Below are positions 1 through 29,189 of a stretch of DNA of 29,189 nt, piece by piece. A program made the translations under genes and the position numbers. The notes beneath the pieces were generated by a model. The model was not told the origin of the DNA, searched no databases, and saw only the letters and a list, made by a program, of their open reading frames with translations. The stretch comes from a virus. Location: UHGV virus genome UHGV-0245401. One strand, written 5' to 3'. Every line of letters starts with the position of its first letter. Positions within the stretch are counted from its first letter, which is position 1.

Positions 1-365
1 CCTACCAGTTTCTCGGTGTGGGTGAGGAAAACATGACGCTTGCCGGCGTGCTTTATCCCGAACTGACCGGCGGGAAGCTGACGATGACCACGCTCAGGCT
101 GATGGCAGAGGAAGGCCGGGCGTGGCCGTTGCTGGATGGCACCGGCATGATTTACGGCATGTATGTCATCAGCAGGGTGAGTGAAACAGGGAGTATTTTC
201 TTTGCAGACGGCACACCCAGAAAAATTGATTTTACGCTGTCGCTCACCCGCGTTGATGAATCACTGGCCGCGCTTTATGGCGATATCGGTAAACAGGCGG
301 AATCGCTCATCGGTAAAGCTGGCAGTATGGCGACCAGATTCACGGGTATGACGGGGGCGGGATAA
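1..365 (+). CDS. U: Tail protein gpU, C-terminal part; the gene is split by the window boundary and continues from 29075-29189
   Basis: Reading frame is open from position 1 and ends at TAA 363-365. Translation (…YQFLGVGEENMTLAGVLYPELTGGKLTMTTLRLMAEEGRAWPLLDG…) matches P2 gpU from memory. Joining window end to start gives exactly 480 nt (159 aa plus stop). Confidence 0.85.
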   Translation, partial: YQFLGVGEENMTLAGVLYPELTGGKLTMTTLRLMAEEGRAWPLLDGTGMIYGMYVISRVSETGSIFFADGTPRKIDFTLSLTRVDESLAALYGDIGKQAESLIGKAGSMATRFTGMTGAG

Positions 366-1528
366 TGCTGGATGCACTGACATTTGATGCAGGCAGTACG
401 CTGACGCCGGATTACATGCTGATGCTCGACAGCAGGGATATTACCGGCAATATCAGCGACCGTCTGATGAGCATGACCCTGACGGATAACCGGGGCTTTG
501 AGGCTGACCAGCTTGATATTGAACTGAACGATGCCGACGGGCAGGTCGGGCTGCCGGTTCGTGGCGCTGTCCTGACGGTGTATATCGGCTGGAAAGGTTT
601 TGCCCTGGTATGCAAAGGGAAATTTACCGTTGATGAGGTTGAACACCGGGGCGCACCGGATGTGGTCACCATCCGCGCCCGGAGTGCAGATTTTCGCGGG
701 ACGCTCAATTCCCGCCGTGAAGGCTCATGGCATGACACCACGCTCGGTGCGATTGTTGAGGCGATAGCCTCCCGTAATAAGCTGGAAGCCAGTGTCGCGC
801 CGTCACTGGCAGGAATTAAAATCCCGCACATCGACCAGTCGCAGGAGTCTGATGCGAAATTCCTGACCCGTCTTGCAGAACGCAACGGCGGTGAGGTGTC
901 GGTAAAAATGGGAAAACTGTTGTTTCTCAAAGCGGGGCAGGGGGTGACGGCCAGCGGTAAAAAAATCCCGCAGATTACCATCACCCGCAGCGACGGCGAC
1001 CGCCATCATTTTGCGATTGCTGACCGTGGAGCCTATACCGGCGTAACGGCAAAGTGGTTACACACCAAAGACCCGAAGCCACAAAAGCAGAAGGTAAAAC
1101 TGAAACGCAAAAAGAAAGAGAAACACCTGCGCGCACTGGAGCACCCGAAAGCGAAACCAGTCACGCAGAAGAAAGCGCCAAAAGTACCGGAAGCGCGCGA
1201 AGGTGAATACATGGCAGGTGAGGCTGACAACGTTTTTGCCCTGACCACGGTATATGCCACGAAAGCGCAGGCCATGCGCGCCGCTCAGGCGAAGTGGGAT
1301 AAGCTGCAACGGGGTGTTGCGGAATTCTCCATCAGTCTGGCTACTGGTCGGGCAGATATTTATACGGAAACGCCGGTCAAAGTGTCAGGCTTTAAGCGCG
1401 TCATAGACGAGCAGGACTGGACAATCACTAAGGTGACACATTTTCTGAATAATAGCGGCTTCACGACGTCCTTAGAGCTTGAGGTCAGGCTTTCTGATGT
1501 GGAGTACGAAACAGAAGATGATGAATGA
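365..1528 (+). CDS. D: Tail protein gpD (387 aa)
   Basis: 387-aa ORF whose ATG overlaps the U stop (ATAATG). Same length and position as P2 D, between U and ogr. Contains a lysine-rich tract. Confidence 0.9.
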   Translation: MLDALTFDAGSTLTPDYMLMLDSRDITGNISDRLMSMTLTDNRGFEADQLDIELNDADGQVGLPVRGAVLTVYIGWKGFALVCKGKFTVDEVEHRGAPDVVTIRARSADFRGTLNSRREGSWHDTTLGAIVEAIASRNKLEASVAPSLAGIKIPHIDQSQESDAKFLTRLAERNGGEVSVKMGKLLFLKAGQGVTASGKKIPQITITRSDGDRHHFAIADRGAYTGVTAKWLHTKDPKPQKQKVKLKRKKKEKHLRALEHPKAKPVTQKKAPKVPEAREGEYMAGEADNVFALTTVYATKAQAMRAAQAKWDKLQRGVAEFSISLATGRADIYTETPVKVSGFKRVIDEQDWTITKVTHFLNNSGFTTSLELEVRLSDVEYETEDDE

Positions 1529-1610
1529 TGTTTTTTATTTTATCTGTTTGTTTTATAAGGATAAATTAACTAAAATGGCACCATCAACAAAACCGGAAGA
1601 GGTGCTCGCG

Positions 1611-1829
1611 ATGTTTCATTGTCCTTTATGCCAGCATGCCGCACATGCGCGTACAAGTCGCTATATCACTGACACGACAAAAGAGCGTTATCACCAGTGC
1701 CAGAACGTGAATTGCAGCGCCACGTTCATCACTTATGAGTCGGTACAGCGATACATCGTGAAGCCGGGAGAAGTCCACGCCGTAAAACCGCACCCGTTGC
1801 CGTCAGGGCAGCAAATTATGTGGATGTAA
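1611..1829 (+). CDS. ogr: Ogr, zinc-finger activator of late transcription (72 aa)
   Basis: MFHCPLCQHAAHARTSRYITDTTKERYHQCQNVNCSATF… with a C-x2-C…C-x4-C zinc-finger pattern and the 72-aa length of P2 Ogr. The longer upstream ATG at 1479 was rejected. Confidence 0.9.
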   Translation: MFHCPLCQHAAHARTSRYITDTTKERYHQCQNVNCSATFITYESVQRYIVKPGEVHAVKPHPLPSGQQIMWM

Positions 1830-1840
1830 TTACAAACAGA

Positions 1841-1870
1841 AAGCCCCTCAGTCGAGGGGCTTTCTGTTTT
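1841..1870 (+). terminator. Intrinsic terminator after ogr
   Basis: GC-rich hairpin GCCCCTC-agtc-GAGGGGC followed by TTTCTGTTTT. Confidence 0.7.
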
Positions 1871-1969
1871 GGGGAATATTCTTCATTAAAAGTAGTGGAT
1901 CACGTTTAATAAACTATGTTTATCATATACTTAAAAGTCAATCTTTAAAGTTGGACAGGTTGGTGGAAA

Positions 1970-2611
1970 ATGGAAAAAGTTATAATTGAGCTTGATAATC
2001 GTTGGGAGTTAGCTGATTTCGCGGTCTTAACGAAAGAGTATTTGCAGCTATATGGTTTTTTTTATGGCCTAAAAGGAGGATCAAGAGGATATTCAACAAT
2101 GCCTTGGGAGGGTGGGCACAGTGTGGTGAACTTTTTTAGAGGGGCTTACAGTGCGACTCCACCAGATTTACGTCCTGTAGTGAAAAAAATTCAGTATGCC
2201 TCTCCTGGCTTTATTGAATTGTCTGCTCTTATTGATATCTCTTGGCAGATTGCTGAGTTAGTTACTGCTGTTGGTGGAAGTATTCTGGCTGCCAACAAAG
2301 TTTACGATCAGGTGATGCGTACATATCGACAAAGAGAATGGGCAAAGTTGAAATCAGAGAAGCTGCGTATACAGAATCAAATTAAAGAGATTGAACTTGT
2401 TTCTGACGCAGTTAAATCACTTGAATCTGTGATGGCACTTAGTGAAGAACAACGTAAAAACTTGGTTCAACTATCGGGGGCAGATGAACTGGTTCAGTTA
2501 AAGATACTTTTGGCTGTTTACCGACGGTTATCTCCTCTTGTTGAGTTGCAAAACAGCGGGAAAGCTAATTTTTCTGCTGGGAAAAATAAAAATTTAAAAG
2601 CGTCCGATTAA
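1970..2611 (+). CDS. Hypothetical 213-aa protein of unknown function, an AT-rich moron between ogr and attP
   Basis: Uninterrupted 213-codon ORF in a visibly AT-rich island. GGTGG Shine-Dalgarno-like motif about 7 nt upstream of the ATG, with TATACT (-10-like) at 1926-1931. The C-terminal half is rich in K/E/L/Q heptad-like sequence and there is a hydrophobic stretch around aa 80-110. No family recognised. Confidence 0.65.
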   Translation: MEKVIIELDNRWELADFAVLTKEYLQLYGFFYGLKGGSRGYSTMPWEGGHSVVNFFRGAYSATPPDLRPVVKKIQYASPGFIELSALIDISWQIAELVTAVGGSILAANKVYDQVMRTYRQREWAKLKSEKLRIQNQIKEIELVSDAVKSLESVMALSEEQRKNLVQLSGADELVQLKILLAVYRRLSPLVELQNSGKANFSAGKNKNLKASD

Positions 2612-2619
2612 ACGGACGC

Positions 2620-2856
2620 TGAACGATGTGGACGCTATGTGGACAGCGGTTGACATAAATCCATTTATATCATCAGGTTAGGTGCTTTTTTGTGACACCA
2701 TCCCTGTCTTCCCCCACATGATGTGGGGGTTTTTTTTATCAATTACTTACATGCAATCAAAAGTAAAAACAGGTACTTATCGAAAGCTGTAAGGGTTTGG
2801 AGCGGTTTCAAAATTTCTTGAGTGTGGACACTATGTGGACACTCAGAGGGGGAAAT
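2620..2856. other. Putative attP region with integrase arm-type repeats (TGTGGAC-N4-TGTGGACA at 2627-2645 and 2823-2841)
   Basis: Two tandem TGTGGACA-type direct repeats flank about 170 bp directly downstream of the int 3' end. They resemble the arm-type Int sites I recall for P2, but the P2 core sequence itself is not present. Confidence 0.5.
2709..2738 (+). terminator. Hairpin plus T-run (CCCCCACAT-g-ATGTGGGGG-TTTTTTTT); terminator-like, possibly part of the att core
   Basis: Perfect 9-bp inverted repeat followed by eight T residues on the + strand. Confidence 0.5.
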
Positions 2857-3867
2857 TTATAACGTCACTCCGCCTTTTAGTGGATTCAGAGCGACGGCAT
2901 TTTGCAGATAGTCAGGCGCAAGGTGCGCATAGGCCATCGTCTGCTGAATGCTCGCATGTCCCAGAATCTGTTGCAGTGCGATTATATTGCCCCCATTCAT
3001 CATGAAATGGCTTGCGAATGTATGCCGCAGGATATGGGTTGCCTGATTGGGTGGTATATCAGGTTTCACTCTGCGTAAAATCCCGCAAAATTTCTCATAA
3101 TCAACTTTGAATAATTTGGCGCTGGCCTCCTCTTTAACTTTTTTCTCCAGTTCCTCAGAAATCGGCACGGTTCGCTTTTTACCGTTTTTGGTTTTCAGGA
3201 AGGTAACCCTGCAATTTGTAATCTGTGCTGGTTTTAGCGTGGCAACTTCCGTCCATCTTCCTCCAGTGCTCAGACATAAAAGCGCGACAAGTAAGTCATC
3301 ACCAGCCAAAACATTTAACAGTTTTTCGATTTCTGCTTTTTCCAGGAACGTCATTTCAGGGTTGGCCTCCGCCAGTGGCGGCAGTCCGTGAATTGGGTGT
3401 TGCCCGGAAAATTCATCCAATTGAATTAATTTTGTGAACATGCCGGATAATCGGTACATGTCACGGTTTATCGTTGCGGCACTGATACCATCACGTAGTC
3501 GCATGGAACGATAATCCATCAAAGCCCTTTTGCTCATCCTGTTCACTGGTATATCACCTATGCCGCTGATGGTTTTGAGTAGATGATTAAACTCTTTTGT
3601 TCCATGCTCGTGGTTTTGCCCGTGATATTTCCACCAGATGTCCAGCAACTCACTCAAAGTCCGGCGGTCTGCTCGCTGGCCTCCCCATTCTTTCTGACTG
3701 GCATTGGCGATTGTGTATCGCTCAAATGCTAGTGCTTCAGCTTTTCTTTCGAATTTCCTGCGGATGCGTTTTCCGTCGCGACCGCGAGGTCTAATGTCCA
3801 CTTCATAGCGACCATCATCGAGCTTCTTAATTGCCATAAGAAAGCCCTCCGGCGCTGTATTCACCAT
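2857..3867 (-). CDS. int: Tyrosine integrase (336 aa)
   Basis: C-terminal catalytic region …ATHILRHTFASHFMMNGGNIIALQQILGHASIQQTMAYAHLAPDY… is typical of the tyrosine-recombinase R-H-R-Y fold. Position between attP and repressor C matches P2. Confidence 0.92.
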   Translation of the reverse strand: MVNTAPEGFLMAIKKLDDGRYEVDIRPRGRDGKRIRRKFERKAEALAFERYTIANASQKEWGGQRADRRTLSELLDIWWKYHGQNHEHGTKEFNHLLKTISGIGDIPVNRMSKRALMDYRSMRLRDGISAATINRDMYRLSGMFTKLIQLDEFSGQHPIHGLPPLAEANPEMTFLEKAEIEKLLNVLAGDDLLVALLCLSTGGRWTEVATLKPAQITNCRVTFLKTKNGKKRTVPISEELEKKVKEEASAKLFKVDYEKFCGILRRVKPDIPPNQATHILRHTFASHFMMNGGNIIALQQILGHASIQQTMAYAHLAPDYLQNAVALNPLKGGVTL

Positions 3868-3906
3868 CTTGGTAGCAAATGGTGAAAATGTAATCTTTAT
3901 ATAGAG

Positions 3907-4200
3907 TTATCCAATCCTTTTCTCGGAGTGGTTGGACTCTGTTGACTCTGGCCCAATGTGCGCGAGAGCCGGTGCGATTTGTCCTGCGTCCGGCGCGGTT
4001 TTATCTGTCATAAGCCATAAAGCATATTTTTGGAATGTGGGATGCATAGTGATTTTTAGCAAAGCTGTGCCACCGGGTTCAAAGTTTCCTCCTTCATATT
4101 TTTTAAGTGTGCTTAGCGGTAACTCTATGATTTCACAGAATTTTGATTGGCTTAGCCCTTCAGCCTCACGCAAGGCCTTAATCTTTTCGCTTAATTTCAT
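3907..4200 (-). CDS. C: Immunity repressor C (97 aa)
   Basis: Small ORF immediately upstream of int on the same strand and divergent from cox. Sequence (…GQIAPALAH…) and position resemble P2 C. Confidence 0.8.
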   Translation of the reverse strand: MKLSEKIKALREAEGLSQSKFCEIIELPLSTLKKYEGGNFEPGGTALLKITMHPTFQKYALWLMTDKTAPDAGQIAPALAHIGPESTESNHSEKRIG

Positions 4201-4321
4201 TTGACATGGTGCCTATATATGGACTAAATTCCCTCAAAACTGGAACCTATATAGGTTCCATTGATTTGAGAATAAACCAGCGTCTAAACGGTTTTGAGTG
4301 GTTTAGAAAGGGCTGGATCCT
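4201..4321. promoter_or_regulatory. Immunity switch region with divergent early (Pe) and repressor (Pc) promoters and operator repeats
   Basis: TTGACA at 4201-4206 with a 17-bp spacer and CTAAAT as a candidate rightward promoter. Repeated CCTATATA(T)GG motif at 4212-4222 and within the perfect 20-bp palindrome TGGAACCTATATAGGTTCCA at 4241-4260. Confidence 0.5.
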
Positions 4322-4609
4322 ATGAGGGTACCATATATGGACGCTGAAAATTATGTGATTCAGTATCCGCTTGATGCGGTTCATGTGGATAAATTTGCTG
4401 ATTTATTAGGGAAGCCAAAGACAGCCGTCAGTGAAATGGTGAAGGCAAATAAATTACCAATTATTGAATTGCGTGATCCTTGCAAACCGAAGGCTCGTGC
4501 CGGTGAAAAATGGGTTTTCATTCCTGAGTTTAATCGCGCTGTACGTGAGGCGTTTTATAACCGACCGGTTGAACAGCGTGATGCATGGCTTTTGTGGATG
4601 GGGTTGTGA
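4322..4609 (+). CDS. cox: Cox-like excisionase and early-operon regulator (alternative start at 4337)
   Basis: First gene of the rightward operon, about 90-95 aa, with a C-terminal …RDAWLLWMGL like P2 Cox. Confidence 0.75.
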   Translation: MRVPYMDAENYVIQYPLDAVHVDKFADLLGKPKTAVSEMVKANKLPIIELRDPCKPKARAGEKWVFIPEFNRAVREAFYNRPVEQRDAWLLWMGL

Positions 4610-4611
4610 TT

Positions 4612-4782
4612 ATGAATGAGCCGCGTTGTATTGCTCAGTTACTGCGTAACGAAAGCCCCAGGGCGATTGACTTCACCATCACCCACGGGAAGGGTCGCAA
4701 GGGAATCATTATCCGCACCAAAAAACAGAGTCCGTTAAAAAAGGCTCTGACCTTTCTGAAAAGCCGGAGGTTCTGGAAATGA
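4612..4782 (+). CDS. Small hypothetical protein in the orf78 position, 56 aa
   Basis: ORF between cox and B, starting 3 nt after the cox stop. Start chosen by position only. Confidence 0.4.
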   Translation: MNEPRCIAQLLRNESPRAIDFTITHGKGRKGIIIRTKKQSPLKKALTFLKSRRFWK

Positions 4783-5279
4783 CAGTGATGACGCTCAATC
4801 TCGTCGAAAAACAGCCAGCAACTATGCGCCGGATAATTGGTAAGCATCTGGCCGTCCCTCGCTGGCAGGATACATGTGATTATTATAATCAGATGATGGA
4901 GCGCGAACGGTTAACGGTTTGCTTTCATGCGCAGTTAAAACAGCGTCACGCAACGATGCGTTTTGAAGAAATGAACGACGTCGAACGTGAACGGCTGGTT
5001 TGTGCAATTGATGAATTGCGTGGGGCATTCTCAAAACGCCGTCAGGTTGGCGCAAGTGAGTATGCATATATTAGTTTTTTAACAGTCAGTCAGCGTCGTA
5101 CTTTATTTATGCATGCCGGATTGACTGAAAAAGAATTCAACCAGCCATACTGGCGAATTAATGAAGAGTCATGTTACTGGCGTGATGCTTTATTCCGTGC
5201 ATTACGTGAATTATTCAGCCTGTTTGAGTATGCACCGACAATTCTGACGTCGGTAAAACCAGAGCAATATCTGCATTAA
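4779..5279 (+). CDS. B: Replication protein B (166 aa)
   Basis: 166-aa ORF, the same length and position as P2 B, overlapping the previous stop (ATGA). Confidence 0.85.
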   Translation: MTVMTLNLVEKQPATMRRIIGKHLAVPRWQDTCDYYNQMMERERLTVCFHAQLKQRHATMRFEEMNDVERERLVCAIDELRGAFSKRRQVGASEYAYISFLTVSQRRTLFMHAGLTEKEFNQPYWRINEESCYWRDALFRALRELFSLFEYAPTILTSVKPEQYLH

Positions 5280-5342
5280 GTAATTAACCAGAGTTTTTAA
5301 CGCACTTAATCGTGCGGGGCTTCTTTTTGCCTGGAGAAAGTC

Positions 5343-5567
5343 ATGCATACAGTTTCTGAAAATCAGTGCGGTAAATACGCATTACTGCTGCAACAGGCCA
5401 GAACCGAAGCACAGGCCGACGCTGCGACGCGCTTTTCTTCTCATCTTGACGCCATGATTCGCCATATCACAAAGGCGGAGTTATCCCGCGTGGAGATAGT
5501 CGAGCTGCTCAGTCAGGAGTCGGAAAAATTTCACAATATCGGATTGTCTCGCGGGGAGGTGCTTTGA
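5343..5567 (+). CDS. Hypothetical early protein in the orf80 position
   Basis: 74-aa ORF with AGGAG-like RBS context (ggagaaagtcATG), in the conserved P2 early-gene position. Confidence 0.6.
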
Positions 5568-5869
5568 TGTCCTGTTCTCATTCAGTTGTATTACTGAATA
5601 ACGCCTTAAAAATCGCCGTTATGAAAAATGGCGATTTGTCTCTTATTCAACTTTGTCTTGATAAAGAAAAACGCGACATAACTGAATCTGTTATCGCGAT
5701 TTATCAGAATGAATTAAACCTCCTGTCTGATGTGGTCAATTTACTTGTTAAACGCGCTGTATTTCATAAGCAAATTTCATCCGTGGATGAACTGACAAAA
5801 TTAACGACAGAAATCGCCAGCTATTGCGCTGATGAATTTAAGAAGCTGAACGACAAAAGGAGCTGGTAA
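5564..5869 (+). CDS. Hypothetical early protein in the orf81 position
   Basis: 101-aa ORF translationally coupled to the previous gene (overlapping stop and start). AT-rich. Confidence 0.6.
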
Positions 5870-6093
5870 TGCCGGACAACATAGATTTTATTCAGGAACA
5901 ACAGGCTGAATTACTGGAGCGCCAGATTAACGCGGCAAGGGTAAAACATTGCGGTGTTTCTGCGCTGGTTTGCGAAGAGTGTGACGCGCCAATACCTGCT
6001 GCCCGTCGTGCAGCTTATCCGTCAGCCACGCGTTGTGTTTCCTGCCAGTCAGTCTTTGAAGCAAAAAACAAGCATTACCGGAGAATGGCATGA
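5869..6093 (+). CDS. Zinc-finger protein, TraR/DksA-like C4 type, in the orf82 position
   Basis: C-x2-C…C-x2-C motif (CEECDAP…CVSCQ) in a 74-aa protein with start overlapping the preceding stop. Confidence 0.7.
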   Translation: MPDNIDFIQEQQAELLERQINAARVKHCGVSALVCEECDAPIPAARRAAYPSATRCVSCQSVFEAKNKHYRRMA

Positions 6094-6365
6094 GTATTCG
6101 TATCGAAATTGGCGAACGTTATGTCGTTACCAGTGACAGCTTTCAGTTTATTCTCCACGAGAAAAAGAGAGCGGAAAGCGGTAAAAACGCCGGTCAGGAA
6201 TGGCTGGCGGTGGTTGGTTATTACCCGAAATTAAGCCAGCTCGTTTCCGGCCTGATGCATCACGATATTCTGACCGGAAGCGCAAAGTCTTTTGCTGATT
6301 TAAACGCGCAGGTTGAGCAACTCAGCAAGCGTTGTTCTGAGGCTTTTGGCTCATATGGCCGTTAA
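6090..6365 (+). CDS. Hypothetical early protein in the orf83 position
   Basis: 91-aa ORF overlapping both neighbours. Confidence 0.6.
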   Translation: MSIRIEIGERYVVTSDSFQFILHEKKRAESGKNAGQEWLAVVGYYPKLSQLVSGLMHHDILTGSAKSFADLNAQVEQLSKRCSEAFGSYGR

Positions 6366-8631
6366 AGCCTCCGGGCGTTTTGTCCCTCCGTCAGCATTTG
6401 CCGCAGGCACCGGTAAGGCGTTTACCGGTGCTTATGCATGGAACGCGCCACGCGAGGCTGTCGGGCGCGAAAGACCTCTTACACGTGACGAGATGCGTCA
6501 GGTGCAAGGTGTTTTATCCACGATTAACCGCCTGCCTTACTTTTTGCGCTCGCTGTTTACTTCACGCTATGACTACATCCGGCGCAATAAAAGCCCGGTG
6601 CACGGGTTTTATTTCCTCACATCCACTTTTCAGCGTCGTTTATGGCCGCGCATTGAGCGTGTGAATCAGCGCCATGAAATGAACACCGACGCGTCGATGC
6701 TGTTTCTGGCAGAGCGTGACCACTATGCGCGCCTGCCGGGAATGAATGACAAGGAGCTGAAAAAGTTTGCCGCCCGTATCTCATCGCAGCTTTTCATGAT
6801 GTATGAGGAACTCAGCGATGCCTGGGTGGATGCGCATGGCGAGAAAGAATCGCTGTTTACGGATGAGGCGCAGGCTCACCTCTATGGTCATGTTGCTGGC
6901 GCTGCACGTGCTTTCAATATTTCCCCTCTCTACTGGAAAAAATACCGTAAAGGACAGATGACCACGAGGCAGGCATATTCTGCCATTGCCCGTCTGTTTA
7001 ACGATGAGTGGTGGACTCATCAGCTTAAAGGCCAGCGTATGCGCTGGCATGAAGCGTTACTGATAGCTGTCGGGGAGGTCAATAAAGACCGTTCTCCTTA
7101 TGCCAGTAAACATGCCATTCGTGATGTGCGTGCGCGCCGCCAGGCAAATCTGGAATTTCTTAAATCGTGTGACCTTGAAAACAGGGAAACCGGCGAGCGC
7201 ATCGACCTTATCAGTAAGGTGATGGGCAGTATTTCTAATCCTGAAATTCGCCGGATGGAGCTGATGAACACCATTGCCGGTATTGAGCGTTACGCCGCCG
7301 CAGAGGGTGATGTGGGGATGTTTATCACGCTGACCGCGCCGTCAAAGTATCACCCGGCACGTCAGGTCGGAAAAGGCGAAAGTAAAACCGTCCAGCTTAA
7401 TCACGGCTGGAATGATGAGGCATTTAATCCAAAGGATGCGCAGCGATATCTCTGCCGTATCTGGAGCCTGATGCGCACGGCATTCAAGGATAATGACTTA
7501 CAGGTCTACGGTTTGCGTGTCGTCGAGCCACACCACGACGGAACGCCGCACTGGCATATGATGCTTTTTTGTAATCCACGCCAGCGTAACCAGATTATTG
7601 AAATCATGCGTCGCTATGCGCTCAAAGAGGATGGCGACGAAAGAGGAGCCGCGCGAAACCGTTTTCAGGCAAAACACCTTAACCGGGGCGGTGCTGCGGG
7701 ATATATCGCGAAATACATCTCAAAAAACATCGACGGCTATGCACTGGATGGTCAGCTCGATAATGATACCGGTAGGCCGCTGAAAGATACTGCGGCGGCT
7801 GTTACCGCATGGGCATCAACGTGGCGCATCCCGCAATTTAAAACGGTTGGCCTGCCGACAATGGGAGCTTACCGTGAGCTACGTAAATTGCCTCGCGGCG
7901 TCAGCATTGCTGATGAATTTGACGAACGCGTGGAGGCTGCACGCGCCGCCGCAGACAGTGGCGATTTTGCGCTGTATATCAGCGCGCAGGGCGGGGCAAA
8001 TGTCCCGCGCGATTGTCAGACTGTCAGGGTCGCCCGTAGCCCGTCGGATGACGTTAACGAATACGAGGAAGAAGTCGAGAGAGTGGTCGGCATTTACGCG
8101 CCGCATCTCGGCGCGCGTCATATTCATATCACCAGAACGACGGACTGGCGCATTGTGCCGAAAGTTCCGGTCGTTGAGCCTTTGACTTTAAAAAGCGGCA
8201 TCGCCGCGCCTCGGAGTCCTGTCAATAACTGTGGAAAGCTCACCGGTGGTGATACTTCGTTACCGGCTCCCACACCTTCTGAGCACGCCGCAGCAGTGCT
8301 TAATCTGGTAGATGACGGTGTTATCGAATGGAGTGACCCGGAGGTCGTGATGGCGCTCAGGGGCGCATTAAAACACGGACTGAGAACACCAAATCGTCAG
8401 CAAAGAAACGGAAGCCCGTTAAAACCACATGAAATTGCACCATCGGCCAGACTGACCCGGTCGGAAAGAATGCAAATTACCCGTATCCGCGTTGACCTCG
8501 CTCAGAACGGTATCAGGCCGCAACGATGGGAGCTTGAGGCGCTGGCGCGTGGCGCGACCGTAAATTATGACGGGAAAAAATTCACGTATCCGGTTGCTGA
8601 TGAGTGGCCGGGGTTCTCGTTACCCATTTGA
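6355..8631 (+). CDS. A: Replication initiator A, rolling-circle nickase
   Basis: Large ORF with the HUH-type motif …GTPHWHMMLF… and the active-site tyrosine motif …AGYIAKYISKNIDG…. Start taken at MAVKASGRF (6355) rather than the upstream in-frame ATG at 6313. Confidence 0.9.
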   Translation: MAVKASGRFVPPSAFAAGTGKAFTGAYAWNAPREAVGRERPLTRDEMRQVQGVLSTINRLPYFLRSLFTSRYDYIRRNKSPVHGFYFLTSTFQRRLWPRIERVNQRHEMNTDASMLFLAERDHYARLPGMNDKELKKFAARISSQLFMMYEELSDAWVDAHGEKESLFTDEAQAHLYGHVAGAARAFNISPLYWKKYRKGQMTTRQAYSAIARLFNDEWWTHQLKGQRMRWHEALLIAVGEVNKDRSPYASKHAIRDVRARRQANLEFLKSCDLENRETGERIDLISKVMGSISNPEIRRMELMNTIAGIERYAAAEGDVGMFITLTAPSKYHPARQVGKGESKTVQLNHGWNDEAFNPKDAQRYLCRIWSLMRTAFKDNDLQVYGLRVVEPHHDGTPHWHMMLFCNPRQRNQIIEIMRRYALKEDGDERGAARNRFQAKHLNRGGAAGYIAKYISKNIDGYALDGQLDNDTGRPLKDTAAAVTAWASTWRIPQFKTVGLPTMGAYRELRKLPRGVSIADEFDERVEAARAAADSGDFALYISAQGGANVPRDCQTVRVARSPSDDVNEYEEEVERVVGIYAPHLGARHIHITRTTDWRIVPKVPVVEPLTLKSGIAAPRSPVNNCGKLTGGDTSLPAPTPSEHAAAVLNLVDDGVIEWSDPEVVMALRGALKHGLRTPNRQQRNGSPLKPHEIAPSARLTRSERMQITRIRVDLAQNGIRPQRWELEALARGATVNYDGKKFTYPVADEWPGFSLPI

Positions 8632-8846
8632 GTAAAAACACAACGTGATTTGATATGGCATTGAATGGCTTATGCGGAGCAGTTATGGGGCAGCAGAAGG
8701 TCAATAGCATGCTGAATTAGAAGGCTAAATGCTATTGAGTGACTAGCATGTCGGTAAGGACAGCCGTTTGATCCGGGTCATAAAAGGCCATCCATTTAGT
8801 CTAATAAAATCATTGCGGGTAACCTTATGTCGACGCATAATTCGTC

Positions 8847-8861
8847 TTGAGCGAAGTCTTG
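8847..8861 (+). repeat. 15-bp direct repeat TTGAGCGAAGTCTTG, copy 1 of 2
   Basis: Exact 15-mer also found at 9111-9125. Confidence 0.6.
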
Positions 8862-8890
8862 TCAGTCTTTCATCGTATTGATGATGGGCG

Positions 8891-8922
8891 CAAAAAAACC
8901 ACCCTGGCAGGTGGTTTTTTTG
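8891..8922. terminator. Bidirectional intrinsic terminator (A7-hairpin-T7)
   Basis: AAAAAAACCACCCTGGCAGGTGGTTTTTTT: a GC stem flanked by an A-run and a T-run, able to terminate gene A on + and the small ORF on -. Confidence 0.65.
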
Positions 8923-8933
8923 TTTGAAGCATA

Positions 8934-9047
8934 TTAAAGCATAATGCTGACATTGATATTACTGACGTTTACTGACAAACCACTCGGACTACCGTTTGGA
9001 TAGCCAAAGAGGGCCAGAACGAGAATGCAGTAATAGCATTTCTTCAT
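8934..9047 (-). CDS. Small ORF, 37 aa (MKKCYYCILVLALFGYPNGSPSGLSVNVSNINVSIML), with a hydrophobic signal-peptide-like N-terminus
   Basis: Consensus AGGAGG Shine-Dalgarno 4 nt upstream of the ATG on the minus strand, with the bidirectional terminator directly downstream. Sits in the old/tin accessory position. No homolog recognised. Confidence 0.35.
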   Translation of the reverse strand: MKKCYYCILVLALFGYPNGSPSGLSVNVSNINVSIML

Positions 9048-9110
9048 ATTGCCTCCTGTAAGTAGAGGGCAACTTCCACCGGTATATGCGCTTCTTAGGT
9101 GGAATGACTT

Positions 9111-9125
9111 TTGAGCGAAGTCTTG
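9111..9125 (+). repeat. 15-bp direct repeat TTGAGCGAAGTCTTG, copy 2 of 2
   Basis: Exact copy of 8847-8861. Embedded in GACTT-ttgagcg-AAGTC, which has inverted symmetry. Lies about 65-80 nt upstream of the small ORF start. Confidence 0.6.
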
Positions 9126-9525
9126 CCCTGAAATAATGCTCTGTTTAAACGCAAAGTGATTTGGCATATCACCGAACAGAGAGCCGGAAAAACACAACAT
9201 ATAGTATGTCGTTGTTTCTAGGCATACATTCTATGTTGTGTAACAAGGGCTTTGCATTAAACATGTTTGAGATTTTATTGATGTAGCTCAAAGTAAAAAA
9301 CAGAGACTACGGATGATAAGGTCTTGAAAGCAATGTAAATTTTTTAAAGTTGCCAATTGCTTAAAAATGTACAGTTGCGGTATGGCGTACTTAAAAAGCT
9401 ATGCATGCAACAAGTGAATGTTTTTGCATGCGTTGGGGATGTCCGTTCAGGCGGCGTGCGGTCAGGACTGGTGCGGATCCATAGTATCTATGCAACTGCA
9501 TTAAAACCGCCCCGTGAAGCGGGCG

Positions 9526-9544
9526 GGCGAGGCGGGGAAAGCAC
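9526..9544. other. cos: cos, the 19-nt cohesive end sequence GGCGAGGCGGGGAAAGCAC
   Basis: Exact match to the P2 cohesive-end sequence as I recall it. Located just outside the portal gene Q, as in P2. Confidence 0.7.
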
Positions 9545-9685
9545 TGCGCGCTGGCGGTGGTGCTGATTTTATTTTTTCAGCGTCTGAGCGCGTCGTGATG
9601 GCGTTTAGATTGTTCGCCGGGGCGTTGGTGTGTCTGCGGGCTGTTTTGTGCGGTGGTGAGCGTGTGAGGGCGTGATGGCGGGGTG

Positions 9686-9710
9686 TAAAAAAGCCGCCCG
9701 CAGGCGGCGA
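9686..9710 (-). terminator. Terminator-like hairpin after Q on the minus strand
   Basis: On the minus strand, GCCGCC-tgcgg-GCGGC followed by TTTTTTA immediately after the Q stop. Confidence 0.5.
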
Positions 9711-9713
9711 TGT

Positions 9714-10748
9714 TCAGCCGTTGTCAGTGTCCAGTGAGTAGTTTTTAAAGCGGATGACCTCCTGACCGAGCCAGCCGTTTATTTCCCGAATCCTGTCCTG
9801 TAACGGGATTAGCTCATTGCGGACAAAGACCTTTGCCACTTTCTCAATATCGCCCAGTGACCCGACGTTCTCCGGCTTGCCACCCATCAACTGAAAGGGG
9901 ATGCGGTGTGCGTCCAGCAGGTCAGCGGCGCTGGCTTTTTTGATATTAAAAAAATCGTCCTTCGTCGCCACTTCACTGAGCGGGATAATTTTAATGCCGT
10001 CGGCTTTCCCCTGCGGGGCATAGAGAAACAGGTTTTTAAAGTTGTTGCGGCCTTTCGACTTCACCATGTTTTCGCGAAGCATTTCGATATCGTTGCGATC
10101 CTGCACGGCATCGGTAACGTACATGATGTATCCGGCATGTGCGCCGTTTTCGTAATACTTTCGGCGGAACAGCGTGGCCGACTCATTCAGCCAGGCAGAA
10201 TTAAGGGCGCTGAGATATTCCGGCAGGCCGTACAACTCCTGATTAATATCCGGCTCCAGCAGGTGAAACACGGAGCCGGGTGTGAAGGCTGTCGGCTCGT
10301 TGAAGGACGGCACCCACCAGTAAACATCCTCCTCCACGCCACGGCGGGTATATTTTGCCGGTGAGGTTTCCAGTCTGATGACCTTACCGGTGGTGCTGTA
10401 ACGCTTTTCCAGAAACGCATTACCGAACACCAGAAAATCCAGCACAAAACGGCTGAAATCCTGCTGGGAAAGCCACGGGTGCGGGATAAACGTTGAAGCC
10501 AGAATATTACGTTTGACGTAAATCGGTGAGCTGTGATGCACGGCAGCACGCAGGCTTTTTGCCAGACCGGTAAAGCTGACCGGCGGCTCATACCATCTGC
10601 CGTTACTGATGCACTCGACGTAATCCAGAATGTCACGGCGGTCGAGTACCGGCACCGGCTCGCCAAAGGTGAATGCTTCCATTTTCGGGGCGCTGGCGGT
10701 GATTGTTTTTGCCGCAGGTCGCGGTGTTTTCCCTTTTTTCTTGCTCAT
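9714..10748 (-). CDS. Q: Portal protein gpQ (344 aa)
   Basis: 344-aa ORF starting MSKKKGKTPRPAAKT…, matching P2 Q from memory. Adjacent to cos and upstream-overlapped by P. Confidence 0.93.
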   Translation of the reverse strand: MSKKKGKTPRPAAKTITASAPKMEAFTFGEPVPVLDRRDILDYVECISNGRWYEPPVSFTGLAKSLRAAVHHSSPIYVKRNILASTFIPHPWLSQQDFSRFVLDFLVFGNAFLEKRYSTTGKVIRLETSPAKYTRRGVEEDVYWWVPSFNEPTAFTPGSVFHLLEPDINQELYGLPEYLSALNSAWLNESATLFRRKYYENGAHAGYIMYVTDAVQDRNDIEMLRENMVKSKGRNNFKNLFLYAPQGKADGIKIIPLSEVATKDDFFNIKKASAADLLDAHRIPFQLMGGKPENVGSLGDIEKVAKVFVRNELIPLQDRIREINGWLGQEVIRFKNYSLDTDNG

Positions 10749-12520
10749 CAGTAAAACTCCAGAATGGTGGATGTCAGCGGAGTGCTGATACCGGCGGTGA
10801 GTGGCTCATTTAACAGGGCGTGCATGGTTGCCCAGGCGAGGTCGGCGTGGCTGGCTTCCTCGCTGCGGCTGGCCTCATAGGTGGCGCTGCGTCCGCTGCT
10901 GGTCATGGTCTTGCGGATAGCCATAAACGAGCTGGTGATGTCGGTGGCGCTGACGTCATATTCCAGACAGCCACGGCGGATAACGTCTTTTGCCTTGAGC
11001 ACCATTGCGGTTTTCATTTCCGGCGTGTAGCGGATATCGCGCGCGGCGGGATAGAACGAGCGCACGAGCTGGAACACGCCGACACCGAGGCCGGTGGCAT
11101 CAATACCGATGTATTCGACGTTGTATTTTTCGGTGAGTTTGCGGATGGATTCCGCCTGAGTGGCAAAGTCCATGCCTTTCCACTGGTGACGCTCAAGTAT
11201 TCTGAATTTGCCACCGGCCACCACCGGCGGTGCCAGCACCACGCATCCGGCGCTGTCGCCACGGTGTGACGGGTCGTAACCAATCCATACCGGGCGGGAG
11301 CCGAACGGATTCGCGGCAAACGGCGCATAGTCTTCCCATTCTTCCAGCGTGTCGACCATGCAGCGTTGCAGCTCCTCGAACGGGAACACCGACGCCTTGT
11401 CGTCAACAAATTCACACATGAACAGGTTTTTAAAATCGTCGGCGCTGTTTTCGCGTTTAAGCTGCTCAATGTCGAACAGCGTGCAGCCACCTTTCAGGGC
11501 GTCCTCAATGGTGACAATCTGCCGCCACTGGCCGTCCGCACAGAGAAGCCCACCGGCAAGGGCGTTATGACTGACGTCGATTTCCACGCGTTCGGCGGCG
11601 CTGGCGCGTCCCCGGTTGAACAGTTCACCCGACCAGAACGGATAGGCGTCGTGCGCCAGCGTGGACGGGGTGGAGAAATAGGTCGAGCGCAGGTGACTCT
11701 GTGAGGCCATACCTGATGCCACCTTACGCAGTACCTGAAAATTCGGGATCCAGAAAATCTCATCGACGTACAGGTCGCCGTTATGGCTCTGCGCGGTGTT
11801 GGAGTTGGTGCCGAGAAAAATCAGTTTTGCGCCGTTATTGCCCAGGACAATCGGGTCACCGGTCAGGTCAACGTCAACCAGCCGGGCAAAGGCGATGATG
11901 TATTCGCGGAACACATACGCCTGCGTTTTACTGGCCGACAGAAAAATCTGGTTATGACCGGTTTTCAGGGCGCGCAGCAGCGCCTCGCGGGAAAAATAAA
12001 ACGTCGCGCCAATCTGGCGGGATTTCAGGATATCGCGGATGCGGTGCTCAAGCCCGGCGCGATACCAGTGCAACTGATAGTCGAAAGACTGCTCAAAGAA
12101 AATCTGCTCCAGCTTTTCGATGGCCTCGTCACTGAAAAAATTCTTTTTCGGTTTGCGACGCCCGCCTTTGTTGCGGTTAGCGACGTTCGGATTAAGGTCT
12201 GCCTCGTTGCCGGTCTGACTGTAGCGGTTGACCCGCGCCAGCCGTTCAATCTGGCGTCCCAGCAGGTCAATTTCCTTGAAGTCACCGCCGGTTTTCTGCG
12301 GTTTGATGATGAGCTGGGTCAGCCGCGCTTCCAGACTCATTTCGACACGGCTGATGGGGGCAACGCTGTCCCAGCCGTCGCGCTGTTTCCAGCTCTGCAC
12401 CGTCGGGCGTTTCATCTGCAACATGGCGGCAATCTGCGGCACGGAAAACCCCTGCCAGTACAGCAGCGCCGCCTGACGACGCGGGTCGTGTAAAAGAGTG
12501 GTGTCTGTGGTGATGGTCAT
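10748..12520 (-). CDS. P: Terminase large (ATPase) subunit gpP (590 aa)
   Basis: Start taken at MTITTDTTLLHD…, giving the 590-aa length of P2 P. The ORF track extends 10 codons further upstream. Confidence 0.92.
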   Translation of the reverse strand: MTITTDTTLLHDPRRQAALLYWQGFSVPQIAAMLQMKRPTVQSWKQRDGWDSVAPISRVEMSLEARLTQLIIKPQKTGGDFKEIDLLGRQIERLARVNRYSQTGNEADLNPNVANRNKGGRRKPKKNFFSDEAIEKLEQIFFEQSFDYQLHWYRAGLEHRIRDILKSRQIGATFYFSREALLRALKTGHNQIFLSASKTQAYVFREYIIAFARLVDVDLTGDPIVLGNNGAKLIFLGTNSNTAQSHNGDLYVDEIFWIPNFQVLRKVASGMASQSHLRSTYFSTPSTLAHDAYPFWSGELFNRGRASAAERVEIDVSHNALAGGLLCADGQWRQIVTIEDALKGGCTLFDIEQLKRENSADDFKNLFMCEFVDDKASVFPFEELQRCMVDTLEEWEDYAPFAANPFGSRPVWIGYDPSHRGDSAGCVVLAPPVVAGGKFRILERHQWKGMDFATQAESIRKLTEKYNVEYIGIDATGLGVGVFQLVRSFYPAARDIRYTPEMKTAMVLKAKDVIRRGCLEYDVSATDITSSFMAIRKTMTSSGRSATYEASRSEEASHADLAWATMHALLNEPLTAGISTPLTSTILEFY

Positions 12521-12693
12521 GAATACCTCGCCGTGATGAATACACGGCAAGGCTACTGAGTCGCGCCCCGCGATTCGCTAAGGTGCTGTTGTGTCAGTGA
12601 TAAGCCATCCGGGACTGATGGCGGAGGATGCGCATCGTCGGGAAACTGATGCCGACATGTGACTCCTCTAATCACTATTCAGGACTCCTGACA

Positions 12694-13548
12694 ATGGCAA
12701 AAAAAGTCTCAAAATTCTTTCGTATCGGCGTTGAGGGTGACACCTGTGACGGGCGTGTCATCAGTGCGCAGGATATTCAGGAAATGGCCGAAACCTTTGA
12801 CCCGCGTGTCTATGGTTGCCGCATTAACCTGGAACATCTGCGCGGCATCCTGCCTGACGGTATTTTTAAGCGTTATGGCGATGTGACCGAACTGAAGGCC
12901 GAAAAGATTGACGATGATTCGGCGCTGAAAGGCAAATGGGCGCTGTTTGCGAAAATCACCCCGACCGATGACCTTATCGCGATGAACAAGGCCGCGCAGA
13001 AGGTTTATACCTCAATGGAAATTCAGCCGAACTTTGCCAACACCGGCAAATGTTATCTGGTGGGGCTGGCCGTCACCGATGACCCGGCAAGCCTCGGTAC
13101 GGAATACCTGGAATTCTGCCGCACGGCAAAACACAACCCCCTGAACCGCTTCAAATTAAGCCCTGAAAACCTGATTTCAGTGGCAACGCCCGTTGAGCTG
13201 GAATTTGAAGACCTGCCTGAAACCGTGTTCACCGCTCTGACCGAAAAGGTGAAATCCATTTTTGGCCGCAAACAGGCCAGCGATGACGCCCGTCTGAATG
13301 ACGTGCATGAAGCGGTGACCGCTGTCGCTGAACATGTGCAGGAAAAACTGAGCGCCACTGAGCAGCGCCTCGCTGAGATGGAAACTGCCTTTTCCGCTCT
13401 TAAGCAGGAGGTGACTGACAGGGCGGATGAAACCAGTCAGGCATTCAGCCGCCTGAAAAACAGTCTCGACAACACCGAAAGTCTGACCCAGCAGCGCCGC
13501 AGCAAGGCCACCGGCGGTGGCGGTGACGCCCTGATGACGAACTGCTGA
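12694..13548 (+). CDS. O: Capsid scaffolding protein gpO (284 aa)
   Basis: Start at MAKKVSKFFRIG… gives 284 aa, as in P2 O. Divergent from P across the late-promoter region. Confidence 0.9.
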   Translation: MAKKVSKFFRIGVEGDTCDGRVISAQDIQEMAETFDPRVYGCRINLEHLRGILPDGIFKRYGDVTELKAEKIDDDSALKGKWALFAKITPTDDLIAMNKAAQKVYTSMEIQPNFANTGKCYLVGLAVTDDPASLGTEYLEFCRTAKHNPLNRFKLSPENLISVATPVELEFEDLPETVFTALTEKVKSIFGRKQASDDARLNDVHEAVTAVAEHVQEKLSATEQRLAEMETAFSALKQEVTDRADETSQAFSRLKNSLDNTESLTQQRRSKATGGGGDALMTNC

Positions 13549-13606
13549 CCGGCGTCAGCCAGTCCGGGAAAACCTTCACGATTAACCCTTAATTTCAGGA
13601 AAAACT

Positions 13607-14680
13607 ATGCGCCAGGAAACCCGCTTTAAATTTAATGCCTACCTGTCCCGTGTTGCCGAACTGAACGGCATCGACGCCGGTGATGTGTCGAAAAAATTCA
13701 CCGTTGAACCGTCGGTCACCCAGACCCTGATGAACACCATGCAGGAGTCCTCTGACTTTCTGACCCGCATCAACATTGTGCCGGTCAGCGAAATGAAAGG
13801 GGAAAAAATTGGTATTGGTGTCACCGGCTCCATCGCCAGCACCACCGACACCGCCGGTGGCACCGAGCGTCAGCCGAAGGACTTCTCGAAGCTGGCGTCA
13901 AACAAGTACGAATGCGACCAGATTAACTTCGATTTTTATATCCGCTACAAAACGCTGGACCTGTGGGCGCGTTATCAGGATTTCCAGCTCCGTGTCCGTA
14001 ACGCCATTATCAAACGCCAGTCCCTTGATTTAATCATGGCCGGTTTTAACGGCGTGAGGCGTGCCGAAACCTCTGACCGCAGCAGTAACCCGATGCTGCA
14101 GGATGTGGCGGTCGGCTGGCTGCAGAAATACCGCAATGAAGCCCCGGCGCGCGTGATGAGCAAGGTCACTGACGAGGAAGGGCACACCACCTCTGAGGTT
14201 ATCCGCGTGGGTAAGGGCGGTGATTATGCCAGCCTTGACGCACTGGTGATGGATGCGACCAACAACCTGATTGAACCTTGGTATCAGGAAGACCCTGACC
14301 TTGTGGTGATTGTGGGGCGTCAGCTACTGGCGGACAAGTATTTCCCCATCGTCAATAAGGAGCAGGACAACAGCGAAATGCTGGCCGCTGACGTCATCAT
14401 CAGCCAGAAACGCATCGGTAACCTGCCGGCGGTACGCGTCCCGTACTTCCCGGCGGATGCGATGCTCATCACGAAGCTGGAAAACCTGTCCATCTACTAC
14501 ATGGATGACAGCCATCGCCGCGTGATTGAGGAAAACCCGAAACTCGACCGCGTGGAGAACTACGAGTCAATGAACATTGATTACGTGGTGGAAGACTACG
14601 CCGCCGGTTGTCTGGTGGAAAAAATCAAGGTCGGTGATTTCTCCACACCGGCTAAGGCGACCGCAGAGCCGGGAGCGTAA
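13607..14680 (+). CDS. N: Major capsid protein gpN (357 aa)
   Basis: 357 aa, MRQETRFKFNAYLSRVAELNGID…, matching P2 N in length and sequence. Confidence 0.93.
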   Translation: MRQETRFKFNAYLSRVAELNGIDAGDVSKKFTVEPSVTQTLMNTMQESSDFLTRINIVPVSEMKGEKIGIGVTGSIASTTDTAGGTERQPKDFSKLASNKYECDQINFDFYIRYKTLDLWARYQDFQLRVRNAIIKRQSLDLIMAGFNGVRRAETSDRSSNPMLQDVAVGWLQKYRNEAPARVMSKVTDEEGHTTSEVIRVGKGGDYASLDALVMDATNNLIEPWYQEDPDLVVIVGRQLLADKYFPIVNKEQDNSEMLAADVIISQKRIGNLPAVRVPYFPADAMLITKLENLSIYYMDDSHRRVIEENPKLDRVENYESMNIDYVVEDYAAGCLVEKIKVGDFSTPAKATAEPGA

Positions 14681-14683
14681 CCG

Positions 14684-15427
14684 ATGACGAGTCCCGCACA
14701 GCGCCACATGATGCGGGTCTCGGCAGCGATGACCGCGCAGCGGGAAGCCGCCCCGCTGCGACATGCAACTGTCTATGAGCAGATGCTGGTTAAGCTCGCC
14801 GCAGACCAGCGCACACTGAAAGCGATTTATTCAAAAGAGCTTAAGGCCGCGAAAAAACGCGAACTGCTGCCGTTCTGGTTGCCGTGGGTGAACGGCGTGC
14901 TGGAGCAGGGCAAAGGTGCACAGGATGACATTCTGATGACGGTCATGCTGTGGCGTCTGGATACCGGCGATATTGCCGGTGCGCTGGAGATTGCCCGTTA
15001 TGCCCTGAAGTACGGTCTGACCATGCCGGGTAAACACCGCCGCACCCCGCCGTACATGTTCACCGAGGAGGTGGCGCTTGCGGCCATGCGTGCTCACGCT
15101 GCCGGTGAGTCTGTGGATACCCGCCTGCTGACGGAGACCCTTGAACTGACCGCCACGGCTGACATGCCTGATGAAGTGCGCGCAAAGCTGCACAAAATCA
15201 CCGGTCTGTTTCTGCGTGACGGTGGTGATGCCGCCGGTGCGCTGGCTCACCTGCAACGTGCGACACAGCTCGACTGTCAGGCAGGCGTCAAAAAAGAGAT
15301 TGAACGACTGGAGCGGGAGCTGAAACCGAAGCCGGAGCCGCAGCCCAAAGCGGCCACCCGTACCCCGCGTAAGACCCGGAGCGTGACACCGGCAAAACGT
15401 GGACGCCCGAAAAAGAAAGCCAGTTAA
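14684..15427 (+). CDS. M: Terminase small (endonuclease) subunit gpM (247 aa)
   Basis: 247 aa with a basic C-terminal tail, in the P2 M position after N. Confidence 0.9.
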   Translation: MTSPAQRHMMRVSAAMTAQREAAPLRHATVYEQMLVKLAADQRTLKAIYSKELKAAKKRELLPFWLPWVNGVLEQGKGAQDDILMTVMLWRLDTGDIAGALEIARYALKYGLTMPGKHRRTPPYMFTEEVALAAMRAHAAGESVDTRLLTETLELTATADMPDEVRAKLHKITGLFLRDGGDAAGALAHLQRATQLDCQAGVKKEIERLERELKPKPEPQPKAATRTPRKTRSVTPAKRGRPKKKAS

Positions 15428-15526
15428 CAACCGAATGCGCCCCGCGCCAGGGCGGCACGCCGGTCAGTGAGGGTGAATCACCTGACGCTGTACCGGCGTC
15501 CACCGCCCGACTTTTCAGAGGTAGTC

Positions 15527-16036
15527 ATGATGACGCTGATTATTCCGCGAAAGGAGGCTCCCGTGTCCGGTGAGGGTACGGTGGTCATCCCGCAACCGGC
15601 AGGCGACGAGCCGGTGATTAAAAACACGTTCTTTTTTCCCGATATCGACCCGAAGCGCGTCCGGGAACGTATGCGCCTTGAGCAGACCGTCGCCCCCGCC
15701 CGTCTGCGTGAGGCCATCAAGTCAGGCATGGCGGAGACGAATGCGGAGCTGTACGAGTACCGCGAACAGAAAATTGCCGCCGGTTTTACGCGTCTGGCGG
15801 ACGTCCCGGCGGACGACATCGACGGTGAAAGCATCAAGGTTTTTTACTACGAGCGCGCCGTGTGTGCGATGGCGACCGCGTCGCTTTATGAGCGTTATCG
15901 CGGCGTGGATGCCAGTGCGAAAGGCGACAAAAAGGCCGACAGCATAGACAGCACCATTGATGAGCTGTGGCGGGATATGCGCTGGGCGGTGGCGCGTATC
16001 CAGGACAAGCCGCGCTGCATCGTGAGTCAAATCTGA
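15527..16036 (+). CDS. L: Head completion protein gpL (169 aa)
   Basis: Start at MMTLIIPRKEAPVSGEG… gives 169 aa, as in P2 L. Confidence 0.88.
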   Translation: MMTLIIPRKEAPVSGEGTVVIPQPAGDEPVIKNTFFFPDIDPKRVRERMRLEQTVAPARLREAIKSGMAETNAELYEYREQKIAAGFTRLADVPADDIDGESIKVFYYERAVCAMATASLYERYRGVDASAKGDKKADSIDSTIDELWRDMRWAVARIQDKPRCIVSQI

Positions 16037-16239
16037 TGAAGACCTTTGCGCTACAGGGCGACACGCTCGACGCCATTTGTGTCCGGTATTACGGGCGCAC
16101 TGAGGGCGTGGTTGAGACCGTGCTCGCCGCAAATCCGGGACTGTCTGAACTGGGTGCGGTGCTGCCACACGGCACCGCCGTCGAACTGCCCGACGTTCAG
16201 ACCGCGCCCGTGGCTGAAACTGTCAATCTGTGGGAGTAA
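16036..16239 (+). CDS. X: Tail protein gpX (67 aa)
   Basis: MKTFALQGDTLDAICVRYYGRTEGV…, with start overlapping the L stop (TGATG). Confidence 0.8.
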   Translation: MKTFALQGDTLDAICVRYYGRTEGVVETVLAANPGLSELGAVLPHGTAVELPDVQTAPVAETVNLWE

Positions 16240-16242
16240 CGC

Positions 16243-16524
16243 ATGACAGCAGAAGAAAAAAGCGTCCTGTCGCTTTTCATGATTGGGGTGCTGATTGTTG
16301 TCGGCAAGGTGCTTGCCGGTGGTGAACCCATCACCCCGCGTCTGTTTATCGGGCGCATGTTGCTCGGTGGTTTTGTCTCGATGGTTGCCGGTGTTGTTCT
16401 GGTGCAGTTTCCTGACCTGTCACTGCCTGCGGTGTGCGGCATCGGCTCCATGCTGGGTATCGCCGGTTATCAGGTGATTGAGATTGCCATTCAGCGCCGT
16501 TTTAAGGGCAGGGGGAAACCGTAA
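16243..16524 (+). CDS. Y: Holin gpY (93 aa)
   Basis: 93-aa protein with hydrophobic membrane-spanning segments and a charged C-terminus, first gene of the lysis cassette. Confidence 0.85.
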   Translation: MTAEEKSVLSLFMIGVLIVVGKVLAGGEPITPRLFIGRMLLGGFVSMVAGVVLVQFPDLSLPAVCGIGSMLGIAGYQVIEIAIQRRFKGRGKP

Positions 16525-17021
16525 TGCCGGTAATTAACACGCACCAGAATATCGCCGCCTTTCTCGACATGCTGGCCGTGTCCGAAGGGACGGCGAATCA
16601 TCCGCTGACGAAAAACCGGGGCTATGACGTGATAGTCACCGGACTGGACGGGAAGCCGGAAATTTTCACCGACTACAGTGACCACCCGTTCGCGCATGGC
16701 CGACCGGCGAAGGTGTTTAACCGTCGCGGTGAAAAATCCACGGCCTCCGGTCGCTATCAGCAGCTTTACCTGTTCTGGCCGCATTACCGCAAACAGCTTG
16801 CCCTGCCGGATTTCAGTCCGTTGTCACAGGACAGACTCGCCATTCAGTTGATCCGCGAACGCGGTGCGCTGGATGACATCCGGGCGGGGCGCATTGAGCG
16901 CGCCATTTCACGCTGTCGCAATATCTGGGCGTCCCTGCCGGGTGCCGGTTACGGTCAGCGTGAGCATTCACTGGAAAAACTGGTCACCGTCTGGCGTACC
17001 GCCGGCGGCGTACCGGCTTAA
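16524..17021 (+). CDS. K: Endolysin gpK (165 aa), lambda R-like transglycosylase
   Basis: …LDMLAVSEGTANHP…GYDVIVTG… is the lambda-R/P2-K lysozyme signature. Start overlaps the Y stop. Confidence 0.9.
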   Translation: MPVINTHQNIAAFLDMLAVSEGTANHPLTKNRGYDVIVTGLDGKPEIFTDYSDHPFAHGRPAKVFNRRGEKSTASGRYQQLYLFWPHYRKQLALPDFSPLSQDRLAIQLIRERGALDDIRAGRIERAISRCRNIWASLPGAGYGQREHSLEKLVTVWRTAGGVPA

Positions 17022-17035
17022 ACGGAGTAAACACC

Positions 17036-17461
17036 ATGAAGAAATTATCCCTTTCACTGACGCTGAACGTGTCGCTGGCGCTGATGCTGGCACTGTCCCT
17101 GATTTACCCGCAGAGCGTGGCCGTTAATTTTGTCGCCGCCTGGGCGATTATGGCGACGGTTATCTGTGTGGTTGCCGGTGGTGTCGGCGTGTATGCCACG
17201 GAGTATGTACTGGAACGCTACGGGCGGGAGCTGCCGCCGGAATCGCTGGCCGTGAAGATTGTCACGTCGCTGTTTTTGCAGCCGGTGCCGTGGCGCAGAC
17301 GGGCGGCGGCTCTGGTAGTGATGGTGGCGACGTTTATCTCGCTGGTCGCTGCCGGGTGGATTTTTACTGCGCTGATTTATCTCGTGGCGTCGCTGTTTTT
17401 CCGGCTGATACGCACGGCCTGCCGTCAGCGTCTTGAGGGGCGGGAACTATGTCAAAGCTGA
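17036..17461 (+). CDS. lysA: LysA, lysis-timing membrane protein (141 aa)
   Basis: Highly hydrophobic 141-aa protein in the P2 lysA position. Confidence 0.75.
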   Translation: MKKLSLSLTLNVSLALMLALSLIYPQSVAVNFVAAWAIMATVICVVAGGVGVYATEYVLERYGRELPPESLAVKIVTSLFLQPVPWRRRAAALVVMVATFISLVAAGWIFTALIYLVASLFFRLIRTACRQRLEGRELCQS

Positions 17462-17874
17462 TGATTGCACTGGTCGTGTTGTTATCGCTGGCGGTGGCGG
17501 GGCTGTTTCTGGCGAAGCATGAAAACGCCAGACTGCGCGCCTCACTGGACAGGGCGAACAACGTCGCCAGTGAACAGCAGGCGACTATCTCCATGCTGAA
17601 AAATCAGCTTCATGTTGCCCTCTCAAGGGCAGACAAAAACGAGCTGGCGCAGGTGGCACTGCGTCAGGAACTGGAGAACGCCGCGAAGCGTGAAGCACAG
17701 CGCGAGAAAACCATCACGAGGTTACTCAATGAAAACGAAGATTTTCGCCGCTGGTATGGTGCTGACCTGCCTGATGCTGTGCGCCGGTTGCACCAGCGCC
17801 CCGCATGCACCGACGCCAGTGATTGTCGCCAACGCCTGCCCGAAAGTGAGCCTTTGCCCGATGCCGGGCAGTGA
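17449..17874 (+). CDS. lysB: LysB, Rz-like inner-membrane spanin (141 aa)
   Basis: N-terminal transmembrane segment followed by a coiled-coil periplasmic domain. Overlaps the lysA stop. Confidence 0.8.
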   Translation: MSKLMIALVVLLSLAVAGLFLAKHENARLRASLDRANNVASEQQATISMLKNQLHVALSRADKNELAQVALRQELENAAKREAQREKTITRLLNENEDFRRWYGADLPDAVRRLHQRPACTDASDCRQRLPESEPLPDAGQ

Positions 17875-18019
17875 TCCGCAGACGAACGGCGATTTAAGTG
17901 CCGATATCCGGCAGCTTGAGAACGCGCTGGCACGCTGTGCCAGCCAGGTAAAAATGATTAAACACTGTCAGGACGAAAACGATGCTCAAACCCGACAGCC
18001 TGCGCAGGGCGCTGACTGA
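17729..18019 (+). CDS. lysC: LysC, Rz1-like outer-membrane lipoprotein spanin, nested in a second frame of lysB and extending into R
   Basis: Start at MKTKIFAAGMVLTCLMLCAGC… gives a signal peptide with a cysteine-containing lipobox-like motif and a proline-rich mature part, as in P2 lysC. Confidence 0.7.
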   Translation: MKTKIFAAGMVLTCLMLCAGCTSAPHAPTPVIVANACPKVSLCPMPGSDPQTNGDLSADIRQLENALARCASQVKMIKHCQDENDAQTRQPAQGAD

Positions 18020-18449
18020 TGCCGTCACGGTGCTGAAAACCAGTCCAGAGATGCTTCGGATATTCGTGGATAACGGGAGTATTGCCTCCACGCTGGCGAC
18101 GTCGCTGTCGTTCGAAAAGCGTTACACGCTCAATGTGATTGTGACCGACTTTACCGGTGATTTTGACCTGCTCATCGTGCCGGTGCTGGCGTGGCTGCGG
18201 GAAAATCAGCCCGACATCATGACCACCGACGAAGGCCAGAAAAAGGGCTTCACGTTTTATGCAGACATCAACAATGACAGCAGCTTTGATATCAGCATCA
18301 GTCTGATGCTGACCGAGCGCACGCTGGTCAGCGAGGTTGATGGTGCGCTGCATGTGAAGAATATCCCGGAACCCCCGCCGCCGGAGCCGGTCACCCGCCC
18401 GGTGGAGCTTTATATCAATGGCGAACTGGTGAGCAAGTGGGATGAATGA
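17982..18449 (+). CDS. R: Tail completion protein gpR (155 aa)
   Basis: 155 aa, in the P2 R position. Confidence 0.85.
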   Translation: MLKPDSLRRALTDAVTVLKTSPEMLRIFVDNGSIASTLATSLSFEKRYTLNVIVTDFTGDFDLLIVPVLAWLRENQPDIMTTDEGQKKGFTFYADINNDSSFDISISLMLTERTLVSEVDGALHVKNIPEPPPPEPVTRPVELYINGELVSKWDE

Positions 18450-18894
18450 GTTTAAGCGTTTTGAAGACCGGCTGACCGGACTGATTGAATCGCTGTCACC
18501 GTCAGGGCGTCGGCGACTGAGTGCCGAACTGGCGAAACGTCTGCGTCAGAGTCAGCAGCGTCGGGTGATGGCACAGAAAGCCCCGGACGGCACACCCTAC
18601 GCGCCACGTCAGCAGCAGAGCGCCAGAAAAAAGACCGGTCGCGTTAAGCGAAAAATGTTTGCGAAACTTATCACCAGTCGTTTTTTGCATATCCGCGCCA
18701 GCCCTGAACAGGCATCAATGGAGTTTTACGGCGGAAAGTCACCGAAAATCGCCAGTGTGCATCAGTTTGGTCTGTCGGAAGAAAACCGGAAGGACGGTAA
18801 GAAAATTGATTATCCGGCGCGTCCTCTGCTCGGCTTTACCGGTGAGGATGTGCAGATGATTGAAGAGATTATCCTGGCTCACCTCGACCGTTAG
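18442..18894 (+). CDS. S: Tail completion protein gpS (150 aa)
   Basis: 150 aa, overlapping the R stop, in the P2 S position. Confidence 0.85.
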   Translation: MNEFKRFEDRLTGLIESLSPSGRRRLSAELAKRLRQSQQRRVMAQKAPDGTPYAPRQQQSARKKTGRVKRKMFAKLITSRFLHIRASPEQASMEFYGGKSPKIASVHQFGLSEENRKDGKKIDYPARPLLGFTGEDVQMIEEIILAHLDR

Positions 18895-18960
18895 TTGTGC
18901 CATTCCAGACACCTCATCGTCACATTGCCGCCGGTATGACCCGGCGGCATCCTTCCCGTT

Positions 18961-19596
18961 ATGAACACTCTCGCAAATATTCAGGAACTCGCGCGCGCAC
19001 TGCGCAACATGATCCGCACCGGCATTATCGTCGAAACCGACCTTAACGCCGGTCGCTGCCGTGTGCAGACCGGCGGCATGTGCACCGACTGGCTTCAGTG
19101 GCTGACCCATCGCGCCGGACGTTCGCGCACATGGTGGGCACCTTCCGTGGGGGAACAGGTGCTGATTCTGGCCGTGGGCGGTGAACTCGACACGGCGTTC
19201 GTTCTGCCGGGGATTTATTCCGGCGATAACCCCGCGCCGTCTGCGTCGGCGGATGCCCTGCATATCCGTTTCCCTGACGGGGCGGTGATTGAATATGAAC
19301 CCGAAACCAGTGCACTCACGGTAAGCGGAATTAAAACGGCCAGCGTGACGGCTTCTGATTCTGTTACTGCCACGGTACCGGTGGTCACGGTGAAATCGTC
19401 AACCCGTGTCACTCTGGACACACCGGAAGTGGTCTGCACTAACAAACTGACTACCGGCACGCTGGAAGTGCAGAAGGGCGGGACGATGCGCGGCAACATT
19501 GAACACACCGGCGGTGAACTCTCATCAAACGGTAAGGTACTGCATACCCACAAACACCCCGGCGACAGCGGCGGCACAACCGGGAGTCCTTTATGA
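18961..19596 (+). CDS. V: Baseplate spike protein gpV (211 aa)
   Basis: 211 aa, MNTLANIQELARALRNMIRTGII…, matching P2 V. Confidence 0.9.
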   Translation: MNTLANIQELARALRNMIRTGIIVETDLNAGRCRVQTGGMCTDWLQWLTHRAGRSRTWWAPSVGEQVLILAVGGELDTAFVLPGIYSGDNPAPSASADALHIRFPDGAVIEYEPETSALTVSGIKTASVTASDSVTATVPVVTVKSSTRVTLDTPEVVCTNKLTTGTLEVQKGGTMRGNIEHTGGELSSNGKVLHTHKHPGDSGGTTGSPL

Positions 19597-19940
19597 CAGC
19601 GCGTTATCTCGGAATGAATCGCAGTGATGGCCTGACGGTCACTGACCTTGAGCATATCAGCCAGAGTATCGGCGATATCCTGCGCACACCGGTCGGCTCA
19701 CGGGTGATGCGTCGTGATTACGGCTCGTTGCTGGCGTCAATGATTGACCAGCCGCAGACTCCGGCGCTTGAGTTGCAGATTAAGGTCGCCTGTTACATGG
19801 CAGTGCTGAAATGGGAACCCCGCGTCACCCTGTCATCCGTCACCACGGCGCGCAGTTTTGACGGGCGAATGACGGTCACGTTAACCGGTCAGCACAACGA
19901 CACCGGCCAGCCACTTTCGTTAACCATCCCTGTGAGTTGA
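19593..19940 (+). CDS. W: Baseplate protein gpW (115 aa, gp25-like)
   Basis: 115 aa, overlapping the V stop. Confidence 0.9.
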   Translation: MTARYLGMNRSDGLTVTDLEHISQSIGDILRTPVGSRVMRRDYGSLLASMIDQPQTPALELQIKVACYMAVLKWEPRVTLSSVTTARSFDGRMTVTLTGQHNDTGQPLSLTIPVS

Positions 19941-19944
19941 AACC

Positions 19945-20853
19945 ATGCCGATTATCGACCTGAACCAGCTACCCGCACCGGATGTGGTCGAGGAGCTGGA
20001 CTTTGAAACCATTCTTGCCGAACGCAAGGCGACACTGATTTCCCTTTACCCGGAAGACCAGCAGGAGGCGGTCGCCCGTACCCTGACGCTGGAATCTGAG
20101 CCTCTCGTCAAACTGCTGGAGGAAAATGCTTATCGTGAGCTTATCTGGCGTCAGCGTGTGAATGAGGCCGCACGGGCGGTGATGCTGGCCTGTGCCGCCG
20201 GTAATGACCTTGATGTGATTGGTGCCAATTACAACACCACGCGCCTGACTATCACCCCGGCAGATGATTCGACCATCCCGCCGACACCGGCAGTGATGGA
20301 GTCTGACACCGATTATCGTCTGCGTATTCAGCAGGCGTTTGAAGGTTTAAGCGTCGCCGGGTCGGTGGGTGCCTATCAGTATCATGGCCGCAGTGCCGAC
20401 GGGCGTGTCGCGGATATTTCTGTCACCAGTCCGTCTCCGGCCTGCGTCACTATCTCTGTGCTGTCACGTGAAAATAACGGTGTCGCATCCGAAGACCTGC
20501 TGGCCGTGGTGCGTAACGCCCTGAATGGCGAGGACGTCAGGCCGGTGGCCGACCGCGTGACCGTGCAGTCTGCCGCCATCGTTGAATACCAGATAAACGC
20601 CACGCTTTACCTTTACCCTGGTCCCGAAAGCGAACCCATCCGCGCTGCCGCCGTGAAAAAACTGGAAGCGTATATCACGGCACAGCACCGGCTGGGGCGC
20701 GATATCCGTCTGTCTGCCATTTATGCCGCTTTGCATGTGGAAGGTGTGCAGCGTGTCGAACTGGCTGCACCGCTGGCTGACATCGTGCTCAACAGTACGC
20801 AGGCGTCTTTCTGTACCGAATACAGCGTCGTGACCGGAGGCTCGGATGAGTGA
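19945..20853 (+). CDS. J: Baseplate protein gpJ (302 aa)
   Basis: 302 aa, in the P2 J position. Confidence 0.9.
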   Translation: MPIIDLNQLPAPDVVEELDFETILAERKATLISLYPEDQQEAVARTLTLESEPLVKLLEENAYRELIWRQRVNEAARAVMLACAAGNDLDVIGANYNTTRLTITPADDSTIPPTPAVMESDTDYRLRIQQAFEGLSVAGSVGAYQYHGRSADGRVADISVTSPSPACVTISVLSRENNGVASEDLLAVVRNALNGEDVRPVADRVTVQSAAIVEYQINATLYLYPGPESEPIRAAAVKKLEAYITAQHRLGRDIRLSAIYAALHVEGVQRVELAAPLADIVLNSTQASFCTEYSVVTGGSDE

Positions 20854-21457
20854 TTCGCGACTGCTGCCGACCGGCTCATCACTGCTTGAAGTTGCCGCCG
20901 CAAAAGCCTGTGCGGAAATTGAAAAAACGCCGGTCAGTATTCGTGAGCTGTGGAACCCGGACACCTGCCCGGCAAATCTGCTGCCGTGGCTGGCGTGGTC
21001 ATTTTCGGTTGACCGCTGGGATGATAAATGGCCGGAAGCGACAAAACGCGCTGTTATCCGCGATGCGTATTTCATTCACTGCCATAAGGGCACTATAGGC
21101 GCAATCCGGCGTGTGGTGGAGCCGCTCGGCTATCTGATTGAGGTGAGGGAGTGGTGGCAGCTCAACGAGGAGCCGGGGACGTTCCGTATCGTTGTTGGCG
21201 TGCTTGAGCAGGGTATTACCGAAGAAATGTATCAGGAGCTGGAGCGCCTAGTTGCTGATGCAAAACCGGCAAGCCGCCATCTGACGGGACTGGCTATCAG
21301 TTTAAGTACAACCGGCAACATTTTTGCCGGTGCGGGATGCTATCACGGTGACGCCCTGACGGTTTATCCCTACACCCCGGAGGCCATTATTGTCGGAGGG
21401 GATTATTTCCCGGCCTCGGCCATTCATTTAATTGATAACCTGAGAGTAAACGCATGA
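20846..21457 (+). CDS. I: Baseplate protein gpI
   Basis: [22 protein letters not shown]…, overlapping the J stop. Confidence 0.88.
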
Positions 21458-22614
21458 CAGTGAAATACTACGCCATTCTGACTAATCAGGGCGCAGCACG
21501 GCTGGCTAACGCGACGATGCTCGGCAGTAAGCTGAATCTGACGCAAATGGCCGTTGGTGATGCGAATGGTGTCTTGCCGACACCAGACCCGGCACAGACA
21601 AAACTGATTAACCAGAAACGCATCGCGCCGCTGAATCTTCTGAGTGTTGACCCGAACAACCAGAGCCAGATTATTGCGGAGCAAATCATCCCTGAGAACG
21701 AGGGCGGATTCTGGATCCGTGAGATTGGGCTTTATGATGATGAAGGCGTACTCATTGCGGTGGCGAACTGCCCGGAAACGTACAAACCGCAGTTGCAGGA
21801 AGGCAGTGGTCGTACCCAGACTATCCGCATGATTCTGGTTGTCACGAATACCGAAGCTATCACGCTGAAAATCGACCCGTCGGTGGTACTGGCGACCCGT
21901 AAATACGTGGATGATGAAGTCCTGGAATTAAGGCTGTATGTGGATGACCAGATGAGAAACCACATTGCCGCACAGGATCCTCATACCCAGTATGCGCAGA
22001 AACATAATCCGACATTTACCGGAGAACCAAAAGCGCCGACGCCTGCCGCAGGAAATAACACCACGCGGATTGCGACCACTGCGTTTGTTCAGGCCGCTAT
22101 TACCGCTCTGATTAACGGTGCGCCAGCCACGCTGGACACACTGAAAGAAATTGCCGCAGCCATTAACAATGACCCGAAATTCAGTACCACCATTAACAAT
22201 GCGCTGTCAGGTAAGCAGCCACTGGATGAGACGCTGACTCATTTGAGTGGAAAGGATGTAGCTGGTCTTCTCGCATACCTTGGTTTGGGAGAAGCGGCAA
22301 AACGGAATGTGGGAACAGGGGAAAATCAGATACCTGATATGTCATCATATGCATCAGGTTCAGGCTGGCGAAAAATGCCAGATGGTTCAATTGAACAGTG
22401 GGGACGAATTAGTTTTCCTGGTGAACACGGGCCTGTATCCGCCAATGTTTCATTCCCGATTCCATTTACACAGACACCGGGCATTGTAATTGTGTGCGAT
22501 GGTGGTTTCGGGGGCGGGAATATGTGGGGGGCGACCAACTGGAGCACTACCGGCTTCATAGCTCACTGCAATTATGGTCTTGAAGGTGGTGCGTTTTTCG
22601 CTAAGGGCTGGTAA
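21454..22614 (+). CDS. H: Tail fibre protein gpH (386 aa): conserved N-terminal part plus a variable C-terminal tip encoded inside the invertible segment
   Basis: N-terminus [42 protein letters not shown]… is the conserved P2-family H domain. The C-terminal ~115 aa lie beyond the crossover site at 22268-22293. Confidence 0.88.
22268..22293 (+). other. hix/gix-like 26-bp inversion crossover site inside H (TTCTCGCATACC-TT-GGTTTGGGAGAA)
   Basis: Two 12-bp half-sites with 10/12 dyad symmetry around a central TT. Its 3' 14 bp are identical to the inverted partner at 24093-24118. Confidence 0.65.
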
Positions 22615-23057
22615 TGATGAAATATCTGTACGTAAACAACCTGGCATATCCTTACGAACTTCAGTCTCTTTATGTTGAAAAAGGTGAATGGCCTGAAGAA
22701 AAAGGTGTTGATATAGACGAAGTAATTTTCAGGGAATATTTCTATGACACACCACCAGAAGGAAAATACAGATGTGTTGGAGAAGATGGACTGCCTGCAT
22801 GGGCAGATATTCCTCCACCAACACGTGAAGAACAAATTGCATCAGCCGAAACTAAAAAGCAGCAATTGATTAATCAGGCCAACGATTATATGAACAGTAG
22901 ACAATGGGTTGGTAAAGCGGCTATTGGTCGTCTGAAAGGTGAGGAACTGGCGCAATATAATTTGTGGCTGGATTATCTGGACGCACTGGAGCTGGTCGAT
23001 ACTTCCAGTGCACCAGATATTGAATGGCCTACTCCTCCGGCAGTTCAGGCCAGATGA
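22614..23057 (+). CDS. G: Tail fibre assembly chaperone (Tfa, P2 G-like), paired with the currently expressed fibre tip
   Basis: 147 aa with a C-terminal Tfa signature …LWLDYLDALELVDTSSAPDIEWPTPP…. AT-rich 5' half. Confidence 0.85.
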   Translation: MMKYLYVNNLAYPYELQSLYVEKGEWPEEKGVDIDEVIFREYFYDTPPEGKYRCVGEDGLPAWADIPPPTREEQIASAETKKQQLINQANDYMNSRQWVGKAAIGRLKGEELAQYNLWLDYLDALELVDTSSAPDIEWPTPPAVQAR

Positions 23058-23640
23058 CATCCGGCGCGGTGCTGGTATCTGTTGCCGTCACCGCGTCAAT
23101 GTAATCCAGCACCGTGTTAAGTCGGCTGGTTTCTGCCTGCGTCAGATTCCGTCCGGCCCGTAATTTCAGTTGAATCAGACTGATGGAAGCCATTGCAGTA
23201 TCAATCAGCGACTGGCGTTGTGCTTCTGCTGCATCTACTGCGGCGCTATGCTGTGCATCGGTATCCGTCACCCATTTCTCACCATCCCATTTATCGTATG
23301 GTGTTAACGGGGCGATAGTGGTTGTATTATCAGGGTAATCACCCGGAGCTGTGATTTCTTTTGATTCTCCTGTTTCGGTGCTAAAGACGATTTCACCGCG
23401 ATGGTCTGGCACATATTCCCATGAGTTAAAATCTGCAGAACGGCAGATTGCATAACCAGCCTTATGTGTAACTGGTGCATCTAAACAAGAACATGCCGGG
23501 ATACCGACGCCAACCGTAAGATATTCAGTTGATGTGGAAATATATTCCCGCGTTTCTCCGTTGTAGTTGTAAACGGTAATGAAGCCAGCCTCTGTGGCAA
23601 ATCCGTTTTCATCCAAAGTGATTTTTTTTGTGGTCATCAT
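23029..23640 (-). CDS. Alternative tail fibre assembly chaperone (Tfa') on the opposite strand inside the invertible segment
   Basis: 203 aa with a C-terminal Tfa signature …LNTVLDYIDAVTATDTSTAPDVIWPELPEE. Convergent with G and overlapping it by 29 bp. Confidence 0.8.
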   Translation of the reverse strand: MMTTKKITLDENGFATEAGFITVYNYNGETREYISTSTEYLTVGVGIPACSCLDAPVTHKAGYAICRSADFNSWEYVPDHRGEIVFSTETGESKEITAPGDYPDNTTTIAPLTPYDKWDGEKWVTDTDAQHSAAVDAAEAQRQSLIDTAMASISLIQLKLRAGRNLTQAETSRLNTVLDYIDAVTATDTSTAPDVIWPELPEE

Positions 23641-24146
23641 GCTGCCCTTACAATGTAGTTAAATGCAATGTTACGTGGCCTTGTTTCTGCTGATGTTCTT
23701 GCACTCCTGGATAAATCAAGTGTCACACCATAGTAACTAAATGCATTACCAGTTGATGGAGCGGCATATTTAACCCCAGAACTAGAACCAACATTAAAAA
23801 CTCCAGATGCTGAGGAAGCTGACCCCATAGTGTTATCAATCAGAGAACCCGTAACATTTTGCATAGCGTCAAGTTGTTCGCTTAATAAAGCGCGTCCACT
23901 ATCAACATCACGCCCGTCATCCCAGCCACGAATAAATTCACCTCGTAAATCAGGCAATTTATTTGTCGGATAAGCCTTTGCCAGTTCCGGGTATTCTTCA
24001 GCAGAAAAAAACGCACCGTTGCATTTCAGCCAGCCTGTTGGCGGAGTGGTGGAAGGCCACGGAACAGGCACGCCAACGGGTAATGCCGAACCTTCTCCCA
24101 AACCAACGTTTAAGAAAATGCAGAGATTACGGCTAACTGGCATCAT
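23637..24146 (-). CDS. Alternative tail-fibre C-terminal tip (Hv'), promoterless in this orientation
   Basis: …LPDLRGEFIRGWDDGRDVDSGRALL…RPRNIAFNYIVRAA resembles variable tail-fibre tips of Mu/P1-type invertible systems. Its 5' end carries the partner crossover site in the same frame (…GLGE…) as in H. Confidence 0.7.
   Translation of the reverse strand: MMPVSRNLCIFLNVGLGEGSALPVGVPVPWPSTTPPTGWLKCNGAFFSAEEYPELAKAYPTNKLPDLRGEFIRGWDDGRDVDSGRALLSEQLDAMQNVTGSLIDNTMGSASSASGVFNVGSSSGVKYAAPSTGNAFSYYGVTLDLSRSARTSAETRPRNIAFNYIVRAA
24093..24118 (-). other. hix/gix-like inversion crossover site, inverted partner of 22268-22293
   Basis: The minus strand reads TTTTCTTAAACG-TT-GGTTTGGGAGAA. The right half is identical to the site in H and the left half is a degenerate copy. 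Confidence 0.6.
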
Positions 24147-24173
24147 CCCCGGTTTTTATTCAGGGGATCCATC

Positions 24174-24356
24174 ATGCTTATTGGCTATGTCCGCGTGTCA
24201 ACAAATGACCAGAATACGGAATTGCAGCGTAACGCGCTGGAGTGCGCAGGATGTGAGCTGATTTTTGATATTGGCCTGTCCACGCTCTATAAAAAATTCC
24301 CCTCATCAGCGACAAAGAATAAATTGTGTCATCCCTTAGCCAACCGGGACAAATAG
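24174..24356 (+). pseudogene. Remnant of a Hin/Gin/Pin-family serine DNA invertase with an in-frame internal deletion, 60 aa remaining
   Basis: N-terminus MLIGYVRVSTNDQNTELQRNALECAGCELIF matches the invertase N-terminus including the catalytic serine, and is fused directly to a C-terminal …LSTLYKK… segment. About 130 aa of catalytic and dimerisation domain are missing. Confidence 0.75.
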
Positions 24357-24415
24357 CCTGACATCTCCGGCACAACTGAAAATATCACTCACCCATTAAC
24401 CACGGAGTTAAACGG

Positions 24416-25606
24416 ATGAGTGACTATCATCACGGCGTGCAGGTGCTGGAGATTAACGACGGCACCCGTGTCATTTCCACCGTATCCACTGCCATTGTTG
24501 GCATGGTCTGCACGGCCAGCGATGCGGATGCGGAAACCTTCCCCCTCAATAAACCGGTGCTGATTACCAATGTGCAGAGCGCAATTGCAAAGGCCGGTAA
24601 AAAAGGCACGCTGGCGGCATCGTTGCAGGCTATCGCCGACCAGTCAAAACCGGTCACCGTTGTTGTGCGCGTGGAGGACGGCACCGGCGACGACGAAGAA
24701 ACGAAACTTGCGCAGACCGTTTCCAATATCATCGGCACCACTGACGAAAACGGTCAGTACACCGGACTGAAAGCCCTGCTGGCGGCAGAGTCGGTAACCG
24801 GTGTTAAACCGCGTATTCTTGGTGTGCCGGGACTGGATACCAAAGAGGTGGCTGTAGCACTAGCATCCGTCTGTCAGAAGCTGCGCGCTTTCGGGTATAT
24901 CAGCGCATGGGGCTGTAAGACCATTTCCGAGGTGAAAGCCTACCGCCAGAATTTCAGCCAGCGTGAGCTGATGGTCATCTGGCCGGATTTCCTCGCATGG
25001 GATACGGTCACCAGTACCACCGCCACCGCGTATGCCACCGCTCGTGCGCTGGGGCTGCGCGCTAAAATCGACCAGGAGCAGGGCTGGCATAAAACGCTGT
25101 CCAACGTCGGGGTGAACGGTGTTACCGGCATCAGCGCATCTGTATTCTGGGATTTGCAGGAGTCCGGCACCGATGCTGACCTGCTTAACGAGTCAGGCGT
25201 CACTACGCTGATTCGCCGCGACGGTTTCCGCTTCTGGGGTAACCGTACCTGCTCTGATGACCCACTGTTTCTCTTTGAAAACTACACCCGTACCGCGCAG
25301 GTGCTGGCCGACACGATAGCTGAGGCGCACATGTGGGCGGTGGACAAGCCCATCACCGCAACGCTGATTCGCGACATCGTTGACGGCATCAATGCCAAAT
25401 TCCGTGAGCTGAAAACAAACGGCTATATCGTGGATGGCTCATGCTGGTTCAGCGAAGAATCCAACGATGCGGAAACCCTCAAGGCCGGAAAACTGTATAT
25501 CGACTACGACTATACACCGGTGCCTCCTCTCGAAAACCTGACCCTGCGCCAGCGTATTACCGATAAATACCTGGCGAATCTGGTCACCTCGGTTAACAGC
25601 AATTAA
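24416..25606 (+). CDS. FI: Tail sheath protein gpFI (396 aa)
   Basis: 396 aa, MSDYHHGVQVLEINDGTRVISTVSTAIVGMV…, matching P2 FI. Confidence 0.93.
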   Translation: MSDYHHGVQVLEINDGTRVISTVSTAIVGMVCTASDADAETFPLNKPVLITNVQSAIAKAGKKGTLAASLQAIADQSKPVTVVVRVEDGTGDDEETKLAQTVSNIIGTTDENGQYTGLKALLAAESVTGVKPRILGVPGLDTKEVAVALASVCQKLRAFGYISAWGCKTISEVKAYRQNFSQRELMVIWPDFLAWDTVTSTTATAYATARALGLRAKIDQEQGWHKTLSNVGVNGVTGISASVFWDLQESGTDADLLNESGVTTLIRRDGFRFWGNRTCSDDPLFLFENYTRTAQVLADTIAEAHMWAVDKPITATLIRDIVDGINAKFRELKTNGYIVDGSCWFSEESNDAETLKAGKLYIDYDYTPVPPLENLTLRQRITDKYLANLVTSVNSN

Positions 25607-25618
25607 GGAGCCTGACCG

Positions 25619-26137
25619 ATGGCAATGCCGCGCAAACTCAAGTTAATGAACGTCTTTCTGAACGGCTACAGCTATCAGGGCGTCGCGAAGTCCGTCACGC
25701 TACCAAAACTGACCCGTAAGCTCGAAAACTATCGCGGTGCGGGGATGAACGGCAGCGCACCGGTAGACCTCGGCCTTGATGACGATGCGCTGTCAATGGA
25801 GTGGTCGCTCGGTGGCTTCCCGGATTCGGTTATCTGGGAGCTTTACGCCGCAACCGGTGTGGATGCCGTACCGATTCGTTTTGCAGGCTCTTACCAGCGC
25901 GACGATACCGGCGAAACGGTGGCCGTCGAGGTGGTCATGCGTGGACGTCAGAAAGAAATCGACACCGGCGAGGGTAAACAGGGAGAAGACACCGAGTCGA
26001 AAATCTCCGTGGTCTGCACCTATTTCCTGCTGACGATGGACGGTAAGGAGCTGGTCGAAATTGACACCATCAACATGATTGAGAAGGTGAACGGCGTCGA
26101 CCGGCTGGAGCAACACCGCCGCAATATCGGCCTGTGA
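25619..26137 (+). CDS. FII: Tail tube protein gpFII (172 aa)
   Basis: 172 aa, in the P2 FII position after the sheath. Confidence 0.93.
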   Translation: MAMPRKLKLMNVFLNGYSYQGVAKSVTLPKLTRKLENYRGAGMNGSAPVDLGLDDDALSMEWSLGGFPDSVIWELYAATGVDAVPIRFAGSYQRDDTGETVAVEVVMRGRQKEIDTGEGKQGEDTESKISVVCTYFLLTMDGKELVEIDTINMIEKVNGVDRLEQHRRNIGL

Positions 26138-26192
26138 TTTTCATCCGGTCAGCCAGGCTGACCGGTAACCCCGATTCAGAAGTGAGAAAACC

Positions 26193-26468
26193 ATGAACAA
26201 AGAAAATGTCATTACCCTGGACAATCCGGTCAAACGTGGTGAGCAGGTTATCGAACAGGTCACGCTGATGAAACCCAATGCCGGGACGCTGCGCGGTGTC
26301 AGTCTGGCTGCGGTTGCAAACTCCGAAGTCGATGCACTGATTAAAGTGCTGCCGCGCATGACGGCACCGATGCTGACCGAGCAGGAAGTCGCCGCGCTGG
26401 AACTGCCTGACCTTGTGGCGCTGGCCGGTAAGGTGGTCGGTTTTTTGTCGCCGAACTCGGTGCAGTGA
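26193..26468 (+). CDS. E: Tail assembly chaperone gpE (91 aa)
   Basis: 91 aa, upstream of the tape-measure gene, ending just after a TTTTTTG slippery heptamer. Confidence 0.88.
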   Translation: MNKENVITLDNPVKRGEQVIEQVTLMKPNAGTLRGVSLAAVANSEVDALIKVLPRMTAPMLTEQEVAALELPDLVALAGKVVGFLSPNSVQ

Positions 26469-26620
26469 CGTTCCCGAAAAATCTCTCGGTCGATGACCTG
26501 ATGGCGGATGTGGCAGTGATATTTCACTGGCCGCCATCAGAACTGTATCCCATGAGCCTGACCGAACTCATCACATGGCGCGAAAAGGCGCTCCGGCGAA
26601 GCGGAAACACGAATGAGTAA
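26193..26620 (+). CDS. E+E': gpE+E' fusion chaperone made by programmed -1 frameshift at TTTTTTG (26441-26447)
   Basis: Slippery heptamer near the 3' end of E. The -1 frame stays open to TAA at 26618-26620, overlapping the start of T. This is the conserved tail-chaperone frameshift arrangement. Confidence 0.6.
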
Positions 26621-29060
26621 CAATGTAAAATTACAGGTATTGCTCAGGGCTGTTGACCAGGCATCCCGCCCGTTTAAATCCATCCGCACAGCGAGCAAAT
26701 CGCTGTCGGGGGATATCCGGGAAACACAAAAATCACTGCGCGAGCTGAACGGTCAGGCGTCCCGTATTGAGGGATTTCGCAAGACCAGTGCACAGCTCGC
26801 CGTGACTGGTCATGCACTTGAAAAGGCACGGCAGGAGGCTGAAGCCCTTGCCACACAGTTTAAAAACACCGAACGTCCGACCCGTGCTCAGGCGAAAGTG
26901 CTGGAATCCGCAAAGCGTGCGGCGGAGGACTTACAGGCGAAATATAACCGCCTGACGGATTCCGTTAAACGCCAGCAGCGGGAACTGGCCGCTGTGGGAA
27001 TTAATACCCGCAATCTTGCACATGATGAGCAGGGACTGAAAAACCGTATCAGTGAAACCACCGCACAGCTTAACCGTCAGCGCGACGCGCTGGCGCGTGT
27101 CAGTGCGCAACAGGCAAAACTTAACGCAGTCAAACAGCGTTATCAGGCCGGAAAGGAACTGGCCGGAAATATGGCCTCGGTGGGCGCTGCCGGTGTGGGG
27201 ATTGCGGCGGCGGGAACGATGGCCGGAGTTAAGCTGCTGATGCCCGGTTATGAGTTTGCGCAGAAAAACTCAGAATTGCAGGCCGTGCTCGGAGTGGCAA
27301 AAGACTCCGCCGAAATGACCGCACTACGCAAACAGGCGCGCCAGCTCGGCGACAATACCGCCGCCTCGGCGGATGATGCGGCCGGTGCACAGATAATCAT
27401 CGCGAAAGCGGGTGGGGATGTTGATGCCATTCAGGCGGCAACGCCGGTCACGCTGAATATGGCGCTGGCGAACCGCCGCACGATGGAAGAAAACGCCGCC
27501 CTGCTGATGGGGATGAAATCCGCCTTTCAGCTTTCAAACGATAAGGTCGCTCATATCGGGGATGTTCTCTCCATGACGATGAACAAAACCGCCGCCGATT
27601 TTGACGGCATGAGCGATGCGCTGACCTATGCCGCACCTGTGGCAAAAAATGCCGGTGTCAGCATTGAAGAAACCGCCGCAATGGTCGGGGCGCTGCATGA
27701 TGCAAAAATCACAGGCTCAATGGCGGGGACGGGAAGCCGTGCCGTGTTAAGCCGCCTGCAGGCACCGACGGGAAAAGCATGGGATGCACTCAAAGAGCTT
27801 GGCGTGAAAACCTCAGACAGCAAGGGAAACACCCGGCCAATATTTACCATTCTGAAAGAAATGCAGGCCAGTTTTGAGAAAAACCGGCTCGGTACTGCCC
27901 AGCAGGCTGAATACATGAAAACTATTTTCGGGGAGGAGGCCAGCTCAGCCGCCGCCGTGCTGATGACTGCCGCCTCAACCGGAAAGCTGGACAAACTGAC
28001 CGCTGCGTTTAAAGCCTCAGACGGGAAGACCGCCGAGCTGGTAAATATCATGCAGGACAACCTAGGCGGTGACTTTAAAGAGTTTCAGTCCGCTTATGAG
28101 GCAGTGGGGACTGACCTGTTTGACCAGCAGGAAGGCGCGCTGCGTAAGCTCACGCAGACGGCCACAAAGTATGTGTTAAAACTCGACGGCTGGATCCAGA
28201 AAAACAAATCACTGGCGTCAACCATCGGCATCATTGCCGGTGGCGCGCTGGCGCTGACTGGCATCATCGGTGCCATTGGCCTCGTAGCCTGGCCGGTTAT
28301 CACCGGCATCAATGCCATCATCGCGGCAGCAGGCGCAATGGGGGCAGTCTTCACGACGGTTGGCAGTGCTGTTATGACCGCCATCGGGGCTATTAGCTGG
28401 CCGGTTGTGGCCGTGGTGGCCGCAATTGTCACCGGGGCGTTGCTTATCCGTAAATACTGGGAGCCTGTCAGCGCATTCTTTGGCGGTGTGGTTGAAGGGC
28501 TGAAAGTGGCATTTGCGCCGGTGGGGGAACTGTTCACGCCACTTAAGCCGGTGTTTGACTGGCTGGGTGAAAAGTTACAGGCCGCGTGGCAGTGGTTTAA
28601 AAACCTGATTGCTCCGGTCAAAGCCACTCAGGACACCCTGAACAGTTGCCGTGACACGGGGGGCATGTTCGGGCAGGCACTGGCTGACGCGCTGATGCTG
28701 CCGCTTAATGCGTTCAACAAACTGCGCAGCGGTATTGACTGGGTACTGGAAAAACTCGGTGTTATCAACAAAGAGTCAGACACACTTGACCAGACCGCCG
28801 CCAGAACTCAAGCCGCCACGTATGGCAGCGGTGGTTATATTCCGGCGACCAGCTCTTATGCAGGCTATCAGGCTTATCAGCCGGTCACGGCACCGGCTGG
28901 CCGCTCTTATGTGGACCAGAGTAAAAACGAATATCACATCAGCCTGACGGGTGGTACTGCGCCGGGGACACAGCTTGACCGCCAGTTACAGGATGCGCTC
29001 GAAAAATACGAGCGGGATAAACGTGCGCGCGCCCGTGCCAGCATGATGCATGACGGTTAA
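26613..29060 (+). CDS. T: Tail tape measure protein gpT (815 aa)
   Basis: 815 aa with a coiled-coil-rich N-terminal half and G/A-rich hydrophobic repeats, the same length as P2 T. Confidence 0.9.
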   Translation: MSNNVKLQVLLRAVDQASRPFKSIRTASKSLSGDIRETQKSLRELNGQASRIEGFRKTSAQLAVTGHALEKARQEAEALATQFKNTERPTRAQAKVLESAKRAAEDLQAKYNRLTDSVKRQQRELAAVGINTRNLAHDEQGLKNRISETTAQLNRQRDALARVSAQQAKLNAVKQRYQAGKELAGNMASVGAAGVGIAAAGTMAGVKLLMPGYEFAQKNSELQAVLGVAKDSAEMTALRKQARQLGDNTAASADDAAGAQIIIAKAGGDVDAIQAATPVTLNMALANRRTMEENAALLMGMKSAFQLSNDKVAHIGDVLSMTMNKTAADFDGMSDALTYAAPVAKNAGVSIEETAAMVGALHDAKITGSMAGTGSRAVLSRLQAPTGKAWDALKELGVKTSDSKGNTRPIFTILKEMQASFEKNRLGTAQQAEYMKTIFGEEASSAAAVLMTAASTGKLDKLTAAFKASDGKTAELVNIMQDNLGGDFKEFQSAYEAVGTDLFDQQEGALRKLTQTATKYVLKLDGWIQKNKSLASTIGIIAGGALALTGIIGAIGLVAWPVITGINAIIAAAGAMGAVFTTVGSAVMTAIGAISWPVVAVVAAIVTGALLIRKYWEPVSAFFGGVVEGLKVAFAPVGELFTPLKPVFDWLGEKLQAAWQWFKNLIAPVKATQDTLNSCRDTGGMFGQALADALMLPLNAFNKLRSGIDWVLEKLGVINKESDTLDQTAARTQAATYGSGGYIPATSSYAGYQAYQPVTAPAGRSYVDQSKNEYHISLTGGTAPGTQLDRQLQDALEKYERDKRARARASMMHDG

Positions 29061-29074
29061 GGAGGTGACGAAAA

Positions 29075-29189
29075 ATGATGCTCGCGTTAGGTATGTTTGT
29101 TTTTATGCGCCAGACGCTGCCACACCAGACCATGCAGCGTGAATCAGATTATCGCTGGCCGTCAAATTCCCGTATCGGTAAACGGGATG
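29075..29189 (+). CDS. U: Tail protein gpU, N-terminal part; continues at window position 1
   Basis: GGAGGTGA Shine-Dalgarno, then ATGATG…: MMLALGMFVFMRQTLPHQTMQRESDYRWPSNSRIGKRD, running off the window end in frame with positions 1-365. Confidence 0.85.
   Translation, partial: MMLALGMFVFMRQTLPHQTMQRESDYRWPSNSRIGKRD

Follow-up and report, generated by a model that had tools for sequence, protein, structure and literature searches.

The circularization, rolling-circle replication and cutting at cos of bacteriophage P2 DNA are well-established biology. The DNA described here, the 29,189-nucleotide viral record UHGV-0245401 (referred to as the window, meaning that stretch at its full length), has the gene order, cos and ori of P2 (NC_001895, 33,593 bp). 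The late and replication proteins of P2 are 92-100% identical to those of the window (82% for I), and the corresponding DNA blocks are 95-97.5% identical. P2 differs, however, in its int/attP/C/cox module (43-51% amino acid identity) and in its H and G genes. It also has orf30, fun(Z), orf91, tin and old, and it lacks both the moron on the attP side and the invertible segment of the window.

The same int, C and cox genes as in the window are found in Yersinia phage L-413C (NC_004745), vB_YpM_50, P24B2, R18C and MET_P1_103_31. L-413C and its same-integrase relatives share these genes and the attP core and arms with the window (98-99% identical in DNA over these parts), but they lack the 750-bp moron insert, and their TO and Z/fun sites contain different cargo. 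The Wphi1 prophage of E. coli W, also a same-integrase relative, sits at cpxP-fieF (PMC3032704). The closest relative is a prophage of E. coli MNCRE44 (NZ_CP010876.1, 4396176-4425411), located between cpxP/cpxQ and fieF, in which all 29,189 bases are identical bar one single nucleotide polymorphism. The moron, the empty TO and orf30 sites and the 60-residue invertase remnant are all as in the window. The MNCRE44 prophage is integrated, however, with attL and attR in place of attP, has a G at the equivalent of window position 4220, and carries its tail-fiber segment in the opposite orientation. The window is the MNCRE44 prophage with attP restored, one tail-fiber segment inverted and one base changed.

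Topology of the genome

The initial annotation held that the window is a complete circular P2-like phage genome and not a segment of a chromosomal prophage. This reading is borne out by the exact unit, the presence of attP and the absence of host flanks, and also by the rejoining of gene U, which is split across the two ends:

29075..29189, plus strand: 5' part of gene U, codons 1-38 and the first base of codon 39
1..365, plus strand: 3' part of gene U, joined to 29189 to give the 159-residue gpU

The two parts (115 nt and 365 nt) rejoin in frame to 480 nt with a junction codon of G|CC and no internal stops, and in the circularized window 159/159 residues align with P2 gpU at 98.7% identity. 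In the alignment with P2, one block stops at 22426 and the next starts at 22432, which is window position 6, and window position 1 thus corresponds to 22427. In the MNCRE44 prophage the bases matching window positions 29189 and 1 are neighbors (28672 and 28673 in the prophage locus, L016). A search of the window ends revealed no terminal overlap, duplication or repeat. The length of 29,189 is that from the attL core (L016 2177) to the attR core (31412) of the MNCRE44 prophage minus one 47-bp core.

On the basis of these observations, the window is very probably one complete, circularly permuted genome of an E. coli myovirus, temperate and P2-like (genus Peduovirus), with an arbitrary opening point in gene U. 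An excerpt running from U of the first copy to U of the second in a chromosomal tandem double lysogen (attL-phage-attP-phage-attR), or in a concatemer, should have the same junctions and be indistinguishable in sequence. Exactly one unit is present, however, with no base duplicated or missing, as is expected of a trimmed circular contig, whereas in an arbitrary excerpt this would be a one-in-thousands coincidence. Moreover, each of the 420 complete E. coli genomes with this immunity region has a single copy of it. A tandem lysogen or concatemer is accordingly considered highly improbable.

Also confirmed was the internal position of cos. The 19-nt P2 cohesive-end sequence, GGCGAGGCGGGGAAAGCAC, is present in sealed form:

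9526..9544, plus strand: cos, 19-nt cohesive-end sequence, 19/19 identical to P2

The ori nick region for gpA (8183-8243) is likewise 61/61 identical to that of P2. Circular monomers could arise by annealing of the 19-nt cos ends after injection, or by recombination of attL with attR at the 47-bp core by Int, Cox and IHF. Nicking of ori by gpA would then lead, through rolling-circle replication, to further monomer circles, which terminase (gpM and gpP) would cut at cos for packaging. In all likelihood the window represents a known Peduovirus as a circle, either excised or closed at cos, its circularity being read from the sequence. Virion DNA, a replicating circle and an excised circle would look alike at this level. 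The phage itself is ordinary and already sequenced, and its topology offers nothing new, since P2 DNA normally takes the form of circular monomers inside the cell.

A 29.5-kb "extrachromosomal" record from an O25b:H4 strain (NZ_CP015088) was considered as a precedent and rejected, as it proved to be a linear piece of another P2-like phage, riddled with frameshifts.

Gene content and size

Apart from the attachment, immunity and tail-fiber regions described below, the features of the window are as follows:

365-1528, plus strand: gene D, 98.7% identical to P2
1611-1829, plus strand: late activator ogr, 98.6% identical to P2 (Ogr_Delta)
about 1841-1866: ogr/F-operon terminator
4322..8631, plus strand: early operon with cox, orf78, B, orf80-83 and A
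8632..9525: TO region (tin/old hotspot), without a recognizable cargo gene
9714..12520, minus strand: portal Q and large terminase P, 98.8% and 100% identical to P2
12694..18894, plus strand: O, N, M, L, X, Y, K, lysA, lysB, lysC, R and S, all full length
18897-18960: orf30 site, empty
18961..23057, plus strand: V, W, J, I, H and G
24416..29060, plus strand: FI, FII, E/E' and T, with the E/E' slip site GGTTTTTTG conserved

As can be seen, the P2 gene order is kept, and the portal, terminase, capsid, lysis, tail, ogr, B and A genes are intact. When all P2 proteins were compared by tblastn with the circularized window, the essential genes were found at full length with 82-100% identity, except for int/C/cox and H/G. 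The int/C/cox module is swapped relative to P2, and both it and the H/G fiber genes are intact as judged by Pfam and PHROG. There was no Rfam family match in the window, and promoter and terminator scans near the moron and the TO region gave nothing informative beyond the cpxQ terminator in the attP core. An 88-residue open reading frame at 8934-9200 was rejected as a gene; it has no match in Pfam, PHROG or PADLOC and is unannotated in the relatives.

The genome is 4,404 bp shorter than that of P2, a difference that had been attributed to the loss of old, tin, orf91 and Z/fun. All four are indeed absent, and tblastn with the P2 proteins Old, Tin, Orf91, Fun(Z) and Orf30 gave no match in the window, but the explanation is incomplete. 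The TO region (orf91/tin/old) accounts for -2,370 bp, the block comprising the H C-terminus, G and Z/fun for -1,889, the orf30 site for -874, and the second copy of the 19-nt cos in the linear P2 record for -19. The att/int/C/cox block, on the other hand, is larger by 746 bp, which is close to the length of the ~750-bp moron insert. Furthermore, H is shorter than in P2, and the Z/fun site is not empty; it contains the inverted half of the invertible tail-fiber cassette and the invertase remnant. A length of 29.2 kb lies at the low end of the sequenced P2-like range, in which there are records of 28,946, 29,237, 29,462 and 29,742 bp.

Attachment site and moron

The region between ogr and the integrase gene contains the following:

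1970..2611, plus strand: moron open reading frame, 642 nt, 213 residues, resembling PD-T4-10 toxin component B
2626..2841, plus strand: complete attP with P arm, 47-bp core and P' arm
2626-2644: P-arm repeats, ATGTGGAC twice
2668-2680: putative IHF-like site
2694-2740: 47-bp attP core, equal to the 3' end and terminator of the host cpxQ sRNA
2823-2841: P'-arm repeats, TGTGGACA twice
2857..3837, minus strand: integrase of the L-413C (cpxP-fieF) type, 51% identical to P2 Int

The attP core thus lies between ogr and int. Of the initial proposal that attP and int lie beside ogr without intervening host DNA, the lack of host DNA stands, but ogr and attP are not adjacent, being separated by the 213-residue phage reading frame. 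In a four-way alignment the window attP reads POP', the MNCRE44 attL and attR read BOP' and POB', respectively, and the K-12 attB reads BOB'. Similarity to the host is confined to the 47-bp core. Integration takes place at the terminator of cpxQ, in the cpxP-fieF interval. The layout of attP is identical to that in the plaque-forming phage L-413C, and the arm repeats are similar to those annotated as Int arm sites in P2. Exact-pattern scans with the attP junction gave no match in IMG/VR or the JGI metagenomes, and no plasmid in PLSDB has the attP junction of the window.

A circular element free of host DNA might also be a stably maintained extrachromosomal phage-plasmid. Genes for partition, plasmid replication and addiction are absent, however, and the gene complement matches that of P2 with one moron and a fiber cassette added. 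With int, attP and C all undamaged and integrated copies numerous, a phage-plasmid is regarded as exceedingly improbable, and a temperate phage in circular form remains the preferred reading.

The moron insert (~750 bp, 1867-2624, 39% GC) separates the ogr terminator from the P arm. Its product matches the PADLOC profile PD-T4-10_B with E = 1.3e-34 over profile positions 139-346 of 353. PD-T4-10 is a two-gene toxin-antitoxin-like defense system consisting of toxin B and an overlapping upstream antitoxin A (PMC9519451). For component A, the search yielded no same-strand reading frame of at least 20 residues upstream of or overlapping the moron, other than a 29-residue GTG frame across the end of ogr. 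The moron (1970-2611) occurs in no phage record of a 50,697-record collection. This absence, which leaves packaging of the exact version in the window without independent documentation, and the lack of a match to the attP junction both count against the circular-phage reading. Approximately 4,900 E. coli genomes match part of 1864-2693. The possibility that this region is captured host DNA was rejected, as the widespread match is to the 47-bp core, and the reading frame lies inside the attL-attR bracket and is missing from the empty K-12 site.

Invertible tail-fiber segment

The tail-fiber region is organized as follows:

21454-22614, plus strand: tail fiber H, 386 residues
22268..24118: invertible pix-type segment, 1.8 kb, bounded by inverted 26-bp crossover sites
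22268-22293 and 24093-24118: the 26-bp crossover sites
22614-23057, plus strand: assembly protein G
23029-23640, minus strand: alternative tail-fiber assembly gene, silent in the present orientation
23637-24146, minus strand: alternative fiber C-terminus, silent in the present orientation
24174..24356, plus strand: invertase remnant, 60 residues

Inverted 26-bp sites thus flank alternative fiber C-termini and assembly genes, as in a Din-type segment. The Din family of invertases comprises Gin, Cin, Pin and Hin. The crossover sites are identical at 25/26 positions to pixR of e14 (the P-segment of E. coli K-12), and the tfaE- and stfE-like genes are 85-86% identical to those of e14. Relative to the orientation in the MNCRE44 prophage, the breakpoints fall inside 15 nt common to both crossover sites.

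A functional serine invertase was not found beside the segment; only the 60-residue remnant is present. By comparison with the gene in NCTC9040, an in-frame deletion of 411 bp has removed residues 32-168 of a 197-residue Pin-like invertase. The remaining N-terminus is identical to PinE at 28/31 positions. The deletion junction has one match in IMG/VR, a 25,915-bp prophage fragment with an additional deletion of 85 bp, which excludes it as the source of the window. Given the loss of residues 32-168, an invertase acting in trans must be responsible for inversion. That the segment has flipped despite the deletion in its own invertase may reflect host-range switching by the invertase of another prophage.

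Immunity region

The components of the immunity switch are the following:

3907..4200, minus strand: immunity repressor C, 43% identical to P2 C
4201..4255, plus strand: region of the early promoter Pe, with -35 TTGACA at 4201-4206 and -10 TAAATT at 4225-4230
4212-4221 and 4246-4255: 10-bp direct repeats (CCTATATAGG twice), the predicted operator half-sites O1 and O2

The predicted O1 and O2 are separated by 34 bp, center to center, and flank the -10 element of Pe. They are placed as in the published Pe sequence of WPhi (PMC1904268), the operator geometry of which is taken from PMC1904268 and PMC1904263. At position 4220 the MNCRE44 prophage has G and the window T; this substitution, the only one between the two, falls within the predicted O1. 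Among 10 distinct phage records of this immunity type, the T is common only to R18C, which is described as virulent and carries a mutated O2 in addition to the O1 change. It was observed in 0/34 IMG/VR contigs, and the 141-nt switch region of the window has an exact match in 0/420 complete E. coli genomes with this immunity region. The O1(T) pattern is absent from the GTDB genomes, and the combination of O1(T) with wild-type O2 had no match in the metagenomes scanned.

These differences bear on whether the circle was made in silico, either from a prophage cut at its att sites, joined and rotated, or as a false circle generated by an assembler. The near identity of the window to a chromosomal prophage would fit such an origin, as would the failure to find an independent circular copy in the public collections searched. 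The opening in the middle of gene U, however, is typical of an assembler rather than of curated extraction, and a false attL-attR join is unlikely because the 47-bp core is shorter than the usual assembly k-mers or long reads. In addition, the operator change is private with respect to every chromosomal copy examined, and the segment orientation differs from that in MNCRE44. Together, the private change and the orientation point to an independent biological template, and an artificial circle is judged very unlikely.

Implications

The record is best annotated as a complete phage genome; a start at cos, by the P2 convention, would run from window position 9526 to 29189 and then from 1 to 9544.

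A more tentative suggestion, and on balance a doubtful one, is that the circle, rather than being simply a copy of the ST131-type prophage, may be an operator mutant on its way to virulence and, separately, that its fiber segment may have been flipped by the invertase of another prophage. In an operator mutant, repression would be weaker and spontaneous lytic replication more frequent, which could account for the recovery of the phage as free circular DNA.

The very widespread moron beside attP, a relative of a defense toxin, marks a cargo site beyond the three classical moron regions of P2. The orphan invertible fiber cassette provides a test case for invertases acting in trans, and the natural single change in O1, common to a virulent relative, would allow a simple test of how P2-like phages in this immunity class turn virulent.

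The window ends and the attachment site

The initial annotation described a complete circular P2-like genome in which gene U is split across the window ends. The 5' portion of the gene, 115 bases at 29075-29189, starts with ATG and is preceded by a GGAGG ribosome-binding site. Joined to 1-365, it yields 480 nt, in frame and stop-free, that encode a 159-aa protein, the junction codon being divided between its G and CC. When the window was circularised, P2 gpU aligned with the joined protein over 159/159 residues at 98.7% identity. On the P2 genome (NC_001895) the matching blocks end at 22426 (window 29189) and restart at 22432 (window 6), which places window base 1 at 22427. Likewise, the window ends map to neighbouring positions, 28672 and 28673, of L016, the sequence containing the prophage of Escherichia coli MNCRE44 (NZ_CP010876.1, 4396176-4425411). 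Given that the ends are neighbouring bases in independent references, and that no overlap was found between the window termini, the split of gene U is both real and exact.

Escherichia coli prophages bearing the window-type integrase sit between cpxP and fieF, a known P2-like insertion site used by the Wphi1 prophage of E. coli W (PMC3032704). In local BLAST, similarity between the window and the chromosomal copies extends from the ogr side as far as 2740 and begins at 2694 for the int side, and thus the 47 bp shared by both stretches form the common core. The features of the region are as follows.

Attachment region of the window
1867-2624, moron insert of ~750 bp, 39% GC, between the ogr terminator and the attP P arm
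1970-2611, moron ORF, 213 aa
2626-2644 and 2823-2841, direct repeats (A)TGTGGAC(A) flanking the core, similar to annotated P2 Int arm sites
2694-2740, common core

The core matches the terminal part of the K-12 cpxQ sRNA (3' end with terminator) at 46/47 positions. The attP core, in other words, duplicates the 3' end, intrinsic terminator included, of a host sRNA gene located in the cpxP 3' UTR, and integration therefore rebuilds the terminator at attL. A four-way alignment displays the classical pattern, with the window as POP' (attP), the left and right ends of the MNCRE44 prophage as BOP' (attL) and POB' (attR), and the empty K-12 site as BOB' (attB). The same attP layout is found in the plaque-forming phage L-413C.

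Apart from one single nucleotide polymorphism and one inverted segment, the window and the MNCRE44 prophage are 100% identical, and the prophage, measured between its attL and attR cores with one of the two core copies subtracted, is exactly 29,189 bp long. From this identity and exact length, the window is the product that would be expected from Int-mediated excision of the MNCRE44 prophage with cos sealed; it may equivalently be described as the virion genome in circularly permuted form. A trimmed circular contig would fit the window, which comprises exactly one unit with no base duplicated or missing. A piece taken from a tandem lysogen or concatemer would show this exact length by rare coincidence only, and each of the 420 complete E. 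coli genomes with the immunity region has a single copy of it. It is also unlikely that the window is a curated in-silico excision of a prophage, since such a circle would hardly be opened in the middle of gene U, and the private base change and the other orientation of one segment point to an independent template. The reading of the window as a circular, or circularly represented, P2-like genome is thus upheld by the one-unit length, the POP' site, and the contiguous ends. No matching circular contig was found in IMG/VR, JGI metagenomes, GTDB genomes, or PLSDB, and no plasmid maintenance functions are present in the window. Virions, replicating circles, and an excised prophage would each be a candidate source of the DNA.

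Gene content and size

The nearest records in the phage collection are P2-like Peduoviruses at 96-97% identity, none being identical to the window. The window corresponds to a rotated P2 in which four blocks have been replaced. The essential genes Q, P, O, N, M, L, X, Y, K, lysABC, R, and S are full length, as are V, W, J, I, FI, FII, E/E', T, U, D, ogr, B, and A. The int/C/cox module and the H/G fibre genes differ in type from those of P2 and are intact by Pfam and PHROGs. As initially annotated, cos is internal, with the 19-nt P2 cohesive-end sequence at 9526-9544. The ori nick region is identical to that of P2 at 61/61 positions, and the E/E' slippery site is conserved. By all criteria tested, the element is a P2-like phage in the circular attP form. 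No recognisable gene is present in the tin/old region (8632-9525) or at the orf30 site (18897-18960), both of them classical cargo sites of P2. The first ~770 bp 3' of gene A share 86-88% identity with an unannotated stretch of two other P2-like phages.

The window is 4,404 bp shorter than P2.

Length differences of the window relative to P2
orf91/tin/old region, -2,370 bp
H C-terminus/G/fun(Z) block, -1,889 bp
orf30 site, -874 bp
19-nt cos, present twice in the linear P2 record, -19 bp
att/int/C/cox block, +746 bp

The small size had been ascribed to the absence of old, tin, orf91, and Z/fun, a correct list but an incomplete one, for it omits orf30, the H/G block, cos, and the offsetting 746 bp. 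STYP1, pro483, GMS190, and FSL SP-004 are P2-like phages with records of 28.9-29.7 kb, and thus the window is small yet not exceptional. In a comparison against the whole window, the matched span of the Salmonella phage STYP1 record (KX833211, 28,946 bp) begins at base 23, and the record ends 105 nt into the moron insert (28842-28946); it looks like a prophage-derived sequence cut before its true right end. Overall, the window matches a prophage already in the databases at nearly every base. The initial finding is correct, and the element it describes is ordinary and already known.

The moron beside attP

It had been proposed that attP and int adjoin ogr with no host DNA between them. The intervening insert is indeed phage-borne, but ogr and attP are separated by the 1970-2611 ORF and are not adjacent. 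Lying within the attL-attR bracket, the moron is phage-owned; its site is outside the three classical P2 moron regions, and L-413C lacks the insert. Neither Pfam nor PHROGs gave a match for the ORF; it does match the PADLOC model for PD-T4-10 component B (E = 1.3e-34). PD-T4-10 is a two-gene abortive-infection system in which component B is the toxin (PMC9519451). No ORF for the antitoxin partner is present at the locus, and the moron, as predicted, would supply one of the two PD-T4-10 components (B only). Identical copies of the protein are encoded in 7,893 public assembly blocks and in none of 50,697 phage records, and the order ogr, moron ORF, fieF was observed in 10/10 places examined.

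The invertible tail-fibre segment

The Z/fun site is occupied, on the minus strand, by alternative versions of the tail-fibre assembly gene and the fibre C-terminus.

Crossover sites
22268-22293 and 24093-24118, inverted 26-bp sites matching the e14 pix sites, 25/26 bases as in pixR

Relatives, NCTC9040 among them, have a gene for a Pin-like invertase of 197 aa, located between the segment and FI; in the window a 411-bp in-frame deletion leaves a 60-aa in-frame remnant. Compared with the Din family, the segment has the sites and the cassette but not the invertase in cis. The MNCRE44 prophage, otherwise identical to the window and harbouring the same remnant, has the segment in the opposite orientation, and the breakpoints fall inside 15 nt common to both crossover sites. 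The window orientation together with the remnant occurs in 63 assembly blocks. That the segment flipped despite the remnant implies inversion in trans, and is most simply explained by an invertase provided from another source. Gin, Cin, Pin, and Hin cross-complement one another. In L017, a near-identical prophage fragment (IMGVR_UViG_2671180841_000012), the segment is oriented as in the window, and a further 85-bp deletion at 8204-8212 has taken away both the start of the invertase and the outer half of the right crossover site, a loss that would lock the segment.

A base change in the early promoter

The sole true base difference from MNCRE44 is at 4220, T in the window and G in the prophage, 20 nt upstream of the C (immunity repressor) start codon and between the -35 and -10 elements of the early promoter, Pe.

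Early promoter region
4201-4206, -35 element TTGACA (perfect)
4212-4221 and 4246-4255, 10-bp direct repeats CCTATATAGG, 34 bp apart (predicted C half-sites O1 and O2)
4225-4230, -10 element TAAATT

The change from G to T converts the first repeat, the predicted O1, from CCTATATAGG into CCTATATATG. The repeats are arranged like the WPhi C operator, whose 10-bp half-sites lie on either side of the Pe -10 with a centre-to-centre distance of 34 bp (PMC1904268), and in the published WPhi Pe sequence (PMC1904263) the half-sites are at equivalent positions.

The 141-nt switch region of the window has no exact match among the 420 complete E. coli genomes with this type of switch region, the best being 140/141. 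Within IMG/VR, 34 contigs carry the G allele, all with a wild-type O2, and one carries T. G is likewise found in eight other phages of the same immunity type, each one base different from the window, and in L-413C, which has three other changes. Among the 10 phages, T occurs only in R18C, described as virulent (PMC6823313), whose GenBank record also has a C to T change at the first base of O2. The T at 4220 could be a neutral polymorphism or a sequencing error. Alternatively, it may be a partial operator mutation, a reading based on WPhi, where single half-site point mutations retained repression in a plasmid reporter with changed binding kinetics, and mutation of both half-sites abolished it (PMC1904268). 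That the window combines an operator mutant with trans-inversion of the fibre segment is a tentative and rather doubtful proposal. A partial operator mutation, if true, could favour spontaneous lytic growth and recovery of the phage as free circular DNA.

Follow-up and report, generated by a model that had tools for sequence, protein, structure and literature searches.

Background

PD-T4-10, the described system closest to the locus analysed here, consists of two overlapping genes from Escherichia coli ECOR65 and was found by functional selection (Vassallo et al. 2022, PMC9519451). Its B protein is toxic and is neutralised by A; the A gene could not be deleted, deletion of B abolishes protection against T4, and its discoverers class the pair as a bona fide toxin-antitoxin system, one that defends against T-even phages by abortive infection (PMC9519451). 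Phage P2 has two published hotspots for defence genes, tin/old between A and Q and Z/fun between G and FI (PMC9519451 and its ref. 25). Integron cassettes are reported to contain streamlined defence systems, in which components are fewer and genes shorter (Darracq et al. 10.1101/2024.07.02.601686; Kieffer et al. 10.1101/2024.07.02.601719); PD-T4-10 is not mentioned in the main text of Darracq et al. (10.1101/2024.07.02.601686).

Here we describe a cargo gene, a candidate one-gene defence module related to PD-T4-10B, in a 29,189-nucleotide stretch of viral DNA (UHGV-0245401), which we refer to in its entirety as the window. The site that it occupies lies outside both published P2 hotspots.

The insert between the ogr terminator and attP

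The window is from a P2-like phage with an overall G+C content of 53.1%. Its relevant features are listed below.

365-1528: gpD gene, G+C 54.4%
1611-1829, plus strand: ogr (late-gene activator), the final core gene ahead of the cargo; this 219-nt ORF matches the annotated ogrK of E. coli prophages
1835-1870, plus strand: intrinsic terminator of ogr, a 15-bp stem with a U run; left edge of the insert
1871-1969, plus strand: AT-rich 5′ region of the cargo, with the purine-rich GGTGGAAA at 1962-1969 directly ahead of the ATG
1970-2611, plus strand: cargo ORF of 213 aa, ATG start, stop codon TAA at 2609-2611; short-form homologue of the C-terminal domain of the toxin PD-T4-10B
2599-2620: stem-loop over the cargo stop codon, with an 8-bp G+C-rich stem (GCGTCCG-ATTAAA-CGGACGC)
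2625-2645, plus strand: first pair of Int arm-type repeats (TGTGGAC twice); right edge of the insert, where the alignment with insert-free phages resumes
2697-2745, plus strand: att core, holding a hairpin (2711-2729) and T8 that constitute the host terminator upstream of fieF
2823-2840, plus strand: second pair of Int arm-type repeats
2857-3867, minus strand: integrase gene, convergent with the cargo ORF
3907-4200, minus strand: C gene
4322-4609: cox

To delimit the insert we used alignments with Salmonella phage MET_P1_103_31 and Yersinia phage L-413C. In both of these insert-free phages the arm repeats CGATGTGGACGCTATGTGGACAG follow immediately on the ogr terminator hairpin, whereas in the window extra DNA separates the hairpin from CGATGTGGACGCTATGTGGACAG, the first of the Int arm-type repeats. 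The extra DNA amounts to about 755 bp and runs from approximately 1867-1871 to 2624. An earlier reading, made from the sequence only, had placed a 213-aa ORF between the ogr terminator and attP; the alignment establishes that it had the insert coordinates right, since the span of 1871-2625 that it gave is the whole insert, with the ORF itself at 1970-2611.

The same reading had proposed horizontal acquisition on the basis of base composition, and this proposal stands. The insert has a G+C content of 38.8% and the cargo ORF one of 39.9%, and the ORF found no match in 50,697 phage records, either as DNA or as protein (tblastn), with only the flanks matching. Taken together, the low G+C content, the absence from phage records and the distribution among E. 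coli genomes described below show that the cargo ORF is a horizontally acquired accessory gene.

The TGTGGAC arm repeats begin at 2627, 2638, 2823 and 2834, on either side of the att core. The attR of E. coli M217 is identical to the window up to 2745 and divergent beyond it, which places the crossover within 2697-2745. The att core alone is found in most of the 5,426 complete E. coli genomes.

Distribution of the cargo gene

The insert is present in 160 of the 5,426 complete E. coli genomes, in 159 of them with an identity of at least 99%, and the empty junction, in which ogr terminator, arm and core follow each other uninterrupted, is found in 609. The suggestion that the gene is accessory and not core is borne out by this split. 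An 80-nt query from the P arm matches 686 E. coli genomes, fewer than the sum of the two classes (609 + 160), as megablast likely misses diverged arms; because of this dependence on megablast behaviour the counts are approximate, and they indicate that the gene would be carried by roughly one fifth of the E. coli prophages with this att specificity. The carriers include strains recorded as ST131 and ST167.

All three E. coli prophages that we inspected have the arrangement D-ogrK-ORF-attR-fieF, and their annotation of the product is 'hypothetical protein'. A P2-like prophage of Kosakonia arachidis has a 77%-identical gene at the same position, and this copy, too, adjoins fieF. At the corresponding site, Yersinia phages P37 and GMS190 have another insert, of about 500 bp, which in P37 holds an unrelated 135-aa ORF on the minus strand. 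This is the one other cargo that we found, and the idea that the ogr-attP interval holds highly diverse cargo was not borne out. We also considered and rejected ogr-attP as a highly diverse third hotspot: in E. coli the site is essentially two-state, either empty or occupied by this gene. A literature search on the protein accession and on an ogr-att hotspot found nothing. The tin/old site of this phage has no ORF longer than 88 aa.

Transcription signals around the cargo ORF

The ogr terminator has a folding energy of -26.9 kcal/mol (z -5.9), and with so strong a terminator upstream the cargo ORF needs its own promoter. A consensus scan found no plus-strand promoter upstream of the ORF and no excess of promoter-like matches over shuffled sequences; the corresponding upstream regions of enterobacterial homologues are AT-rich and show no conservation.

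The stem-loop at the stop codon that had been noticed previously proved real, with z-scores of -3.2 on the plus strand and -4.5 on the minus strand for 2599-2620 and the stop codon lying within the loop. A T run follows it on the minus strand only, with no U tract on the plus strand, and for this reason we read the structure mainly as a barrier to antisense transcription: it looks like a terminator for transcripts coming from the convergent int more than one for the cargo ORF. The next good plus-strand terminator past the ORF in a terminator scan is the att-core hairpin with its T8 (2711-2737), which is probably the effective plus-strand terminator of the cargo ORF in the lysogen. An Rfam search over 1500-3000 returned no family at the gathering score. 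A sub-threshold Rfam match, to Hrs1, falls on the att-core hairpin.

Relation to PD-T4-10B

No family had been recognised for the cargo protein in the sequence-only reading. This is superseded by a match to the PADLOC family PD-T4-10_B (E 1.3e-34), which covers profile positions 139-346 of 353, that is, the C-terminal ~60%; the scores by profile are E 1.3e-34 for PDLC04024, 7e-23 for PDLC04025 and 3e-19 for PDLC04026. Scans of the ORF against Pfam, PHROGs and NCBIfam gave nothing meaningful. For a direct comparison we used the canonical 353-aa B protein of a Stenotrophomonas locus (L052), itself matching the PD-T4-10_B model at E 2.8e-123, in place of the original E. coli ECOR65 PD-T4-10B, which was not among the sequences recovered by a homologue search starting from a long form (P0196). 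Over residues 149-352 of this comparator the cargo protein shows 26% identity (E 8e-18).

A word-based search yielded 118 homologues, nearly all of them 205-235 aa long, and a profile search run exhaustively over 1.84 billion representatives yielded 795 cluster representatives at E ≤ 1e-3; the family size of ~800 is a number of clusters at 50% identity. The family has two architectures. Short forms, of 205-240 aa, consist of the domain alone; long forms, of 320-400 aa, begin with an N-terminal extension of ~135 aa and match PD-T4-10_B end to end. The extension is the N-terminal part of Pfam DUF6575, a family that matches long forms only. A small overlapping upstream ORF is present in all three long-form loci recovered, and in two of the three it matches PADLOC PD-T4-10_A (E 1.6e-43 in L052, 6e-5 in L055).

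The window contains the short form by itself. An HMM built from 50 long-form N-domains found no DUF6575-like N-domain in any of the six frames of the window, and tblastn with three A proteins gave E 0.2 as its best score. Just 99 nt of non-coding DNA separates the ogr terminator from the cargo ATG, there is no A-like ORF of 20 aa or more upstream, and the start of the ORF coincides with the C-domain boundary. A split gene, with the N-domain or A encoded elsewhere in the window, was considered as well and is ruled out by the tblastn and N-domain HMM searches.

Predicted structure and conserved residues

We modelled the cargo protein with AlphaFold2 from a 43-sequence alignment (mean pLDDT 82, pTM 0.81). 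The order of elements in the model is beta1, alpha1, a conserved loop (PWxGG), alpha2, a beta2-beta3 hairpin (IQYASPG) and five packed helices. The model helices are 10-24 residues long and packed against each other, with no long coiled coil and no transmembrane helix. Two earlier predictions therefore find no support in the model: the long coiled coil proposed for the C-terminal half is split into the five packed helices, and in place of a membrane segment at about aa 80-110 the model has helices (88-128) inside a globular bundle. The maximum Kyte-Doolittle mean over 19 residues is 1.35, below the cut-off of 1.6 usually applied to membrane helices. A Foldseek search with the model, one of the checks proposed in the sequence-only reading, gave nothing at E < 0.1 in either PDB or BFVD, and a profile search of PDB sequences gave chance matches only. 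The modelling shows a predicted product that is compact and soluble, with a fold that has no match in PDB or BFVD and offers no pointer to function.

Among 43 members, numbered on the window protein, the invariant residues are W12, Y24, Y28, G48-G49-x-S51, Y76-A-S-P-G80, K178 and R185. The motifs W12, Y24/Y28, PWxGGxSxxNFF, IQYASPGxIEL and LKILLxxYRR are kept in short and long forms alike, and both architectures thus probably share one biochemical activity. The invariant set is made up of aromatic, Gly/Ser and Lys/Arg residues; since it contains no invariant Asp, Glu or His, ligand or nucleic-acid binding is weakly favoured over metal-dependent nuclease chemistry.

Short forms are a largely separate clade and move as one-gene units

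In a neighbour-joining tree of 130 domains, one clade of 95 leaves contains 92 short forms and another of 35 leaves contains 31 long forms; of 240 near-full-length domain matches, 204 are short forms. PD-T4-10A is absent from the 148 ORFs neighbouring short forms, and N-domain homologues are likewise missing from the short-form loci. Short forms are therefore shown to be a clade largely separate from the long, A-linked forms, lacking both the N-domain and PD-T4-10A.

The contexts of short forms are varied, and clustering of the neighbours at ~40-45 loci found no family common to more than two loci. At two Vibrio loci (L006, L030) and one Pseudomonas locus (L016) the gene has attC-type repeats on both sides, which makes it a single integron cassette. 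Other short forms are at prophage ends, in Kosakonia, in Pectobacterium and at one further locus (L056), the prophages including unassigned myovirus-like ones. In a Pseudomonas integrative element a short form is directly upstream of a PDC-S21 gene (SIR2-like, DUF4917), and genes for a Shedu C-domain, a Schlafen-like protein and umuC are also found beside short forms. The 148 flanking ORFs match at least 17 differently named PADLOC families at E ≤ 1e-5, a count with no matched control, among them PifA, AbiV, AbiP, AbiC, QatA, a TIR effector and PD-Lambda-4_A; many other neighbours are housekeeping genes or serve everyday metabolism or transport. Most family members are found on bacterial chromosomes, in integron cassettes and islands. 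Collectively, these contexts show that the short form spreads on its own as a single gene, by way of integron cassettes, the ends of prophages and defence islands.

Against six enterobacterial homologues the cargo gene has pS values of 0.74-0.86 and pN values of 0.13-0.39 (pN/pS 0.16-0.53). Synonymous sites are saturated while pN is low, which indicates purifying selection on the protein.

Proposed function and alternative explanations

We propose, with a probability of about 0.5, that the cargo gene is a streamlined single-gene abortive-infection or exclusion module against phages. The case for a defence role rests on homology at ~26% identity and on genomic context, and the earlier suggestion of a defence or abortive-infection gene at this prophage end gains support from the same two sources, the homology to the PD-T4-10B toxin and the surroundings of the homologues. 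In the proposed mechanism a lysogen would make the module, which would act against unrelated phages by abortive infection or growth arrest; protection of the lysogen would protect the prophage as well. The effector activity would reside in the conserved domain bearing the motifs common to short and long forms, and the N-domain of long forms together with A would be a regulatory add-on, gained or lost as one. A toxin-like domain without an antitoxin needs some restraint, and because there is no antitoxin we suggest that restraint until infection may come from intrinsic autoinhibition or from low expression. Should toxicity instead reside in the DUF6575 N-domain, the short form would be without an effector.

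Alternatively, the gene could serve lysogenic conversion or fitness, or be a selfish stabiliser, its domain binding a host ligand or nucleic acid and altering physiology or penalising loss of the element, with no action on phages. The family has no Pfam, NCBIfam or PHROG match, many of its neighbours are ordinary metabolic or transport genes, and non-defence cargo also travels in integron cassettes and at prophage ends, all of which this explanation would accommodate; however, the sole characterised relative is a defence toxin, short forms repeatedly adjoin defence genes, and a one-protein addiction module has no obvious mode of working. We consider it unlikely. It is less probable still that the product is an anti-defence decoy, a copy of the toxin C-domain that would co-assemble with, or titrate the partner or trigger of, PD-T4-10-type systems of the host as a dominant-negative mimic. 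Such a role would fit a phage-borne gene that is homologous to part of a host immune toxin, retains the interaction motifs and lacks the regulatory half. Yet tblastn found no homologue in the 50,697 phage genomes, most relatives are chromosomal in bacterial integron cassettes and islands, the gene has its place at the end of the prophage, after a strong terminator, and not in an early operon, and the short forms are an old, diverse clade of their own and not recent captures of long forms from hosts.

The structural evidence bears on a further possibility, suggested by the moderately hydrophobic residues 80-110 and the K/E/Q/L-rich C-terminal half, that the protein is membrane-anchored and excludes phages through a coiled coil, in the manner of the Sie/Imm-type proteins that block DNA entry at the envelope. 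This is very improbable: the maximum 19-residue hydropathy (1.35) falls short of 1.6, a signal peptide is absent, the stretch itself contains D, E and Q with charged residues also found there in homologues, and AlphaFold2 predicts one compact globular fold (pTM 0.81) of packed helices of 10-24 residues. Finally, the restriction of the match to the C-terminal 60% of the PD-T4-10_B profile and the lack of an A gene would be expected of a decaying, functionless fragment of a PD-T4-10B gene that had lost its 5′ half and its antitoxin. This explanation is effectively refuted, since the ORF begins exactly at the domain boundary, like ~200 other short forms of 205-240 aa, short forms constitute a distinct clade, purifying selection is strong, identity is at least 99% across 159 E. 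coli genomes, and a remnant of the N-domain is absent from every frame.

More tentatively, the single-gene defence reading can be extended from this locus to the whole family. The ~210-aa domain would then be a self-sufficient, antitoxin-free immune effector with a fold unseen among solved or viral structures, the ~800 clusters, scattered among the cassettes of integrons, the ends of prophages and islands in Proteobacteria and beyond, would be an unrecognised, widespread single-gene defence system, PD-T4-10AB would be its regulated two-gene elaboration, and ogr-attP would be a third defence-cargo site of P2-like phages.

Implications

A large proportion of E. coli carry P2-like prophages. Should the short form defend alone, a very compact and widespread one-gene system would join the catalogue of defence systems, and callers that require both A and B of PD-T4-10 would miss such genes. 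It would also show which half of PD-T4-10B is the effector, suggest that the DUF6575 domain and A are a detachable regulatory unit, and mark ogr-attP as another place for cargo in P2-like prophages. As ~3% of complete E. coli genomes carry the gene, including some labelled ST131 and ST167, it could affect host range in phage therapy.

Comparison with known systems

The site resembles the P2 hotspots in holding a low-G+C accessory gene that is variably present among otherwise collinear prophages and has a plausible defence role. Unlike the tin/old and Z/fun sites, it occupies a separate, third place near the prophage's right end, between ogr and attP, and in E. coli it is mostly empty or holds this one gene, and so is not a highly diverse hotspot. 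The Vibrio and Pseudomonas homologues are similar to the defence cassettes of integrons in being single cassettes that contain a reduced version of a multi-gene system, whereas the copy in the window is prophage cargo and not a cassette.

Like PD-T4-10, the cargo gene and its relatives are found in E. coli and are carried by mobile elements, and the homology to the C-terminal ~205 residues of PD-T4-10B extends over all 213 aa of the cargo protein. Unlike PD-T4-10B, the cargo protein has no ~135-aa DUF6575-like N-domain, it is not accompanied by an A gene, and it belongs to a separate clade; as the N-domain and A are the two defining features, the gene is not a member of PD-T4-10 as defined. 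A caller requiring both A and B, which we assume to be the PADLOC rule, would miss it as a system. The cargo family is otherwise uncharacterised, and what appears to be new here, judging from homology, is the stand-alone, antitoxin-less form of the PD-T4-10B C-domain. The cargo gene most plausibly works like the toxin half of PD-T4-10.

Genome form and ends

The window is a complete P2-like genome, circular or circularly permuted, of only 29,189 bp. When its two ends are joined (29075-29189 to 1-365), they yield an intact gpU ORF of 159 aa, which starts 15 nt past the end of the tape-measure gene, the same arrangement as is found in E. coli prophages. Since attP is intact, the window represents the phage form rather than the junction of a prophage.

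Inserts at and beside the ogr-attP junction

The following features lie in the interval between ogr and attP, which here carries the 213-aa ORF, at the corresponding junction in related phages and prophages, or beside the attachment site.

Yersinia phage P37 (L010), 1880-2287, minus strand: different cargo, a 135-aa ORF at the ogr-attP junction
E. coli, L009 4586-5955 and L062 1440-3045: insertion sequence-related intervals at the junction
Kosakonia arachidis (L013), 5663-7810: sulfatase-family gene, 599 aa, 3′ of the homologue, between an att-core-like sequence and fieF
The window, 2671-2737, minus strand: sub-threshold Rfam match to Hrs1, on the att-core terminator hairpin

The P37 ORF runs in the opposite direction, has a terminator of its own and gave no match to Pfam or PADLOC; phage GMS190 carries an insert of equal size. 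In E. coli, the junction is a target of insertion sequences: IS150 lies between ogrK and the 213-aa ORF in strain M217; in strain 2018-05-2CC, where the copy resides within a heavily deleted prophage remnant, ISApl1 cuts off the 5′ end of the ORF, leaving 170 aa. The homologue in Kosakonia arachidis is 77% identical, and the accompanying sulfatase-family gene, which is missing from E. coli, suggests a second insertion beside the same attachment site. The match to the sRNA family Hrs1 scored 31.8 bits versus a gathering score of 56.4, and most likely reflects generic terminator resemblance.

A neighbouring SIR2-like gene in Pseudomonas

One stand-alone short-form homologue of the PD-T4-10B toxin C-terminal domain, in Pseudomonas sp. 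GM80, is followed 28 nt on by a further gene.

Pseudomonas sp. GM80, L014 5649-6656 (= L003 6661-7668): DUF4917 SIR2-like gene with a PADLOC match

In PADLOC, the latter hits PDC-S21, a candidate system, at E 2.5e-97. The two genes are part of one element that carries an integrase, a primase and a repressor, and together they may constitute a two-gene defence islet.

Other cargo positions in the phage

Two further positions were inspected in the window.

23029-24146, minus strand: Z/fun position, flanked by G (tail-fibre assembly) and FI (sheath)
8632-9713: tin/old hotspot position, flanked by A (replication) and Q (portal)

The Z/fun position holds an inverted tail-fibre C-terminus (169 aa, with a Collar domain) and another tail-fibre assembly gene (203 aa). 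This arrangement resembles an inversion cassette for alternative fibres, but no ORF for an invertase was seen in the vicinity. The A-Q interval is the classical P2 tin/old defence hotspot (PMC9519451). Here it spans ~1.1 kb of lower G+C (0.44-0.47) and, because no ORF longer than 88 aa is present, looks empty or decayed. With the classical site seemingly vacant or degraded, the ORF at the ogr-attP junction is therefore the sole obvious defence-type cargo of this phage.

Follow-up and report, generated by a model that had tools for sequence, protein, structure and literature searches.

A predicted attP of the Wφ/L-413C integration type in a P2-like phage genome and its chromosomal target between cpxP and fieF

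The 29,189-bp window (the whole stretch of DNA analysed) contains, next to an integrase gene, two pairs of direct TGTGGAC repeats that enclose a hairpin followed by a run of T residues. Such an arrangement raises the question of whether the locus is the attachment site of a temperate phage and, if so, to which place in the bacterial chromosome it is matched. The gene order of the window is that of the P2 family, with B and A lying further along, past cox, and the sequences closest to it are Peduovirus genomes. With a probability of about 0.95, a P2-like (Peduovirus) temperate phage has its attP at 2627-2841, and this attP belongs to the Wφ/L-413C integration type; none of the results obtained speaks against this reading. 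The phage is predicted to insert exactly in the cpxP-fieF interval of the host chromosome. As judged from sequence, the attP, the integrase, and the chromosomal target are those of Wφ and L-413C and are already known; the link of the core with the CpxQ sRNA, the interval of strand exchange, and a conserved second IHF consensus are modest additions to the picture of this attP. The features discussed are collected in Table 1.

Table 1. Features of the attP region and of the neighbouring genes (positions in the 29,189-bp window)
Feature	Position	Strand	Description
D	365-1528
ogr	1611-1829
ORF213	1970-2611	+	extra ORF, 213 aa
P arm	2627-2645	+	two direct arm-type Int repeats, TGTGGAC-GCTA-TGTGGACA; full sequence TGTGGACGCTATGTGGACA
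IHF-like site, P-arm side	2668-2680	+	TATCATCAGGTTA, one mismatch to WATCAANNNNTTR; putative binding site
Core	2694-2740	+	47 bp shared by attP and attB, GACACCATCCCTGTCTTCCCCCACATGATGTGGGGGTTTTTTTTATC
Strand-exchange interval	~2696-2720		putative; from the segregation of A/C at 2721 and the variants at 2694-2695
Hairpin + T8	2711-2737	+	copy of the cpxP/CpxQ Rho-independent terminator, co-directional with ogr and ORF213
IHF consensus, P' side	2737-2749	+	TATCAATTACTTA, perfect, across the right core edge; putative binding site
Core-P' spacer	2750-2822		presumed Cox (excisionase) binding region; best candidate 2791-2813
P' arm	2823-2841	+	two direct arm-type Int repeats, TGTGGAC-ACTA-TGTGGACA; full sequence TGTGGACACTATGTGGACA
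int	2857-3837	-	tyrosine integrase, 326 aa; Pfam Int_N and Phage_integrase domains
C repressor	3907-4200	-
cox	4337-4609	+	Cox-family excisionase and switch protein, 90 aa; Pfam Phage_Cox, E = 1e-23

Arm sites, core and prophage junctions

The pattern TGTGGAC-N4-TGTGGACA occurs in the window in only two copies, the P arm and the P' arm, separated by 177 bp (2646-2822). With the TGTGGACNNNNTGTGGACA pattern no third match is found in the window even when two mismatches are allowed (0.08 expected), and none of 100 shuffled sequences contains two or more matches. The window comprises five exact TGTGGAC heptamers, four of them in the two arms, and no further TGTGGACA-like arm-type site with at most one mismatch is found between 2600 and 2860. 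All the arm repeats have the same orientation, two on each side of the core, and agree with the published consensus of P2-type arms, tgTGGaCa (PMC3448106). In an alignment the P and P' arms correspond column for column to the annotated P-arm and P'-arm sites of P2 Int, which bears out the resemblance to the P2 sites pointed out in the first-pass annotation of this DNA. Both arms are unchanged across six aligned phages of the Wφ type, and the distance from the core to the P' arm is constant (81-83 bp) in 25 distinct core+P' sequences coming from phages, IMG/VR contigs, and lysogens of several genera. By these comparisons the TGTGGAC repeats are P2-type Int arm sites.

The same annotation placed the core between the arms and recommended a search for a matching attB and for attL and attR in lysogens. 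A comparison of 2612-2856 with 5,426 complete E. coli genomes locates the core precisely, as the prophage junctions split the window exactly at 2694-2740, and these 47 bp match at 100% the cpxP-fieF interval in most E. coli genomes. None of the 5,426 genomes covers at least 80% of 2612-2856 in one place. In prophage-free genomes 2694-2740 is found alone, between cpxP and fieF (attB), while in lysogens attL comprises 2694-2856, with cpxP on the left and int next, and attR comprises 2400-2740 followed by fieF; the attL matches start at 2694 and extend to the right, and the attR matches stop at 2740. The flanks, compared in a table and in an alignment, follow the order host-core-host in attB, phage-core-phage in attP, host-core-P' in attL, and P-core-host in attR. 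The P-side junction (attR) with the flank present in the window is found in about 786 of the 5,426 complete genomes and the P'-side junction (attL) with the present flank type in 530 E. coli genomes, so several hundred E. coli lysogens show the expected junctions. The precision of the junctions in so many natural lysogens lends indirect support to the predicted activity of Int/IHF-dependent recombination at this site.

The prophage of strain MNCRE44 relates the window to a complete genome. Its two core copies enclose 29,236 bp, i.e., 29,189 + 47, and the prophage is identical to the core-permuted window except for one SNP and one inverted segment of 1.83 kb. Hence the window represents a complete phage genome, circularly permuted and with an intact attP, and can be identified as a 29,189-bp Peduovirus genome of the Wφ integration type. 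The cpxP-fieF interval is known to be occupied by the Wφ prophage of E. coli W (PMC3032704) and by a 31-kb prophage in an O157 strain (PMC7609406). A tRNA or tmRNA gene as the integration target is ruled out, as none was found in the window.

The core as the 3' part of CpxQ

The hairpin CCCCCACAT-G-ATGTGGGGG at 2711-2729, followed by T8 at 2730-2737, was scored by a consensus scan as an intrinsic terminator on the plus strand, and the RNA of a 61-nt stretch around it folds with an energy of -19.7 kcal/mol. The hairpin together with T8 differs by one loop base from a part of the annotated ncRNA cpxQ of MG1655. The earlier guess that it is the 3' terminator of a host gene can thus be made specific: the gene is cpxP, and its terminator doubles as the 3' end of the CpxQ sRNA. 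According to the RefSeq annotation, cpxQ codes for a 58-nt ncRNA and lies at 4106330-4106387 of MG1655, immediately after cpxP. The core covers the 3' 44 nt of CpxQ, including the terminator, while the full 58-nt sequence is absent from the window, its 5' 14 nt (TTTTCCTTGCCATA) being replaced by phage sequence. Since attL retains the host 5' 14 nt joined to the core, both CpxQ and the cpxP terminator are regenerated there. CpxQ is an RNase E-processed, Hfq-dependent sRNA derived from the 3' UTR of cpxP and is exceptionally conserved in enterobacteria (PMC9438474). A full-text search of an incomplete literature collection found no papers joining CpxQ with prophage integration.

The central part of the core is found in at least 120 Enterobacterales stretches in a scan of one genome per species. 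Among the matches listed, a P2-type arm site lies directly beside the core in 11 cases, including Yokenella, Citrobacter, Kluyvera, Pseudocitrobacter, and Escherichia sp. The target consists of the 3' three-quarters of CpxQ, an sRNA so highly conserved that one core can serve in Escherichia, Citrobacter, Yokenella, Kluyvera, and other genera. Outside Escherichia, most attB sites end with TTTTTTTTGCC or GTC, not with ATC, and consequently their identity with attP is shorter.

The neighbourhood of the core is atypical in some genomes, with either paired cores or phage-like flanks devoid of an arm. Two core copies situated about 1.8 kb apart occur, e.g., in Citrobacter amalonaticus P55 (1049-1086 and 2887-2924 of the locus compared), and Kosakonia arachidis also belongs to the atypical genomes. 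In other genomes the right flanks are phage-like (aataacttagaa...) and no strict TGTGGAC-N4-TGTGGAC arm is present. Such cpxQ sites may be remnants, or they may belong to other elements using the same site.

In Rfam, no family reaches its gathering score within 2400-3000. The best match is RF02628 (Hrs1, 'Hfq-regulated sRNA 1'), which matches the minus strand of the cpxP 3' UTR in the phage copy (2671-2737) as well as in the host (1472-1544 of the locus compared), with 31.8 and 44.5 bits, respectively, both below the gathering score of 56.4. The consensus of the RF02628 model has an A-run first and the hairpin after it. Hrs1 seems to represent a CpxQ homologue in reverse complement, and the family may have been built on the wrong strand. 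The matches to NsiR1 and anti-hemB were rejected as generic terminator matches.

The flanks and junctions described above bear on two other readings of the locus. According to one of them, the window would be a piece of a bacterial chromosome and the region an attL or attR junction devoid of an intact attP, a view to which the host-identical core lends itself, as does the fact that many 'phage' records of the Wφ/L-413C type in the databases are excised prophages starting at 2694. Its probability is practically nil, since in the window the core is flanked by phage DNA on both sides, with the P arm to the left of it and the P' arm to the right, and the host flanks ccttgccata (left) and ctcaatttgcc (right) are missing; moreover, the free phages R18C and L-413C cover 2612-2856 to the extent that no E. 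coli genome does, and the window length equals that of the prophage minus one core copy. The comparison of the flanks already refutes this reading. According to the other, the hairpin with T8 would be only the phage's own terminator for ogr and ORF213, its identity with the host being incidental and the crossover taking place elsewhere between the arms. The terminator is indeed co-directional with both genes, the hairpin of ORF213 itself (2599-2620) has no T-run on the plus strand, and 2711-2737 may well terminate the ORF213 transcript. Such a role is, however, compatible with that of the core and does not replace it, and the terminator that ogr has in P2 and Wφ is retained at 1841-1870. Given that the prophage junctions split the phage sequence exactly at the 47-bp block and that this block is identical to the host cpxP terminator, the exclusive-terminator reading is already refuted by the mapping of attL and attR, and we consider it very improbable.

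A different possibility concerns an additional function of the core. The phage copy of the CpxQ 3' module (2694-2737), a module that consists of a seed-containing single strand, the terminator hairpin, and a U-tail, might also be transcribed from phage promoters and yield a truncated, CpxQ-like, Hfq-binding sRNA via the 3' UTR of ORF213 and ogr, either from attP or from attR. The RNA would then perturb or mimic the host sRNA arm of the Cpx envelope-stress response, altering its regulon. As many as 44 of the 58 nt of CpxQ are contained in the window, with the terminator in sense orientation downstream of the phage genes, and a U-rich tract lies ahead of the core. Still, the 5' 14 nt of CpxQ are missing, and the phage-side flank varies among phages from other genera sharing this core; as this flank is not conserved, there is no sign that a 5' sRNA module has been selected for. 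The requirement of matching attB by itself fully explains the identity with CpxQ. We consider the expression of such an sRNA very unlikely, though less so than either of the two readings above.

Integrase, accessory sites and strand exchange

The integrase is encoded by a 981-nt gene annotated by RefSeq also in the identical prophage, and shows 98% identity to the Wφ Int and 52% identity to the P2 Int. The identity to P2 Int is unevenly distributed: it reaches 90% in residues 1-30, falls to 20-37% in residues 61-120, and is about 55% in the catalytic region. Residues 61-120 fall in the Pfam Int_N core-binding domain, and the core-binding domain is the variable part of the P2-type integrases (PMC3448106). 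A P2-like N-terminus combined with a diverged core-binding domain is the pattern expected if the recognition of the arms has been kept and that of the core changed. In line with what the first-pass annotation had proposed, the 27-bp P2 core (AAAAAATAAGCCCGTGTAAGGGAGATT) finds no match in the window with up to three mismatches, and the integration site, cpxP-fieF, is not that of P2. Its further proposal that the integrase has been retargeted holds in so far as the core-binding domain has diverged from that of P2 Int, but no new event is involved, since the core is identical to that of Wφ in 47 of 47 positions and Int in 98%; this is the known Wφ/L-413C type.

Two candidate IHF sites flank the core or overlap its edge. 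The one on the P-arm side aligns with the annotated IHF site of P2, and its consensus positions are kept in all six aligned phages. The P'-side site is the only perfect match to WATCAANNNNTTR in the window; as chance alone would give about one such match in a window of this length, the case for it rests on its position and conservation. TATCAA-N4-TTA is found at a constant position in 25 of 25 distinct core+P' sequences, and the host side of attB is devoid of this consensus. The core-P' spacer occupies a position equivalent to that of the annotated Cox site of P2. It occurs in two sequence types, one shared by the window and L-413C and the other found in Wφ, while the core and the arms are invariant in the six phages compared. 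Its segment 2791-2813 resembles 4287-4309 of the C-cox switch region in 17 of 23 positions (estimated E ~0.1), and a k-mer comparison of 2741-2822 with the switch region gave this one diagonal only, with no significant excess. Cox sites between 2750 and 2822 are tentatively presumed, mainly by analogy with P2.

By homology with P2 and λ, the binding of the proteins, the roles of IHF and Cox, and the chemistry of the reaction can be proposed as follows. Int would act as a heterobivalent tyrosine recombinase, whose N-terminal domain, near-identical to that of P2 Int, would bind the two tandem TGTGGACA repeats on each side, while the diverged core-binding and catalytic domains would act on the core, in which the cpxP terminator, and with it the 3' part of the CpxQ sRNA gene, is copied. 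IHF, bound probably at 2668-2680 and 2737-2749, would bend the DNA to give an intasome. Recombining with attB, which lies between cpxP and fieF and shares the 47 bp, attP would give rise to two junctions, attL with the order cpxP, intact CpxQ, P' arm, and int, and attR with the order late genes, ogr, ORF213, P arm, core, and fieF, and no host gene would be disrupted. Excision would be directed by Cox, presumably bound between the core and the P' arm.

The position of the strand exchange within the core can be narrowed down owing to natural variants. MG1655 has a C in the centre of the terminator loop where the phage has an A (position 2721 of the window), and its attB matches the phage core in 46 of 47 positions. 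Among the 530 E. coli lysogens with the present P' flank no C-allele attL is found at 100%; in the IMG/VR contigs the allele beside the P' arm is A in 20 cases and C in none, and no free-phage attP record matches the C-allele query at 100%. C is present in attR in many lysogens and in three IMG/VR contigs, and M217 has A in attL and C in attR. At the left end of the core, variants at 2694-2695 (AAC, ATC, TTC) occur in attR (on the P-arm side), in attP-like sites, or beside non-host left flanks, and the attL sites have the host GAC in this region. The simplest reading of these data is that A-allele phages entered C-allele hosts and that position 2721 stayed with the right-hand partner. Since 2721 travels with the right-hand flank, the crossover should lie to the left of it, and since the phage-specific variants at 2694-2695 are found in attR and the host GAC in attL, it should lie to the right of 2694-2695. 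Provided that the hosts already carried the C allele when the phage integrated, we infer that the strand exchange takes place within ~2696-2720, away from the palindrome centre. In C-allele hosts, such as M217, if it carried C beforehand, integration would then change the loop base of CpxQ. The interval could guide experiments on core recognition by integrases of the P2 family.

An overlap region at the centre of the palindrome (~2717-2723) was also considered and is unlikely, as C at 2721 is never found beside the P' arm and always accompanies the right flank.

Relatives and other features of the genome

The 47-bp core is identical in 47 of 47 positions in Wφ, L-413C, FSL SP-004, MET_P1_103_31, and 12474II. 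An attP of this type is reportedly described from 1999 onward, and the 47-nt Wφ core is said to have been first published in the papers on Wφ. Wφ (NC_005056) shares with the window the core, the arm repeats and their spacing, attB, and the gene order ogr-attP-int-C-cox. It differs in the type of the core-P' spacer, owing to which the whole attP is only about 87% identical to that of the window, and it lacks the 750-bp insertion that carries ORF213 and in the window separates the ogr terminator from the P arm. Its Cox and C repressor are 82% and 57% identical, respectively, to those of the window, and such a low identity of the repressor indicates a different immunity type. The Wφ integration module thus appears to be combined here with a different immunity type, which fits the modular exchange described for P2-like phages. 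The attP sites of L-413C, R18C, vB_YpM_50, P2_AC1, and FSL SP-004 are closer, being 96-99.6% identical to that of the window, and in the L-413C group the stretch 2624-2856 is essentially the same, including the spacer type; these phages have no ORF213 insertion either, and their similarity to the window ends at 2624. Wφ and L-413C are located at the same position of MG1655 and have identical cores (PMC3448106), and their attP, integrase, and target have been catalogued (PMC3448106, PMC3032704).

P2 (NC_001895) shows the same architecture, with the P arm, IHF site, core, Cox region, P' arm, and int in this order, and its arm repeats are nearly those of the window. Its 27-bp core is, however, unrelated, and its chromosomal site is a different one; in a three-way alignment the P arm, IHF site, and P' arm of P2 line up with those of the window, while the core columns do not. 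The two phages also differ in the location of the P' arm, which in P2 lies inside the int coding sequence and in the window downstream of the int stop codon. Other sites are used by 186 (tRNA-Ile), Fels-2 and SopEΦ (ssrA), and by P2-like prophages integrated at cyaR and rybB (PMC3448106, PMC3032704). In such elements, which integrate into the 3' ends of tRNA, tmRNA, or sRNA genes, the core likewise duplicates the 3' part of a small RNA gene together with its terminator, and attL restores the gene. Unlike in those elements, the target of the present phage is not a free-standing RNA gene but the 3' UTR-derived CpxQ, which shares its terminator with the cpxP mRNA.

P2, Wφ, and L-413C all lack the insertion of about 750 bp (1871-2623), which separates the P arm from the retained ogr terminator (1841-1870); its 3' end is found in 160 E. 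coli genomes. ORF213, the sole ORF of the insertion, has no match in Pfam or PHROG; the PADLOC model PD-T4-10_B recognises it (E = 1.3e-34), a partner A gene is missing from its vicinity, and ORF213 may be an anti-phage defence cargo. The 1.83-kb segment inverted with respect to the otherwise identical MNCRE44 prophage lies at ~22280-24109. In MNCRE44 it comprises tail-fibre and tail-fibre-assembly genes and is located beside a truncated 'recombinase family' pseudogene; by analogy, it looks like an invertible host-range segment of the kind represented by Mu G and P1 C.

Follow-up and report, generated by a model that had tools for sequence, protein, structure and literature searches.

In several type I toxin-antitoxin systems, including tisB/istR-1, zorO/orzO, shoB/ohsC and dinQ/agrB, a small hydrophobic ORF is preceded by a long structured 5′UTR in which the Shine-Dalgarno sequence is sequestered, and a short DNA repeat gives rise to complementarity between the sRNA and the 5′UTR far upstream of the ribosome-binding site. 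In Salmonella and other enterobacteria, the type I system timP/TimR (ryfA locus, RF00126) encodes TimP, a 38-aa toxin with an uncleaved Sec signal, and an sRNA whose 5′ end pairs over 18 nucleotides with the 5′UTR to cause repression (PMC7667032).

The locus examined here lies between gene A and the cos site (GGCGAGGCGGGGAAAGCAC at 9526-9544) of virus genome UHGV-0245401, whose full stretch of 29,189 nucleotides we call the window. We predict from comparative sequence data that this interval carries a hidden gene pair for a small RNA and a mini-protein, and it is probable that the pair represents a new type I toxin-antitoxin-like family in which an sRNA would regulate a small peptide. The coding ORF is small (<60 aa) and hydrophobic, the adjacent predicted sRNA gene would be complementary to the putative toxin mRNA, and this mRNA is predicted to be translationally inert owing to 5′UTR structure and Shine-Dalgarno sequestration. 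The cassette shares its repeat, long 5′UTR, hidden Shine-Dalgarno and small hydrophobic ORF with the first four systems named above, to which it has no sequence or family match. Unlike the cassette, those systems have divergent sRNAs and toxins with full transmembrane helices. Most of them are induced by SOS, whereas induction of the cassette is predicted to depend on FNR.

The resemblance to timP/TimR extends to peptide size (37-38 aa), a Sec-signal-like N-terminus in which position −3 of the putative cleavage site is occupied unfavourably by Leu, an sRNA 5′ end that pairs with a short continuous stretch of the 5′UTR (18 nt for TimR, 14-17 nt here) and is followed by an intrinsic terminator, and translation control via 5′UTR structure, which is predicted here. 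However, timPR is chromosomal whereas the cassette resides on phages and plasmids and has an FNR/nrdDG-type promoter, and TimR is divergent and upstream whereas the cassette sRNA is downstream and convergent, with a terminator common to both genes. This departure from the divergent layout of the closest precedents was counted against the best explanation. RalR of the ralR/ralA system (rac prophage) also differs, being a sequence-unrelated DNase and not a small membrane-type peptide. No family in Rfam, Pfam, NCBIfam or PHROG matches the cassette, its plasmid homologues yield nothing at the Rfam gathering score, and the ryfA model has no match at E<=1 within 8500-9750.

A conserved cassette in the gene A-cos interval

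As the initial annotation noted, the interval lacks a large ORF, and no long reading frame occurs from the gene A stop at 8631 to cos. Alignments indicate that positions 8717-9345 nevertheless constitute a single conserved cassette of ~625 bp with two convergent genes, and are neither scars nor cos-flanking DNA (Table 1). Homology with plasmid copies begins near 8717, conservation among phage alleles ends after ~9349, and the density of variable sites among phage alleles peaks in the spacer that follows gene A and in the adjoining cassette flank. In one allele (L005), recombination has taken place inside the cassette.

The cassette is found directly behind gene A in about 150 of 5,426 complete E. 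coli genomes (152 have its core), and the core also occurs in 28 IMG/VR contigs and 12 metagenome contigs. Diverged copies (~72% identity) reside on 423 large enterobacterial plasmids, mainly Klebsiella IncFIB/IncFII, and a third clade is found on ~15 Salmonella IncFII plasmids. Comparisons among clades below refer to these phage-type, Klebsiella-type plasmid and Salmonella plasmid copies. The plasmid copies stand alone among IS elements on conjugative plasmids from which the P2 context is absent, and judging by this distribution the cassette is mobile. It is almost never annotated: the cassette-only allele occurs in ~2.5% of complete E. coli genomes, and automatic annotation leaves the interval blank. 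Bases 1-152 kb of the 176-kb plasmid pKPN3 (K. pneumoniae MGH 78578) are without the cassette, and the plasmid sRNAs KpnR_124, 126, 127 and 128 from a dRNA-seq, RIP-seq and RIL-seq study of this strain map to other loci, with neighbours that include a Hok toxin (PMC10907235).

Within the conserved region at the left edge is a dyad that resembles FNR and CRP sites. Its half-sites are kept in phage and Klebsiella copies while its central 4 nt vary, and in the Salmonella copy the second half-site alone is clearly kept. By itself, the match of this dyad to the FNR/CRP consensus is not significant.

Table 1. Coordinates of cassette features and flanking regions in the window
Feature	Position	Strand	Description
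Spacer, gene A stop to cassette	8632-8716	.	Phage-specific, poorly conserved
Conserved region upstream of predicted sRNA promoter	8717-8812	+	Kept between phage and Klebsiella copies; includes A/T-rich stretch
FNR/CRP-like dyad	8768-8781	+	TTGATCCGGGTCAT; inside 8717-8812
Predicted sRNA sigma-70 promoter	8813-8841	+	−35 TTGCGG 8813-8818, 17-bp spacer, −10 CATAAT 8836-8841
Repeat copy 1, putative sRNA seed	8847-8863	+	UUGAGCGAAGUCUUGUC; exact 15-mer repeat
Predicted sRNA, ~75 nt	8848-8922	+	Seed 8848-8863, hairpin 2 8865-8889, terminator hairpin and U-tail 8891-8922
Bidirectional intrinsic terminator	8891-8922	.	Perfect 13-bp arms; common to convergent sRNA and mRNA
37-aa ORF	8934-9047	−	MKKCYYCILVLALFGYPNGSPSGLSVNVSNINVSIML; stop codon included; intact in all copies examined
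Anti-Shine-Dalgarno hairpin	9048-9073	−	CCCUCU (9069-9064) pairs with AGGAGG (9057-9052)
5′UTR hairpin 1	9074-9104	−	UUCCACC ... GGUGGAA, conserved loop AGAAGCGCAUAUA
Repeat copy 2, putative sRNA target in mRNA 5′UTR	9111-9127	−	GGCAAGACUUCGCUCAA; exact repeat, complementarity
Two-stem 5′UTR element	9139-9181	−	Outer CUCUGUU/AACAGAG, inner GUGAU/AUCAC, conserved loop UGCCA
Predicted mRNA 5′-end stem-loop	9192-9216	−	Hairpin at same position in three clades, unrelated sequences
Predicted FNR-type promoter	9228-9291	−	Homologous to host nrdDG; BLAST homology, spacing, position-weight-matrix scan
−10 element	9233-9228	−	TAGAAT; 13 bp after FNR-1; predicted start near 9220
FNR-1	9260-9247	−	TTAATGCAAAGCCC; centre 9253.5
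FNR-2	9291-9278	−	TTGAGCTACATCAA; centre 9284.5
Right cassette edge, upstream part of nrdDG-like region	9292-9345	.	Includes invariant AAATTTACAT (9340-9331, minus strand)
Left flank of cos, outside cassette	9391-9525	.	Common to P2-like phages with different cargo; contains inverted repeat 9403-9431

A predicted host-like promoter and structured leader, and a 37-aa ORF

The predicted promoter of the ORF is homologous to the host nrdDG promoter, as evident from BLAST, which finds 88% identity over 68 bp (E=4e-12) with the region between nrdD and treC in E. coli, within ~155 bp of alignable sequence whose orientation reads toward the ORF. The E. coli promoter is FNR-activated and NrdR-repressed and serves ribonucleotide reductase genes, whereas the cassette promoter would drive the 37-aa ORF. 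The order FNR-2, 17 bp, FNR-1, 13 bp, −10 has identical spacing in nrdDG and in all three clades, and the centres of the two FNR boxes are 31 bp apart. In the work of Boston and Atlung from 2003, the nrdDG positions are reportedly −64.5 and −33.5. The FNR-2 box is the sole one-mismatch match to the FNR consensus in the window. One half-site of FNR-1 is degraded here (TTAAT), and other alleles carry a stronger TTGAT. The sigma-70 elements on the minus strand are weak when taken alone and were identified by homology. A published nrdDG probe sequence matches the same E. coli region that is homologous to the cassette promoter (PMC12176259). From these data we infer both the transcription start sites and FNR control.

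The initial annotation reported inverted repeats between the ORF and cos, and these are indeed found at 9192-9201/9232-9241 and at 9403-9413/9421-9431. An NrdR operator was considered as a reading of the former, since an NrdR site consists of two 16-bp boxes that carry C4, A6, A8, T9, T11 and G13 and are separated by 15-16 bp (PMC13584703). In phage alleles, one box (ATACTATATGTTGTGT, 9207-9192) carries all six conserved positions. The second candidate (9241-9226) carries four of the six and is missing the critical G13. Its distance from the first is 18 bp in this genome, compared with 16 bp in other phage alleles, and the plasmid clades keep neither box. Unlike nrdDG, the cassette has not retained the NrdR box pair, and it does not qualify as a site of the NrdR regulon. 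We have downgraded the operator reading because only one box has the expected form and because the plasmid clades do not share it; the conserved feature is better accounted for by a stem-loop at the mRNA 5′ end.

Downstream of the predicted start, the leader appears to fold into a series of conserved local structures. The two-stem element is nearly invariant between phage and Klebsiella copies, and in the Salmonella copy both of its stems are kept via four double substitutions. Hairpin 1 exhibits a compensatory change from A-U to G-C among phage alleles, and its stem is re-formed in Klebsiella copies. The hairpin that sequesters the Shine-Dalgarno sequence is likewise conserved through consistent and compensatory changes, with one pair progressing from U-A to U.G to C-G across clades, and the Salmonella copy has its own CCUC/GAGG hairpin when the alignment is inspected by eye. 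In total, seven pairs of the 5′UTR helices exhibit compensatory change. In 500 shuffles, neither the paired cells, nor the compensatory pairs, nor the covariation score ever came up to the observed value. This covariation indicates that the RNA structures are conserved. A long-range fold proposed by RNAalifold, in which an upstream CUCUG pairs with the Shine-Dalgarno sequence, was not adopted because the local helices have better covariation.

The 37-aa ORF behind AGGAGG on the minus strand was correctly recognized in the initial annotation, and runs from 9047 to 8934 with AGGAGG at 9057-9052. It is intact at 37 aa in 46 of the 46 phage-type loci examined and has the same length in every Klebsiella-type plasmid copy that was inspected, among them one from an Enterobacter plasmid and one from a plasmid borne by E. 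coli, while the Salmonella plasmid ORF is 39 aa. A strong Shine-Dalgarno is retained in all clades. Nine of the 12 variable sites among phage alleles fall at codon position 3, and dN/dS is 0.22-0.33 in all six comparisons. This substitution pattern indicates that the ORF is coding and is under purifying selection.

The peptide has a GRAVY score of 0.77 and a hydrophobic stretch at residues 4-16 (~13 residues), which does not reach the length of the transmembrane helices found in classical type I toxins. Its N-terminus looks like a signal peptide or an anchor, and the peptide may be targeted to the membrane. A single-sequence AlphaFold2 model is of low confidence (pLDDT 60), with the N-terminal helix as its sole informative part. 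The peptide has no match in NCBIfam or Pfam at E<=10 and one match in PHROG at E=0.34. No profile of a known type I toxin family (Hok, Ldr, Ibs, TisB, ShoB, ZorO, DinQ and others) matches it, and a literature search with its motifs returned nothing relevant. Among 5.8 billion proteins it is represented by only two near-identical clusters, and a degenerate ORF pattern has no matches among GTDB species representatives.

A predicted sRNA whose seed is a 15-bp repeat

The terminator described in the initial annotation as an A7-hairpin-T7 element at 8891-8922 was verified, with two perfect 13-nt arms and A7 and T7 flanks. A span of ~37 nt that covers it is invariant among main clade representatives that are ~72% identical overall, and in a few other copies the sole difference is a single A or T in the runs on either side. 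A position-weight-matrix scan predicts a sigma-70 promoter on the plus strand, from which this terminator would define an sRNA of ~75 nt, with a 5′ end predicted to within ~2 nt. All three clades share one −10 hexamer, and their −35 hexamers begin with TTGCG and end in G, A or T, whereas the spacer between them has diverged fully (17 bp, or ~18 bp in the Salmonella copy). The predicted sRNA folds with the same architecture in all three clades, and hairpin 2 includes six pairs with compensatory changes. The existence of a plus-strand sRNA gene is thus supported by conserved promoter hexamers that flank a fully diverged spacer, by the six compensatory pairs, and by the fold common to the clades. 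Judged by its G.U pairs, the RNA that folds is more likely the plus strand.

At a permissive E-value, Rfam returns sub-threshold matches to RNAI and Phe-leader, both of which are due to the terminator; those to ColE1 RNAI (RF00106) score 24.8 and 24.2 bits against a gathering threshold of 47 and cover the terminator hairpin only. A consensus-like promoter on the minus strand (CTGACA-17-AATTAT, 8865-8837) was rejected, as its −35 is not conserved in other clades. A predicted duplex between the sRNA and window positions 67-97 (−30.1 kcal/mol) is an imperfect GC-rich match that we judge to be due to chance, and no convincing pairing was found between the sRNA and the nrdD 5′UTR.

The exact 15-bp direct repeats at 8847-8861 and 9111-9125 that had been noticed earlier are the only two copies of TTGAGCGAAGTCTTG in the window, where the chance expectation is 0.08 matches even at two mismatches. 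The second copy had been placed in the promoter region of the ORF. Instead, it lies in the predicted 5′UTR, 64-78 nt upstream of the ATG, with the promoter predicted further upstream at ~9228-9291. Because the first ~16 nt of the predicted sRNA correspond to the other repeat copy, the sRNA would be complementary to the mRNA 5′UTR. The two direct repeats are thus best understood as a putative sRNA seed and its target. Pairing of 8847-8863 with 9127-9111 would involve 15 Watson-Crick pairs plus a G.U and a C-G pair, and the target site is predicted to be largely unpaired.

Comparison among alleles indicates that this complementarity is maintained. Eight of eight sequence types have a paired core of ~13-14 bp, full complementarity spans 14-17 bp among clades, and 91% of seed-target cells are paired versus 28-42% in slid controls. 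In the Salmonella clade (L057), the same three positions are changed in both copies, and these three double substitutions all come from this one lineage. By a rough estimate, the neutral chance of keeping 16 nt complementary at that divergence is ~5e-6.

Proposed mechanism, alternative explanations and implications

The possibilities offered earlier for this interval included a small peptide of membrane or toxin type and, separately, a module built on a small RNA. Our sequence comparisons support both, as parts of one sRNA-regulated small-ORF cassette. The minus-strand promoter, copied from host nrdDG, would initiate an mRNA near 9220 with a 5′UTR of ~173 nt that presents, in order, the 5′ stem-loop, the two-stem element, the target site, a hairpin and the hairpin that hides the Shine-Dalgarno sequence. 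This mRNA would then encode the 37-aa peptide and end at the 8891-8922 terminator, where the ~75-nt sRNA transcribed from TTGCGG-17-CATAAT would also end. By analogy with TimR/timP, IstR-1/tisB and OrzO/zorO, we infer that the sRNA represses the mRNA: its pairing with the 5′UTR may block translation, promote decay, or both. The peptide might be made only when the mRNA outruns the sRNA, for example upon FNR activation in anoxia, or alternatively after a halt in transcription, once the sRNA has decayed. A role in addiction or abortive infection fits the presence of the cassette on conjugative plasmids as well as in a hotspot of phage defence. Toxicity of the 37-aa peptide itself is a tentative proposal, to which we assign slightly less than an even chance.

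The same RNA architecture could instead control a non-toxic membrane or periplasmic protein with an anoxic role, such as one that modulates a membrane complex or provides envelope exclusion of superinfecting phage, with the sRNA serving as a fine-tuning regulator and not as an antitoxin. Many sRNA-controlled small proteins are not toxins, the N-terminus resembles a Sec signal or anchor more than a full transmembrane helix, and a promoter of FNR type points to use under particular conditions. At native levels, even TimP is tolerated (PMC7667032). However, several traits typical of addiction or type I modules count against a non-toxic product, which we regard as unlikely while giving it some weight: the location on conjugative plasmids and in a phage defence hotspot, the predicted tight, multilayer repression by Shine-Dalgarno sequestration and sRNA, the long structured 5′UTR, and the ability to move as a unit of its own among IS elements. 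It is far harder to view the ORF as incidental and the transcripts as RNA-only units, either an sRNA with its sponge or regulators of host targets. Both RNAs are structurally conserved, and the terminator and the 43-nt 5′UTR element are more conserved than the coding sequence, but the codon-position substitution pattern with dN/dS about 0.25, the ORF length and frame fixed across ~28% DNA divergence, and the strong Shine-Dalgarno in every clade make this reading very improbable.

Two further explanations raised at the outset have almost nothing left to recommend them. This site is known as a hotspot where cargo is exchanged (PMC9122126) and the L005 allele has recombined internally, which could suggest that the interval is left over from replaced cargo and that its repeats are scars of recombination or insertion. 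Yet both repeats fall inside a 625-bp unit whose conservation extends to plasmids without the P2 context, they co-vary at three positions in L057 against the low neutral estimate given above, and no single-repeat or empty-site allele was found among nucleotide matches and the 5,426 complete E. coli genomes. Conserved non-coding DNA that flanks cos and acts in packaging only is an equally remote prospect for the cassette. The interval adjoins cos, and 9391-9525 is indeed a common cos flank: matches confined to query positions 760-894, which equal this segment, come from P2-like phages of Yersinia and Escherichia and from many E. coli prophages. A P2 cos packaging region should occur in P2-like phages whatever their cargo and be contiguous with cos, and this holds only for 9391-9525. 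Most P2-like phages are without 8717-9345, and this reading is excluded for the cassette by the 1-3 kb of cargo genes that separate it from cos in other phage alleles and by plasmid copies from which cos is absent.

If the preferred reading of a type I-like cassette is carried further, the ‘empty’ old/tin hotspot might hold a minimal RNA-controlled suicide or addiction module built on a copy of the nrdDG promoter, belonging to a new and widespread type I family with anti-phage and plasmid-stability functions. We consider this extended proposal improbable as it stands. Were it true, peptide output would report anoxia via FNR and perhaps nucleotide-pool disturbance via the residual NrdR box, and loss of a short-lived sRNA upon phage-induced transcription shut-off, or upon plasmid or prophage loss, would release the peptide. 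The cassette would then defend against phages where it occupies P2 hotspots, and would stabilise the resistance and virulence plasmids of Klebsiella.

A survey of the P2 gpA-gpQ defence hotspot reported that P2 genomes are never seen with both main defence hotspots empty (PMC13586616). Surveys of this kind count genes, and the cassette-only allele appears to hold a conserved gene pair overlooked by annotation pipelines. Hundreds of clinically important Klebsiella IncF plasmids also carry this cassette without annotation. If our interpretation is correct, it would provide a rare case of a mobile element that has copied a host FNR-dependent promoter to time the expression of a small protein.

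Setting and distribution of the cassette

The 29-kb window is the genome of a P2-like phage. Gene A ends immediately before position 8632 and the cohesive-end sequence begins immediately after 9525 (see table), and the interval 8632-9525 therefore corresponds to the gpA-gpQ hotspot, which in P2 is the site of old and tin (PMC9122126). The full 894 bp recur at ≥95% identity in ~137 complete E. coli genomes, and no record listed annotates this interval. Three further phage alleles, 83-86% identical, have kept its initial ~740-770 bp, again adjoining gene A, and carry differing cargo between this portion and cos. One allele has an AAA ATPase together with a hypothetical gene, and the others have an ImmA/IrrE peptidase and hypothetical genes. 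A further 28 IMG/VR contigs and 12 metagenome contigs brought no extra diversity. Among phage alleles, positions 8840-9349 are conserved, 8632-8840 are more variable, and conservation stops at ~9350.

A sensitive blastn search recovered the core of this region, at ~72% identity, from 423 plasmids. Most of these (394 of 423) are from Klebsiella, and the remainder are from Salmonella, Escherichia, Enterobacter, Serratia, Leclercia and Citrobacter. The majority are conjugative IncFIB/IncFII plasmids. The cassette is surrounded there by accessory genes and IS elements, and annotation of it is very rare. On ~15 Salmonella IncFII plasmids the copy has diverged even further. Judged by this distribution, the cassette core is not phage-specific, and alignment of phage and plasmid copies places its edges at ~8717 and ~9345. 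The plasmid of the single candidate transcript data set, pKPN3 from a Klebsiella dRNA-seq/RIL-seq study, lacks the cassette in the portion examined (152 of 176 kb).

Several observations concern individual copies. The allele of E. coli 377323_2f (L005) is a recombinant at the equivalent of window positions ~9140-9260: it matches the 86%-type alleles upstream of an invariant 5′UTR block and the window type downstream, which indicates exchange within the cassette. In the E24377A-type allele (L003, E. coli E24377A, ~2390-2620; columns 900-1100 of alignment A1), the cassette leads into the cos flank and an entire cos-like GGCGAGGCGGGGAAAGCAC, and the cargo genes (AAA ATPase and hypothetical) come only thereafter, so this cargo seems to lie beyond cos, or cos seems to be duplicated. 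On the Klebsiella-derived virulence plasmid pHvKP51-Vir-P15 (L047), a dinQ type I toxin gene annotated by PGAP at 5398-5535 lies between IS elements at a distance of ~1 kb from the cassette; this may be a place where small toxin loci cluster.

The initial annotation had reported two inverted repeats on the cos side of the small ORF, and both are present (9192-9241 and 9403-9431). Positions 9391-9525 are assigned to the cos flank because they also occur in P2-like phages with unrelated cargo. The repeat at 9403-9431 (GCATGCAACAA/TTTTTGCATGC) lies inside this flank, which is conserved across P2-like phages of differing cargo, and is more probably an element of the packaging region than of the cassette.

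Features of the cassette and its surroundings
Feature	Position	Strand	Remark
Gene A (replication endonuclease)	end 8631
Predicted sRNA promoter	-35 TTGCGG 8813-8818; -10 CATAAT 8836-8841	plus	17-bp spacer
Repeat copy 1	8847-8861	plus	first nucleotides of predicted sRNA
Predicted sRNA	start near 8848	plus	~75 nt
Shine-Dalgarno hairpin		minus	CCCUCU paired with AGGAGG ribosome-binding site
Leader hairpin 1	9104-9074	minus
Repeat copy 2	9111-9125	minus	ORF 5′UTR, 64-78 nt upstream of ATG
Inner hairpin GUGAU/AUCAC		minus	in 43-nt block nearly invariant between phage and Klebsiella copies
Outer stem CUCUGUU/AACAGAG	9181-9175 with 9145-9139	minus
-10 TAGAAT or TAAAAT	13 bp downstream of second FNR box	minus
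Second FNR box	9260-9247	minus	TTAAT... here; TTGAT... in other alleles and plasmid copies
Distal FNR box TTGAGCTACATCAA	9291-9278	minus	sole 1-mismatch FNR consensus match in window
Cohesive-end sequence GGCGAGGCGGGGAAAGCAC	9526-9544
Portal and terminase genes	beyond cos	minus

The small ORF, its leader and its promoter

The 37-aa ORF (9047 to 8934, minus strand) is present as first described, with AGGAGG ahead of it. It is intact in 46/46 phage-type loci, which include four protein and seven DNA variants, and its variable sites fall at third codon positions in 9 of 12 cases and never at second positions. The Klebsiella-type peptide is also 37 aa long (MNRLCLCILVLTLFGYPVGSQSGWSVNVSHINVNISL; 24/37 residues identical to the window peptide), and the Salmonella copies encode 39 aa. 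Together with pairwise dN/dS values of 0.22-0.33, these comparisons show that the ORF is coding. The predicted peptide has a basic N-terminus, a ~13-residue hydrophobic stretch, a Pro/Gly/Ser-rich linker, and a C-terminal part in which polar and hydrophobic residues alternate. No protein-family match was found for it, and its single-sequence AlphaFold model is of low confidence. In one genome (NCBI, 4.9-Mb contig), a variant without the stop codon reads through the terminator to give a 68-aa protein, P0002.

The mRNA leader is predicted to form four helices, with compensatory changes at 7 pairs; none of 500 shuffles matched the observed cells paired, compensatory pairs or covariation score. 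Comparison thus shows the ORF's ribosome-binding site as sequestered in a predicted hairpin. A stem-loop follows the predicted mRNA start in all three clades (phage alleles, Klebsiella-type and Salmonella plasmid copies), with unrelated sequences. An imperfect 30-nt direct repeat (73% identity) has one copy just past the gene A stop codon (8636-8665) and the other within the nearly invariant 5′UTR element (9147-9176).

Upstream of the leader, a match of 68 bp (9249-9316) to the E. coli nrdD-treC intergenic region has 88% identity and E=4e-12, with ~155 bp alignable; its orientation would point the nrdDG promoter at the small ORF. The host sequence matched served as the nrdDG NrdR-binding probe in PMC12176259, and PMC2892513 describes it as activated by FNR, one FNR site overlapping NrdR box 1. 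In nrdDG as in all three clades, 17 bp separate the two FNR boxes and 13 bp lie between the second box and the -10; the Klebsiella copies keep the half-sites of the distal FNR box around a diverged centre. From these nrdDG-like boxes and their spacing, we infer that transcription starts near 9220 and that expression is anaerobic and FNR-dependent. NrdR control was also considered and is unsupported: within the 9192-9241 inverted repeat, one good box (9207-9192), complete at all six conserved positions, is accompanied by one without the critical G13, across a linker of 18 bp in the window, and neither is retained in the plasmid clades. A 10-nt element, AAATTTACAT (9331-9340, minus strand), sits ~110-120 bp ahead of the predicted start. 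It is invariant in window-type, S65EC-type and E24377A-type phage alleles, both plasmid clades and the E. coli nrdD upstream region, and differs at two positions in the P2-DC1 allele; nrdDG-type promoters may have a regulatory site here that has gone unrecognised.

The small RNA and its pairing with the leader

On the opposite strand, the predicted sRNA promoter has the same -10 in all three clades and a -35 that differs at its last base only, separated by spacers of unrelated sequence. The sRNA itself adopts the same predicted fold throughout, in which a 5′ region with little pairing precedes a second hairpin and the terminator. The second hairpin differs in sequence by clade and preserves 6 pairs through compensatory changes, and the G.U pairs of its stem point to the plus strand as the RNA that folds. 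A dyad resembling FNR/CRP sites, TTGAT-N4-GTCAT, occupies 8768-8781, which places it ~72-74 bp ahead of the predicted sRNA start. Phage and Klebsiella copies conserve its half-sites around a variable centre, the Salmonella copy keeps part only, and the consensus match by itself is not significant; sRNA and mRNA may share regulation.

The terminator hairpin (8891-8922) was borne out, with perfect 13-bp arms flanked by A7 and T7. Its stem-loop is invariant among main clade representatives, and comparison shows two predicted convergent transcription units ending at this one bidirectional element. No Rfam family matched the RNAs; sub-threshold RNAI and Phe-leader hits arise because the matches fall on the terminator. 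Over 27-28 nt, the stem-loop at 8893-8920 has a 100% match in ~300 small plasmids, probably ColE1-type and 2-20 kb in size in most of the examples listed, which accounts for the weak RNAI match; common descent and convergence towards a strong terminator could each explain the identity.

The 15-mer TTGAGCGAAGTCTTG indeed occurs exactly twice in 29 kb, against 0.08 matches expected by chance even with 2 mismatches allowed. The initial annotation placed its second copy in the ORF promoter region; we assign it instead to the predicted 5′UTR. Because the repeat is direct in the DNA, transcripts from opposite strands are complementary. In the window, the sRNA-mRNA duplex spans 17 bp (15 Watson-Crick pairs, then G.U, then C-G), compared with 14-15 bp in other phage alleles, 17 bp in Klebsiella copies and 16 bp in Salmonella copies. 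Positions 8862-8863 read UC, CU or CC, each of which can pair with GG in the mRNA.

The repeats had also been proposed to be recombination scars. The maintained complementarity rules this reading out: in the Salmonella clade (sRNA UGAGCAAAGCCUUACC, mRNA GGUAAGGCUUUGCUCA) the same three positions are altered in both copies. A paired core of ~13-14 bp persists in 8/8 sequence types, with double changes at 3 pairs, this covariation deriving from a single diverged lineage, the Salmonella clade. In total, 91% of cells are paired, against 28-42% in a control with the partner slid, and the neutral chance of 16 nt staying complementary at the observed divergence is roughly estimated at ~5e-6. Comparison thus shows a predicted sRNA 5′ seed kept complementary to an upstream leader site.

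A candidate type I toxin-antitoxin family

The cassette resembles timP/TimR in peptide size, in the signal-like N-terminus, and in pairing of the sRNA 5′ end with the mRNA 5′UTR. Unlike timP/TimR, to which it bears no sequence relationship, its sRNA gene is downstream and convergent, and its genomic context and promoter differ. Given this likeness without sequence relationship and the lack of an Rfam match, we classify the cassette as a new family within a known kind of system.

IstR-1/tisB and OrzO/zorO offer further mechanistic analogies. By analogy with TimR/timP (PMC7667032), the sRNA would block translation of the mRNA or trigger its decay, the peptide would be produced once mRNA exceeds sRNA, and its signal-like N-terminus would direct it into the inner membrane. 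[quoted passage not shown] Two features of the cassette are unusual, in that its promoter appears borrowed from the host nrdDG operon and a single terminator would serve both sRNA and mRNA.

What the first reader, a model, noticed from the sequence alone, without database searches (positions are those of the whole stretch)
8632..9525. The canonical P2 accessory loci (old, tin, orf91, Z/fun) are all missing and replaced
P2-like phages are known to swap cargo at the A-cos (old/tin) and G-FI (Z/fun) junctions. In this genome the first holds only the small-ORF and repeat module and the second holds the inversion cassette and invertase remnant, while the only sizeable unknown ORF has moved to the ogr-attP junction. 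Function should therefore be sought at a non-canonical site.
Basis: partly seen in the sequence, partly recalled or inferred. Interest (0 to 1): 0.4.

Follow-up and report, generated by a model that had tools for sequence, protein, structure and literature searches.

The report
Stripped-down P2 phage with relocated cargo
This is a complete, unusually small P2-type E. coli phage that lacks all the classical P2 accessory genes. In their place it carries an unannotated 37-residue peptide gene behind a copied oxygen-sensing host promoter, a tail-fibre switching cassette, and one defence-toxin-like gene at a rarely used site beside the integration site.

Summary
The window is a circular 29,189-bp Peduovirus, essentially identical to the cpxP-fieF prophage of E. 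coli MNCRE44. It has no homologue of old, tin, orf91, Z/fun or orf30.

The A-cos gap (8632-9525) is not empty filler. About 770 bp form a conserved cassette that PGAP leaves unannotated. It is present in about 3% of complete E. coli genomes and always lies directly after gene A. It holds:
- an nrdDG-type promoter with two FNR boxes;
- a structured 173-nt leader;
- a 37-aa hydrophobic ORF;
- a bidirectional terminator;
- a convergent candidate small RNA whose 5' end pairs 17 bp with the leader.

This layout resembles a par/Fst-style type I toxin-antitoxin locus. That reading is inferred, not shown.

The G-FI gap holds an invertible tail-fibre cassette and a 60-aa invertase remnant.

A 760-bp low-GC insertion lies between the ogr terminator and the attP P arm. 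It encodes a 213-aa protein homologous only to the C-terminal domain of the PD-T4-10B toxin. It has no antitoxin gene and no DUF6575 domain.

Swapping of cargo at the two canonical sites is well documented, so most of the finding is ordinary.

The parts
6355..8631 (+). Replication gene A, the left flank of hotspot 1
   Evidence: 98% identical to P2 gpA over residues 1-755.
8632..8812 (.). Left part of the A-proximal cassette. It is probably non-coding, or the 3' UTR of the early (A) transcript.
   Evidence: This is the least conserved part of the cassette, about 79% identical between alleles. No ORF keeps its length across 9 alleles.
8813..8841 (+). Predicted sigma-70 promoter of a convergent small RNA: -35 TTGCGG at 8813-8818, a 17-bp spacer, and -10 CATAAT at 8836-8841
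   Evidence: Read directly from the sequence. The -10 hexamer and the spacer length are invariant in 9 alleles, and the -35 is TTGCGG or TTGCGA. The consensus scan did not report it, because the -35 matches only 3 of 6 positions.
8847..8922 (+). Candidate antisense RNA of about 76 nt. Its 5' end is the 15-nt repeat copy TTGAGCGAAGTCTTG (8847-8861) and its 3' end is the shared terminator.
   Evidence: Repeat found. The fold has z = -4.4. The duplex with the peptide leader is -40.6 kcal/mol, against -24.7 +/- 3.0 for shuffles, with 0 of 1,000 shuffles reaching it.
8891..8922 (.). Bidirectional intrinsic terminator (CAAAAAAACCACC / GGTGGTTTTTTTG). It is the first terminator after gene A and also the terminator of the peptide gene.
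   Evidence: 13-nt arms, 100% complementary. Invariant in 9 alleles.
8934..9047 (-). 37-aa ORF MKKCYYCILVLALFGYPNGSPSGLSVNVSNINVSIML. The stop codon is at 8934-8936, the ATG at 9045-9047 and the SD AGGAGG at 9052-9057.
   Evidence: The ORF is always 37 codons in 31 related loci, with 4 peptide variants, several synonymous differences and a TAA/TAG stop. It is annotated as a CDS only in phage MET_P1_103_31. PGAP annotates nothing here.
9048..9220 (-). Leader of about 173 nt for the peptide mRNA. It contains repeat copy 2 (9111-9125) and an SD-sequestering hairpin.
   Evidence: Nearly invariant between alleles. The whole-mRNA fold has z = -5.3. The unpaired probability of the GGAGG bases of the SD is 0.01-0.32.
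9228..9291 (-). nrdDG-type promoter: -10 TAGAAT (9233-9228), FNR box 1 (9260-9247) and FNR box 2 (9291-9278). The boxes are centred at -33.5 and -64.5 from the predicted start near 9220.
   Evidence: Window 9246-9347 matches the treC-nrdD intergenic region of all 5,426 E. coli genomes at about 78-80%. Box 2, TTGAGCTACATCAA, is identical to the published nrdDG site 2. Box 1 matches 12 of 14 positions. The published sequence and spacing are in PMC10425943.
9402..9544 (.). cos-proximal region shared by P2-like phages, and the 19-nt cos site (9526-9544)
   Evidence: Query positions 771-894 match many P2-like and 186-like phages. cos is identical to P2 cosL.
1611..1863 (+). ogr and its terminator, the left boundary of the moron
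   Evidence: 98.6% identical to P2 Ogr. Homology with cargo-less prophages ends at 1863.
1864..2623 (+). 760-bp insertion (a moron; about 41-42% GC in 1-kb windows) carrying the 213-aa ORF at 1970-2611
   Evidence: It is absent from sister prophage L047 at the same att site, where homology resumes at 2624. GC profile. PADLOC PD-T4-10_B gives E = 1.3e-34 over profile positions 139-346 of 353. There is no Pfam, PHROG or NCBIfam family.
2624..2856 (.). attP: P-arm repeats GATGTGGACGCTATGTGGACAG (2626-2647), the core/overlap region of about 2694-2740, and P'-arm repeats at 2822-2843
   Evidence: The match to the attR side ends at 2740. The match to the attL side of MNCRE44 starts at 2694. The arm repeats were read from the sequence.
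22268..24118 (.). Invertible tail-fibre segment bounded by 27-nt inverted repeats. It holds the C-terminus of H, G-type chaperone 22614-23057 (+), alternative chaperone 23029-23640 (-) and alternative fibre C-terminus 23637-24146 (-).
   Evidence: The segment lies in the opposite orientation in the otherwise identical MNCRE44 prophage.
24174..24356 (+). Serine-invertase remnant: the first ~30 residues are fused to the last ~15 residues of the HTH
   Evidence: Pfam Resolvase matches residues 3-35. HTH_7 profile positions 30-44 of 45 match residues 30-44. PGAP calls the MNCRE44 copy an incomplete recombinase.

Best explanation
The window is the excised, circular form of a minimal P2-like coliphage that integrates between cpxP and fieF. 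All five dispensable, AT-rich P2 morons (orf30, Z/fun, orf91, tin, old) are absent. Three other things occupy the variable sites.

(1) Directly after gene A lies a conserved, unannotated 770-bp cassette. Its promoter is copied from the host nrdDG promoter. It has two FNR boxes at -64.5 and -33.5, so it is probably switched on without oxygen. It drives a ~330-nt mRNA whose long leader hides the ribosome-binding site in a hairpin. The mRNA encodes a 37-aa peptide with a hydrophobic N-terminus. A convergent ~76-nt RNA, or alternatively the 3' end of the early A transcript, ends at the same bidirectional terminator. Its 5' end can pair over 17 bp with the leader, 63 nt upstream of the AUG. I read this as a type I toxin-antitoxin-like, RNA-controlled small-protein locus, laid out like par/Fst of plasmid pAD1. 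Shown: the sequence elements, their conservation and the promoter homology. Inferred: transcription, FNR dependence, RNA pairing and any toxicity.

(2) The Z/fun slot is filled by a Gin/Pin-type invertible tail-fibre cassette. Its own invertase has decayed, but the segment has still flipped.

(3) A 760-bp moron between the ogr terminator and the attP P arm encodes a solitary homologue of the C-terminal domain of the PD-T4-10B toxin. It most likely acts as a lysogen-expressed, single-gene abortive-infection or defence effector. This is inferred from homology and context only.
For: Identity and completeness.

Absence of the canonical loci.

The cassette:
- It lies immediately after the A stop codon in all 31 loci examined, with or without further cargo.
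- It occurs in 158 of 5,426 complete E. coli genomes, with nothing annotated there.
- Conservation is high from about 8800 to 9340 and drops on both sides.
- The ORF is always 37 codons, with synonymous changes between alleles.
- The promoter is homologous to the nrdD upstream region in every E. coli genome. Box spacing and -10 position are preserved.
- An exact 15-nt direct repeat straddles the bidirectional terminator.
- The predicted duplex is -40.6 kcal/mol and is reached by 0 of 1,000 shuffles. The SD is predicted to be paired.
- The mRNA fold has z = -5.3.

The moron:
- Its boundaries are exact, set by comparison with a cargo-less sister prophage.
- PADLOC gives E = 1.3e-34.
- The family has 394 representative clusters, in a short solitary class and a long class.
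- The long class has an N-terminal DUF6575 domain and an overlapping upstream gene.
- PD-T4-10B is a toxin neutralised by PD-T4-10A, and the pair protects against T4 (PMC9519451).
- Short homologues sit in prophage accessory positions and in Vibrio cassette arrays.

The inversion cassette.
Against: - There are no expression data for either RNA or for the peptide.
- The small-RNA promoter has a weak -35, and the consensus scan did not call it.
- The two repeat copies show no compensatory changes. Only a 13-nt core is invariant, and the edges erode in some alleles.
- The hydrophobic stretch of the peptide is only about 13 residues. The peptide has no homologue outside this cassette and matches no Pfam toxin family. 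No Rfam family reaches its threshold.
- The 213-aa protein lacks the antitoxin partner and the N-terminal domain of the validated system. It is unknown which domain of PD-T4-10B is toxic.
- The AlphaFold model (pLDDT 85.6) has no informative structural neighbour.
- No clear promoter was found upstream of the ORF.
Confidence: 0.6

Rival explanations
1. The A-cos spacer is decaying filler: a remnant left after the old/tin-type cargo was deleted, kept only because it lies between two essential elements (gene A with ori, and cos). The small ORF and the repeat have no function.
For: No gene caller except one annotates anything there. The peptide has no homologues elsewhere. The repeat shows no covariation.
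Against: The cassette is found in alleles that differ by about 14-20%, yet positions 8800-9340 stay at or above about 90% while both flanks fall to about 79%. The ORF keeps its exact length and stop codon despite synonymous changes. The -10 element and both FNR boxes keep the nrdDG spacing. The cassette persists next to very different additional cargo.
Confidence: 0.12
2. The cassette is a plain lysogenic-conversion gene: a non-toxic small membrane or exported peptide made under anaerobiosis, with no antisense control. The terminator simply ends the early operon, and the 15-nt repeat is a protein-binding site or a coincidence.
For: The FNR/nrdDG promoter homology is the strongest single feature. 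The N-terminus looks like a signal anchor: MKK followed by 13 hydrophobic residues. The small-RNA promoter is weak. There is no covariation between the repeat copies.
Against: By my own estimate, an exact 15-nt direct repeat in about 900 bp is expected about 4e-4 times by chance. Its copies fall at the predicted 5' end of a terminator-ended transcript and in the leader of the convergent mRNA. The SD-sequestering hairpin and the highly structured leader are typical of tightly repressed toxin mRNAs.
Confidence: 0.25
3. The 213-aa ORF is not a defence gene. It is a domain relic or a gene of other function, such as a regulator, an anti-defence factor or a fitness factor, that merely shares a domain with PD-T4-10B.
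For: It lacks PD-T4-10A and the DUF6575 N-terminal domain. PADLOC or DefenseFinder would not call a system from it. The fold search is uninformative.
Against: The short form is a large, well-conserved family in its own right. Most of the 394 clusters are 205-245 aa, and 13 alignment columns are invariant. Members occur as single mobile genes at prophage ends, beside other candidate defence genes and in Vibrio cassette arrays. That is the usual context of single-gene defence systems.
Confidence: 0.3
4. The element is a defective, degrading prophage, and the missing cargo reflects general decay.
For: The genome is 4.4 kb shorter than P2, and the invertase is a remnant.
Against: Every essential P2 gene is intact at 92-100% identity, and cos and attP are complete. 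The window is a closed circle with a reconstituted attP, as expected for an excised, active phage. The same genome is found in many unrelated E. coli strains.
Confidence: 0.05

Closest known systems
P2 hotspot 1 (A-cos/Q: orf91, tin, old) and hotspot 2 (G-FI: Z/fun), described by Odegrip 2006, Rousset 2022 (PMC9122126), Vassallo 2022 (PMC9519451) and iLund4u (bioRxiv 10.1101/2024.10.15.618418)
   Same: The flanking genes are the same, and so is the principle: variable, dispensable cargo between conserved modules. DNA invertases and inverted tail-fibre genes in the Z/fun locus have already been noted. Sister phages with this cassette carry typical hotspot cargo.
   Different: Here hotspot 1 contains no annotated protein gene at all, and hotspot 2 contains only host-range genes. 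Neither holds a recognisable defence system. A 2026 survey reports no P2 genome in which both main hotspots lack genes (PMC13586616). This genome fits that statement only because tail-fibre genes fill hotspot 2.
PD-T4-10 toxin-antitoxin defence system (Vassallo et al. 2022)
   Same: The 213-aa protein is homologous to the C-terminal ~205 residues of the toxin PD-T4-10B (E = 1.3e-34). It is prophage-borne in E. coli.
   Different: There is no PD-T4-10A gene and no N-terminal DUF6575 domain. It is a single gene and sits at ogr-attP. It belongs to a separate short subfamily.
par (Fst / RNA I-RNA II) type I toxin-antitoxin locus of Enterococcus plasmid pAD1 (comparison from my own knowledge of the literature)
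   Same: There are convergent toxin mRNA and small RNA, a shared bidirectional terminator, and DNA direct repeats that make the two RNAs complementary near the 5' part of the toxin mRNA. There is also a structured leader hiding the SD and a peptide of about 35 aa with a hydrophobic N-terminus.
   Different: There is no sequence similarity and the host is Gram-negative. There is one conserved repeat instead of two. The tail of the peptide is polar and uncharged rather than charged. The toxin promoter is an FNR-type regulated promoter. Nothing has been shown experimentally.
E. coli nrdDG promoter (FNR sites at -64.5 and -33.5; NrdR boxes)
   Same: About 100 bp are homologous at about 80%. FNR site 2 is identical, site 1 matches 12 of 14 positions, and the -10 element is at the same distance. 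There are NrdR-box-like 16-mers near the start site.
   Different: It drives a 37-aa ORF in a phage instead of the anaerobic ribonucleotide reductase. Downstream of the -10 region the sequences are unrelated. The NrdR-like boxes are shifted, and their spacing is 18 bp in this allele (16 bp in the others).
Gin/Cin/Pin invertible tail-fibre segments (Mu G, P1 C, e14 P)
   Same: There are inverted crossover sites, two alternative fibre C-termini each with its own chaperone, and an adjacent serine-invertase gene.
   Different: The invertase is reduced to a 60-aa remnant. Inversion must depend on an invertase supplied in trans, or it predates the deletion.

Membership tests
P2-like phage (Peduovirus) | P2 gene order, with close homologues of all essential P2 genes and the P2 cos site | tested here: met
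   tblastn of P2 proteins gives 92-100% identity for the replication, head, lysis and tail genes. cos is identical. Megablast gives 96-97% identity to many Peduovirus genomes.
Canonical P2 accessory genes (old, tin, orf91, Z/fun, orf30) | A homologue is present anywhere in the genome | tested here: not met
   The best tblastn E-values are 0.14-5.3, on short spurious segments.
PD-T4-10 defence system | Protein homologous to PD-T4-10B | tested here: met
   PADLOC PDLC04024 gives E = 1.3e-34, but only over profile positions 139-346 of 353.
PD-T4-10 defence system | Full-length B protein with the N-terminal (DUF6575-like) domain | tested here: not met
   The window protein starts at profile position 139. 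Full-length homologues P0204 and P0167 cover positions 1-345 and hit DUF6575.
PD-T4-10 defence system | Overlapping upstream antitoxin gene (PD-T4-10A) | tested here: not met
   No ORF of 40 aa or more other than the 213-aa ORF lies inside the 760-bp insertion (1864-2623), on either strand. Full-length homologues have an overlapping gene of 142-155 aa.
PD-T4-10 defence system | Toxicity neutralised by A, and protection against T-even phages | not testable with these tools
   This needs cloning and plaque assays. The phenotype of the reference system is in PMC9519451.
Type I toxin-antitoxin locus (par/Fst-like layout) | Small hydrophobic peptide ORF (under 60 aa) that is conserved as coding | tested here: met
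   37 aa in all 31 loci, with synonymous differences and a retained stop codon.
Type I toxin-antitoxin locus (par/Fst-like layout) | Antisense RNA gene with its own promoter, convergent with the toxin gene | tested here: inconclusive
   The -10 CATAAT and the 17-bp spacer are conserved and the -35 is TTGCGG or TTGCGA. The consensus scan did not call it, and there are no transcript data.
Type I toxin-antitoxin locus (par/Fst-like layout) | Complementarity between the two RNAs through direct repeats and a shared bidirectional terminator | tested here: met
   There is a 15-nt exact repeat and a 13-bp hairpin. The duplex is 17 bp at -40.6 kcal/mol, reached by 0 of 1,000 shuffles. No covariation is available to test it.
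Type I toxin-antitoxin locus (par/Fst-like layout) | Sequence membership in a known toxin or antitoxin family (Fst/Ldr, Hok, Ibs, Zor and others; Rfam antitoxin RNAs) | tested here: not met
   Pfam finds no family. Rfam has no match at gathering score, and the best antitoxin model, OrzO-P, scores 21 bits against a threshold of 60.
Type I toxin-antitoxin locus (par/Fst-like layout) | Peptide toxicity, and its repression by the RNA | not testable with these tools
   This needs expression experiments.
FNR-activated nrdDG-type promoter | Two FNR boxes centred at about -64.5 and -33.5, with a -10 element at the native distance | tested here: met
   Boxes at 9278-9291 (14 of 14 positions) and 9247-9260 (12 of 14), and -10 TAGAAT at 9228-9233. 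The geometry equals that of the published nrdDG promoter. The divergent alleles have TTGAT in box 1 and -10 TAAAAT, as in nrdDG.
FNR-activated nrdDG-type promoter | FNR-dependent, anaerobic transcription | not testable with these tools
   This needs reporter or transcript assays in wild-type and fnr strains.
Gin/Cin/Pin-type invertible tail-fibre cassette | Inverted crossover sites flanking alternative fibre C-termini and chaperones; evidence of inversion | tested here: met
   27-nt inverted repeats. Caudo_TAP twice, plus a Collar/fibre C-terminus. The orientation is opposite in the otherwise identical MNCRE44 prophage.
Gin/Cin/Pin-type invertible tail-fibre cassette | Intact cognate serine invertase | tested here: not met
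   A 60-aa ORF retains only Resolvase positions 2-42 and the end of HTH_7. PGAP calls it an incomplete recombinase.

The most novel reading that the evidence does not exclude
The A-proximal cassette is a working, RNA-regulated toxic-peptide module. It sits in the main P2 defence hotspot and is wired to a captured nrdDG promoter, so it would respond to oxygen through FNR and possibly to the dATP/ATP balance through NrdR. It would serve as a minimal abortive-infection or prophage-maintenance device. Such a module is invisible to protein-based hotspot surveys, so hotspots scored as gene-less or defence-less may not be empty.
Probability: 0.2. Interest if true: 0.65.

Novelty: new variant of a known kind. 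Interest (0 to 1): 0.4.

Why it matters
Cargo turnover at the two P2 hotspots is textbook, so the bare observation adds little. Three points deserve attention.

(i) This phage lineage occurs in about 3% of complete E. coli genomes, yet it carries no recognisable defence system in either canonical hotspot. It is a natural 'minimal P2' for testing what the hotspots contribute.

(ii) The supposedly empty hotspot 1 holds a conserved, unannotated small-gene cassette driven by a copied host promoter that senses anaerobiosis and possibly the dNTP pool. If it is a type I toxin-antitoxin locus or a defence module, surveys that count only annotated proteins undercount hotspot content.

(iii) A solitary, antitoxin-less relative of the PD-T4-10B toxin sits at a rarely used cargo site next to attP. 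It offers a simple way to find out which domain of that toxin is the effector, and whether the ogr-attP junction is a genuine third cargo site in coliphages.

Tried and rejected
- Rfam on the whole window at gathering score found nothing. On the spacer at E <= 5 it found only weak terminator-driven hits (RNAI, Phe leader, OrzO-P at 21 of 60 bits).
- Pfam, PHROGs and NCBIfam found nothing for the 213-aa ORF or the small ORF. PADLOC found nothing for the small ORF.
- The peptide search was limited. A 37-aa query is too short for the protein index, and the 88-aa extended ORF found only 3 near-identical clusters. tblastn found only 3 phage records. A degenerate DNA pattern found 28 IMG/VR contigs but none among the GTDB species representatives. 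A full-text search for the peptide string found nothing.
- tblastn of the 213-aa protein against 50,697 phage records found no match.
- A second direct repeat, 8636-8665 / 9147-9176 (73% identical), is rejected as functional because its core is not conserved in the other alleles.
- Small ORFs in 8632-8840 are rejected because their lengths are not conserved.
- Covariation between the two 15-mer copies gave no signal: only erosion at the edges, no compensatory change.
- I considered that the cassette derives from a small gene upstream of nrdD in another species. I found no support for this. blastn against the E. coli genomes matches only the ~100-bp promoter stretch.
- The idea that the unknown ORF 'moved' from a canonical site is rejected, because it is unrelated to old, tin and fun and is a discrete insertion.
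Full report
**What the window is.**
- Megablast places the window among E. coli, Salmonella and Yersinia Peduovirus genomes at 96-97% identity.
- I translated all 42 genes of P2 (NC_001895, annotation) and ran tblastn against the window, extended by its first 1,000 bases so that genes crossing the window ends are not missed.
- All replication, head, lysis and tail genes are present at 92-100% identity and in P2 order.
- H and G are of another type. int, C and cox are at 43-51%, so they belong to another immunity and integration type.
- Gene U runs across the end and start of the window, so the 29,189 bp form a closed circle.
- The window is 99.995-100% identical to a prophage integrated between cpxP and fieF in E. 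coli MNCRE44. The only difference is one inverted segment.
- This att site is the one reported for prophage Wphi1 of E. coli W (PMC3032704).

**Checking the observation.**
- Gene A stops at 8631, and the 19-nt P2 cos sequence is at 9526-9544. The coordinates of the finding are therefore exactly the A-cos spacer.

| Junction | This genome | P2 |
|---|---|---|
| A-cos | 894 bp | 3,255 bp |
| G-FI | 1,358 bp | 2,377 bp |
| ogr-int | 1,027 bp | 207 bp |

**The A-cos spacer.**

Distribution:
- The last ~125 bp (9402-9525) are the cos-proximal sequence shared by many P2- and 186-like phages.
- The remaining ~770 bp form a discrete cassette. It occurs in 158 of 5,426 complete E. coli genomes. 81 copies are at >=99% identity and 69 are at 80-90%. 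PGAP annotates nothing in it.
- It also occurs in three phage records and in 28 IMG/VR contigs.
- In every one of 31 loci it begins directly after the A stop codon.
- Some phages have nothing else, like the window. Others add 1.8-2.7 kb of cargo between the cassette and the cos-proximal region: an ImmA/IrrE peptidase, a membrane protein and a 313-aa protein. Others add 2.1-2.7 kb between cos and Q: AAA-ATPase pairs or an 835-aa protein.
- The cassette is therefore an independent, conserved unit and not simply what is left of the cargo.

Conservation:
- Across nine distinct alleles, conservation is low at 8680-8800. It is high from about 8800 to 9340 and falls again beyond 9340.

Elements on the minus strand:
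- A strong SD (AGGAGG, 9057-9052) precedes a 37-codon ORF (9047-8937) that is followed by a perfect hairpin terminator (8922-8891).
- The ORF is 37 codons in all loci, in four peptide variants. Several differences between alleles are synonymous, and the stop codon is TAA or TAG.
- One phage annotation calls it a CDS.

The promoter:
- Window 9246-9347 matches, at about 78-80%, a ~100-bp stretch present in all 5,426 E. coli genomes. That stretch lies between treC and nrdD, upstream of nrdD.
- The alignment and the published nrdDG promoter oligonucleotide (PMC10425943) show three things. FNR site 2, TTGAGCTACATCAA, is identical (9291-9278). FNR site 1 matches 12 of 14 positions in this allele, and has the canonical TTGAT in the divergent alleles. 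The -10 hexamer, TAGAAT here and TAAAAT in the other alleles and in nrdDG, lies at the same distance.
- With the start placed near 9220, the boxes are centred at -33.5 and -64.5, as in nrdDG.
[quoted passage not shown] I therefore infer anaerobic, FNR-dependent transcription of a ~330-nt mRNA with a 173-nt leader.
- Two 16-mers resembling NrdR boxes flank the start site. This comparison uses a consensus from my own memory, so it is only a lead.

The RNAs:
- The mRNA is predicted to be unusually structured (z = -5.3).
- The SD lies in the hairpin UUGCCCUCU/AGGAGGCAA, and the unpaired probability of the GGAGG bases is 0.01-0.32.
- On the plus strand, a conserved -10 (CATAAT, 8836-8841) lies 17 bp after TTGCGG or TTGCGA. 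It would start an RNA at about 8847 that ends at the same, bidirectional terminator.
- Its first 15 nt, TTGAGCGAAGTCTTG, are an exact direct repeat of 9111-9125 in the leader. Because the two RNAs come from opposite strands, they are complementary there.
- They can form 17 contiguous pairs, counting one G-U, 63 nt upstream of the AUG. The duplex is -40.6 kcal/mol, against -24.7 +/- 3.0 for dinucleotide shuffles, and 0 of 1,000 shuffles reach it.
- The 3' end of the early A transcript would carry the same sequence, since this is the first terminator after A.
- This layout is that of a type I toxin-antitoxin locus of the par/Fst kind: a convergent mRNA and small RNA, direct repeats across a bidirectional terminator, a hidden SD and a short hydrophobic peptide. 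The comparison comes from my own knowledge of the literature.

Caveats:
- There is no expression evidence.
- The -35 is weak, and the consensus scan missed the promoter.
- Only a 13-nt core of the repeat is invariant, and there are no compensatory changes.
- The hydrophobic stretch is short.
- No Pfam or Rfam family matches.
- No homologue exists outside the cassette.

**The G-FI junction.**
- H (386 aa) is followed by a Caudo_TAP chaperone. On the other strand there is a second chaperone and a fibre C-terminus with a Collar domain.
- The segment is bounded by 27-nt inverted repeats at 22268-22294 and 24092-24118.
- Next to it, a 60-aa ORF retains the first ~30 residues of a serine invertase fused to the end of its HTH. 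PGAP marks the MNCRE44 copy as an incomplete recombinase.
Invertases in this locus have been noted before.
- The 1.83-kb segment lies in the opposite orientation in MNCRE44, although the flanks are 100% identical. Inversion therefore still happens, presumably through an invertase supplied in trans.

**The ogr-attP junction.**
- A sister prophage at the same att site (L047) passes from the ogr terminator straight into the Int arm repeats. Window 1864-2623 is therefore a precise 760-bp insertion. Its GC content is about 41-42% in 1-kb windows.
- The attP core/overlap region is about 2694-2740.
- The 213-aa ORF has no Pfam, PHROG or NCBIfam family. It does match PADLOC PD-T4-10_B (E = 1.3e-34), but only over profile positions 139-346 of 353.
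- PD-T4-10 is a two-gene system with overlapping ORFs. B is toxic, A neutralises it, and the pair protects against T4 (PMC9519451).
- An exhaustive HMMER search finds 394 representative clusters of two kinds. Short proteins of about 205-245 aa consist of this domain alone. Long proteins of about 320-400 aa carry it at the C-terminus.
- Long members cover the full PADLOC profile, have an N-terminal DUF6575 hit and have an overlapping upstream gene of 142-155 aa.
- The window protein belongs to the short class and has no partner gene.
- Short homologues occur as single genes at the ends of prophages. One lies beside a DUF4917 gene in a Pseudomonas prophage, others lie in Vibrio cassette arrays, and some stand alone.
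- The AlphaFold model (pLDDT 85.6) shows a small alpha/beta domain followed by a 50-residue helix and a helical C-terminus. It has no informative structural neighbour.
- I therefore file the protein as a solitary PD-T4-10B-C-domain protein and a probable single-gene abortive-infection or defence effector. It is not a member of the PD-T4-10 system.

**How unusual is the site?**
- I fetched 80 IMG/VR loci through Ogr. In 34 the contig is cut at ogr.
- Of the 46 informative loci, 42 run from ogr through about 240-320 bp to host genes (yegQ, fieF or pflB). One has the 213-aa gene, two have an unrelated 133-aa ORF, and one has an IS.
- The sample is redundant and restricted to near-identical Ogr proteins.
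- The 911-bp ogr-attP segment occurs in 158 complete E. coli genomes.
- No record among 50,697 phage genomes encodes a homologue.
- In the literature, Rousset et al. and Vassallo et al. describe only the A-Q and Z/fun hotspots. [quoted passage not shown] A 2026 NAR study lists minor hotspots between int and att, between int and A, and downstream of gpL. It also states that no P2 genome was found in which the two main hotspots both had no genes.
The site is not entirely unrecognised either.

**Verdict.**
- Most of it is the ordinary modular turnover of P2-like phages.
- Two things go beyond that. One is a conserved, unannotated small-gene cassette with a captured nrdDG/FNR promoter in the 'empty' main hotspot. 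The other is a solitary, antitoxin-less PD-T4-10B-like gene at a rarely used cargo site.
- Both are new variants of known kinds, and neither has experimental support yet.

Noticed in passing
window 22280-24109, compared with L004 33646-35475: The tail-fibre segment is inverted relative to the otherwise 99.99-100% identical MNCRE44 prophage, although the adjacent invertase gene is only a 60-aa remnant. Inversion therefore probably relies on an invertase supplied in trans.
   Followed up: partly
window 9190-9243 (minus strand): Two 16-mers resembling NrdR boxes (ACACAACATAGAATGT and ATACTATATGTTGTGT) flank the predicted start of the peptide mRNA and form an inverted repeat (9192-9201 / 9232-9241). 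The linker is 18 nt in this allele and 16 nt in the divergent alleles. The consensus was recalled from memory and was not tested statistically.
   Followed up: partly
L015, L021, L025, L027, L030-L032, L036, L041 (between cos and Q): In sister phages with the same A-proximal cassette, 2.1-2.7 kb of cargo (AAA-ATPase plus a small partner, or an 835-aa protein) lies on the Q side of cos, not between A and cos. 'Hotspot 1' is therefore really two insertion points on either side of cos.
   Followed up: partly
L066 and L073, 52-453 nt after the ogr stop (minus strand): A different cargo occupies the same ogr-attR junction in two cpxP-fieF prophages: a 133-aa ORF with a signal-peptide-like N-terminus and no Pfam or NCBIfam family.
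   Followed up: partly
window 8865-8837 (minus strand): The only promoter-like site that the consensus scan reported in the spacer (CTGACA-17-AATTAT) overlaps repeat copy 1. It would transcribe leftwards, antisense to the 3' end of gene A. Its significance is unknown.
   Followed up: no
window 2613-2619 and 2631-2637: GGACGCT occurs on both sides of the right boundary of the 760-bp insertion. This could be a microhomology used when the moron was acquired.
   Followed up: no
window 18894-18961: The S-V junction, which holds orf30 in P2, is reduced to 66 bp. All five dispensable P2 morons are therefore absent, not just the four named in the finding.
   Followed up: yes
L005 5001-6668; L010 and L011: Short homologues of the 213-aa protein lie next to a DUF4917 gene beside the repressor of a Pseudomonas prophage, and inside Vibrio arrays of small same-strand genes that look like integron cassettes.
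   Followed up: partly
window 2711-2737: The attP core contains a terminator-like hairpin, CCCCCACATGATGTGGGGG followed by a T-run. It is shared with the host cpxP-fieF intergenic region, so integration regenerates a terminator at both prophage ends.
   Followed up: no

Follow-up and report, generated by a model that had tools for sequence, protein, structure and literature searches.

A P2-like phage carries an invertible tail fibre cassette beside a deleted invertase gene and occurs in both orientations

The tail fibre gene H and its chaperone gene in this P2-like (Peduovirus) phage very probably form the expressed arm of a Gin/Cin/Pin-type invertible cassette that has lost its own invertase and is switched in trans. 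We analysed the whole 29,189-nt stretch of the virus genome UHGV-0245401, hereafter the window. The cassette and its neighbours are arranged as follows.

20846-21457, + strand: gene I, P2 baseplate protein I family (Pfam Tail_P2_I, E = 1e-55)
21454-22614, + strand: tail fibre gene H, full open reading frame (ORF), 386 aa
21454-22279, + strand: Hc, constant part of H, residues 1-275 (PF12571, E = 2e-62)
22268-22293, unstranded: left 26-bp crossover site, TTCTCGCATACC TT GGTTTGGGAGAA, an inverted repeat inside H
22280-22614, + strand: Hv, variable tip of H now in frame, 106 aa (gp53-like, PF21882, E = 2e-6)
22614-23057, + strand: tfa, tail fibre assembly protein paired with Hv, 147 aa (PF02413, E = 3e-33)
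23029-23640, - strand: tfa', second tail fibre assembly protein, TfaE-like, 203 aa (PF02413, E = 1e-32)
23637-24106, - strand: Hv', alternative tip with a Phage Tail Collar domain (PF07484, E = 8e-15), StfE/HK97-Stf-like
24093-24118, unstranded: right 26-bp crossover site, TTCTCCCAAACC AA CGTTTAAGAAAA, inverted partner of the left site
24174-24356, + strand: remnant of a Pin-family serine DNA invertase, 60 aa, from alignments with the pro483 invertase gene, PinE and Gin
24195-24258, unstranded: candidate Fis-dependent recombinational enhancer region, homologous in position

The two crossover sites are of the pix type. They have an inner half in common, which is also that of e14 and of a P1-like plasmid, and a single base separates the right site from its counterpart in the e14 P segment. 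The window contains just two copies of the site 14-mer, inverted relative to each other, where 0.03 would be expected. The left site encodes H residues 272-280, in agreement with the first-pass annotation, which had placed a crossover at residue 270/271. Between the sites, a 1.83-kb segment holds two tip-plus-chaperone modules in opposite orientations. That annotation delimited a unit containing one of these modules; the other, inverted one lay outside it, as did the dead invertase.

In the orientation of the window, tfa' is silent and Hv' is a promoterless ORF that continues to 24146. A promoter and terminator scan of the region was uninformative, with promoter signals not above shuffled expectation. 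The product of tfa' shares 87% identity with e14 TfaE, and the gene about 95% nucleotide identity with the HK97 stf/tfa region. Hv' is 57% identical to e14 StfE, and about 90% identical over the first 100 aa. Inverting 22280-24106 in silico fuses Hv' in frame to Hc, generating a 431-aa protein, H', followed by tfa'; the fibre then ends in a collar-domain tip of 155 aa, whose chaperone is 203 aa long. Exactly this 431-aa H' is annotated in MNCRE44. The layout is that of the Mu S/U-S'/U' type, with a constant N-terminus outside the segment and two opposed tip-plus-chaperone modules inside, both of which can be read in frame. The crossover site within H joins the constant part to one or other of the two tips.

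Beside the right site, only a remnant of a serine invertase is present rather than an intact gene. It corresponds to residues 1-31 and 169-197 of a 197-aa invertase, separated by a 411-bp in-frame deletion that is flanked by perfect 11-bp direct repeats, with the junction at the repeat CTGATTTTTGA (24258-24268). The lost 411 bp encoded most of the catalytic domain, together with the E helix and a portion of the HTH domain. The Pfam Resolvase match is confined to remnant residues 3-35, and what is retained shares 85% identity with PinE. In MNCRE44 and LD27-1, this remnant is annotated by RefSeq as an incomplete recombinase.

The deletion stops right at the border of the enhancer-homologous stretch, and both crossover sites are retained. 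Two candidate Fis cores (G-N13-C; 24195-24209 and 24244-24258), centred at 24202 and 24251 and thus 49 bp apart, are also conserved in Mu gin and e14 pinE, and the nearer of them is 96 bp away from the centre of the crossover site. The hin enhancer spans 65 bp with a Fis site at each end, about 100 bp from the hix site (PMC3798978). The candidate enhancer may be functional. The 411-bp deletion has destroyed the phage's own invertase and spared the sites together with the enhancer-homologous stretch.

Both orientations are found in near-identical phages. The window, L019 and L034 share one orientation, while MNCRE44 and L037 have the opposite one. The prophage in MNCRE44, a finished genome, differs from the window by one SNP in 29 kb and by an exact inversion of 22280-24109. 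The isolate contig L034 (112 kb) has the same orientation as the window and matches it at 100% identity across 7.6 kb, and the metagenome contig L037 has identical flanks around an inverted segment; the flanks of L034 and L037 show zero mismatches. The inversion breakpoints fall within 22280-22294 and 24092-24109, that is, in the sites. A scan of IMG/VR for the deletion junction gave a single contig, L019. Junction-pattern scans mostly retrieved more distant P2-like fibres sharing a conserved 17 nt after the site, so that they gave no usable orientation counts. Draft assemblies do break at such repeats, and the L019 scaffold has a gap exactly at the right crossover site, but an assembly artefact is hardly credible as the source of the difference: each orientation is present in several independent assemblies, including MNCRE44 and L034, and an artefact would need reads of both orientations, which would itself be a real inversion. 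The fibre gene of one assembly is consequently one of two receptor-binding states, and the same phage stands in databases with a 431-aa H.

MNCRE44, L034 and L037 all carry the 60-aa invertase remnant. The presence of both orientations despite a dead invertase implies flipping in trans, and switching would need a Pin-family invertase from another prophage in the cell. We infer that the flipping enzyme is supplied by a co-resident element. Invertible fibre cassettes of P2-like prophages and trans-acting Pin invertases have both been published: inversion was seen experimentally in P2-like prophages of EPEC (PMC4272514), and PinQ of prophage Qin was shown to invert the e14 P segment in trans (PMC12529663). 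Of 5426 complete E. coli genomes, 3280 contain cassette-related DNA, at a median of 2 places per genome, indicating that helper invertases are common. A point against this reading is that in MNCRE44 the first 50 kb of each of the two large plasmids, pMNCRE44_5 and pMNCRE44_6, show only Tn3-type resolvases, and within this coverage no helper invertase was found for any host of the phage. The e14-like contig L036, from the same metagenome as L037, was set aside as a helper because its invertase reads as frameshifted, possibly through an assembly error. RecA-mediated inversion was rejected, because apart from the 14-bp half-site the breakpoints share no inverted homology.

An unlikely alternative is that the invertase deletion locked the switch, and that the two orientations predate two independent deletions arising by slippage at the 11-bp repeats. 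The perfect direct repeats flanking the deletion fit such slippage, and at least five different cassettes have this 411-bp deletion next to them. The deletion may therefore recur at the repeats, which weakens the argument for a single origin. Moreover, ECJXMCRH7 has an intact invertase allele with 100% identical flanks. Against this, no intact-invertase copy of exactly this phage was found, the window and MNCRE44 are a single SNP apart, and the flanks of L034 and L037 have no mismatch. Two identical deletions would be needed, compared with one deletion and one inversion in trans, the latter being an experimentally demonstrated reaction (PMC12529663). We therefore favour inversion in trans.

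The cassette is shared between phage backbones. An e14-like prophage of E. coli M8 has a cassette that matches positions 22269-24268 at 97.2% identity, with homology beginning at the crossover site. The segment is 99.9% identical to the cassettes of L036, a prophage contig with an e14/Mu-like tail (22280-24111), and of L038, whose backbone is uncharacterised (22280-24109), and both copies start and stop precisely at the crossover points. In a P1-like plasmid, the C-segment region matches 22277-23678 at 94% identity. These matches, starting at or near the crossover site, bear out the earlier suggestion of exchange with Mu/P1/e14-type fibre cassettes. P2-like, e14/Mu-like-tail and P1-like elements have whole cassettes in common, and the breakpoints fall at the crossover sites.

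If trans-acting invertases recombined DNA at these sites, this would account for identical 1.83-kb cassettes that stop exactly at the central dinucleotides in elements of the P2-like, e14/Mu-like-tail and other kinds. We tentatively propose, with somewhat less than even confidence, that a widespread P2-like E. coli prophage lineage has lost its invertase to the 411-bp deletion, and that the invertases of co-resident prophages drive both its orphan host-range switching and the transfer of whole cassettes between unrelated backbones. If flipping in trans is true, host-range switching would depend on the other prophages in the same cell, an idea that ties in with recent work in which prophage invertases act on each other's segments. 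For host-range prediction or engineering of P2-like phages and tailocins, the whole cassette must be read, beyond H and its chaperone.

The constant part of the fibre is P2-like over most of its length. Gene I shares 82% aa identity with P2 I over 175 aa, dropping towards the C-terminus; it is P2-like to about 21282, where the P2 nucleotide match stops in the 3' third of the gene, and then diverges and ends in a 28-aa extension. H follows directly after gene I and begins with a Phage_tail_fib domain (PF12571, residues 1-150), the domain and position of a P2 gpH-type fibre. In BLASTP, residues 26-258 are 42% identical to P2 H, and residues 175-280 form another aligned block, against P2 H 246-364, up to the crossover site; Hc thus contains the shaft motif common to P2 H residues 246-364. 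The likeness to P2 therefore reaches beyond the N-terminal domain, to which the first-pass annotation had restricted it. Hc is 97% identical in nucleotide sequence to phage pro483, with the match extending to 22352. In Pfam searches, Phage_fiber_2 (PF03406) and Gp34_trimer (PF21446) were absent from the window's H, while P2 H has PF03406 twice and also PF21446. Residues 1 to about 275 would attach the fibre to the baseplate.

The ORF call and the length of P2 H (2010 nt, 669 aa) uphold the reported lengths of 386 aa against about 669 aa, a difference of 283 aa. The description of H as shortened holds only in this sense of comparison with P2, as the gene is not truncated: the prophage EA2 has a collinear 386-aa H, 99% identical, beside an intact invertase. 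That H is a truncated, decaying fibre gene of a defective prophage, as its length and the adjoining invertase pseudogene might suggest, is accordingly most improbable. Its ORF is intact with complete N-terminal and tip domains, and pro483 H is similarly short at 399 aa. The tip and chaperone stretch 22294-23028 is 100% identical at the nucleotide level in nine listed genomes; the three contexts examined represent three different backbones. Furthermore, none of the 33 checked coding sequences is disrupted, and the window represents the genome in its excised, circular form.

The expressed tip resembles R-type pyocin fibres. Its match to PF21882 scored 28.6 bits (cutoff 24.9), and phmmer matched it to the R2 pyocin fibre 6CT8 (E = 8e-4). 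An AF2 model of Hv has an overall pLDDT of 73, with 76-93 in the core, and its best Foldseek matches are the R1/R2 pyocin fibres 6CXB, 6CT8, 6CL5 and 6CL6 (E about 2e-4, TM about 0.5). On this model, which is of moderate confidence, Hv is predicted to be a gp53-like/R-pyocin-type lectin-like beta-sandwich. It is presumably the receptor-binding domain, and the tips would bind LPS or another sugar receptor.

The chaperone gene tfa overlaps H through ATGA. Up to about 22845 it encodes an N-terminal domain that is variable and AT-rich, whereas the C-terminal domain is conserved and TfaP-like, in an alignment with e14 TfaP and TfaE, Mu U, P2 G and pro483 Tfa. Both tfa and tfa' have the PF02413 domain, a position directly 3' of the fibre gene, and a variable N-terminal and conserved C-terminal domain, as expected of Caudo_TAP chaperones. 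The label G-like given to tfa is right as to family, since P2 G is also Caudo_TAP, but BLASTP detected no pairwise similarity between P2 G and tfa. A sequence search of the PDB with tfa gave no match. The alignment supports a modular build of these chaperones, and roles of the TFA domains have been published (PMC9608196). Each tip would travel with the variable N-terminal domain of its own chaperone as one AT-rich module.

Base composition sets the cassette apart from the tail genes. The 22 late genes have a GC content of 0.570 ± 0.024 and a GC3 of 0.66 ± 0.046. Hc is at 0.52 (GC3 0.57), the H tip past the crossover at 0.50 (GC3 0.41, z = -5.4) and tfa at 0.43 (GC3 0.32, z = -7.4). Within tfa, GC is 0.389 in 22614-22900 and 0.506 in 22901-23057. 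The tip and chaperone are thus AT-richer than the tail genes, 22614-22900 especially, just as had been noted by eye. The AT-rich island goes on beyond 21454-23057, the stretch first annotated, and takes in the whole invertible segment to about 24150, with GC3 of 0.45 in tfa' and 0.30 in Hv'.

A GC3 5-7 SD below that of the late genes could mean that the tip and chaperone were recently acquired from a donor of low GC content that is not part of the enterobacterial phage pool. We consider this very unlikely, because identical or near-identical modules are present in E. coli prophages and plasmids, and because comparable segments are equally low in GC: 0.452 in the Mu G segment, 0.456 in the e14 P segment, 0.439 in the C-terminal part of P2 H and 0.438 in P2 G. 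The AT skew is therefore an old property of the shared gene pool rather than a sign of recent foreign origin.

Among known systems, the cassette is close to the e14 P segment with PinE in E. coli K-12 (stfP-tfaP/tfaE-stfE-pinE). The arms are 1797 nt apart in the window, equal to the published e14 size (PMC12529663), the inner half-sites are the same with a single-nucleotide difference in the right site, and the C-terminal domain of tfa is nearly identical to that of TfaP. By contrast, e14 has a 93-aa constant stub where the window has the P2-type 275-aa Hc with its Phage_tail_fib domain, the window's expressed tip and that of StfP share only 29% identity, and the window's invertase is deleted. 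Phage pro483 and P2-like prophages with an H-tfa/tfa'-Hv'-invertase cassette, such as that of E. coli EA2, have the same gene order between I and FI. Both retain an intact 197-aa invertase, and pro483 has another gp53-like tip and another chaperone N-terminal domain.

The Mu G segment with Gin and the P1 C segment with Cin follow the same logic, with a constant part, two inverted tip-plus-chaperone modules, 26-bp sites and an adjacent serine invertase gene whose 5' end holds an enhancer, for which the window has a candidate. They differ in their much longer tips and intact invertases, and the gix sites of Mu have another sequence, TTATCCAAAACC TC GGTTTACAGGAA. P2 gpH/gpG share with the window the family of the N-terminal domain, the position after gene I, the chaperone family and an AT-rich tip and chaperone. 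However, P2 H has two Phage_fiber_2 repeats and a C-terminal region of roughly 300 aa with the Gp34_trimer domain, and P2 is without a crossover site, second module or invertase. R-pyocins are P2-related tails, and the C-terminal region of the R1/R2-type fibre is the best structural and sequence match of the H tip, although at about 20% identity and a TM of 0.5.

The tail-fibre gene H contains one of two inverted crossover sites, and the segment between them carries a second fibre tip and chaperone on the opposite strand. The features are as follows.

21454–22614, plus strand: H, an ORF of 386 aa
22268–22293: left crossover site, TTCTCGCATACC TT GGTTTGGGAGAA, an inverted repeat within H codons 272–280
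22614–23057, plus strand: chaperone, an ORF of 147 aa overlapping the end of H via ATGA
23029–23640, minus strand: second chaperone (tfa′), Caudo_TAP, 203 aa, 87% identical to e14 TfaE
23637–24106, minus strand: second tip (Hv′), with a collar domain, StfE/HK97-Stf-like
24093–24118: right crossover site, TTCTCCCAAACC AA CGTTTAAGAAAA, the inverted-repeat partner of the left site
24174–24356: invertase remnant, an ORF of 60 aa, aligned with the 197-aa intact invertase of the P2-like phage pro483

A 14-mer common to both sites occurs in the window only at these two positions, in inverted orientation, with 0.03 occurrences expected. Both inner half-sites match those in the invertible e14 P segment and in a P1-like plasmid exactly, a single base separates the right site from its e14 counterpart, and the annotated ends of the Mu G segment coincide with the centres of the corresponding Mu sites. 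The plus strand between the sites encodes the H tip and then its own chaperone; inversion of 22280–24106 in silico yields an in-frame alternative fibre of 431 aa (H′) with the second chaperone directly behind it. Together these elements make up a pix-type invertible tail-fibre cassette of the standard kind, carried by a P2-like phage, and inversion within this class has already been observed in EPEC prophages (PMC4272514).

Pfam assigns H residues 1–150 to Phage_tail_fib (E = 2e-62), residues 307–374 to a gp53-like C-terminal domain (E = 2e-6), the 147-aa chaperone to the Caudo_TAP tail fibre assembly proteins (E = 3e-33) and the gene upstream of H to the P2 I family. As the first-pass annotation had noted, H is shorter than its P2 counterpart (669 aa); the two share the N-terminal domain, but window H lacks both Phage_fiber_2 repeats and the Gp34_trimer domain of P2 H. 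The accompanying claim that only the N-terminal domain is P2-like did not hold. BLASTP aligned residues 26–258 with P2 H at 42% identity and paired residues 175–280 with P2 H 246–364 in a second block, so the distant likeness to P2 reaches the crossover point. Divergence from P2 begins upstream of H, within the 3′ third of gene I. A defective H was ruled out: Escherichia coli prophage EA2 has a collinear 386-aa H (99% identical) adjoining an intact invertase, pro483 H is 399 aa long, all 33 window genes checked are intact, and the window represents a complete P2-like genome in its excised, circular state.

Base composition was compared with the 22 late genes of the window (GC 0.570 ± 0.024, GC3 0.66 ± 0.046). 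The constant part of H has a GC of 0.52 and a GC3 of 0.57 (z for GC3 of −2.0), the tip 0.50 and 0.41 (z = −5.4), and the chaperone 0.43 and 0.32 (z = −7.4), with 0.389 and 0.28 in 22614–22900. This bears out the earlier remark that tip and chaperone are AT-richer than the tail genes; the AT-rich island is, however, not limited to 21454–23057 and runs on to ~24150, across the second chaperone gene (GC3 0.45) and the second tip (GC3 0.30). GC is equally low in the Mu G segment (0.452), the e14 P segment (0.456) and P2's own H C-terminal part (0.439) and G (0.438). AT-richness is therefore a trait of the shared fibre-tip gene pool and no sign of recent foreign origin.

In alignments, the variable N-terminal part of the chaperone, the most AT-rich stretch, changes together with the tip, and its last 70 aa are conserved and resemble TfaP. 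This sequence pattern fits the division of labour described for TFA proteins, in which a variable N-domain binds the fibre and a conserved C-domain trimerises (PMC9608196). In the chaperone alignment, P2 G and Mu U (L003 4248–4775 and L014 2976–3503) are near-identical over their full length, each only ~25% identical to the window chaperone. An AlphaFold2 model of H residues 260–386, built from 27 sequences, reached a pLDDT of 73 overall and 76–93 in its beta-sandwich core. R1/R2 pyocin fibres, in their C-terminal region, were its best structural match (E about 2e-4, TM about 0.5), in agreement with a phmmer match of the tip to 6CT8, and several lectins came next. On account of these resemblances, the receptor of the modelled tip is likely a saccharide such as LPS.

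Exchange with Mu/P1/e14-type cassettes, as initially proposed, is supported to the base by matches in other elements.

Window 22269–24268: e14-like prophage at dusA in E. coli M8, 97.2% identity, starting at the crossover site
Window 22280–24111: prophage contig with an e14/Mu-like tail (L036), 99.9%
Window 22280–24109: contig with an uncharacterised backbone (L038), 99.9%
Window 22277–23678: P1-like plasmid with the cassette in the silent position, 94%

The L036 and L038 megablast matches end within a few bases of the central dinucleotides, and outside the segment neither contig matches the window at megablast sensitivity. The tip and chaperone are also shared, without change, by another P2-like lineage, whose H has 460 aa. 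L036 derives from the same metagenome (3300045988) as L037, a copy of the window phage with the segment inverted, and carries an identical 1.83-kb cassette. Its Pin-type invertase (4892–5500) reads as frameshifted near residue 135, through either a genuine frameshift or a mistake in assembly.

Alignment with the pro483 invertase shows a 411-bp gap in the remnant, which falls between two copies of CTGATTTTTGA and leaves residues 1–31 and 169–197; these residues share 85% identity with PinE and 72% with Gin. Judged from this sequence, the phage's own invertase is dead. The hin enhancer spans 65 bp, with a Fis site at both ends, ~100 bp from a hix site (PMC3798978). The window has two candidate Fis cores, centred at 24202 and 24251, the nearer 96 bp from the crossover-site centre, and the deletion repeat starts at 24258. 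We infer that a stretch positionally homologous to the Fis enhancer survives.

Both orientations were nevertheless recovered. Circularly permuted, the window corresponds to a prophage of E. coli MNCRE44 located between cpxP and fieF (47-bp att overlap, window 2694–2740), from which it differs by one SNP in 29 kb and the exact inversion of 22280–24109. The window orientation recurs in an isolate contig (L034, 100% identical across 7.6 kb) and an IMG/VR contig (L019), and the inverted one in the metagenome contig L037, with identical flanks. The same 60-aa remnant is present in all four. L019 (IMGVR_UViG_2671180841_000012, 8190–8215) is interrupted by a scaffold gap, NN, precisely at its right crossover site; the five bases preceding the gap match the alternative, inverted junction, a hint that both orientations were present in the isolate sequenced. 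The sole unusual aspect is an orphan switch, with the invertase deleted, the cis-acting sites kept and both orientations found in nature.

The simplest account would be one 411-bp deletion followed by inversion of the segment in trans. Such inversion is biologically plausible because PinQ of prophage Qin inverts the 1797-bp e14 P segment (PMC12529663) and cassette-related DNA is common in E. coli (found in 3280 of 5426 complete genomes, with a median of two places in each). It is also possible that the deletion arose repeatedly and independently at the 11-bp repeats: among the 60 best-ranked complete E. coli records, 25 carry the deleted allele, which adjoins at least five different fibre cassettes (loci L004, L008, L010, L011, L012 and L030), and an intact allele with identical flanks exists. 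In one deleted-allele type (TL-14, AR_0137), the second chaperone and the right crossover site are missing as well. Together, these observations suggest a decay series, recurrent deletion or both.

Elsewhere in the genome, ogr and the att core flank a 213-aa ORF of low GC (0.399; 1970–2611, plus strand). The ORF matches the C-terminal two thirds of the PADLOC profile PD-T4-10_B (E = 1e-34), with no Pfam or PHROG match and no evident partner gene, making it a candidate for an anti-phage defence gene, sited at a hotspot for P2 cargo. P2 also has cargo genes between replication gene A and the portal gene. In the window this interval holds ~1.1 kb of AT-rich DNA (8631–9714, GC down to 0.36) with no ORF larger than 88 aa. 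The window sequence begins within the tail gene region and not at cos, which presumably lies in 8631–9714.

Follow-up and report, generated by a model that had tools for sequence, protein, structure and literature searches.

Can a tail-fibre cassette still be inverted once the phage that carries it has lost the recombinase needed for the purpose? The question is raised by a locus for which an earlier note, made from the letters alone, had proposed a Mu G-segment-like invertible tail-fibre cassette within a P2-type tail module. The window analysed here, i.e. the whole stretch of DNA in which the locus lies, consists of a complete, circularly permuted phage of 29,189 bp. With good confidence the locus can be assigned as an invertible tail-fibre segment of the Din family (Pin/Gin/Cin/Hin-type), of the e14 P-segment type, inserted between G and FI in a P2-like phage, and as an orphan which is most likely flipped in trans.

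Genomic Context of the Cassette

The gene order V-W-J-I-H-G ... FI-FII-E-T-U-D characteristic of P2-like phages (Peduovirus) was recognised from the Pfam Tail_P2_I and sheath domains, from the order of the open reading frames, and from the annotation of a corresponding prophage in Escherichia coli MNCRE44. Alignment with P2 confirmed the same backbone order (H-G-fun(Z)-FI), with 87% DNA identity in gene I and 96% across the late promoter pF and the start of FI. Transferred from the P2 annotation by this alignment, pF of the FI operon extends on the plus strand from its activator site to the transcription start (24319..24392), upstream of the FI start at 24416. It overlaps the last ~35 nt of an invertase reading frame and delimits the inserted cassette on the right, the cassette ending, in the P2 alignment, where the P2 pF begins. 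In P2 this slot is held by fun(Z) on the opposite strand, and the suggestion that the cassette replaces the Z/fun region is in agreement with the alignment. P2 itself has one fixed H of 669 aa, without a second tip, second site or invertase, and retains a single relic site-like 26-mer, TTCCTGTAAACCGAGATATTCGATAA, at P2 position 13857 within homologous YLGL codons.

An invertible fibre cassette accompanied by an invertase in this P2-like slot is already published and is not new. Phase-variable inversion has been demonstrated by sequencing in P2-like prophages of EPEC E2348/69, including a simple two-variant locus (PMC4272514), a DNA invertase with inverted adjacent genes has often been seen at the Z/fun hotspot of P2-like phages (bioRxiv 10.1101/2024.10.15.618418), and a DNA invertase is annotated in the same position in deposited phages, pro483 among them. 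In the EPEC and Z/fun-hotspot cases, as in that of the Fels-2 invertase Fin, the invertase gene is intact where described, whereas the window retains a remnant of 60 codons, and the evidence for flipping of its segment is comparative (the window versus MNCRE44). The sole modest twist is an orphaned yet apparently still flipped state.

Crossover Sites

The top inverted repeat returned by a repeat finder for the window comprised arms of 27 nt (22268-22294 and 24092-24118) that were 81% complementary and had 1797 nt in between. Within these arms, the left crossover site, a pix/gix-type 26-mer located inside H (22268..22293, plus strand), reads TTCTCGCATACC-TT-GGTTTGGGAGAA, and the right site (24093..24118) reads TTTTCTTAAACG-TT-GGTTTGGGAGAA on the minus strand; taken in the same sense, the two are identical at 21 of 26 positions. 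Each is an imperfect dyad in which 12-bp half-sites match about the central TT, at 10/12 and 8/12 positions, giving the arrangement of two inverted 26-bp sites with a 2-bp core that typifies the Din family. The common 14-bp half described in the earlier note was substantiated by the fact that the 14-nt core TTGGTTTGGGAGAA occurs as two exact copies in the 29,189 bp, one on each strand, against an expectation of 0.03, two matches being found in none of 100 shuffles. The central dinucleotide is TT in both sites when read in their inverted sense; matching central dinucleotides are required for inverted sites to be religated after a 180-degree rotation. In the IMG/VR contig L008 the assembly is interrupted, by NN, at precisely the position of the right site.

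The left site occupies codons ~272-280 of H and leaves ~275 aa outside the segment, close to the ~270 aa previously estimated, and both reading frames give GLGE across the core, as had also been pointed out. The left 26-mer was unchanged in the relatives EA2, NCTC9040, LD27-1, KTa005, MNCRE44 and X14-3. A consensus scan of the phage detected these two sites only, with neither a third crossover site nor a shufflon.

Alternative Tips and Chaperones

The constant part of the tail-fibre gene H (21454..22280, plus strand; ~275 codons) lies outside the invertible segment and is joined to whichever tip faces it. Its N-terminus corresponds to the Pfam family Phage_tail_fib (aa 1-150, E=2e-62) and is 42% identical to that of P2 H, and the constant part is identical and collinear in MNCRE44. 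The invertible segment itself is taken to run from the central dinucleotide of one site to that of the other (22281..24105). As described previously, it contains two pairs of tip and chaperone on opposite strands, and all four reading frames concerned (H, both chaperones and the silent tip) were assigned to Pfam tail-fibre or chaperone families. On the plus strand, the expressed variable tip of H (22281..22614) has a C-terminal domain of the Gp53-like_C family (aa 307-374), and is followed by its chaperone G/Tfa (22614..23057; 147 aa; Caudo_TAP, E=3e-33), the C-terminal part of which is 62% identical to e14 TfaP. On the minus strand, the silent alternative tip (23637..24105; Collar domain, E=8e-15), which is in frame with H once inverted, is paired with a second chaperone (23029..23640; 203 aa; Caudo_TAP, E=1e-32). 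A site within the fibre frame, alternative tips in frame with it, and a dedicated chaperone for each inside the segment together constitute a layout of the Mu S/S'-U/U' type.

The proposed in-frame fusion of constant H to the alternative tip was confirmed by the observation that E. coli MNCRE44 has an annotated H protein identical to the 431-aa product predicted after inversion, and the possibility that the minus-strand frames were spurious was countered by the existence of close homologues. Conversely, the Gp53-like tip is the silent one in both MNCRE44 and X14-3, where it is located on the opposite strand with 100% aa identity. A promoter scan of the minus strand upstream of the silent tip revealed no promoter-like site, the counts in the window being no higher than those in shuffles, which lends weak support to the claim that this tip is promoterless; a search of the whole window against Rfam likewise gave no matches. 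Since the expressed and silent tips have unrelated folds (Gp53-like_C and Collar), they are likely to differ in receptor specificity. By analogy with known switches, inversion of the segment may change the host range.

The Invertase Remnant

A feature that had passed unnoticed in the first reading lies immediately to the right of the segment, where the plus strand carries the remnant (24174-24356) of a Pin/Gin/Cin-type serine invertase gene amounting to 60 of 197 codons. It retains residues 1-31, including MLIGYVRVSTNDQ, and the final 29 residues, and with them the start codon, the catalytic-serine motif and the last helix of the helix-turn-helix (HTH), but matches the Pfam Resolvase family over aa 3-35 only. 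Comparison with EA2 and NCTC9040, in which the gene is intact (594 bp), identified an in-frame gap of 411 bp, at the junction of which a lone 12-bp direct repeat, GCTGATTTTTGA, survives (24257..24268, plus strand); the intact genes have two copies of it 411 bp apart, both encoding LIF. Since the two repeats share the same reading frame, a deletion between them is automatically in frame.

The intact gene, present in close relatives, encodes a 197-aa protein that is 87% identical to PinE and 79% to Cin, and that matches the Mu Gin structures 3UJ3 and 4M6F (E~1e-94) over residues 1-182. By reference to these structures, ~70% of the invertase is missing from the window, the losses taking in the dimerisation helix and the bulk of both the catalytic and DNA-binding domains. 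No other invertase was detected by tblastn of the whole phage. A PADLOC search with the remnant gave no matches, and a search of six proteins against NCBIfam yielded nothing at the curated cut-off, the intact invertase giving sub-threshold serine-recombinase matches only. The adjacent active serine invertase that accompanies Din-family segments (~185-197 aa, with a serine near residue 9-10 and a C-terminal HTH) is consequently missing: with a 60-codon remnant only, and no further invertase in the phage, the locus is a substrate of the Din family rather than an autonomous member of it, and the element is unable to flip itself.

One region of possible function did persist in the gene. The recombinational (Fis) enhancer of P1 is annotated at nt 19-90 of cin, and the homologous stretch of the remnant (24192..24263, plus strand) is intact, being identical to P1 at 57 of 72 positions and to the intact EA2 gene at 69 of 72. 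Two loose Fis-like 15-mers of the form G-N13-C start within it at 24195 and 24244, and on the strength of this resemblance the stretch is designated a putative Fis enhancer.

Both Orientations in Related Genomes

Comparison of the window with the MNCRE44 prophage, which forms part of the finished chromosome NZ_CP010876.1, demonstrated that, circular permutation aside, the two differ by one SNP (window position 4220) and by inversion of 22280-24109, and are otherwise equal. The search for both orientations urged by the first reading was accordingly successful, and was so in a genome one SNP removed; a comparison among genomes further established that the same cassettes occur in opposite orientations in LD27-1 and Br_178, and in EA2 and X14-3. 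The breakpoints that separate the window from MNCRE44 fall inside a 15-bp identical core, the outer half-sites remaining with their flanks, and both genomes carry the same dead invertase allele.

It is highly improbable that this inversion arose other than by site-specific recombination, whether through general homologous recombination between short inverted repeats or through an error of assembly. Assemblers can indeed mis-orient segments that lie between inverted repeats, and contig L008 is interrupted at the right site. However, the identical stretch is just 15 bp, which is below what efficient RecA recombination requires and would not mislead an assembler, the fused H of the finished MNCRE44 chromosome is a clean open reading frame, and the breakpoints are situated on the core of sites that match the proven pix and cix sites.

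The deletion allele was recorded in MNCRE44, LD27-1, NCTC10973, one IMG/VR contig and one metagenome contig, with both orientations represented among these carriers. It is rare, being present in ~3 of 5,426 complete E. coli genomes, and its exact junction gave no matches in a collection of one genome per species. The backbones concerned are closely related and P2-like but bear different cassettes. That an in-frame deletion which leaves the start codon, the serine motif and the final HTH helix in place should be found in association with different cassettes might be taken as a sign that the 60-aa product is maintained by selection, for instance because it modulates the activity of resident invertases or, as a peptide, binds to the sites. 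Such a role is very doubtful indeed, given that the frame is preserved automatically by the position of the two LIF-encoding repeats, that the protein has lost the greater part of both its catalytic and DNA-binding domains, and that so few E. coli genomes possess the allele.

Inversion in Trans and Its Implications

Because opposite orientations share the same dead invertase, the most economical reading of these data is that the deletion came first and that inversion followed in trans. A rather improbable alternative is that inversion ceased when the invertase was lost, and that both orientations acquired the allele either by independent occurrences of the same deletion or by its transfer through recombination. 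Direct repeats of 12 bp favour recurrent slippage or illegitimate recombination, so that the same deletion could recur, and recombination around the allele does occur, since the cassette contents adjoining it differ in LD27-1 and NCTC10973. Nevertheless, the window and MNCRE44 are in opposite orientations with the same deletion while only one SNP apart in 29,189 bp, and a single flip by a resident invertase is likelier than the same deletion having occurred twice, independently, in the little time that separates them. Inversion by such an invertase is favoured in addition by the candidate loci of MNCRE44 and by documented cross-reactivity. The e14 segment, flanked by the same core (TTGGTTTGGGAGAAGG), is inverted by PinE, PinQ and PinR, a set which includes invertases encoded by other prophages (PMC12529663); older work, as cited in that paper, attributes inversion of the Salmonella H segment to Fin of the Fels-2 prophage, and that of the Mu G segment and of the flagellar phase-determinant region of Salmonella to PinE.

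Candidate loci were counted, as matching places, by means of a chimeric query: the MNCRE44 chromosome gave four such places against a baseline of two, i.e. two further loci matching the 411-nt Pin core missing from the prophage, either of which could be a pseudogene. Across all E. coli genomes, inclusion of the Pin core raised the median number of matching places per genome from one to three. PinQ-like genes are apparently absent from the MNCRE44 chromosome, the addition of pinQ to the chimeric query having contributed no places. Taken with the cross-reactivity, these counts render trans action on the orphan segment plausible.

The phage's own invertase gene has been destroyed by the 411-bp deletion between the 12-bp direct repeats, with survival of the sites, the enhancer region and pF, and in the mechanism proposed the orphan segment would most likely be inverted by Pin-type enzymes supplied in trans from other prophages resident in the cell. 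A serine invertase of this type would pair both 26-bp sites and cut at the central TT, presumably with the help of Fis at the enhancer within the 5' part of its gene, and would then rotate and religate the DNA. The other C-terminal tip, together with its chaperone, would thereby be joined to the 275-aa stem of H and transcribed from the late promoter of the V operon, so that the phage could make either of two receptor-binding tips.

A stronger proposition, namely that loss of the invertase goes beyond simple decay and has produced an orphan condition that is tolerated, or even favoured, with the choice of tip handed to the Pin-type invertases of co-resident prophages, is possible but unlikely; it draws on the selectivity of the deletion, which takes out precisely the catalytic core but leaves pF, the enhancer region and both sites untouched, and on the presence of the allele beside different cassettes in both orientations. 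If correct, the switching of host range would be coupled to the community of prophages in residence, and perhaps also to the expression of invertases upon infection that has been reported for PinQ.

In other respects the locus is textbook Din-family biology and opens no new question. Its value is as a natural example, in two genomes one SNP and one flip apart, indicating that a receptor-tip cassette can apparently remain in use after loss of its own recombinase. For annotation, it follows that a pseudogene labelled 'recombinase, incomplete' beside tail-fibre genes does not imply a fixed fibre. For host-range prediction, and for the engineering of P2-like phages or tailocins, the silent tip represents a potential alternative host-range determinant.

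Comparison with e14, Mu and P1

While the description of the locus as an invertible cassette was upheld, Mu G did not prove to be its nearest relative, the e14 Pin/P segment being closer in respect of its pix sites, PinE and TfaE. The P segment of E. coli K-12 (stfP-tfaP / tfaE-stfE / pinE) has the same gene layout as the window: constant fibre, site, tip and chaperone, convergent chaperone and tip, site, and an invertase gene pointing outwards from the segment. Its pix sites have the identical 14-bp core and match the left site at 23/26 and the right site at 25/26 positions; TfaE is 87% identical to the second chaperone, StfE is 58% identical to the silent tip, and the segments are similar in size (~1.8 kb). 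By way of contrast, e14 is a defective lambdoid remnant whereas the window is a complete P2-like myophage, the tip of StfP is unrelated to the expressed gp53-like tip, and it is the invertase gene of the window that is internally deleted.

The Mu G/Gin and P1 C/Cin systems have the same Sc/Sv architecture, with a site inside the fibre gene and a chaperone (U/U') within the segment, and their sites are likewise 26-bp dyads with a central 2-bp crossover. P1 cixR is identical to the left site at 21 of 26 positions, with TT central in both, and the annotated P1 crossover lies within the central dinucleotide of each cix site, also TT/AA. In Mu and P1 the enhancer resides in the 5' end of the invertase gene, as does the homologous region here. 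However, their segments are longer (3-4.2 kb), with much longer variable parts, the 3' end of P1 cin adjoins cixL, unlike the arrangement in the window, and both phages encode active invertases, which the window does not.

Equivalence of the window and e14 segments, suggested by a length of 1797 nt in both (1797 bp in PMC12529663), was considered and rejected as a coincidence: core to core, they measure 1799 and 1801 nt respectively, and their contents are only partly homologous. In NCTC10973, the boundaries of cassette replacement fall exactly at both crossover sites, which hints that these sites may double as points of cassette exchange between phages.

Both orientations of the segment

A query of 890 nt built from the predicted flipped junction matched E. 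coli MNCRE44 along its full length with 100% identity, and the entire 29,189-bp MNCRE44 prophage, sited between cpxP and fieF, proved to be the window in circularly permuted form; the two differ by one SNP (window 4220) and the inversion of 22280-24109. The two orientations proposed in the earlier note for a tail-fibre cassette were thus both found, one SNP apart. The strand switch of identity falls within the 15-bp core common to both sites, with each outer half-site remaining on its own flank, and the annotated MNCRE44 H is the predicted fusion. Among relatives with intact invertases, the same two sites and cassettes occur in either orientation (for example LD27-1 versus Br_178; EA2 versus X14-3). 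In the window the prophage is seen in its excised or circular form, with 1-2740 corresponding to its right end and 2694 onward to its left end, joined at a 47-bp att core (2694-2740, GACACCATCCCTGTCTTCCCCCACATGATGTGGGGGTTTTTTTTATC).

Crossover sites, tips and chaperones

The top inverted pair returned by a repeat finder from the whole window had arms at 22268-22294 and 24092-24118. Written in one sense, the 26-mers are TTCTCGCATACC-TT-GGTTTGGGAGAA and TTTTCTTAAACG-TT-GGTTTGGGAGAA; they agree at 21 of 26 positions, and both form imperfect dyads with TT at the centre. Across the 29,189 bp the 14-nt core has exactly two copies, one per strand (expected, 0.03), a count reached in no shuffle, and the inverted dyad pair originally noticed from the sequence alone is accordingly real; a consensus scan of the phage revealed no sites beyond these two. 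An 18-nt inverted repeat (22967-22984 and 23093-23110, 83% complementary) across the overlap of the convergent chaperone genes was rejected as a third recombination site; it is accounted for by a conserved C-terminal motif, LDYLDA or LDYIDA, encoded on opposite strands.

Pfam families bore out the two tip and chaperone pairs claimed on opposite strands: on the plus strand H (21454-22614; Phage_tail_fib N-terminally, with a Gp53-like_C tip) and the assembly chaperone G/Tfa (22614-23057; Caudo_TAP), and on the minus strand a second chaperone (23029-23640; Caudo_TAP) and the silent tip (23637-24105; Collar). Within H, the left site falls at around codon 276, GLGE is encoded across the core in both frames, and swapping the segment in silico gave an open H of 431 aa, as expected of the postulated in-frame fusion to the alternative tip, an exchange that would be predicted to affect host range. 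On the minus strand, a scan of little power found no promoter-like site ahead of the silent tip.

Beyond the segment, in the interval that separates the right site from the invertase gene, an ATG at 24146 (minus strand; 24107-24146) shares its reading frame with the silent tip in either orientation, and PGAP therefore calls that tip a free-standing gene in MNCRE44 and EA2, among others. No convincing ribosome-binding site was seen by eye before this ATG, and the free-standing gene is probably an annotation artefact.

A deleted invertase gene

The earlier note overlooked an invertase gene, the remnant of which is a short ORF (24174-24356) that starts MLIGYVRVSTNDQ and has a Pfam Resolvase match confined to residues 3-35. 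When aligned with the 594-bp genes of E. coli EA2 and NCTC9040, both intact, the ORF shows an in-frame deletion of 411 bp, flanked in those genes by two copies of GCTGATTTTTGA, of which one is left (24257-24268), so that ~70% of the intact protein is missing. That protein shows 87% identity with e14 PinE and 79% with P1 Cin, and matches Mu Gin crystal structures over residues 1-182 (E~1e-94). No other invertase was found encoded in the phage.

In the P1 GenBank record, nt 19-90 of cin are assigned to the Cin enhancer, and since the remnant equals the intact gene up to nt 95, the enhancer-homologous stretch (24192-24263) is wholly kept; this putative enhancer is identical to P1 at 57 of 72 positions and contains two Fis-like 15-mers, and inversion would presumably be Fis-dependent. 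The final ~35 nt of the invertase ORF are P2-backbone sequence that includes the activator site and start of transcription annotated for pF; this accounts for the extended C-termini of these invertases and puts the cassette's right edge near 24320.

Relation to known systems

The likening to the Mu G segment held as regards an invertible segment; by homology, however, the nearest system is e14 Pin/P rather than Mu G, the window sites matching those of e14 at 23/26 and 25/26 and the intact invertase being nearer to PinE than to Cin. As the earlier note had it, the cassette replaces P2 Z/fun, in the slot between the V-operon terminator and pF. P2 itself (NC_001895) carries a single 26-mer in H (TTCCTGTAAACCGAGATATTCGATAA; 13857-13882, minus strand; 15/20 against the Din-site consensus) at codons homologous to the left site (YLGLQE), which appears to be a lone relic crossover site in a phage without an invertase.

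Inversion in P2-like prophages has been demonstrated by sequencing in EPEC (PMC4272514), invertases are reportedly frequent in this P2-like hotspot (bioRxiv 10.1101/2024.10.15.618418), and deposited phages such as pro483 have an invertase annotated at the same position; the class is therefore already known. Every substrate feature of a Din-family switch was found here, but the defining adjacent active invertase was not: the locus works like a P, G or C segment, yet is not autonomous. The original observation is confirmed and its interpretation supported with corrections; the modest interest of the locus lies in its orphaned but flipped state.

Probable inversion in trans

The same deleted invertase is present in MNCRE44. 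Two identical deletions in prophages one SNP apart would be a less economical account than one deletion followed by a flip, and the best reading is therefore that the segment was inverted in trans after its own invertase was lost: the phage gene would have been deleted first, and an invertase acting in trans would then have flipped the segment. Trans inversion is mechanistically reasonable by analogy, given the shared core, documented cross-action and the site match to e14. The same core (TTGGTTTGGGAGAAGG) flanks the e14 P segment, which PinE, PinQ and PinR all invert (PMC12529663); older work, as cited in that paper, has Fels-2 prophage Fin inverting the Salmonella H segment, and PinE inverting both the Salmonella flagellar phase-determinant region and the Mu G segment.

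Invertase-like loci were counted with a chimeric query comprising a unique anchor with or without the deleted 411-nt Pin core and with or without pinQ. On the MNCRE44 chromosome the anchor alone matched two places and the anchor plus Pin core four, indicating two Pin-core-like loci elsewhere, counted as matches and candidates for the trans-acting invertase; pinQ added no further places on that chromosome. With the Pin core included, the median number of places per genome across all E. coli went up from 1 to 3.

Distribution of the deletion allele, and other observations

The deletion allele is rare (~3/5,426 complete E. coli genomes). It occurs in the window's orientation in LD27-1, an IMG/VR contig and a metagenome contig, and flipped in NCTC10973. 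The IMG/VR contig (UViG_2671180841_000012) is otherwise 99.99% identical, but lacks window 24107-24198, with NN instead; this assembly break (contig 8198-8215, ~window 24100-24200) falls exactly at the right crossover site and may stem from a sequenced population of mixed orientation. NCTC10973 shares the backbone (99.9% identity left, 98% right) and the deleted invertase, its flipped segment being only ~86% identical in content; the high-identity flanks stop exactly at the two crossover sites (window 22294, 24092), a pattern that suggests exchange of whole cassettes at, or right beside, those sites.

Elsewhere, a low-GC stretch of ~1.08 kb (8632-9713; GC 38-44%) occupies the P2 old/tin hotspot position between a gpA-like replication gene and the portal gene. 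It has no gene annotated in MNCRE44, no ORF >88 aa, and no Rfam, Pfam or PADLOC match; by eye, it holds a 37-codon minus-strand ORF (MKKCYYCILVLALFGYPNGSPSGLSVNVSNINVSIML) that has AGGAGG as ribosome-binding site and is followed by a terminator-like hairpin. In 101 complete E. coli genomes the full stretch is covered to 80% or more, and every E. coli genome has one place that some part of it matches.

Follow-up and report, generated by a model that had tools for sequence, protein, structure and literature searches.

A P2-like tail-fibre inversion cassette that retains its crossover sites and enhancer equivalent beside an internally deleted invertase gene and is probably inverted in trans

The best described relatives of the locus reported here are the G segment of phage Mu with its invertase Gin, the C segment of P1 and P7 with Cin, and the P segment of the e14 element with PinE. 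All of them have two inverted 26-bp crossover sites with a central AA or TT dinucleotide and an adjoining gene for a small serine invertase, with the recombinational enhancer in the 5' end of that gene, and in Mu G, P1 C and e14 P the invertible DNA encodes on its two strands alternative C-terminal ends of the fibre and a separate assembly protein for each. The same arrangement was found in the DNA analysed here, a stretch of 29,189 nucleotides recorded as virus genome UHGV-0245401 (hereafter the window, meaning the stretch at its full length), and its gene order is that of e14 (stf, tfa, tfa', stf', pin). Unlike the Gin, Cin and PinE systems, however, the window has lost invertase codons 32-168, so that the enzyme would have to come from elsewhere. 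Among P2-like elements, the prophage of E. coli ECJXMCRH7 and phage pro483 (ORF35) also place the invertase locus between the fibre cassette and the sheath gene FI, but their alleles, in contrast to that of the window, are full length (594 bp, 197 aa) and annotated as intact.

Cross-complementation between invertases of this kind has been known since the 1980s. In 1984 van de Putte reportedly found that e14 carries a function complementing Mu gin, and in 2006 Kutsukake is said to have shown that two invertases contribute to Salmonella flagellar phase variation, with Fin of Fels-2 acting across to the system served by Hin. It was also demonstrated that two enzymes from the Qin and Rac prophages, PinQ and PinR, act on the e14 P segment and invert it, so that the invertase of one prophage flips another element (PMC12529663), as we propose for the window; such published cross-acting enzymes make action in trans plausible here. 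In those cases the target keeps its own invertase or was deprived of it in the laboratory, whereas the loss in the window is natural, widespread and spares the enhancer. In the P2-like prophage cassettes of EPEC E2348/69 sequencing has shown that both orientations coexist within cultures, yet, unlike the situation in the window, this variation was ascribed to an invertase acting on inverted repeats and no invertase defect was reported (PMC4272514).

The window holds a complete P2-like genome of about 29.2 kb in circularly permuted form. When its end (29000-29189) is joined to its start (1-400), an intact gene U results, which along its full 462 bp is 96.8% identical to gpU of ECJXMCRH7. The genes D, ogr and int lie next to each other, which is the excised or phage form and not that of an integrated prophage. 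Two plus-strand ORFs, one between ogr and int (1970-2611, 213 aa) and one in the early region (4779-5279, 166 aa), gave no Pfam match at E <= 0.001; the former lies at a spot where P2-like phages often carry cargo or defence genes.

The cassette itself begins inside the tail-fibre gene H (21454-22614, plus strand; Pfam Phage_tail_fib and Gp53-like_C), which consists of a constant N-terminal part extending to the left crossover site and, beyond it, the first variable C-terminus. Site comparison and in-silico inversion place the left 26-bp site at 22268-22293, reading TTCTCGCATACC TT GGTTTGGGAGAA, and the right one at 24093-24118, reading TTCTCCCAAACC AA CGTTTAAGAAAA (inner half, central dinucleotide and outer half), and inversion at this position reproduces the arrangement of E. 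coli MNCRE44. The two sites are in inverted orientation with TT and AA at their centres; their inner halves are perfect inverted repeats and, counted with the central dinucleotide, give a shared perfect inverted repeat of 14 bp. The segment that they delimit (22280-24106, 1,827 bp including both central dinucleotides) is identical at 1827/1827 positions to the reversed segment of MNCRE44. Behind H, on the same strand, lies the assembly protein gene for the currently expressed fibre end (22614-23057; Pfam Caudo_TAP, E 3e-33). The minus strand carries an alternative assembly protein gene (23029-23640; Caudo_TAP, E 1e-32), which comes to stand behind H only after inversion and is found there, on the plus strand, in MNCRE44, together with a startless alternative fibre C-terminal exon resembling Sv' (23637-24104; Pfam Collar domain), whose mechanically called ORF extends to 24146. 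Inversion fuses this exon to the constant part of H, and both assembled forms of H are intact ORFs, that of the window having 386 aa and that of MNCRE44 431 aa. The cassette is in this way equipped with alternative fibre C-termini and their cognate assembly proteins on opposite strands, served by one shared constant N-terminal part. No functional invertase adjoins the segment, and no other serine recombinase was found in the window.

Between the tail-sheath gene (24416-25606) and the ORF for the C-terminal part of a tail fibre on the reverse strand (23637-24146), the window has a plus-strand ORF of 60 aa (24174-24356) encoding MLIGYVRVSTNDQNTELQRNALECAGCELIFDIGLSTLYKKFPSSATKNKLCHPLANRDK. Pfam searches, solved structures, alignments and the PGAP annotation of other genomes all identify it as the remnant, or pseudogene, of a Din-family serine DNA invertase. 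Residues 3-35 match the Pfam Resolvase profile at E 3.5e-6, which exceeds the curated cut-off, and the match covers profile positions 2-42 of 145; residues 30-44 resemble positions 30-44 of the 45 in HTH_7, weakly and below the cut-off (E 0.05; 14.2 bits against 23.8). The similarity to serine recombinases is also evident against solved Gin (whole-protein E 3e-18), in which residues 1-37 of the remnant correspond to Gin 1-37 and residues 26-45 to Gin 163-182, and the DNA-binding domain of Hin, again a solved structure, aligns to residues 27-51. The nucleophilic-serine motif of the N-terminus is present, MLIGYVRVSTNDQ being identical to Gin residues 1-13, and only two differences from solved Gin occur in the first 31 residues; position 9 is Ala in the solved Gin variant 3uj3. 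The earlier note on this DNA had correctly recognised a catalytic serine motif at the N-terminus, to which it should be added that the catalytic serine is residue 9, the equivalent of Gin Ser9 and Hin Ser10. Its placing of LSTLYKK in the extreme C-terminal region was right as regards the C-terminal origin, and can be refined, as this stretch is the recognition helix of the C-terminal helix-turn-helix and the sole surviving part of that motif.

In composition the remnant joins, in frame, residues 1-31 of a 197-aa wild-type protein, Ser9 among them, to residues 169-197 of that protein. What is missing, residues 32-168, comprises almost all of the catalytic domain, together with helix E and the larger part of the DNA-binding domain: a complete catalytic domain of about 140 aa with helix E, the dimer/tetramer interface, is absent, and of the three helices of the helix-turn-helix domain two are gone and the last stays. 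The view that the catalytic core and the dimer interface had been lost is borne out by these data. Since this part of the protein is missing, the 60-aa product cannot act as a recombinase, and the ORF is best regarded as a pseudogene derived from the Din/Hin subfamily.

That the ORF arose from a Hin/Gin/Cin/Pin-type invertase by an in-frame internal deletion had been proposed before, and alignment with full-length genes agrees with the Pfam and structure matches on this point and defines the endpoints. Compared with the genes of E. coli W12-1 and phage pro483, the flanks of which are 92-97% identical to the window, the remnant shows one gap of 411 bp (137 codons). The wild-type allele of ECJXMCRH7 (WP_000905097.1; 594 bp, 197 aa) has no substitution relative to window 24093-24416 in 324 retained bp, that is 100% identity, with exactly 411 bp missing from the window. 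Identity to ECJXMCRH7 runs over 176 bases from the left and 160 from the right, and the overlap of the two is a 12-bp direct repeat, GCTGATTTTTGA, a single copy of which is retained at the deletion junction (24257-24268, plus strand). In the wild-type gene copies of GCTGATTTTTGA occur at nt 84-95 and 495-506, the spacing of 411 bp being the deleted length, and this is the only repeat of at least 9 bp in the gene. As the two copies lie in the same frame, one encoding LIFE close to the N-terminus and the other LIFD within the DNA-binding domain, the deletion is in frame. We consider the deletion itself near certain, and its structure points to a single short-homology event, probably replication slippage or a similar pathway, by which the loss of 411 bp between two in-frame repeats would have destroyed the invertase gene. 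The ECJXMCRH7 prophage that supplied the wild-type allele is itself degraded in another way: according to the annotation its sheath gene is cut short, and ahead of U and D it lacks the genes for tube, tail assembly and tape measure (locus L030, 4035-4607).

A direct repeat flanking a deletion might also suggest an assembly collapse or sequencing artefact, in which the gene is really full length and a short repeat caused a mis-join. The repeat is the sole feature in favour of this, and 12 bp is far below read length or assembly k-mers. Moreover, when a 71-bp junction-specific query was run against 5,426 complete E. coli genomes, the junction was found in 25 of them, at 100% identity in 24 of the 25; the exact 60-aa protein occurs in 434 contigs of a protein collection and in 989 index blocks of public assemblies. 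The complete genomes are independent and come from many laboratories and platforms, and the recurrence of one junction in all of these sources led us to reject the artefact, which retains next to no probability. The allele, whose recurrence goes far past what chance would give, really exists and is in circulation. Among the carriers are clinical isolates, for example MNCRE44 (GCF_000931565.1), Y5 (GCF_001860505.1) and AR_0137 (GCF_002201835.1), and in the 24 carrier genomes that were fetched PGAP labels the allele as a recombinase pseudogene that is incomplete. No genome with the junction was found when the species-representative genomes were scanned, and the allele therefore appears to be confined to E. 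coli strains.

For comparison of the surroundings, 23 of the 25 carrier loci and further loci encoding the exact protein were fetched. The allele was found in no fewer than six prophage backgrounds, between which the sheath genes diverge by 2-3%. The remnant region itself shows 0-2 differences in 310 bases between backgrounds in which the sheath genes have 28-36 differences in 1,211; the exception is LD27-1, which has a diverged copy of the remnant with 4-6 differences in 310 bp.

The deletion has left the cis-acting parts of the system in place. The record of phage P7 annotates the enhancer at nt 19-86 of cin, and since the N-termini of the invertases align codon for codon with no indels, the Fis-dependent enhancer equivalent can be assigned by homology to 24192-24259 of the window, where 54 of 68 bases are identical to the P7 element. 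Two candidate Fis cores of the 15-bp G...C form were located by homology within the range 24174-24270, in which an enhancer had been expected, a proximal one at 24195-24209 (GTGTCAACAAATGAC) and a distal one at 24244-24258 (GCGCAGGATGTGAGC). They are 49 bp apart, centre to centre, and 96.5 bp separate the centre of the proximal core from that of the right crossover site. This geometry matches that of the Hin enhancer, which is 65 bp long, has a Fis site at each end and lies about 100 bp from hixL (PMC3798978), and the predicted binding of Fis follows from the homology. The distal candidate core is richer in G+C at its centre than the Hin site. It ends at the second base of the retained repeat, and wild-type identity continues to 24268, 9-10 bp past the end of the enhancer equivalent. 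Thus the enhancer equivalent, which had been described as partly retained, is retained in full, and all cis-acting parts, both 26-bp sites included, appear to have survived. A deletion that begins just past the enhancer and spares both sites would leave the cassette a substrate for an invertase.

Comparison of prophages that carry the same deletion indicates that the segment has indeed been inverted. Window 20174-28356 has 1,335 mismatches to MNCRE44 when compared as it is, and 0 in 8,183 after in-silico inversion at the site centres. A second prophage type, with a single tail-fibre assembly gene in the segment (one-TAP type), is represented by 18 genomes, of which 12 have one orientation and 6 the other. 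Fifteen of the 18 differ otherwise by 0-1 bases over 4.9 kb, the rest being GYB01 and TL-14, which have indels, and NRZ95651, which has 37 differences beside an IS insertion; both orientations are present in both of the tape-measure sub-variants of this type. Within it AR_0137 and Y5 show 0 mismatches in 7,071 after in-silico inversion, and their breakpoints are confined to four nucleotides, TTGG, which include the central dinucleotide. In the other pairs, NCTC10973 and the metagenome contig ERZ28757173 are identical at 1860/1860 positions when flipped, and 1332KP and JBAOOF01 at 1812/1833. Four different cassette types in all adjoin the same remnant, and each of them was seen in both orientations. 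On the indirect evidence of these orientation differences between genomes, the segment would invert by crossover at the site centres.

Some features of the one-TAP prophages were noted along the way. Their cassette (2171-3391 in the loci of AR_0137 and Y5, L004 and L005) is 1,197 bp long with one tail-fibre assembly gene, and its inner half-sites differ from each other at two positions. In one orientation an H of 431 aa is followed by the assembly gene, and in the other an H of 370 aa, with a C-terminus like gp53, is not followed by any assembly gene, and this fibre end may therefore fold without a dedicated chaperone. In NRZ95651 (NZ_OZ501671.1; locus L020, 4933-7071) an ISEc12 element of the IS21 family lies just past the sheath gene and, in the fetched stretch, replaces the tube gene and the tail genes that follow; this prophage copy is defective beyond the invertase.

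The earlier note had taken the cassette to be probably frozen, that is, with its invertase dead, the segment would be locked as in the window and the phage would make one fibre type only. Such a state would agree with a remnant that cannot be catalytically active and with the lack of a further serine recombinase gene in the window, as well as with the negative result for K-12-type pinE, for which a 66-bp probe (1e-13) that did find K-12 strains matched none of the 25 carrier chromosomes. A cassette can be frozen when the invertase gene next to it is lost, as in pinE deletion mutants the e14 P segment was found to be locked (PMC12529663). Deletion of the whole gene would also remove the enhancer, which might explain the locking, a link that is ours and not a claim of that paper; here, in contrast to a whole-gene deletion, the enhancer equivalent is spared. 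Against a frozen state stands the presence of an identical remnant beside both orientations in four cassette types, including the window's own, for which a fully matching flipped counterpart exists in MNCRE44. We therefore consider a locked segment quite improbable. The data point to the exception which the earlier note allowed, an invertase acting in trans, although the K-12 e14 pin that it had in mind was not detected in any of the 25 carrier chromosomes.

Both orientations could also have arisen with no inversion after the deletion, if the 12-bp repeats are a hotspot and prophages that had already been flipped each lost the 411 bp and were then frozen. Any slippage at the only repeat of this length in the gene would yield the same junction, and the spread over several prophage backgrounds with diverged sheath genes, together with the diverged copy in LD27-1, would fit such a history. 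It would, however, need at least eight independent and identical deletions, two for each of the four cassette types. Further, the 18 one-TAP prophages are all deleted and occur in both orientations, with no wild-type member among the carriers, and the two orientations recur within both tape-measure sub-variants. The low divergence of the remnant region, set against that of the sheath genes, is a better fit to one origin spread by recombination than to many origins. Recurrent deletion is for these reasons an unlikely source of the two orientations, and we hold inversion in trans after the deletion to be very likely.

Nor does the inversion seem to be the work of general recombination, whether homologous or by short homology, between the inverted repeats. 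The sites of the window, with their 14-bp perfect inverted repeat, would lend themselves to it, but those of the one-TAP type share just the four nucleotides TTGG around the crossover, and the breakpoints coincide with these. So short a match cannot sustain recombination by RecA, and homologous recombination is therefore not credible. In addition, the breakpoints lie at the central dinucleotide, where serine invertases cut, and the recurrence of the same dinucleotide in several lineages argues for a site-specific enzyme. General recombination was accordingly rejected as an explanation that is extremely improbable.

Three public records are irregular at or near the crossover sites. In KE137028.1 (GCA_000408365.1; locus L040, 3069-3918) a run of 850 N lies exactly between the crossover sites, with flanks 100% identical to the window, and this assembly break, bounded by the 14-bp inverted repeats, suggests that both orientations were present in the sequenced culture. 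The IMG/VR UViG 2671180841_000012 is 99.99-100% identical to the window and in the same orientation; at its right site (locus L041, about 8200-8212) the sequence is TTCTCCCAAACCAAGGTAT-NN, after which it switches abruptly to that of the remnant, GGTAT being the start of the flipped junction, which hints at either a mixed orientation or a mis-join. In CAXJPI010000001.1 (locus L035, 2100-2681) part of the segment stands reversed beside the constant part of H and is followed by the segment in forward orientation; this is a noisy assembly, of 97% identity and with many gaps, and the structure would be a partial duplication or a chimera of both orientations.

As to the source of the enzyme, a serine invertase of related type, produced elsewhere in the host cell, would invert the segment precisely at the central dinucleotide. 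Sequence resembling the deleted core is common in the species: it was found in 4,681 of the 5,426 E. coli genomes, and the median genome has two such places. In every one of the 25 carrier chromosomes a 250-bp core probe matched one additional place or more, as obtained from a search with the carrier anchor plus core probe minus one with the anchor alone; these are counts only, and the places may be partial genes or pseudogenes. The e14 K-12-type pin was rejected as the helper in these genomes, in view of the negative probe. From the orientation data we infer that the flips took place after the deletion and were made by a resident invertase together with Fis. A dead invertase gene with intact cis elements, and a cassette that is flipped in trans by a resident invertase, is the reading that we think likely.

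One may go further and propose that the deletion allele is a successful "dependent" form of the switch, which has shed the invertase and kept the sites and the enhancer. Under this proposal the allele would spread among P2-like prophages by recombination, and the remnant region would therefore be nearly identical (0-2/310) while the sheath genes differ by 2-3%. We regard it as doubtful. If it were true, host-range switching of the phage would be set by the invertases of the host's other prophages, for example by enzymes that phage attack induces, as PinQ was reported to be (PMC12529663).

Taken as a whole, the locus is best described as a natural, trans-dependent variant of the classical Din-type fibre cassette, with the crossover sites and the enhancer equivalent of that class present and an adjoining working invertase absent. 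The mechanism will be unsurprising to specialists, the biology is otherwise classical and the gain is incremental; what is new lies in the detail, namely a widespread allele, a single clean event that spares the enhancer, and public genomes in which switching is seen to continue. The 60-aa ORF is best annotated as a pseudogene, with its 5' part as a regulatory element, and the case is a warning that a pseudogene recombinase nearby does not justify calling an inverton "locked". A natural and widespread host-range cassette that has no recombinase of its own, keeps all cis elements in sequence and is evidently still switching makes the cross-talk between prophage invertases visible in ordinary genome data, and provides a clean natural substrate for finding the trans-acting resident invertases of clinical E. 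coli lineages.
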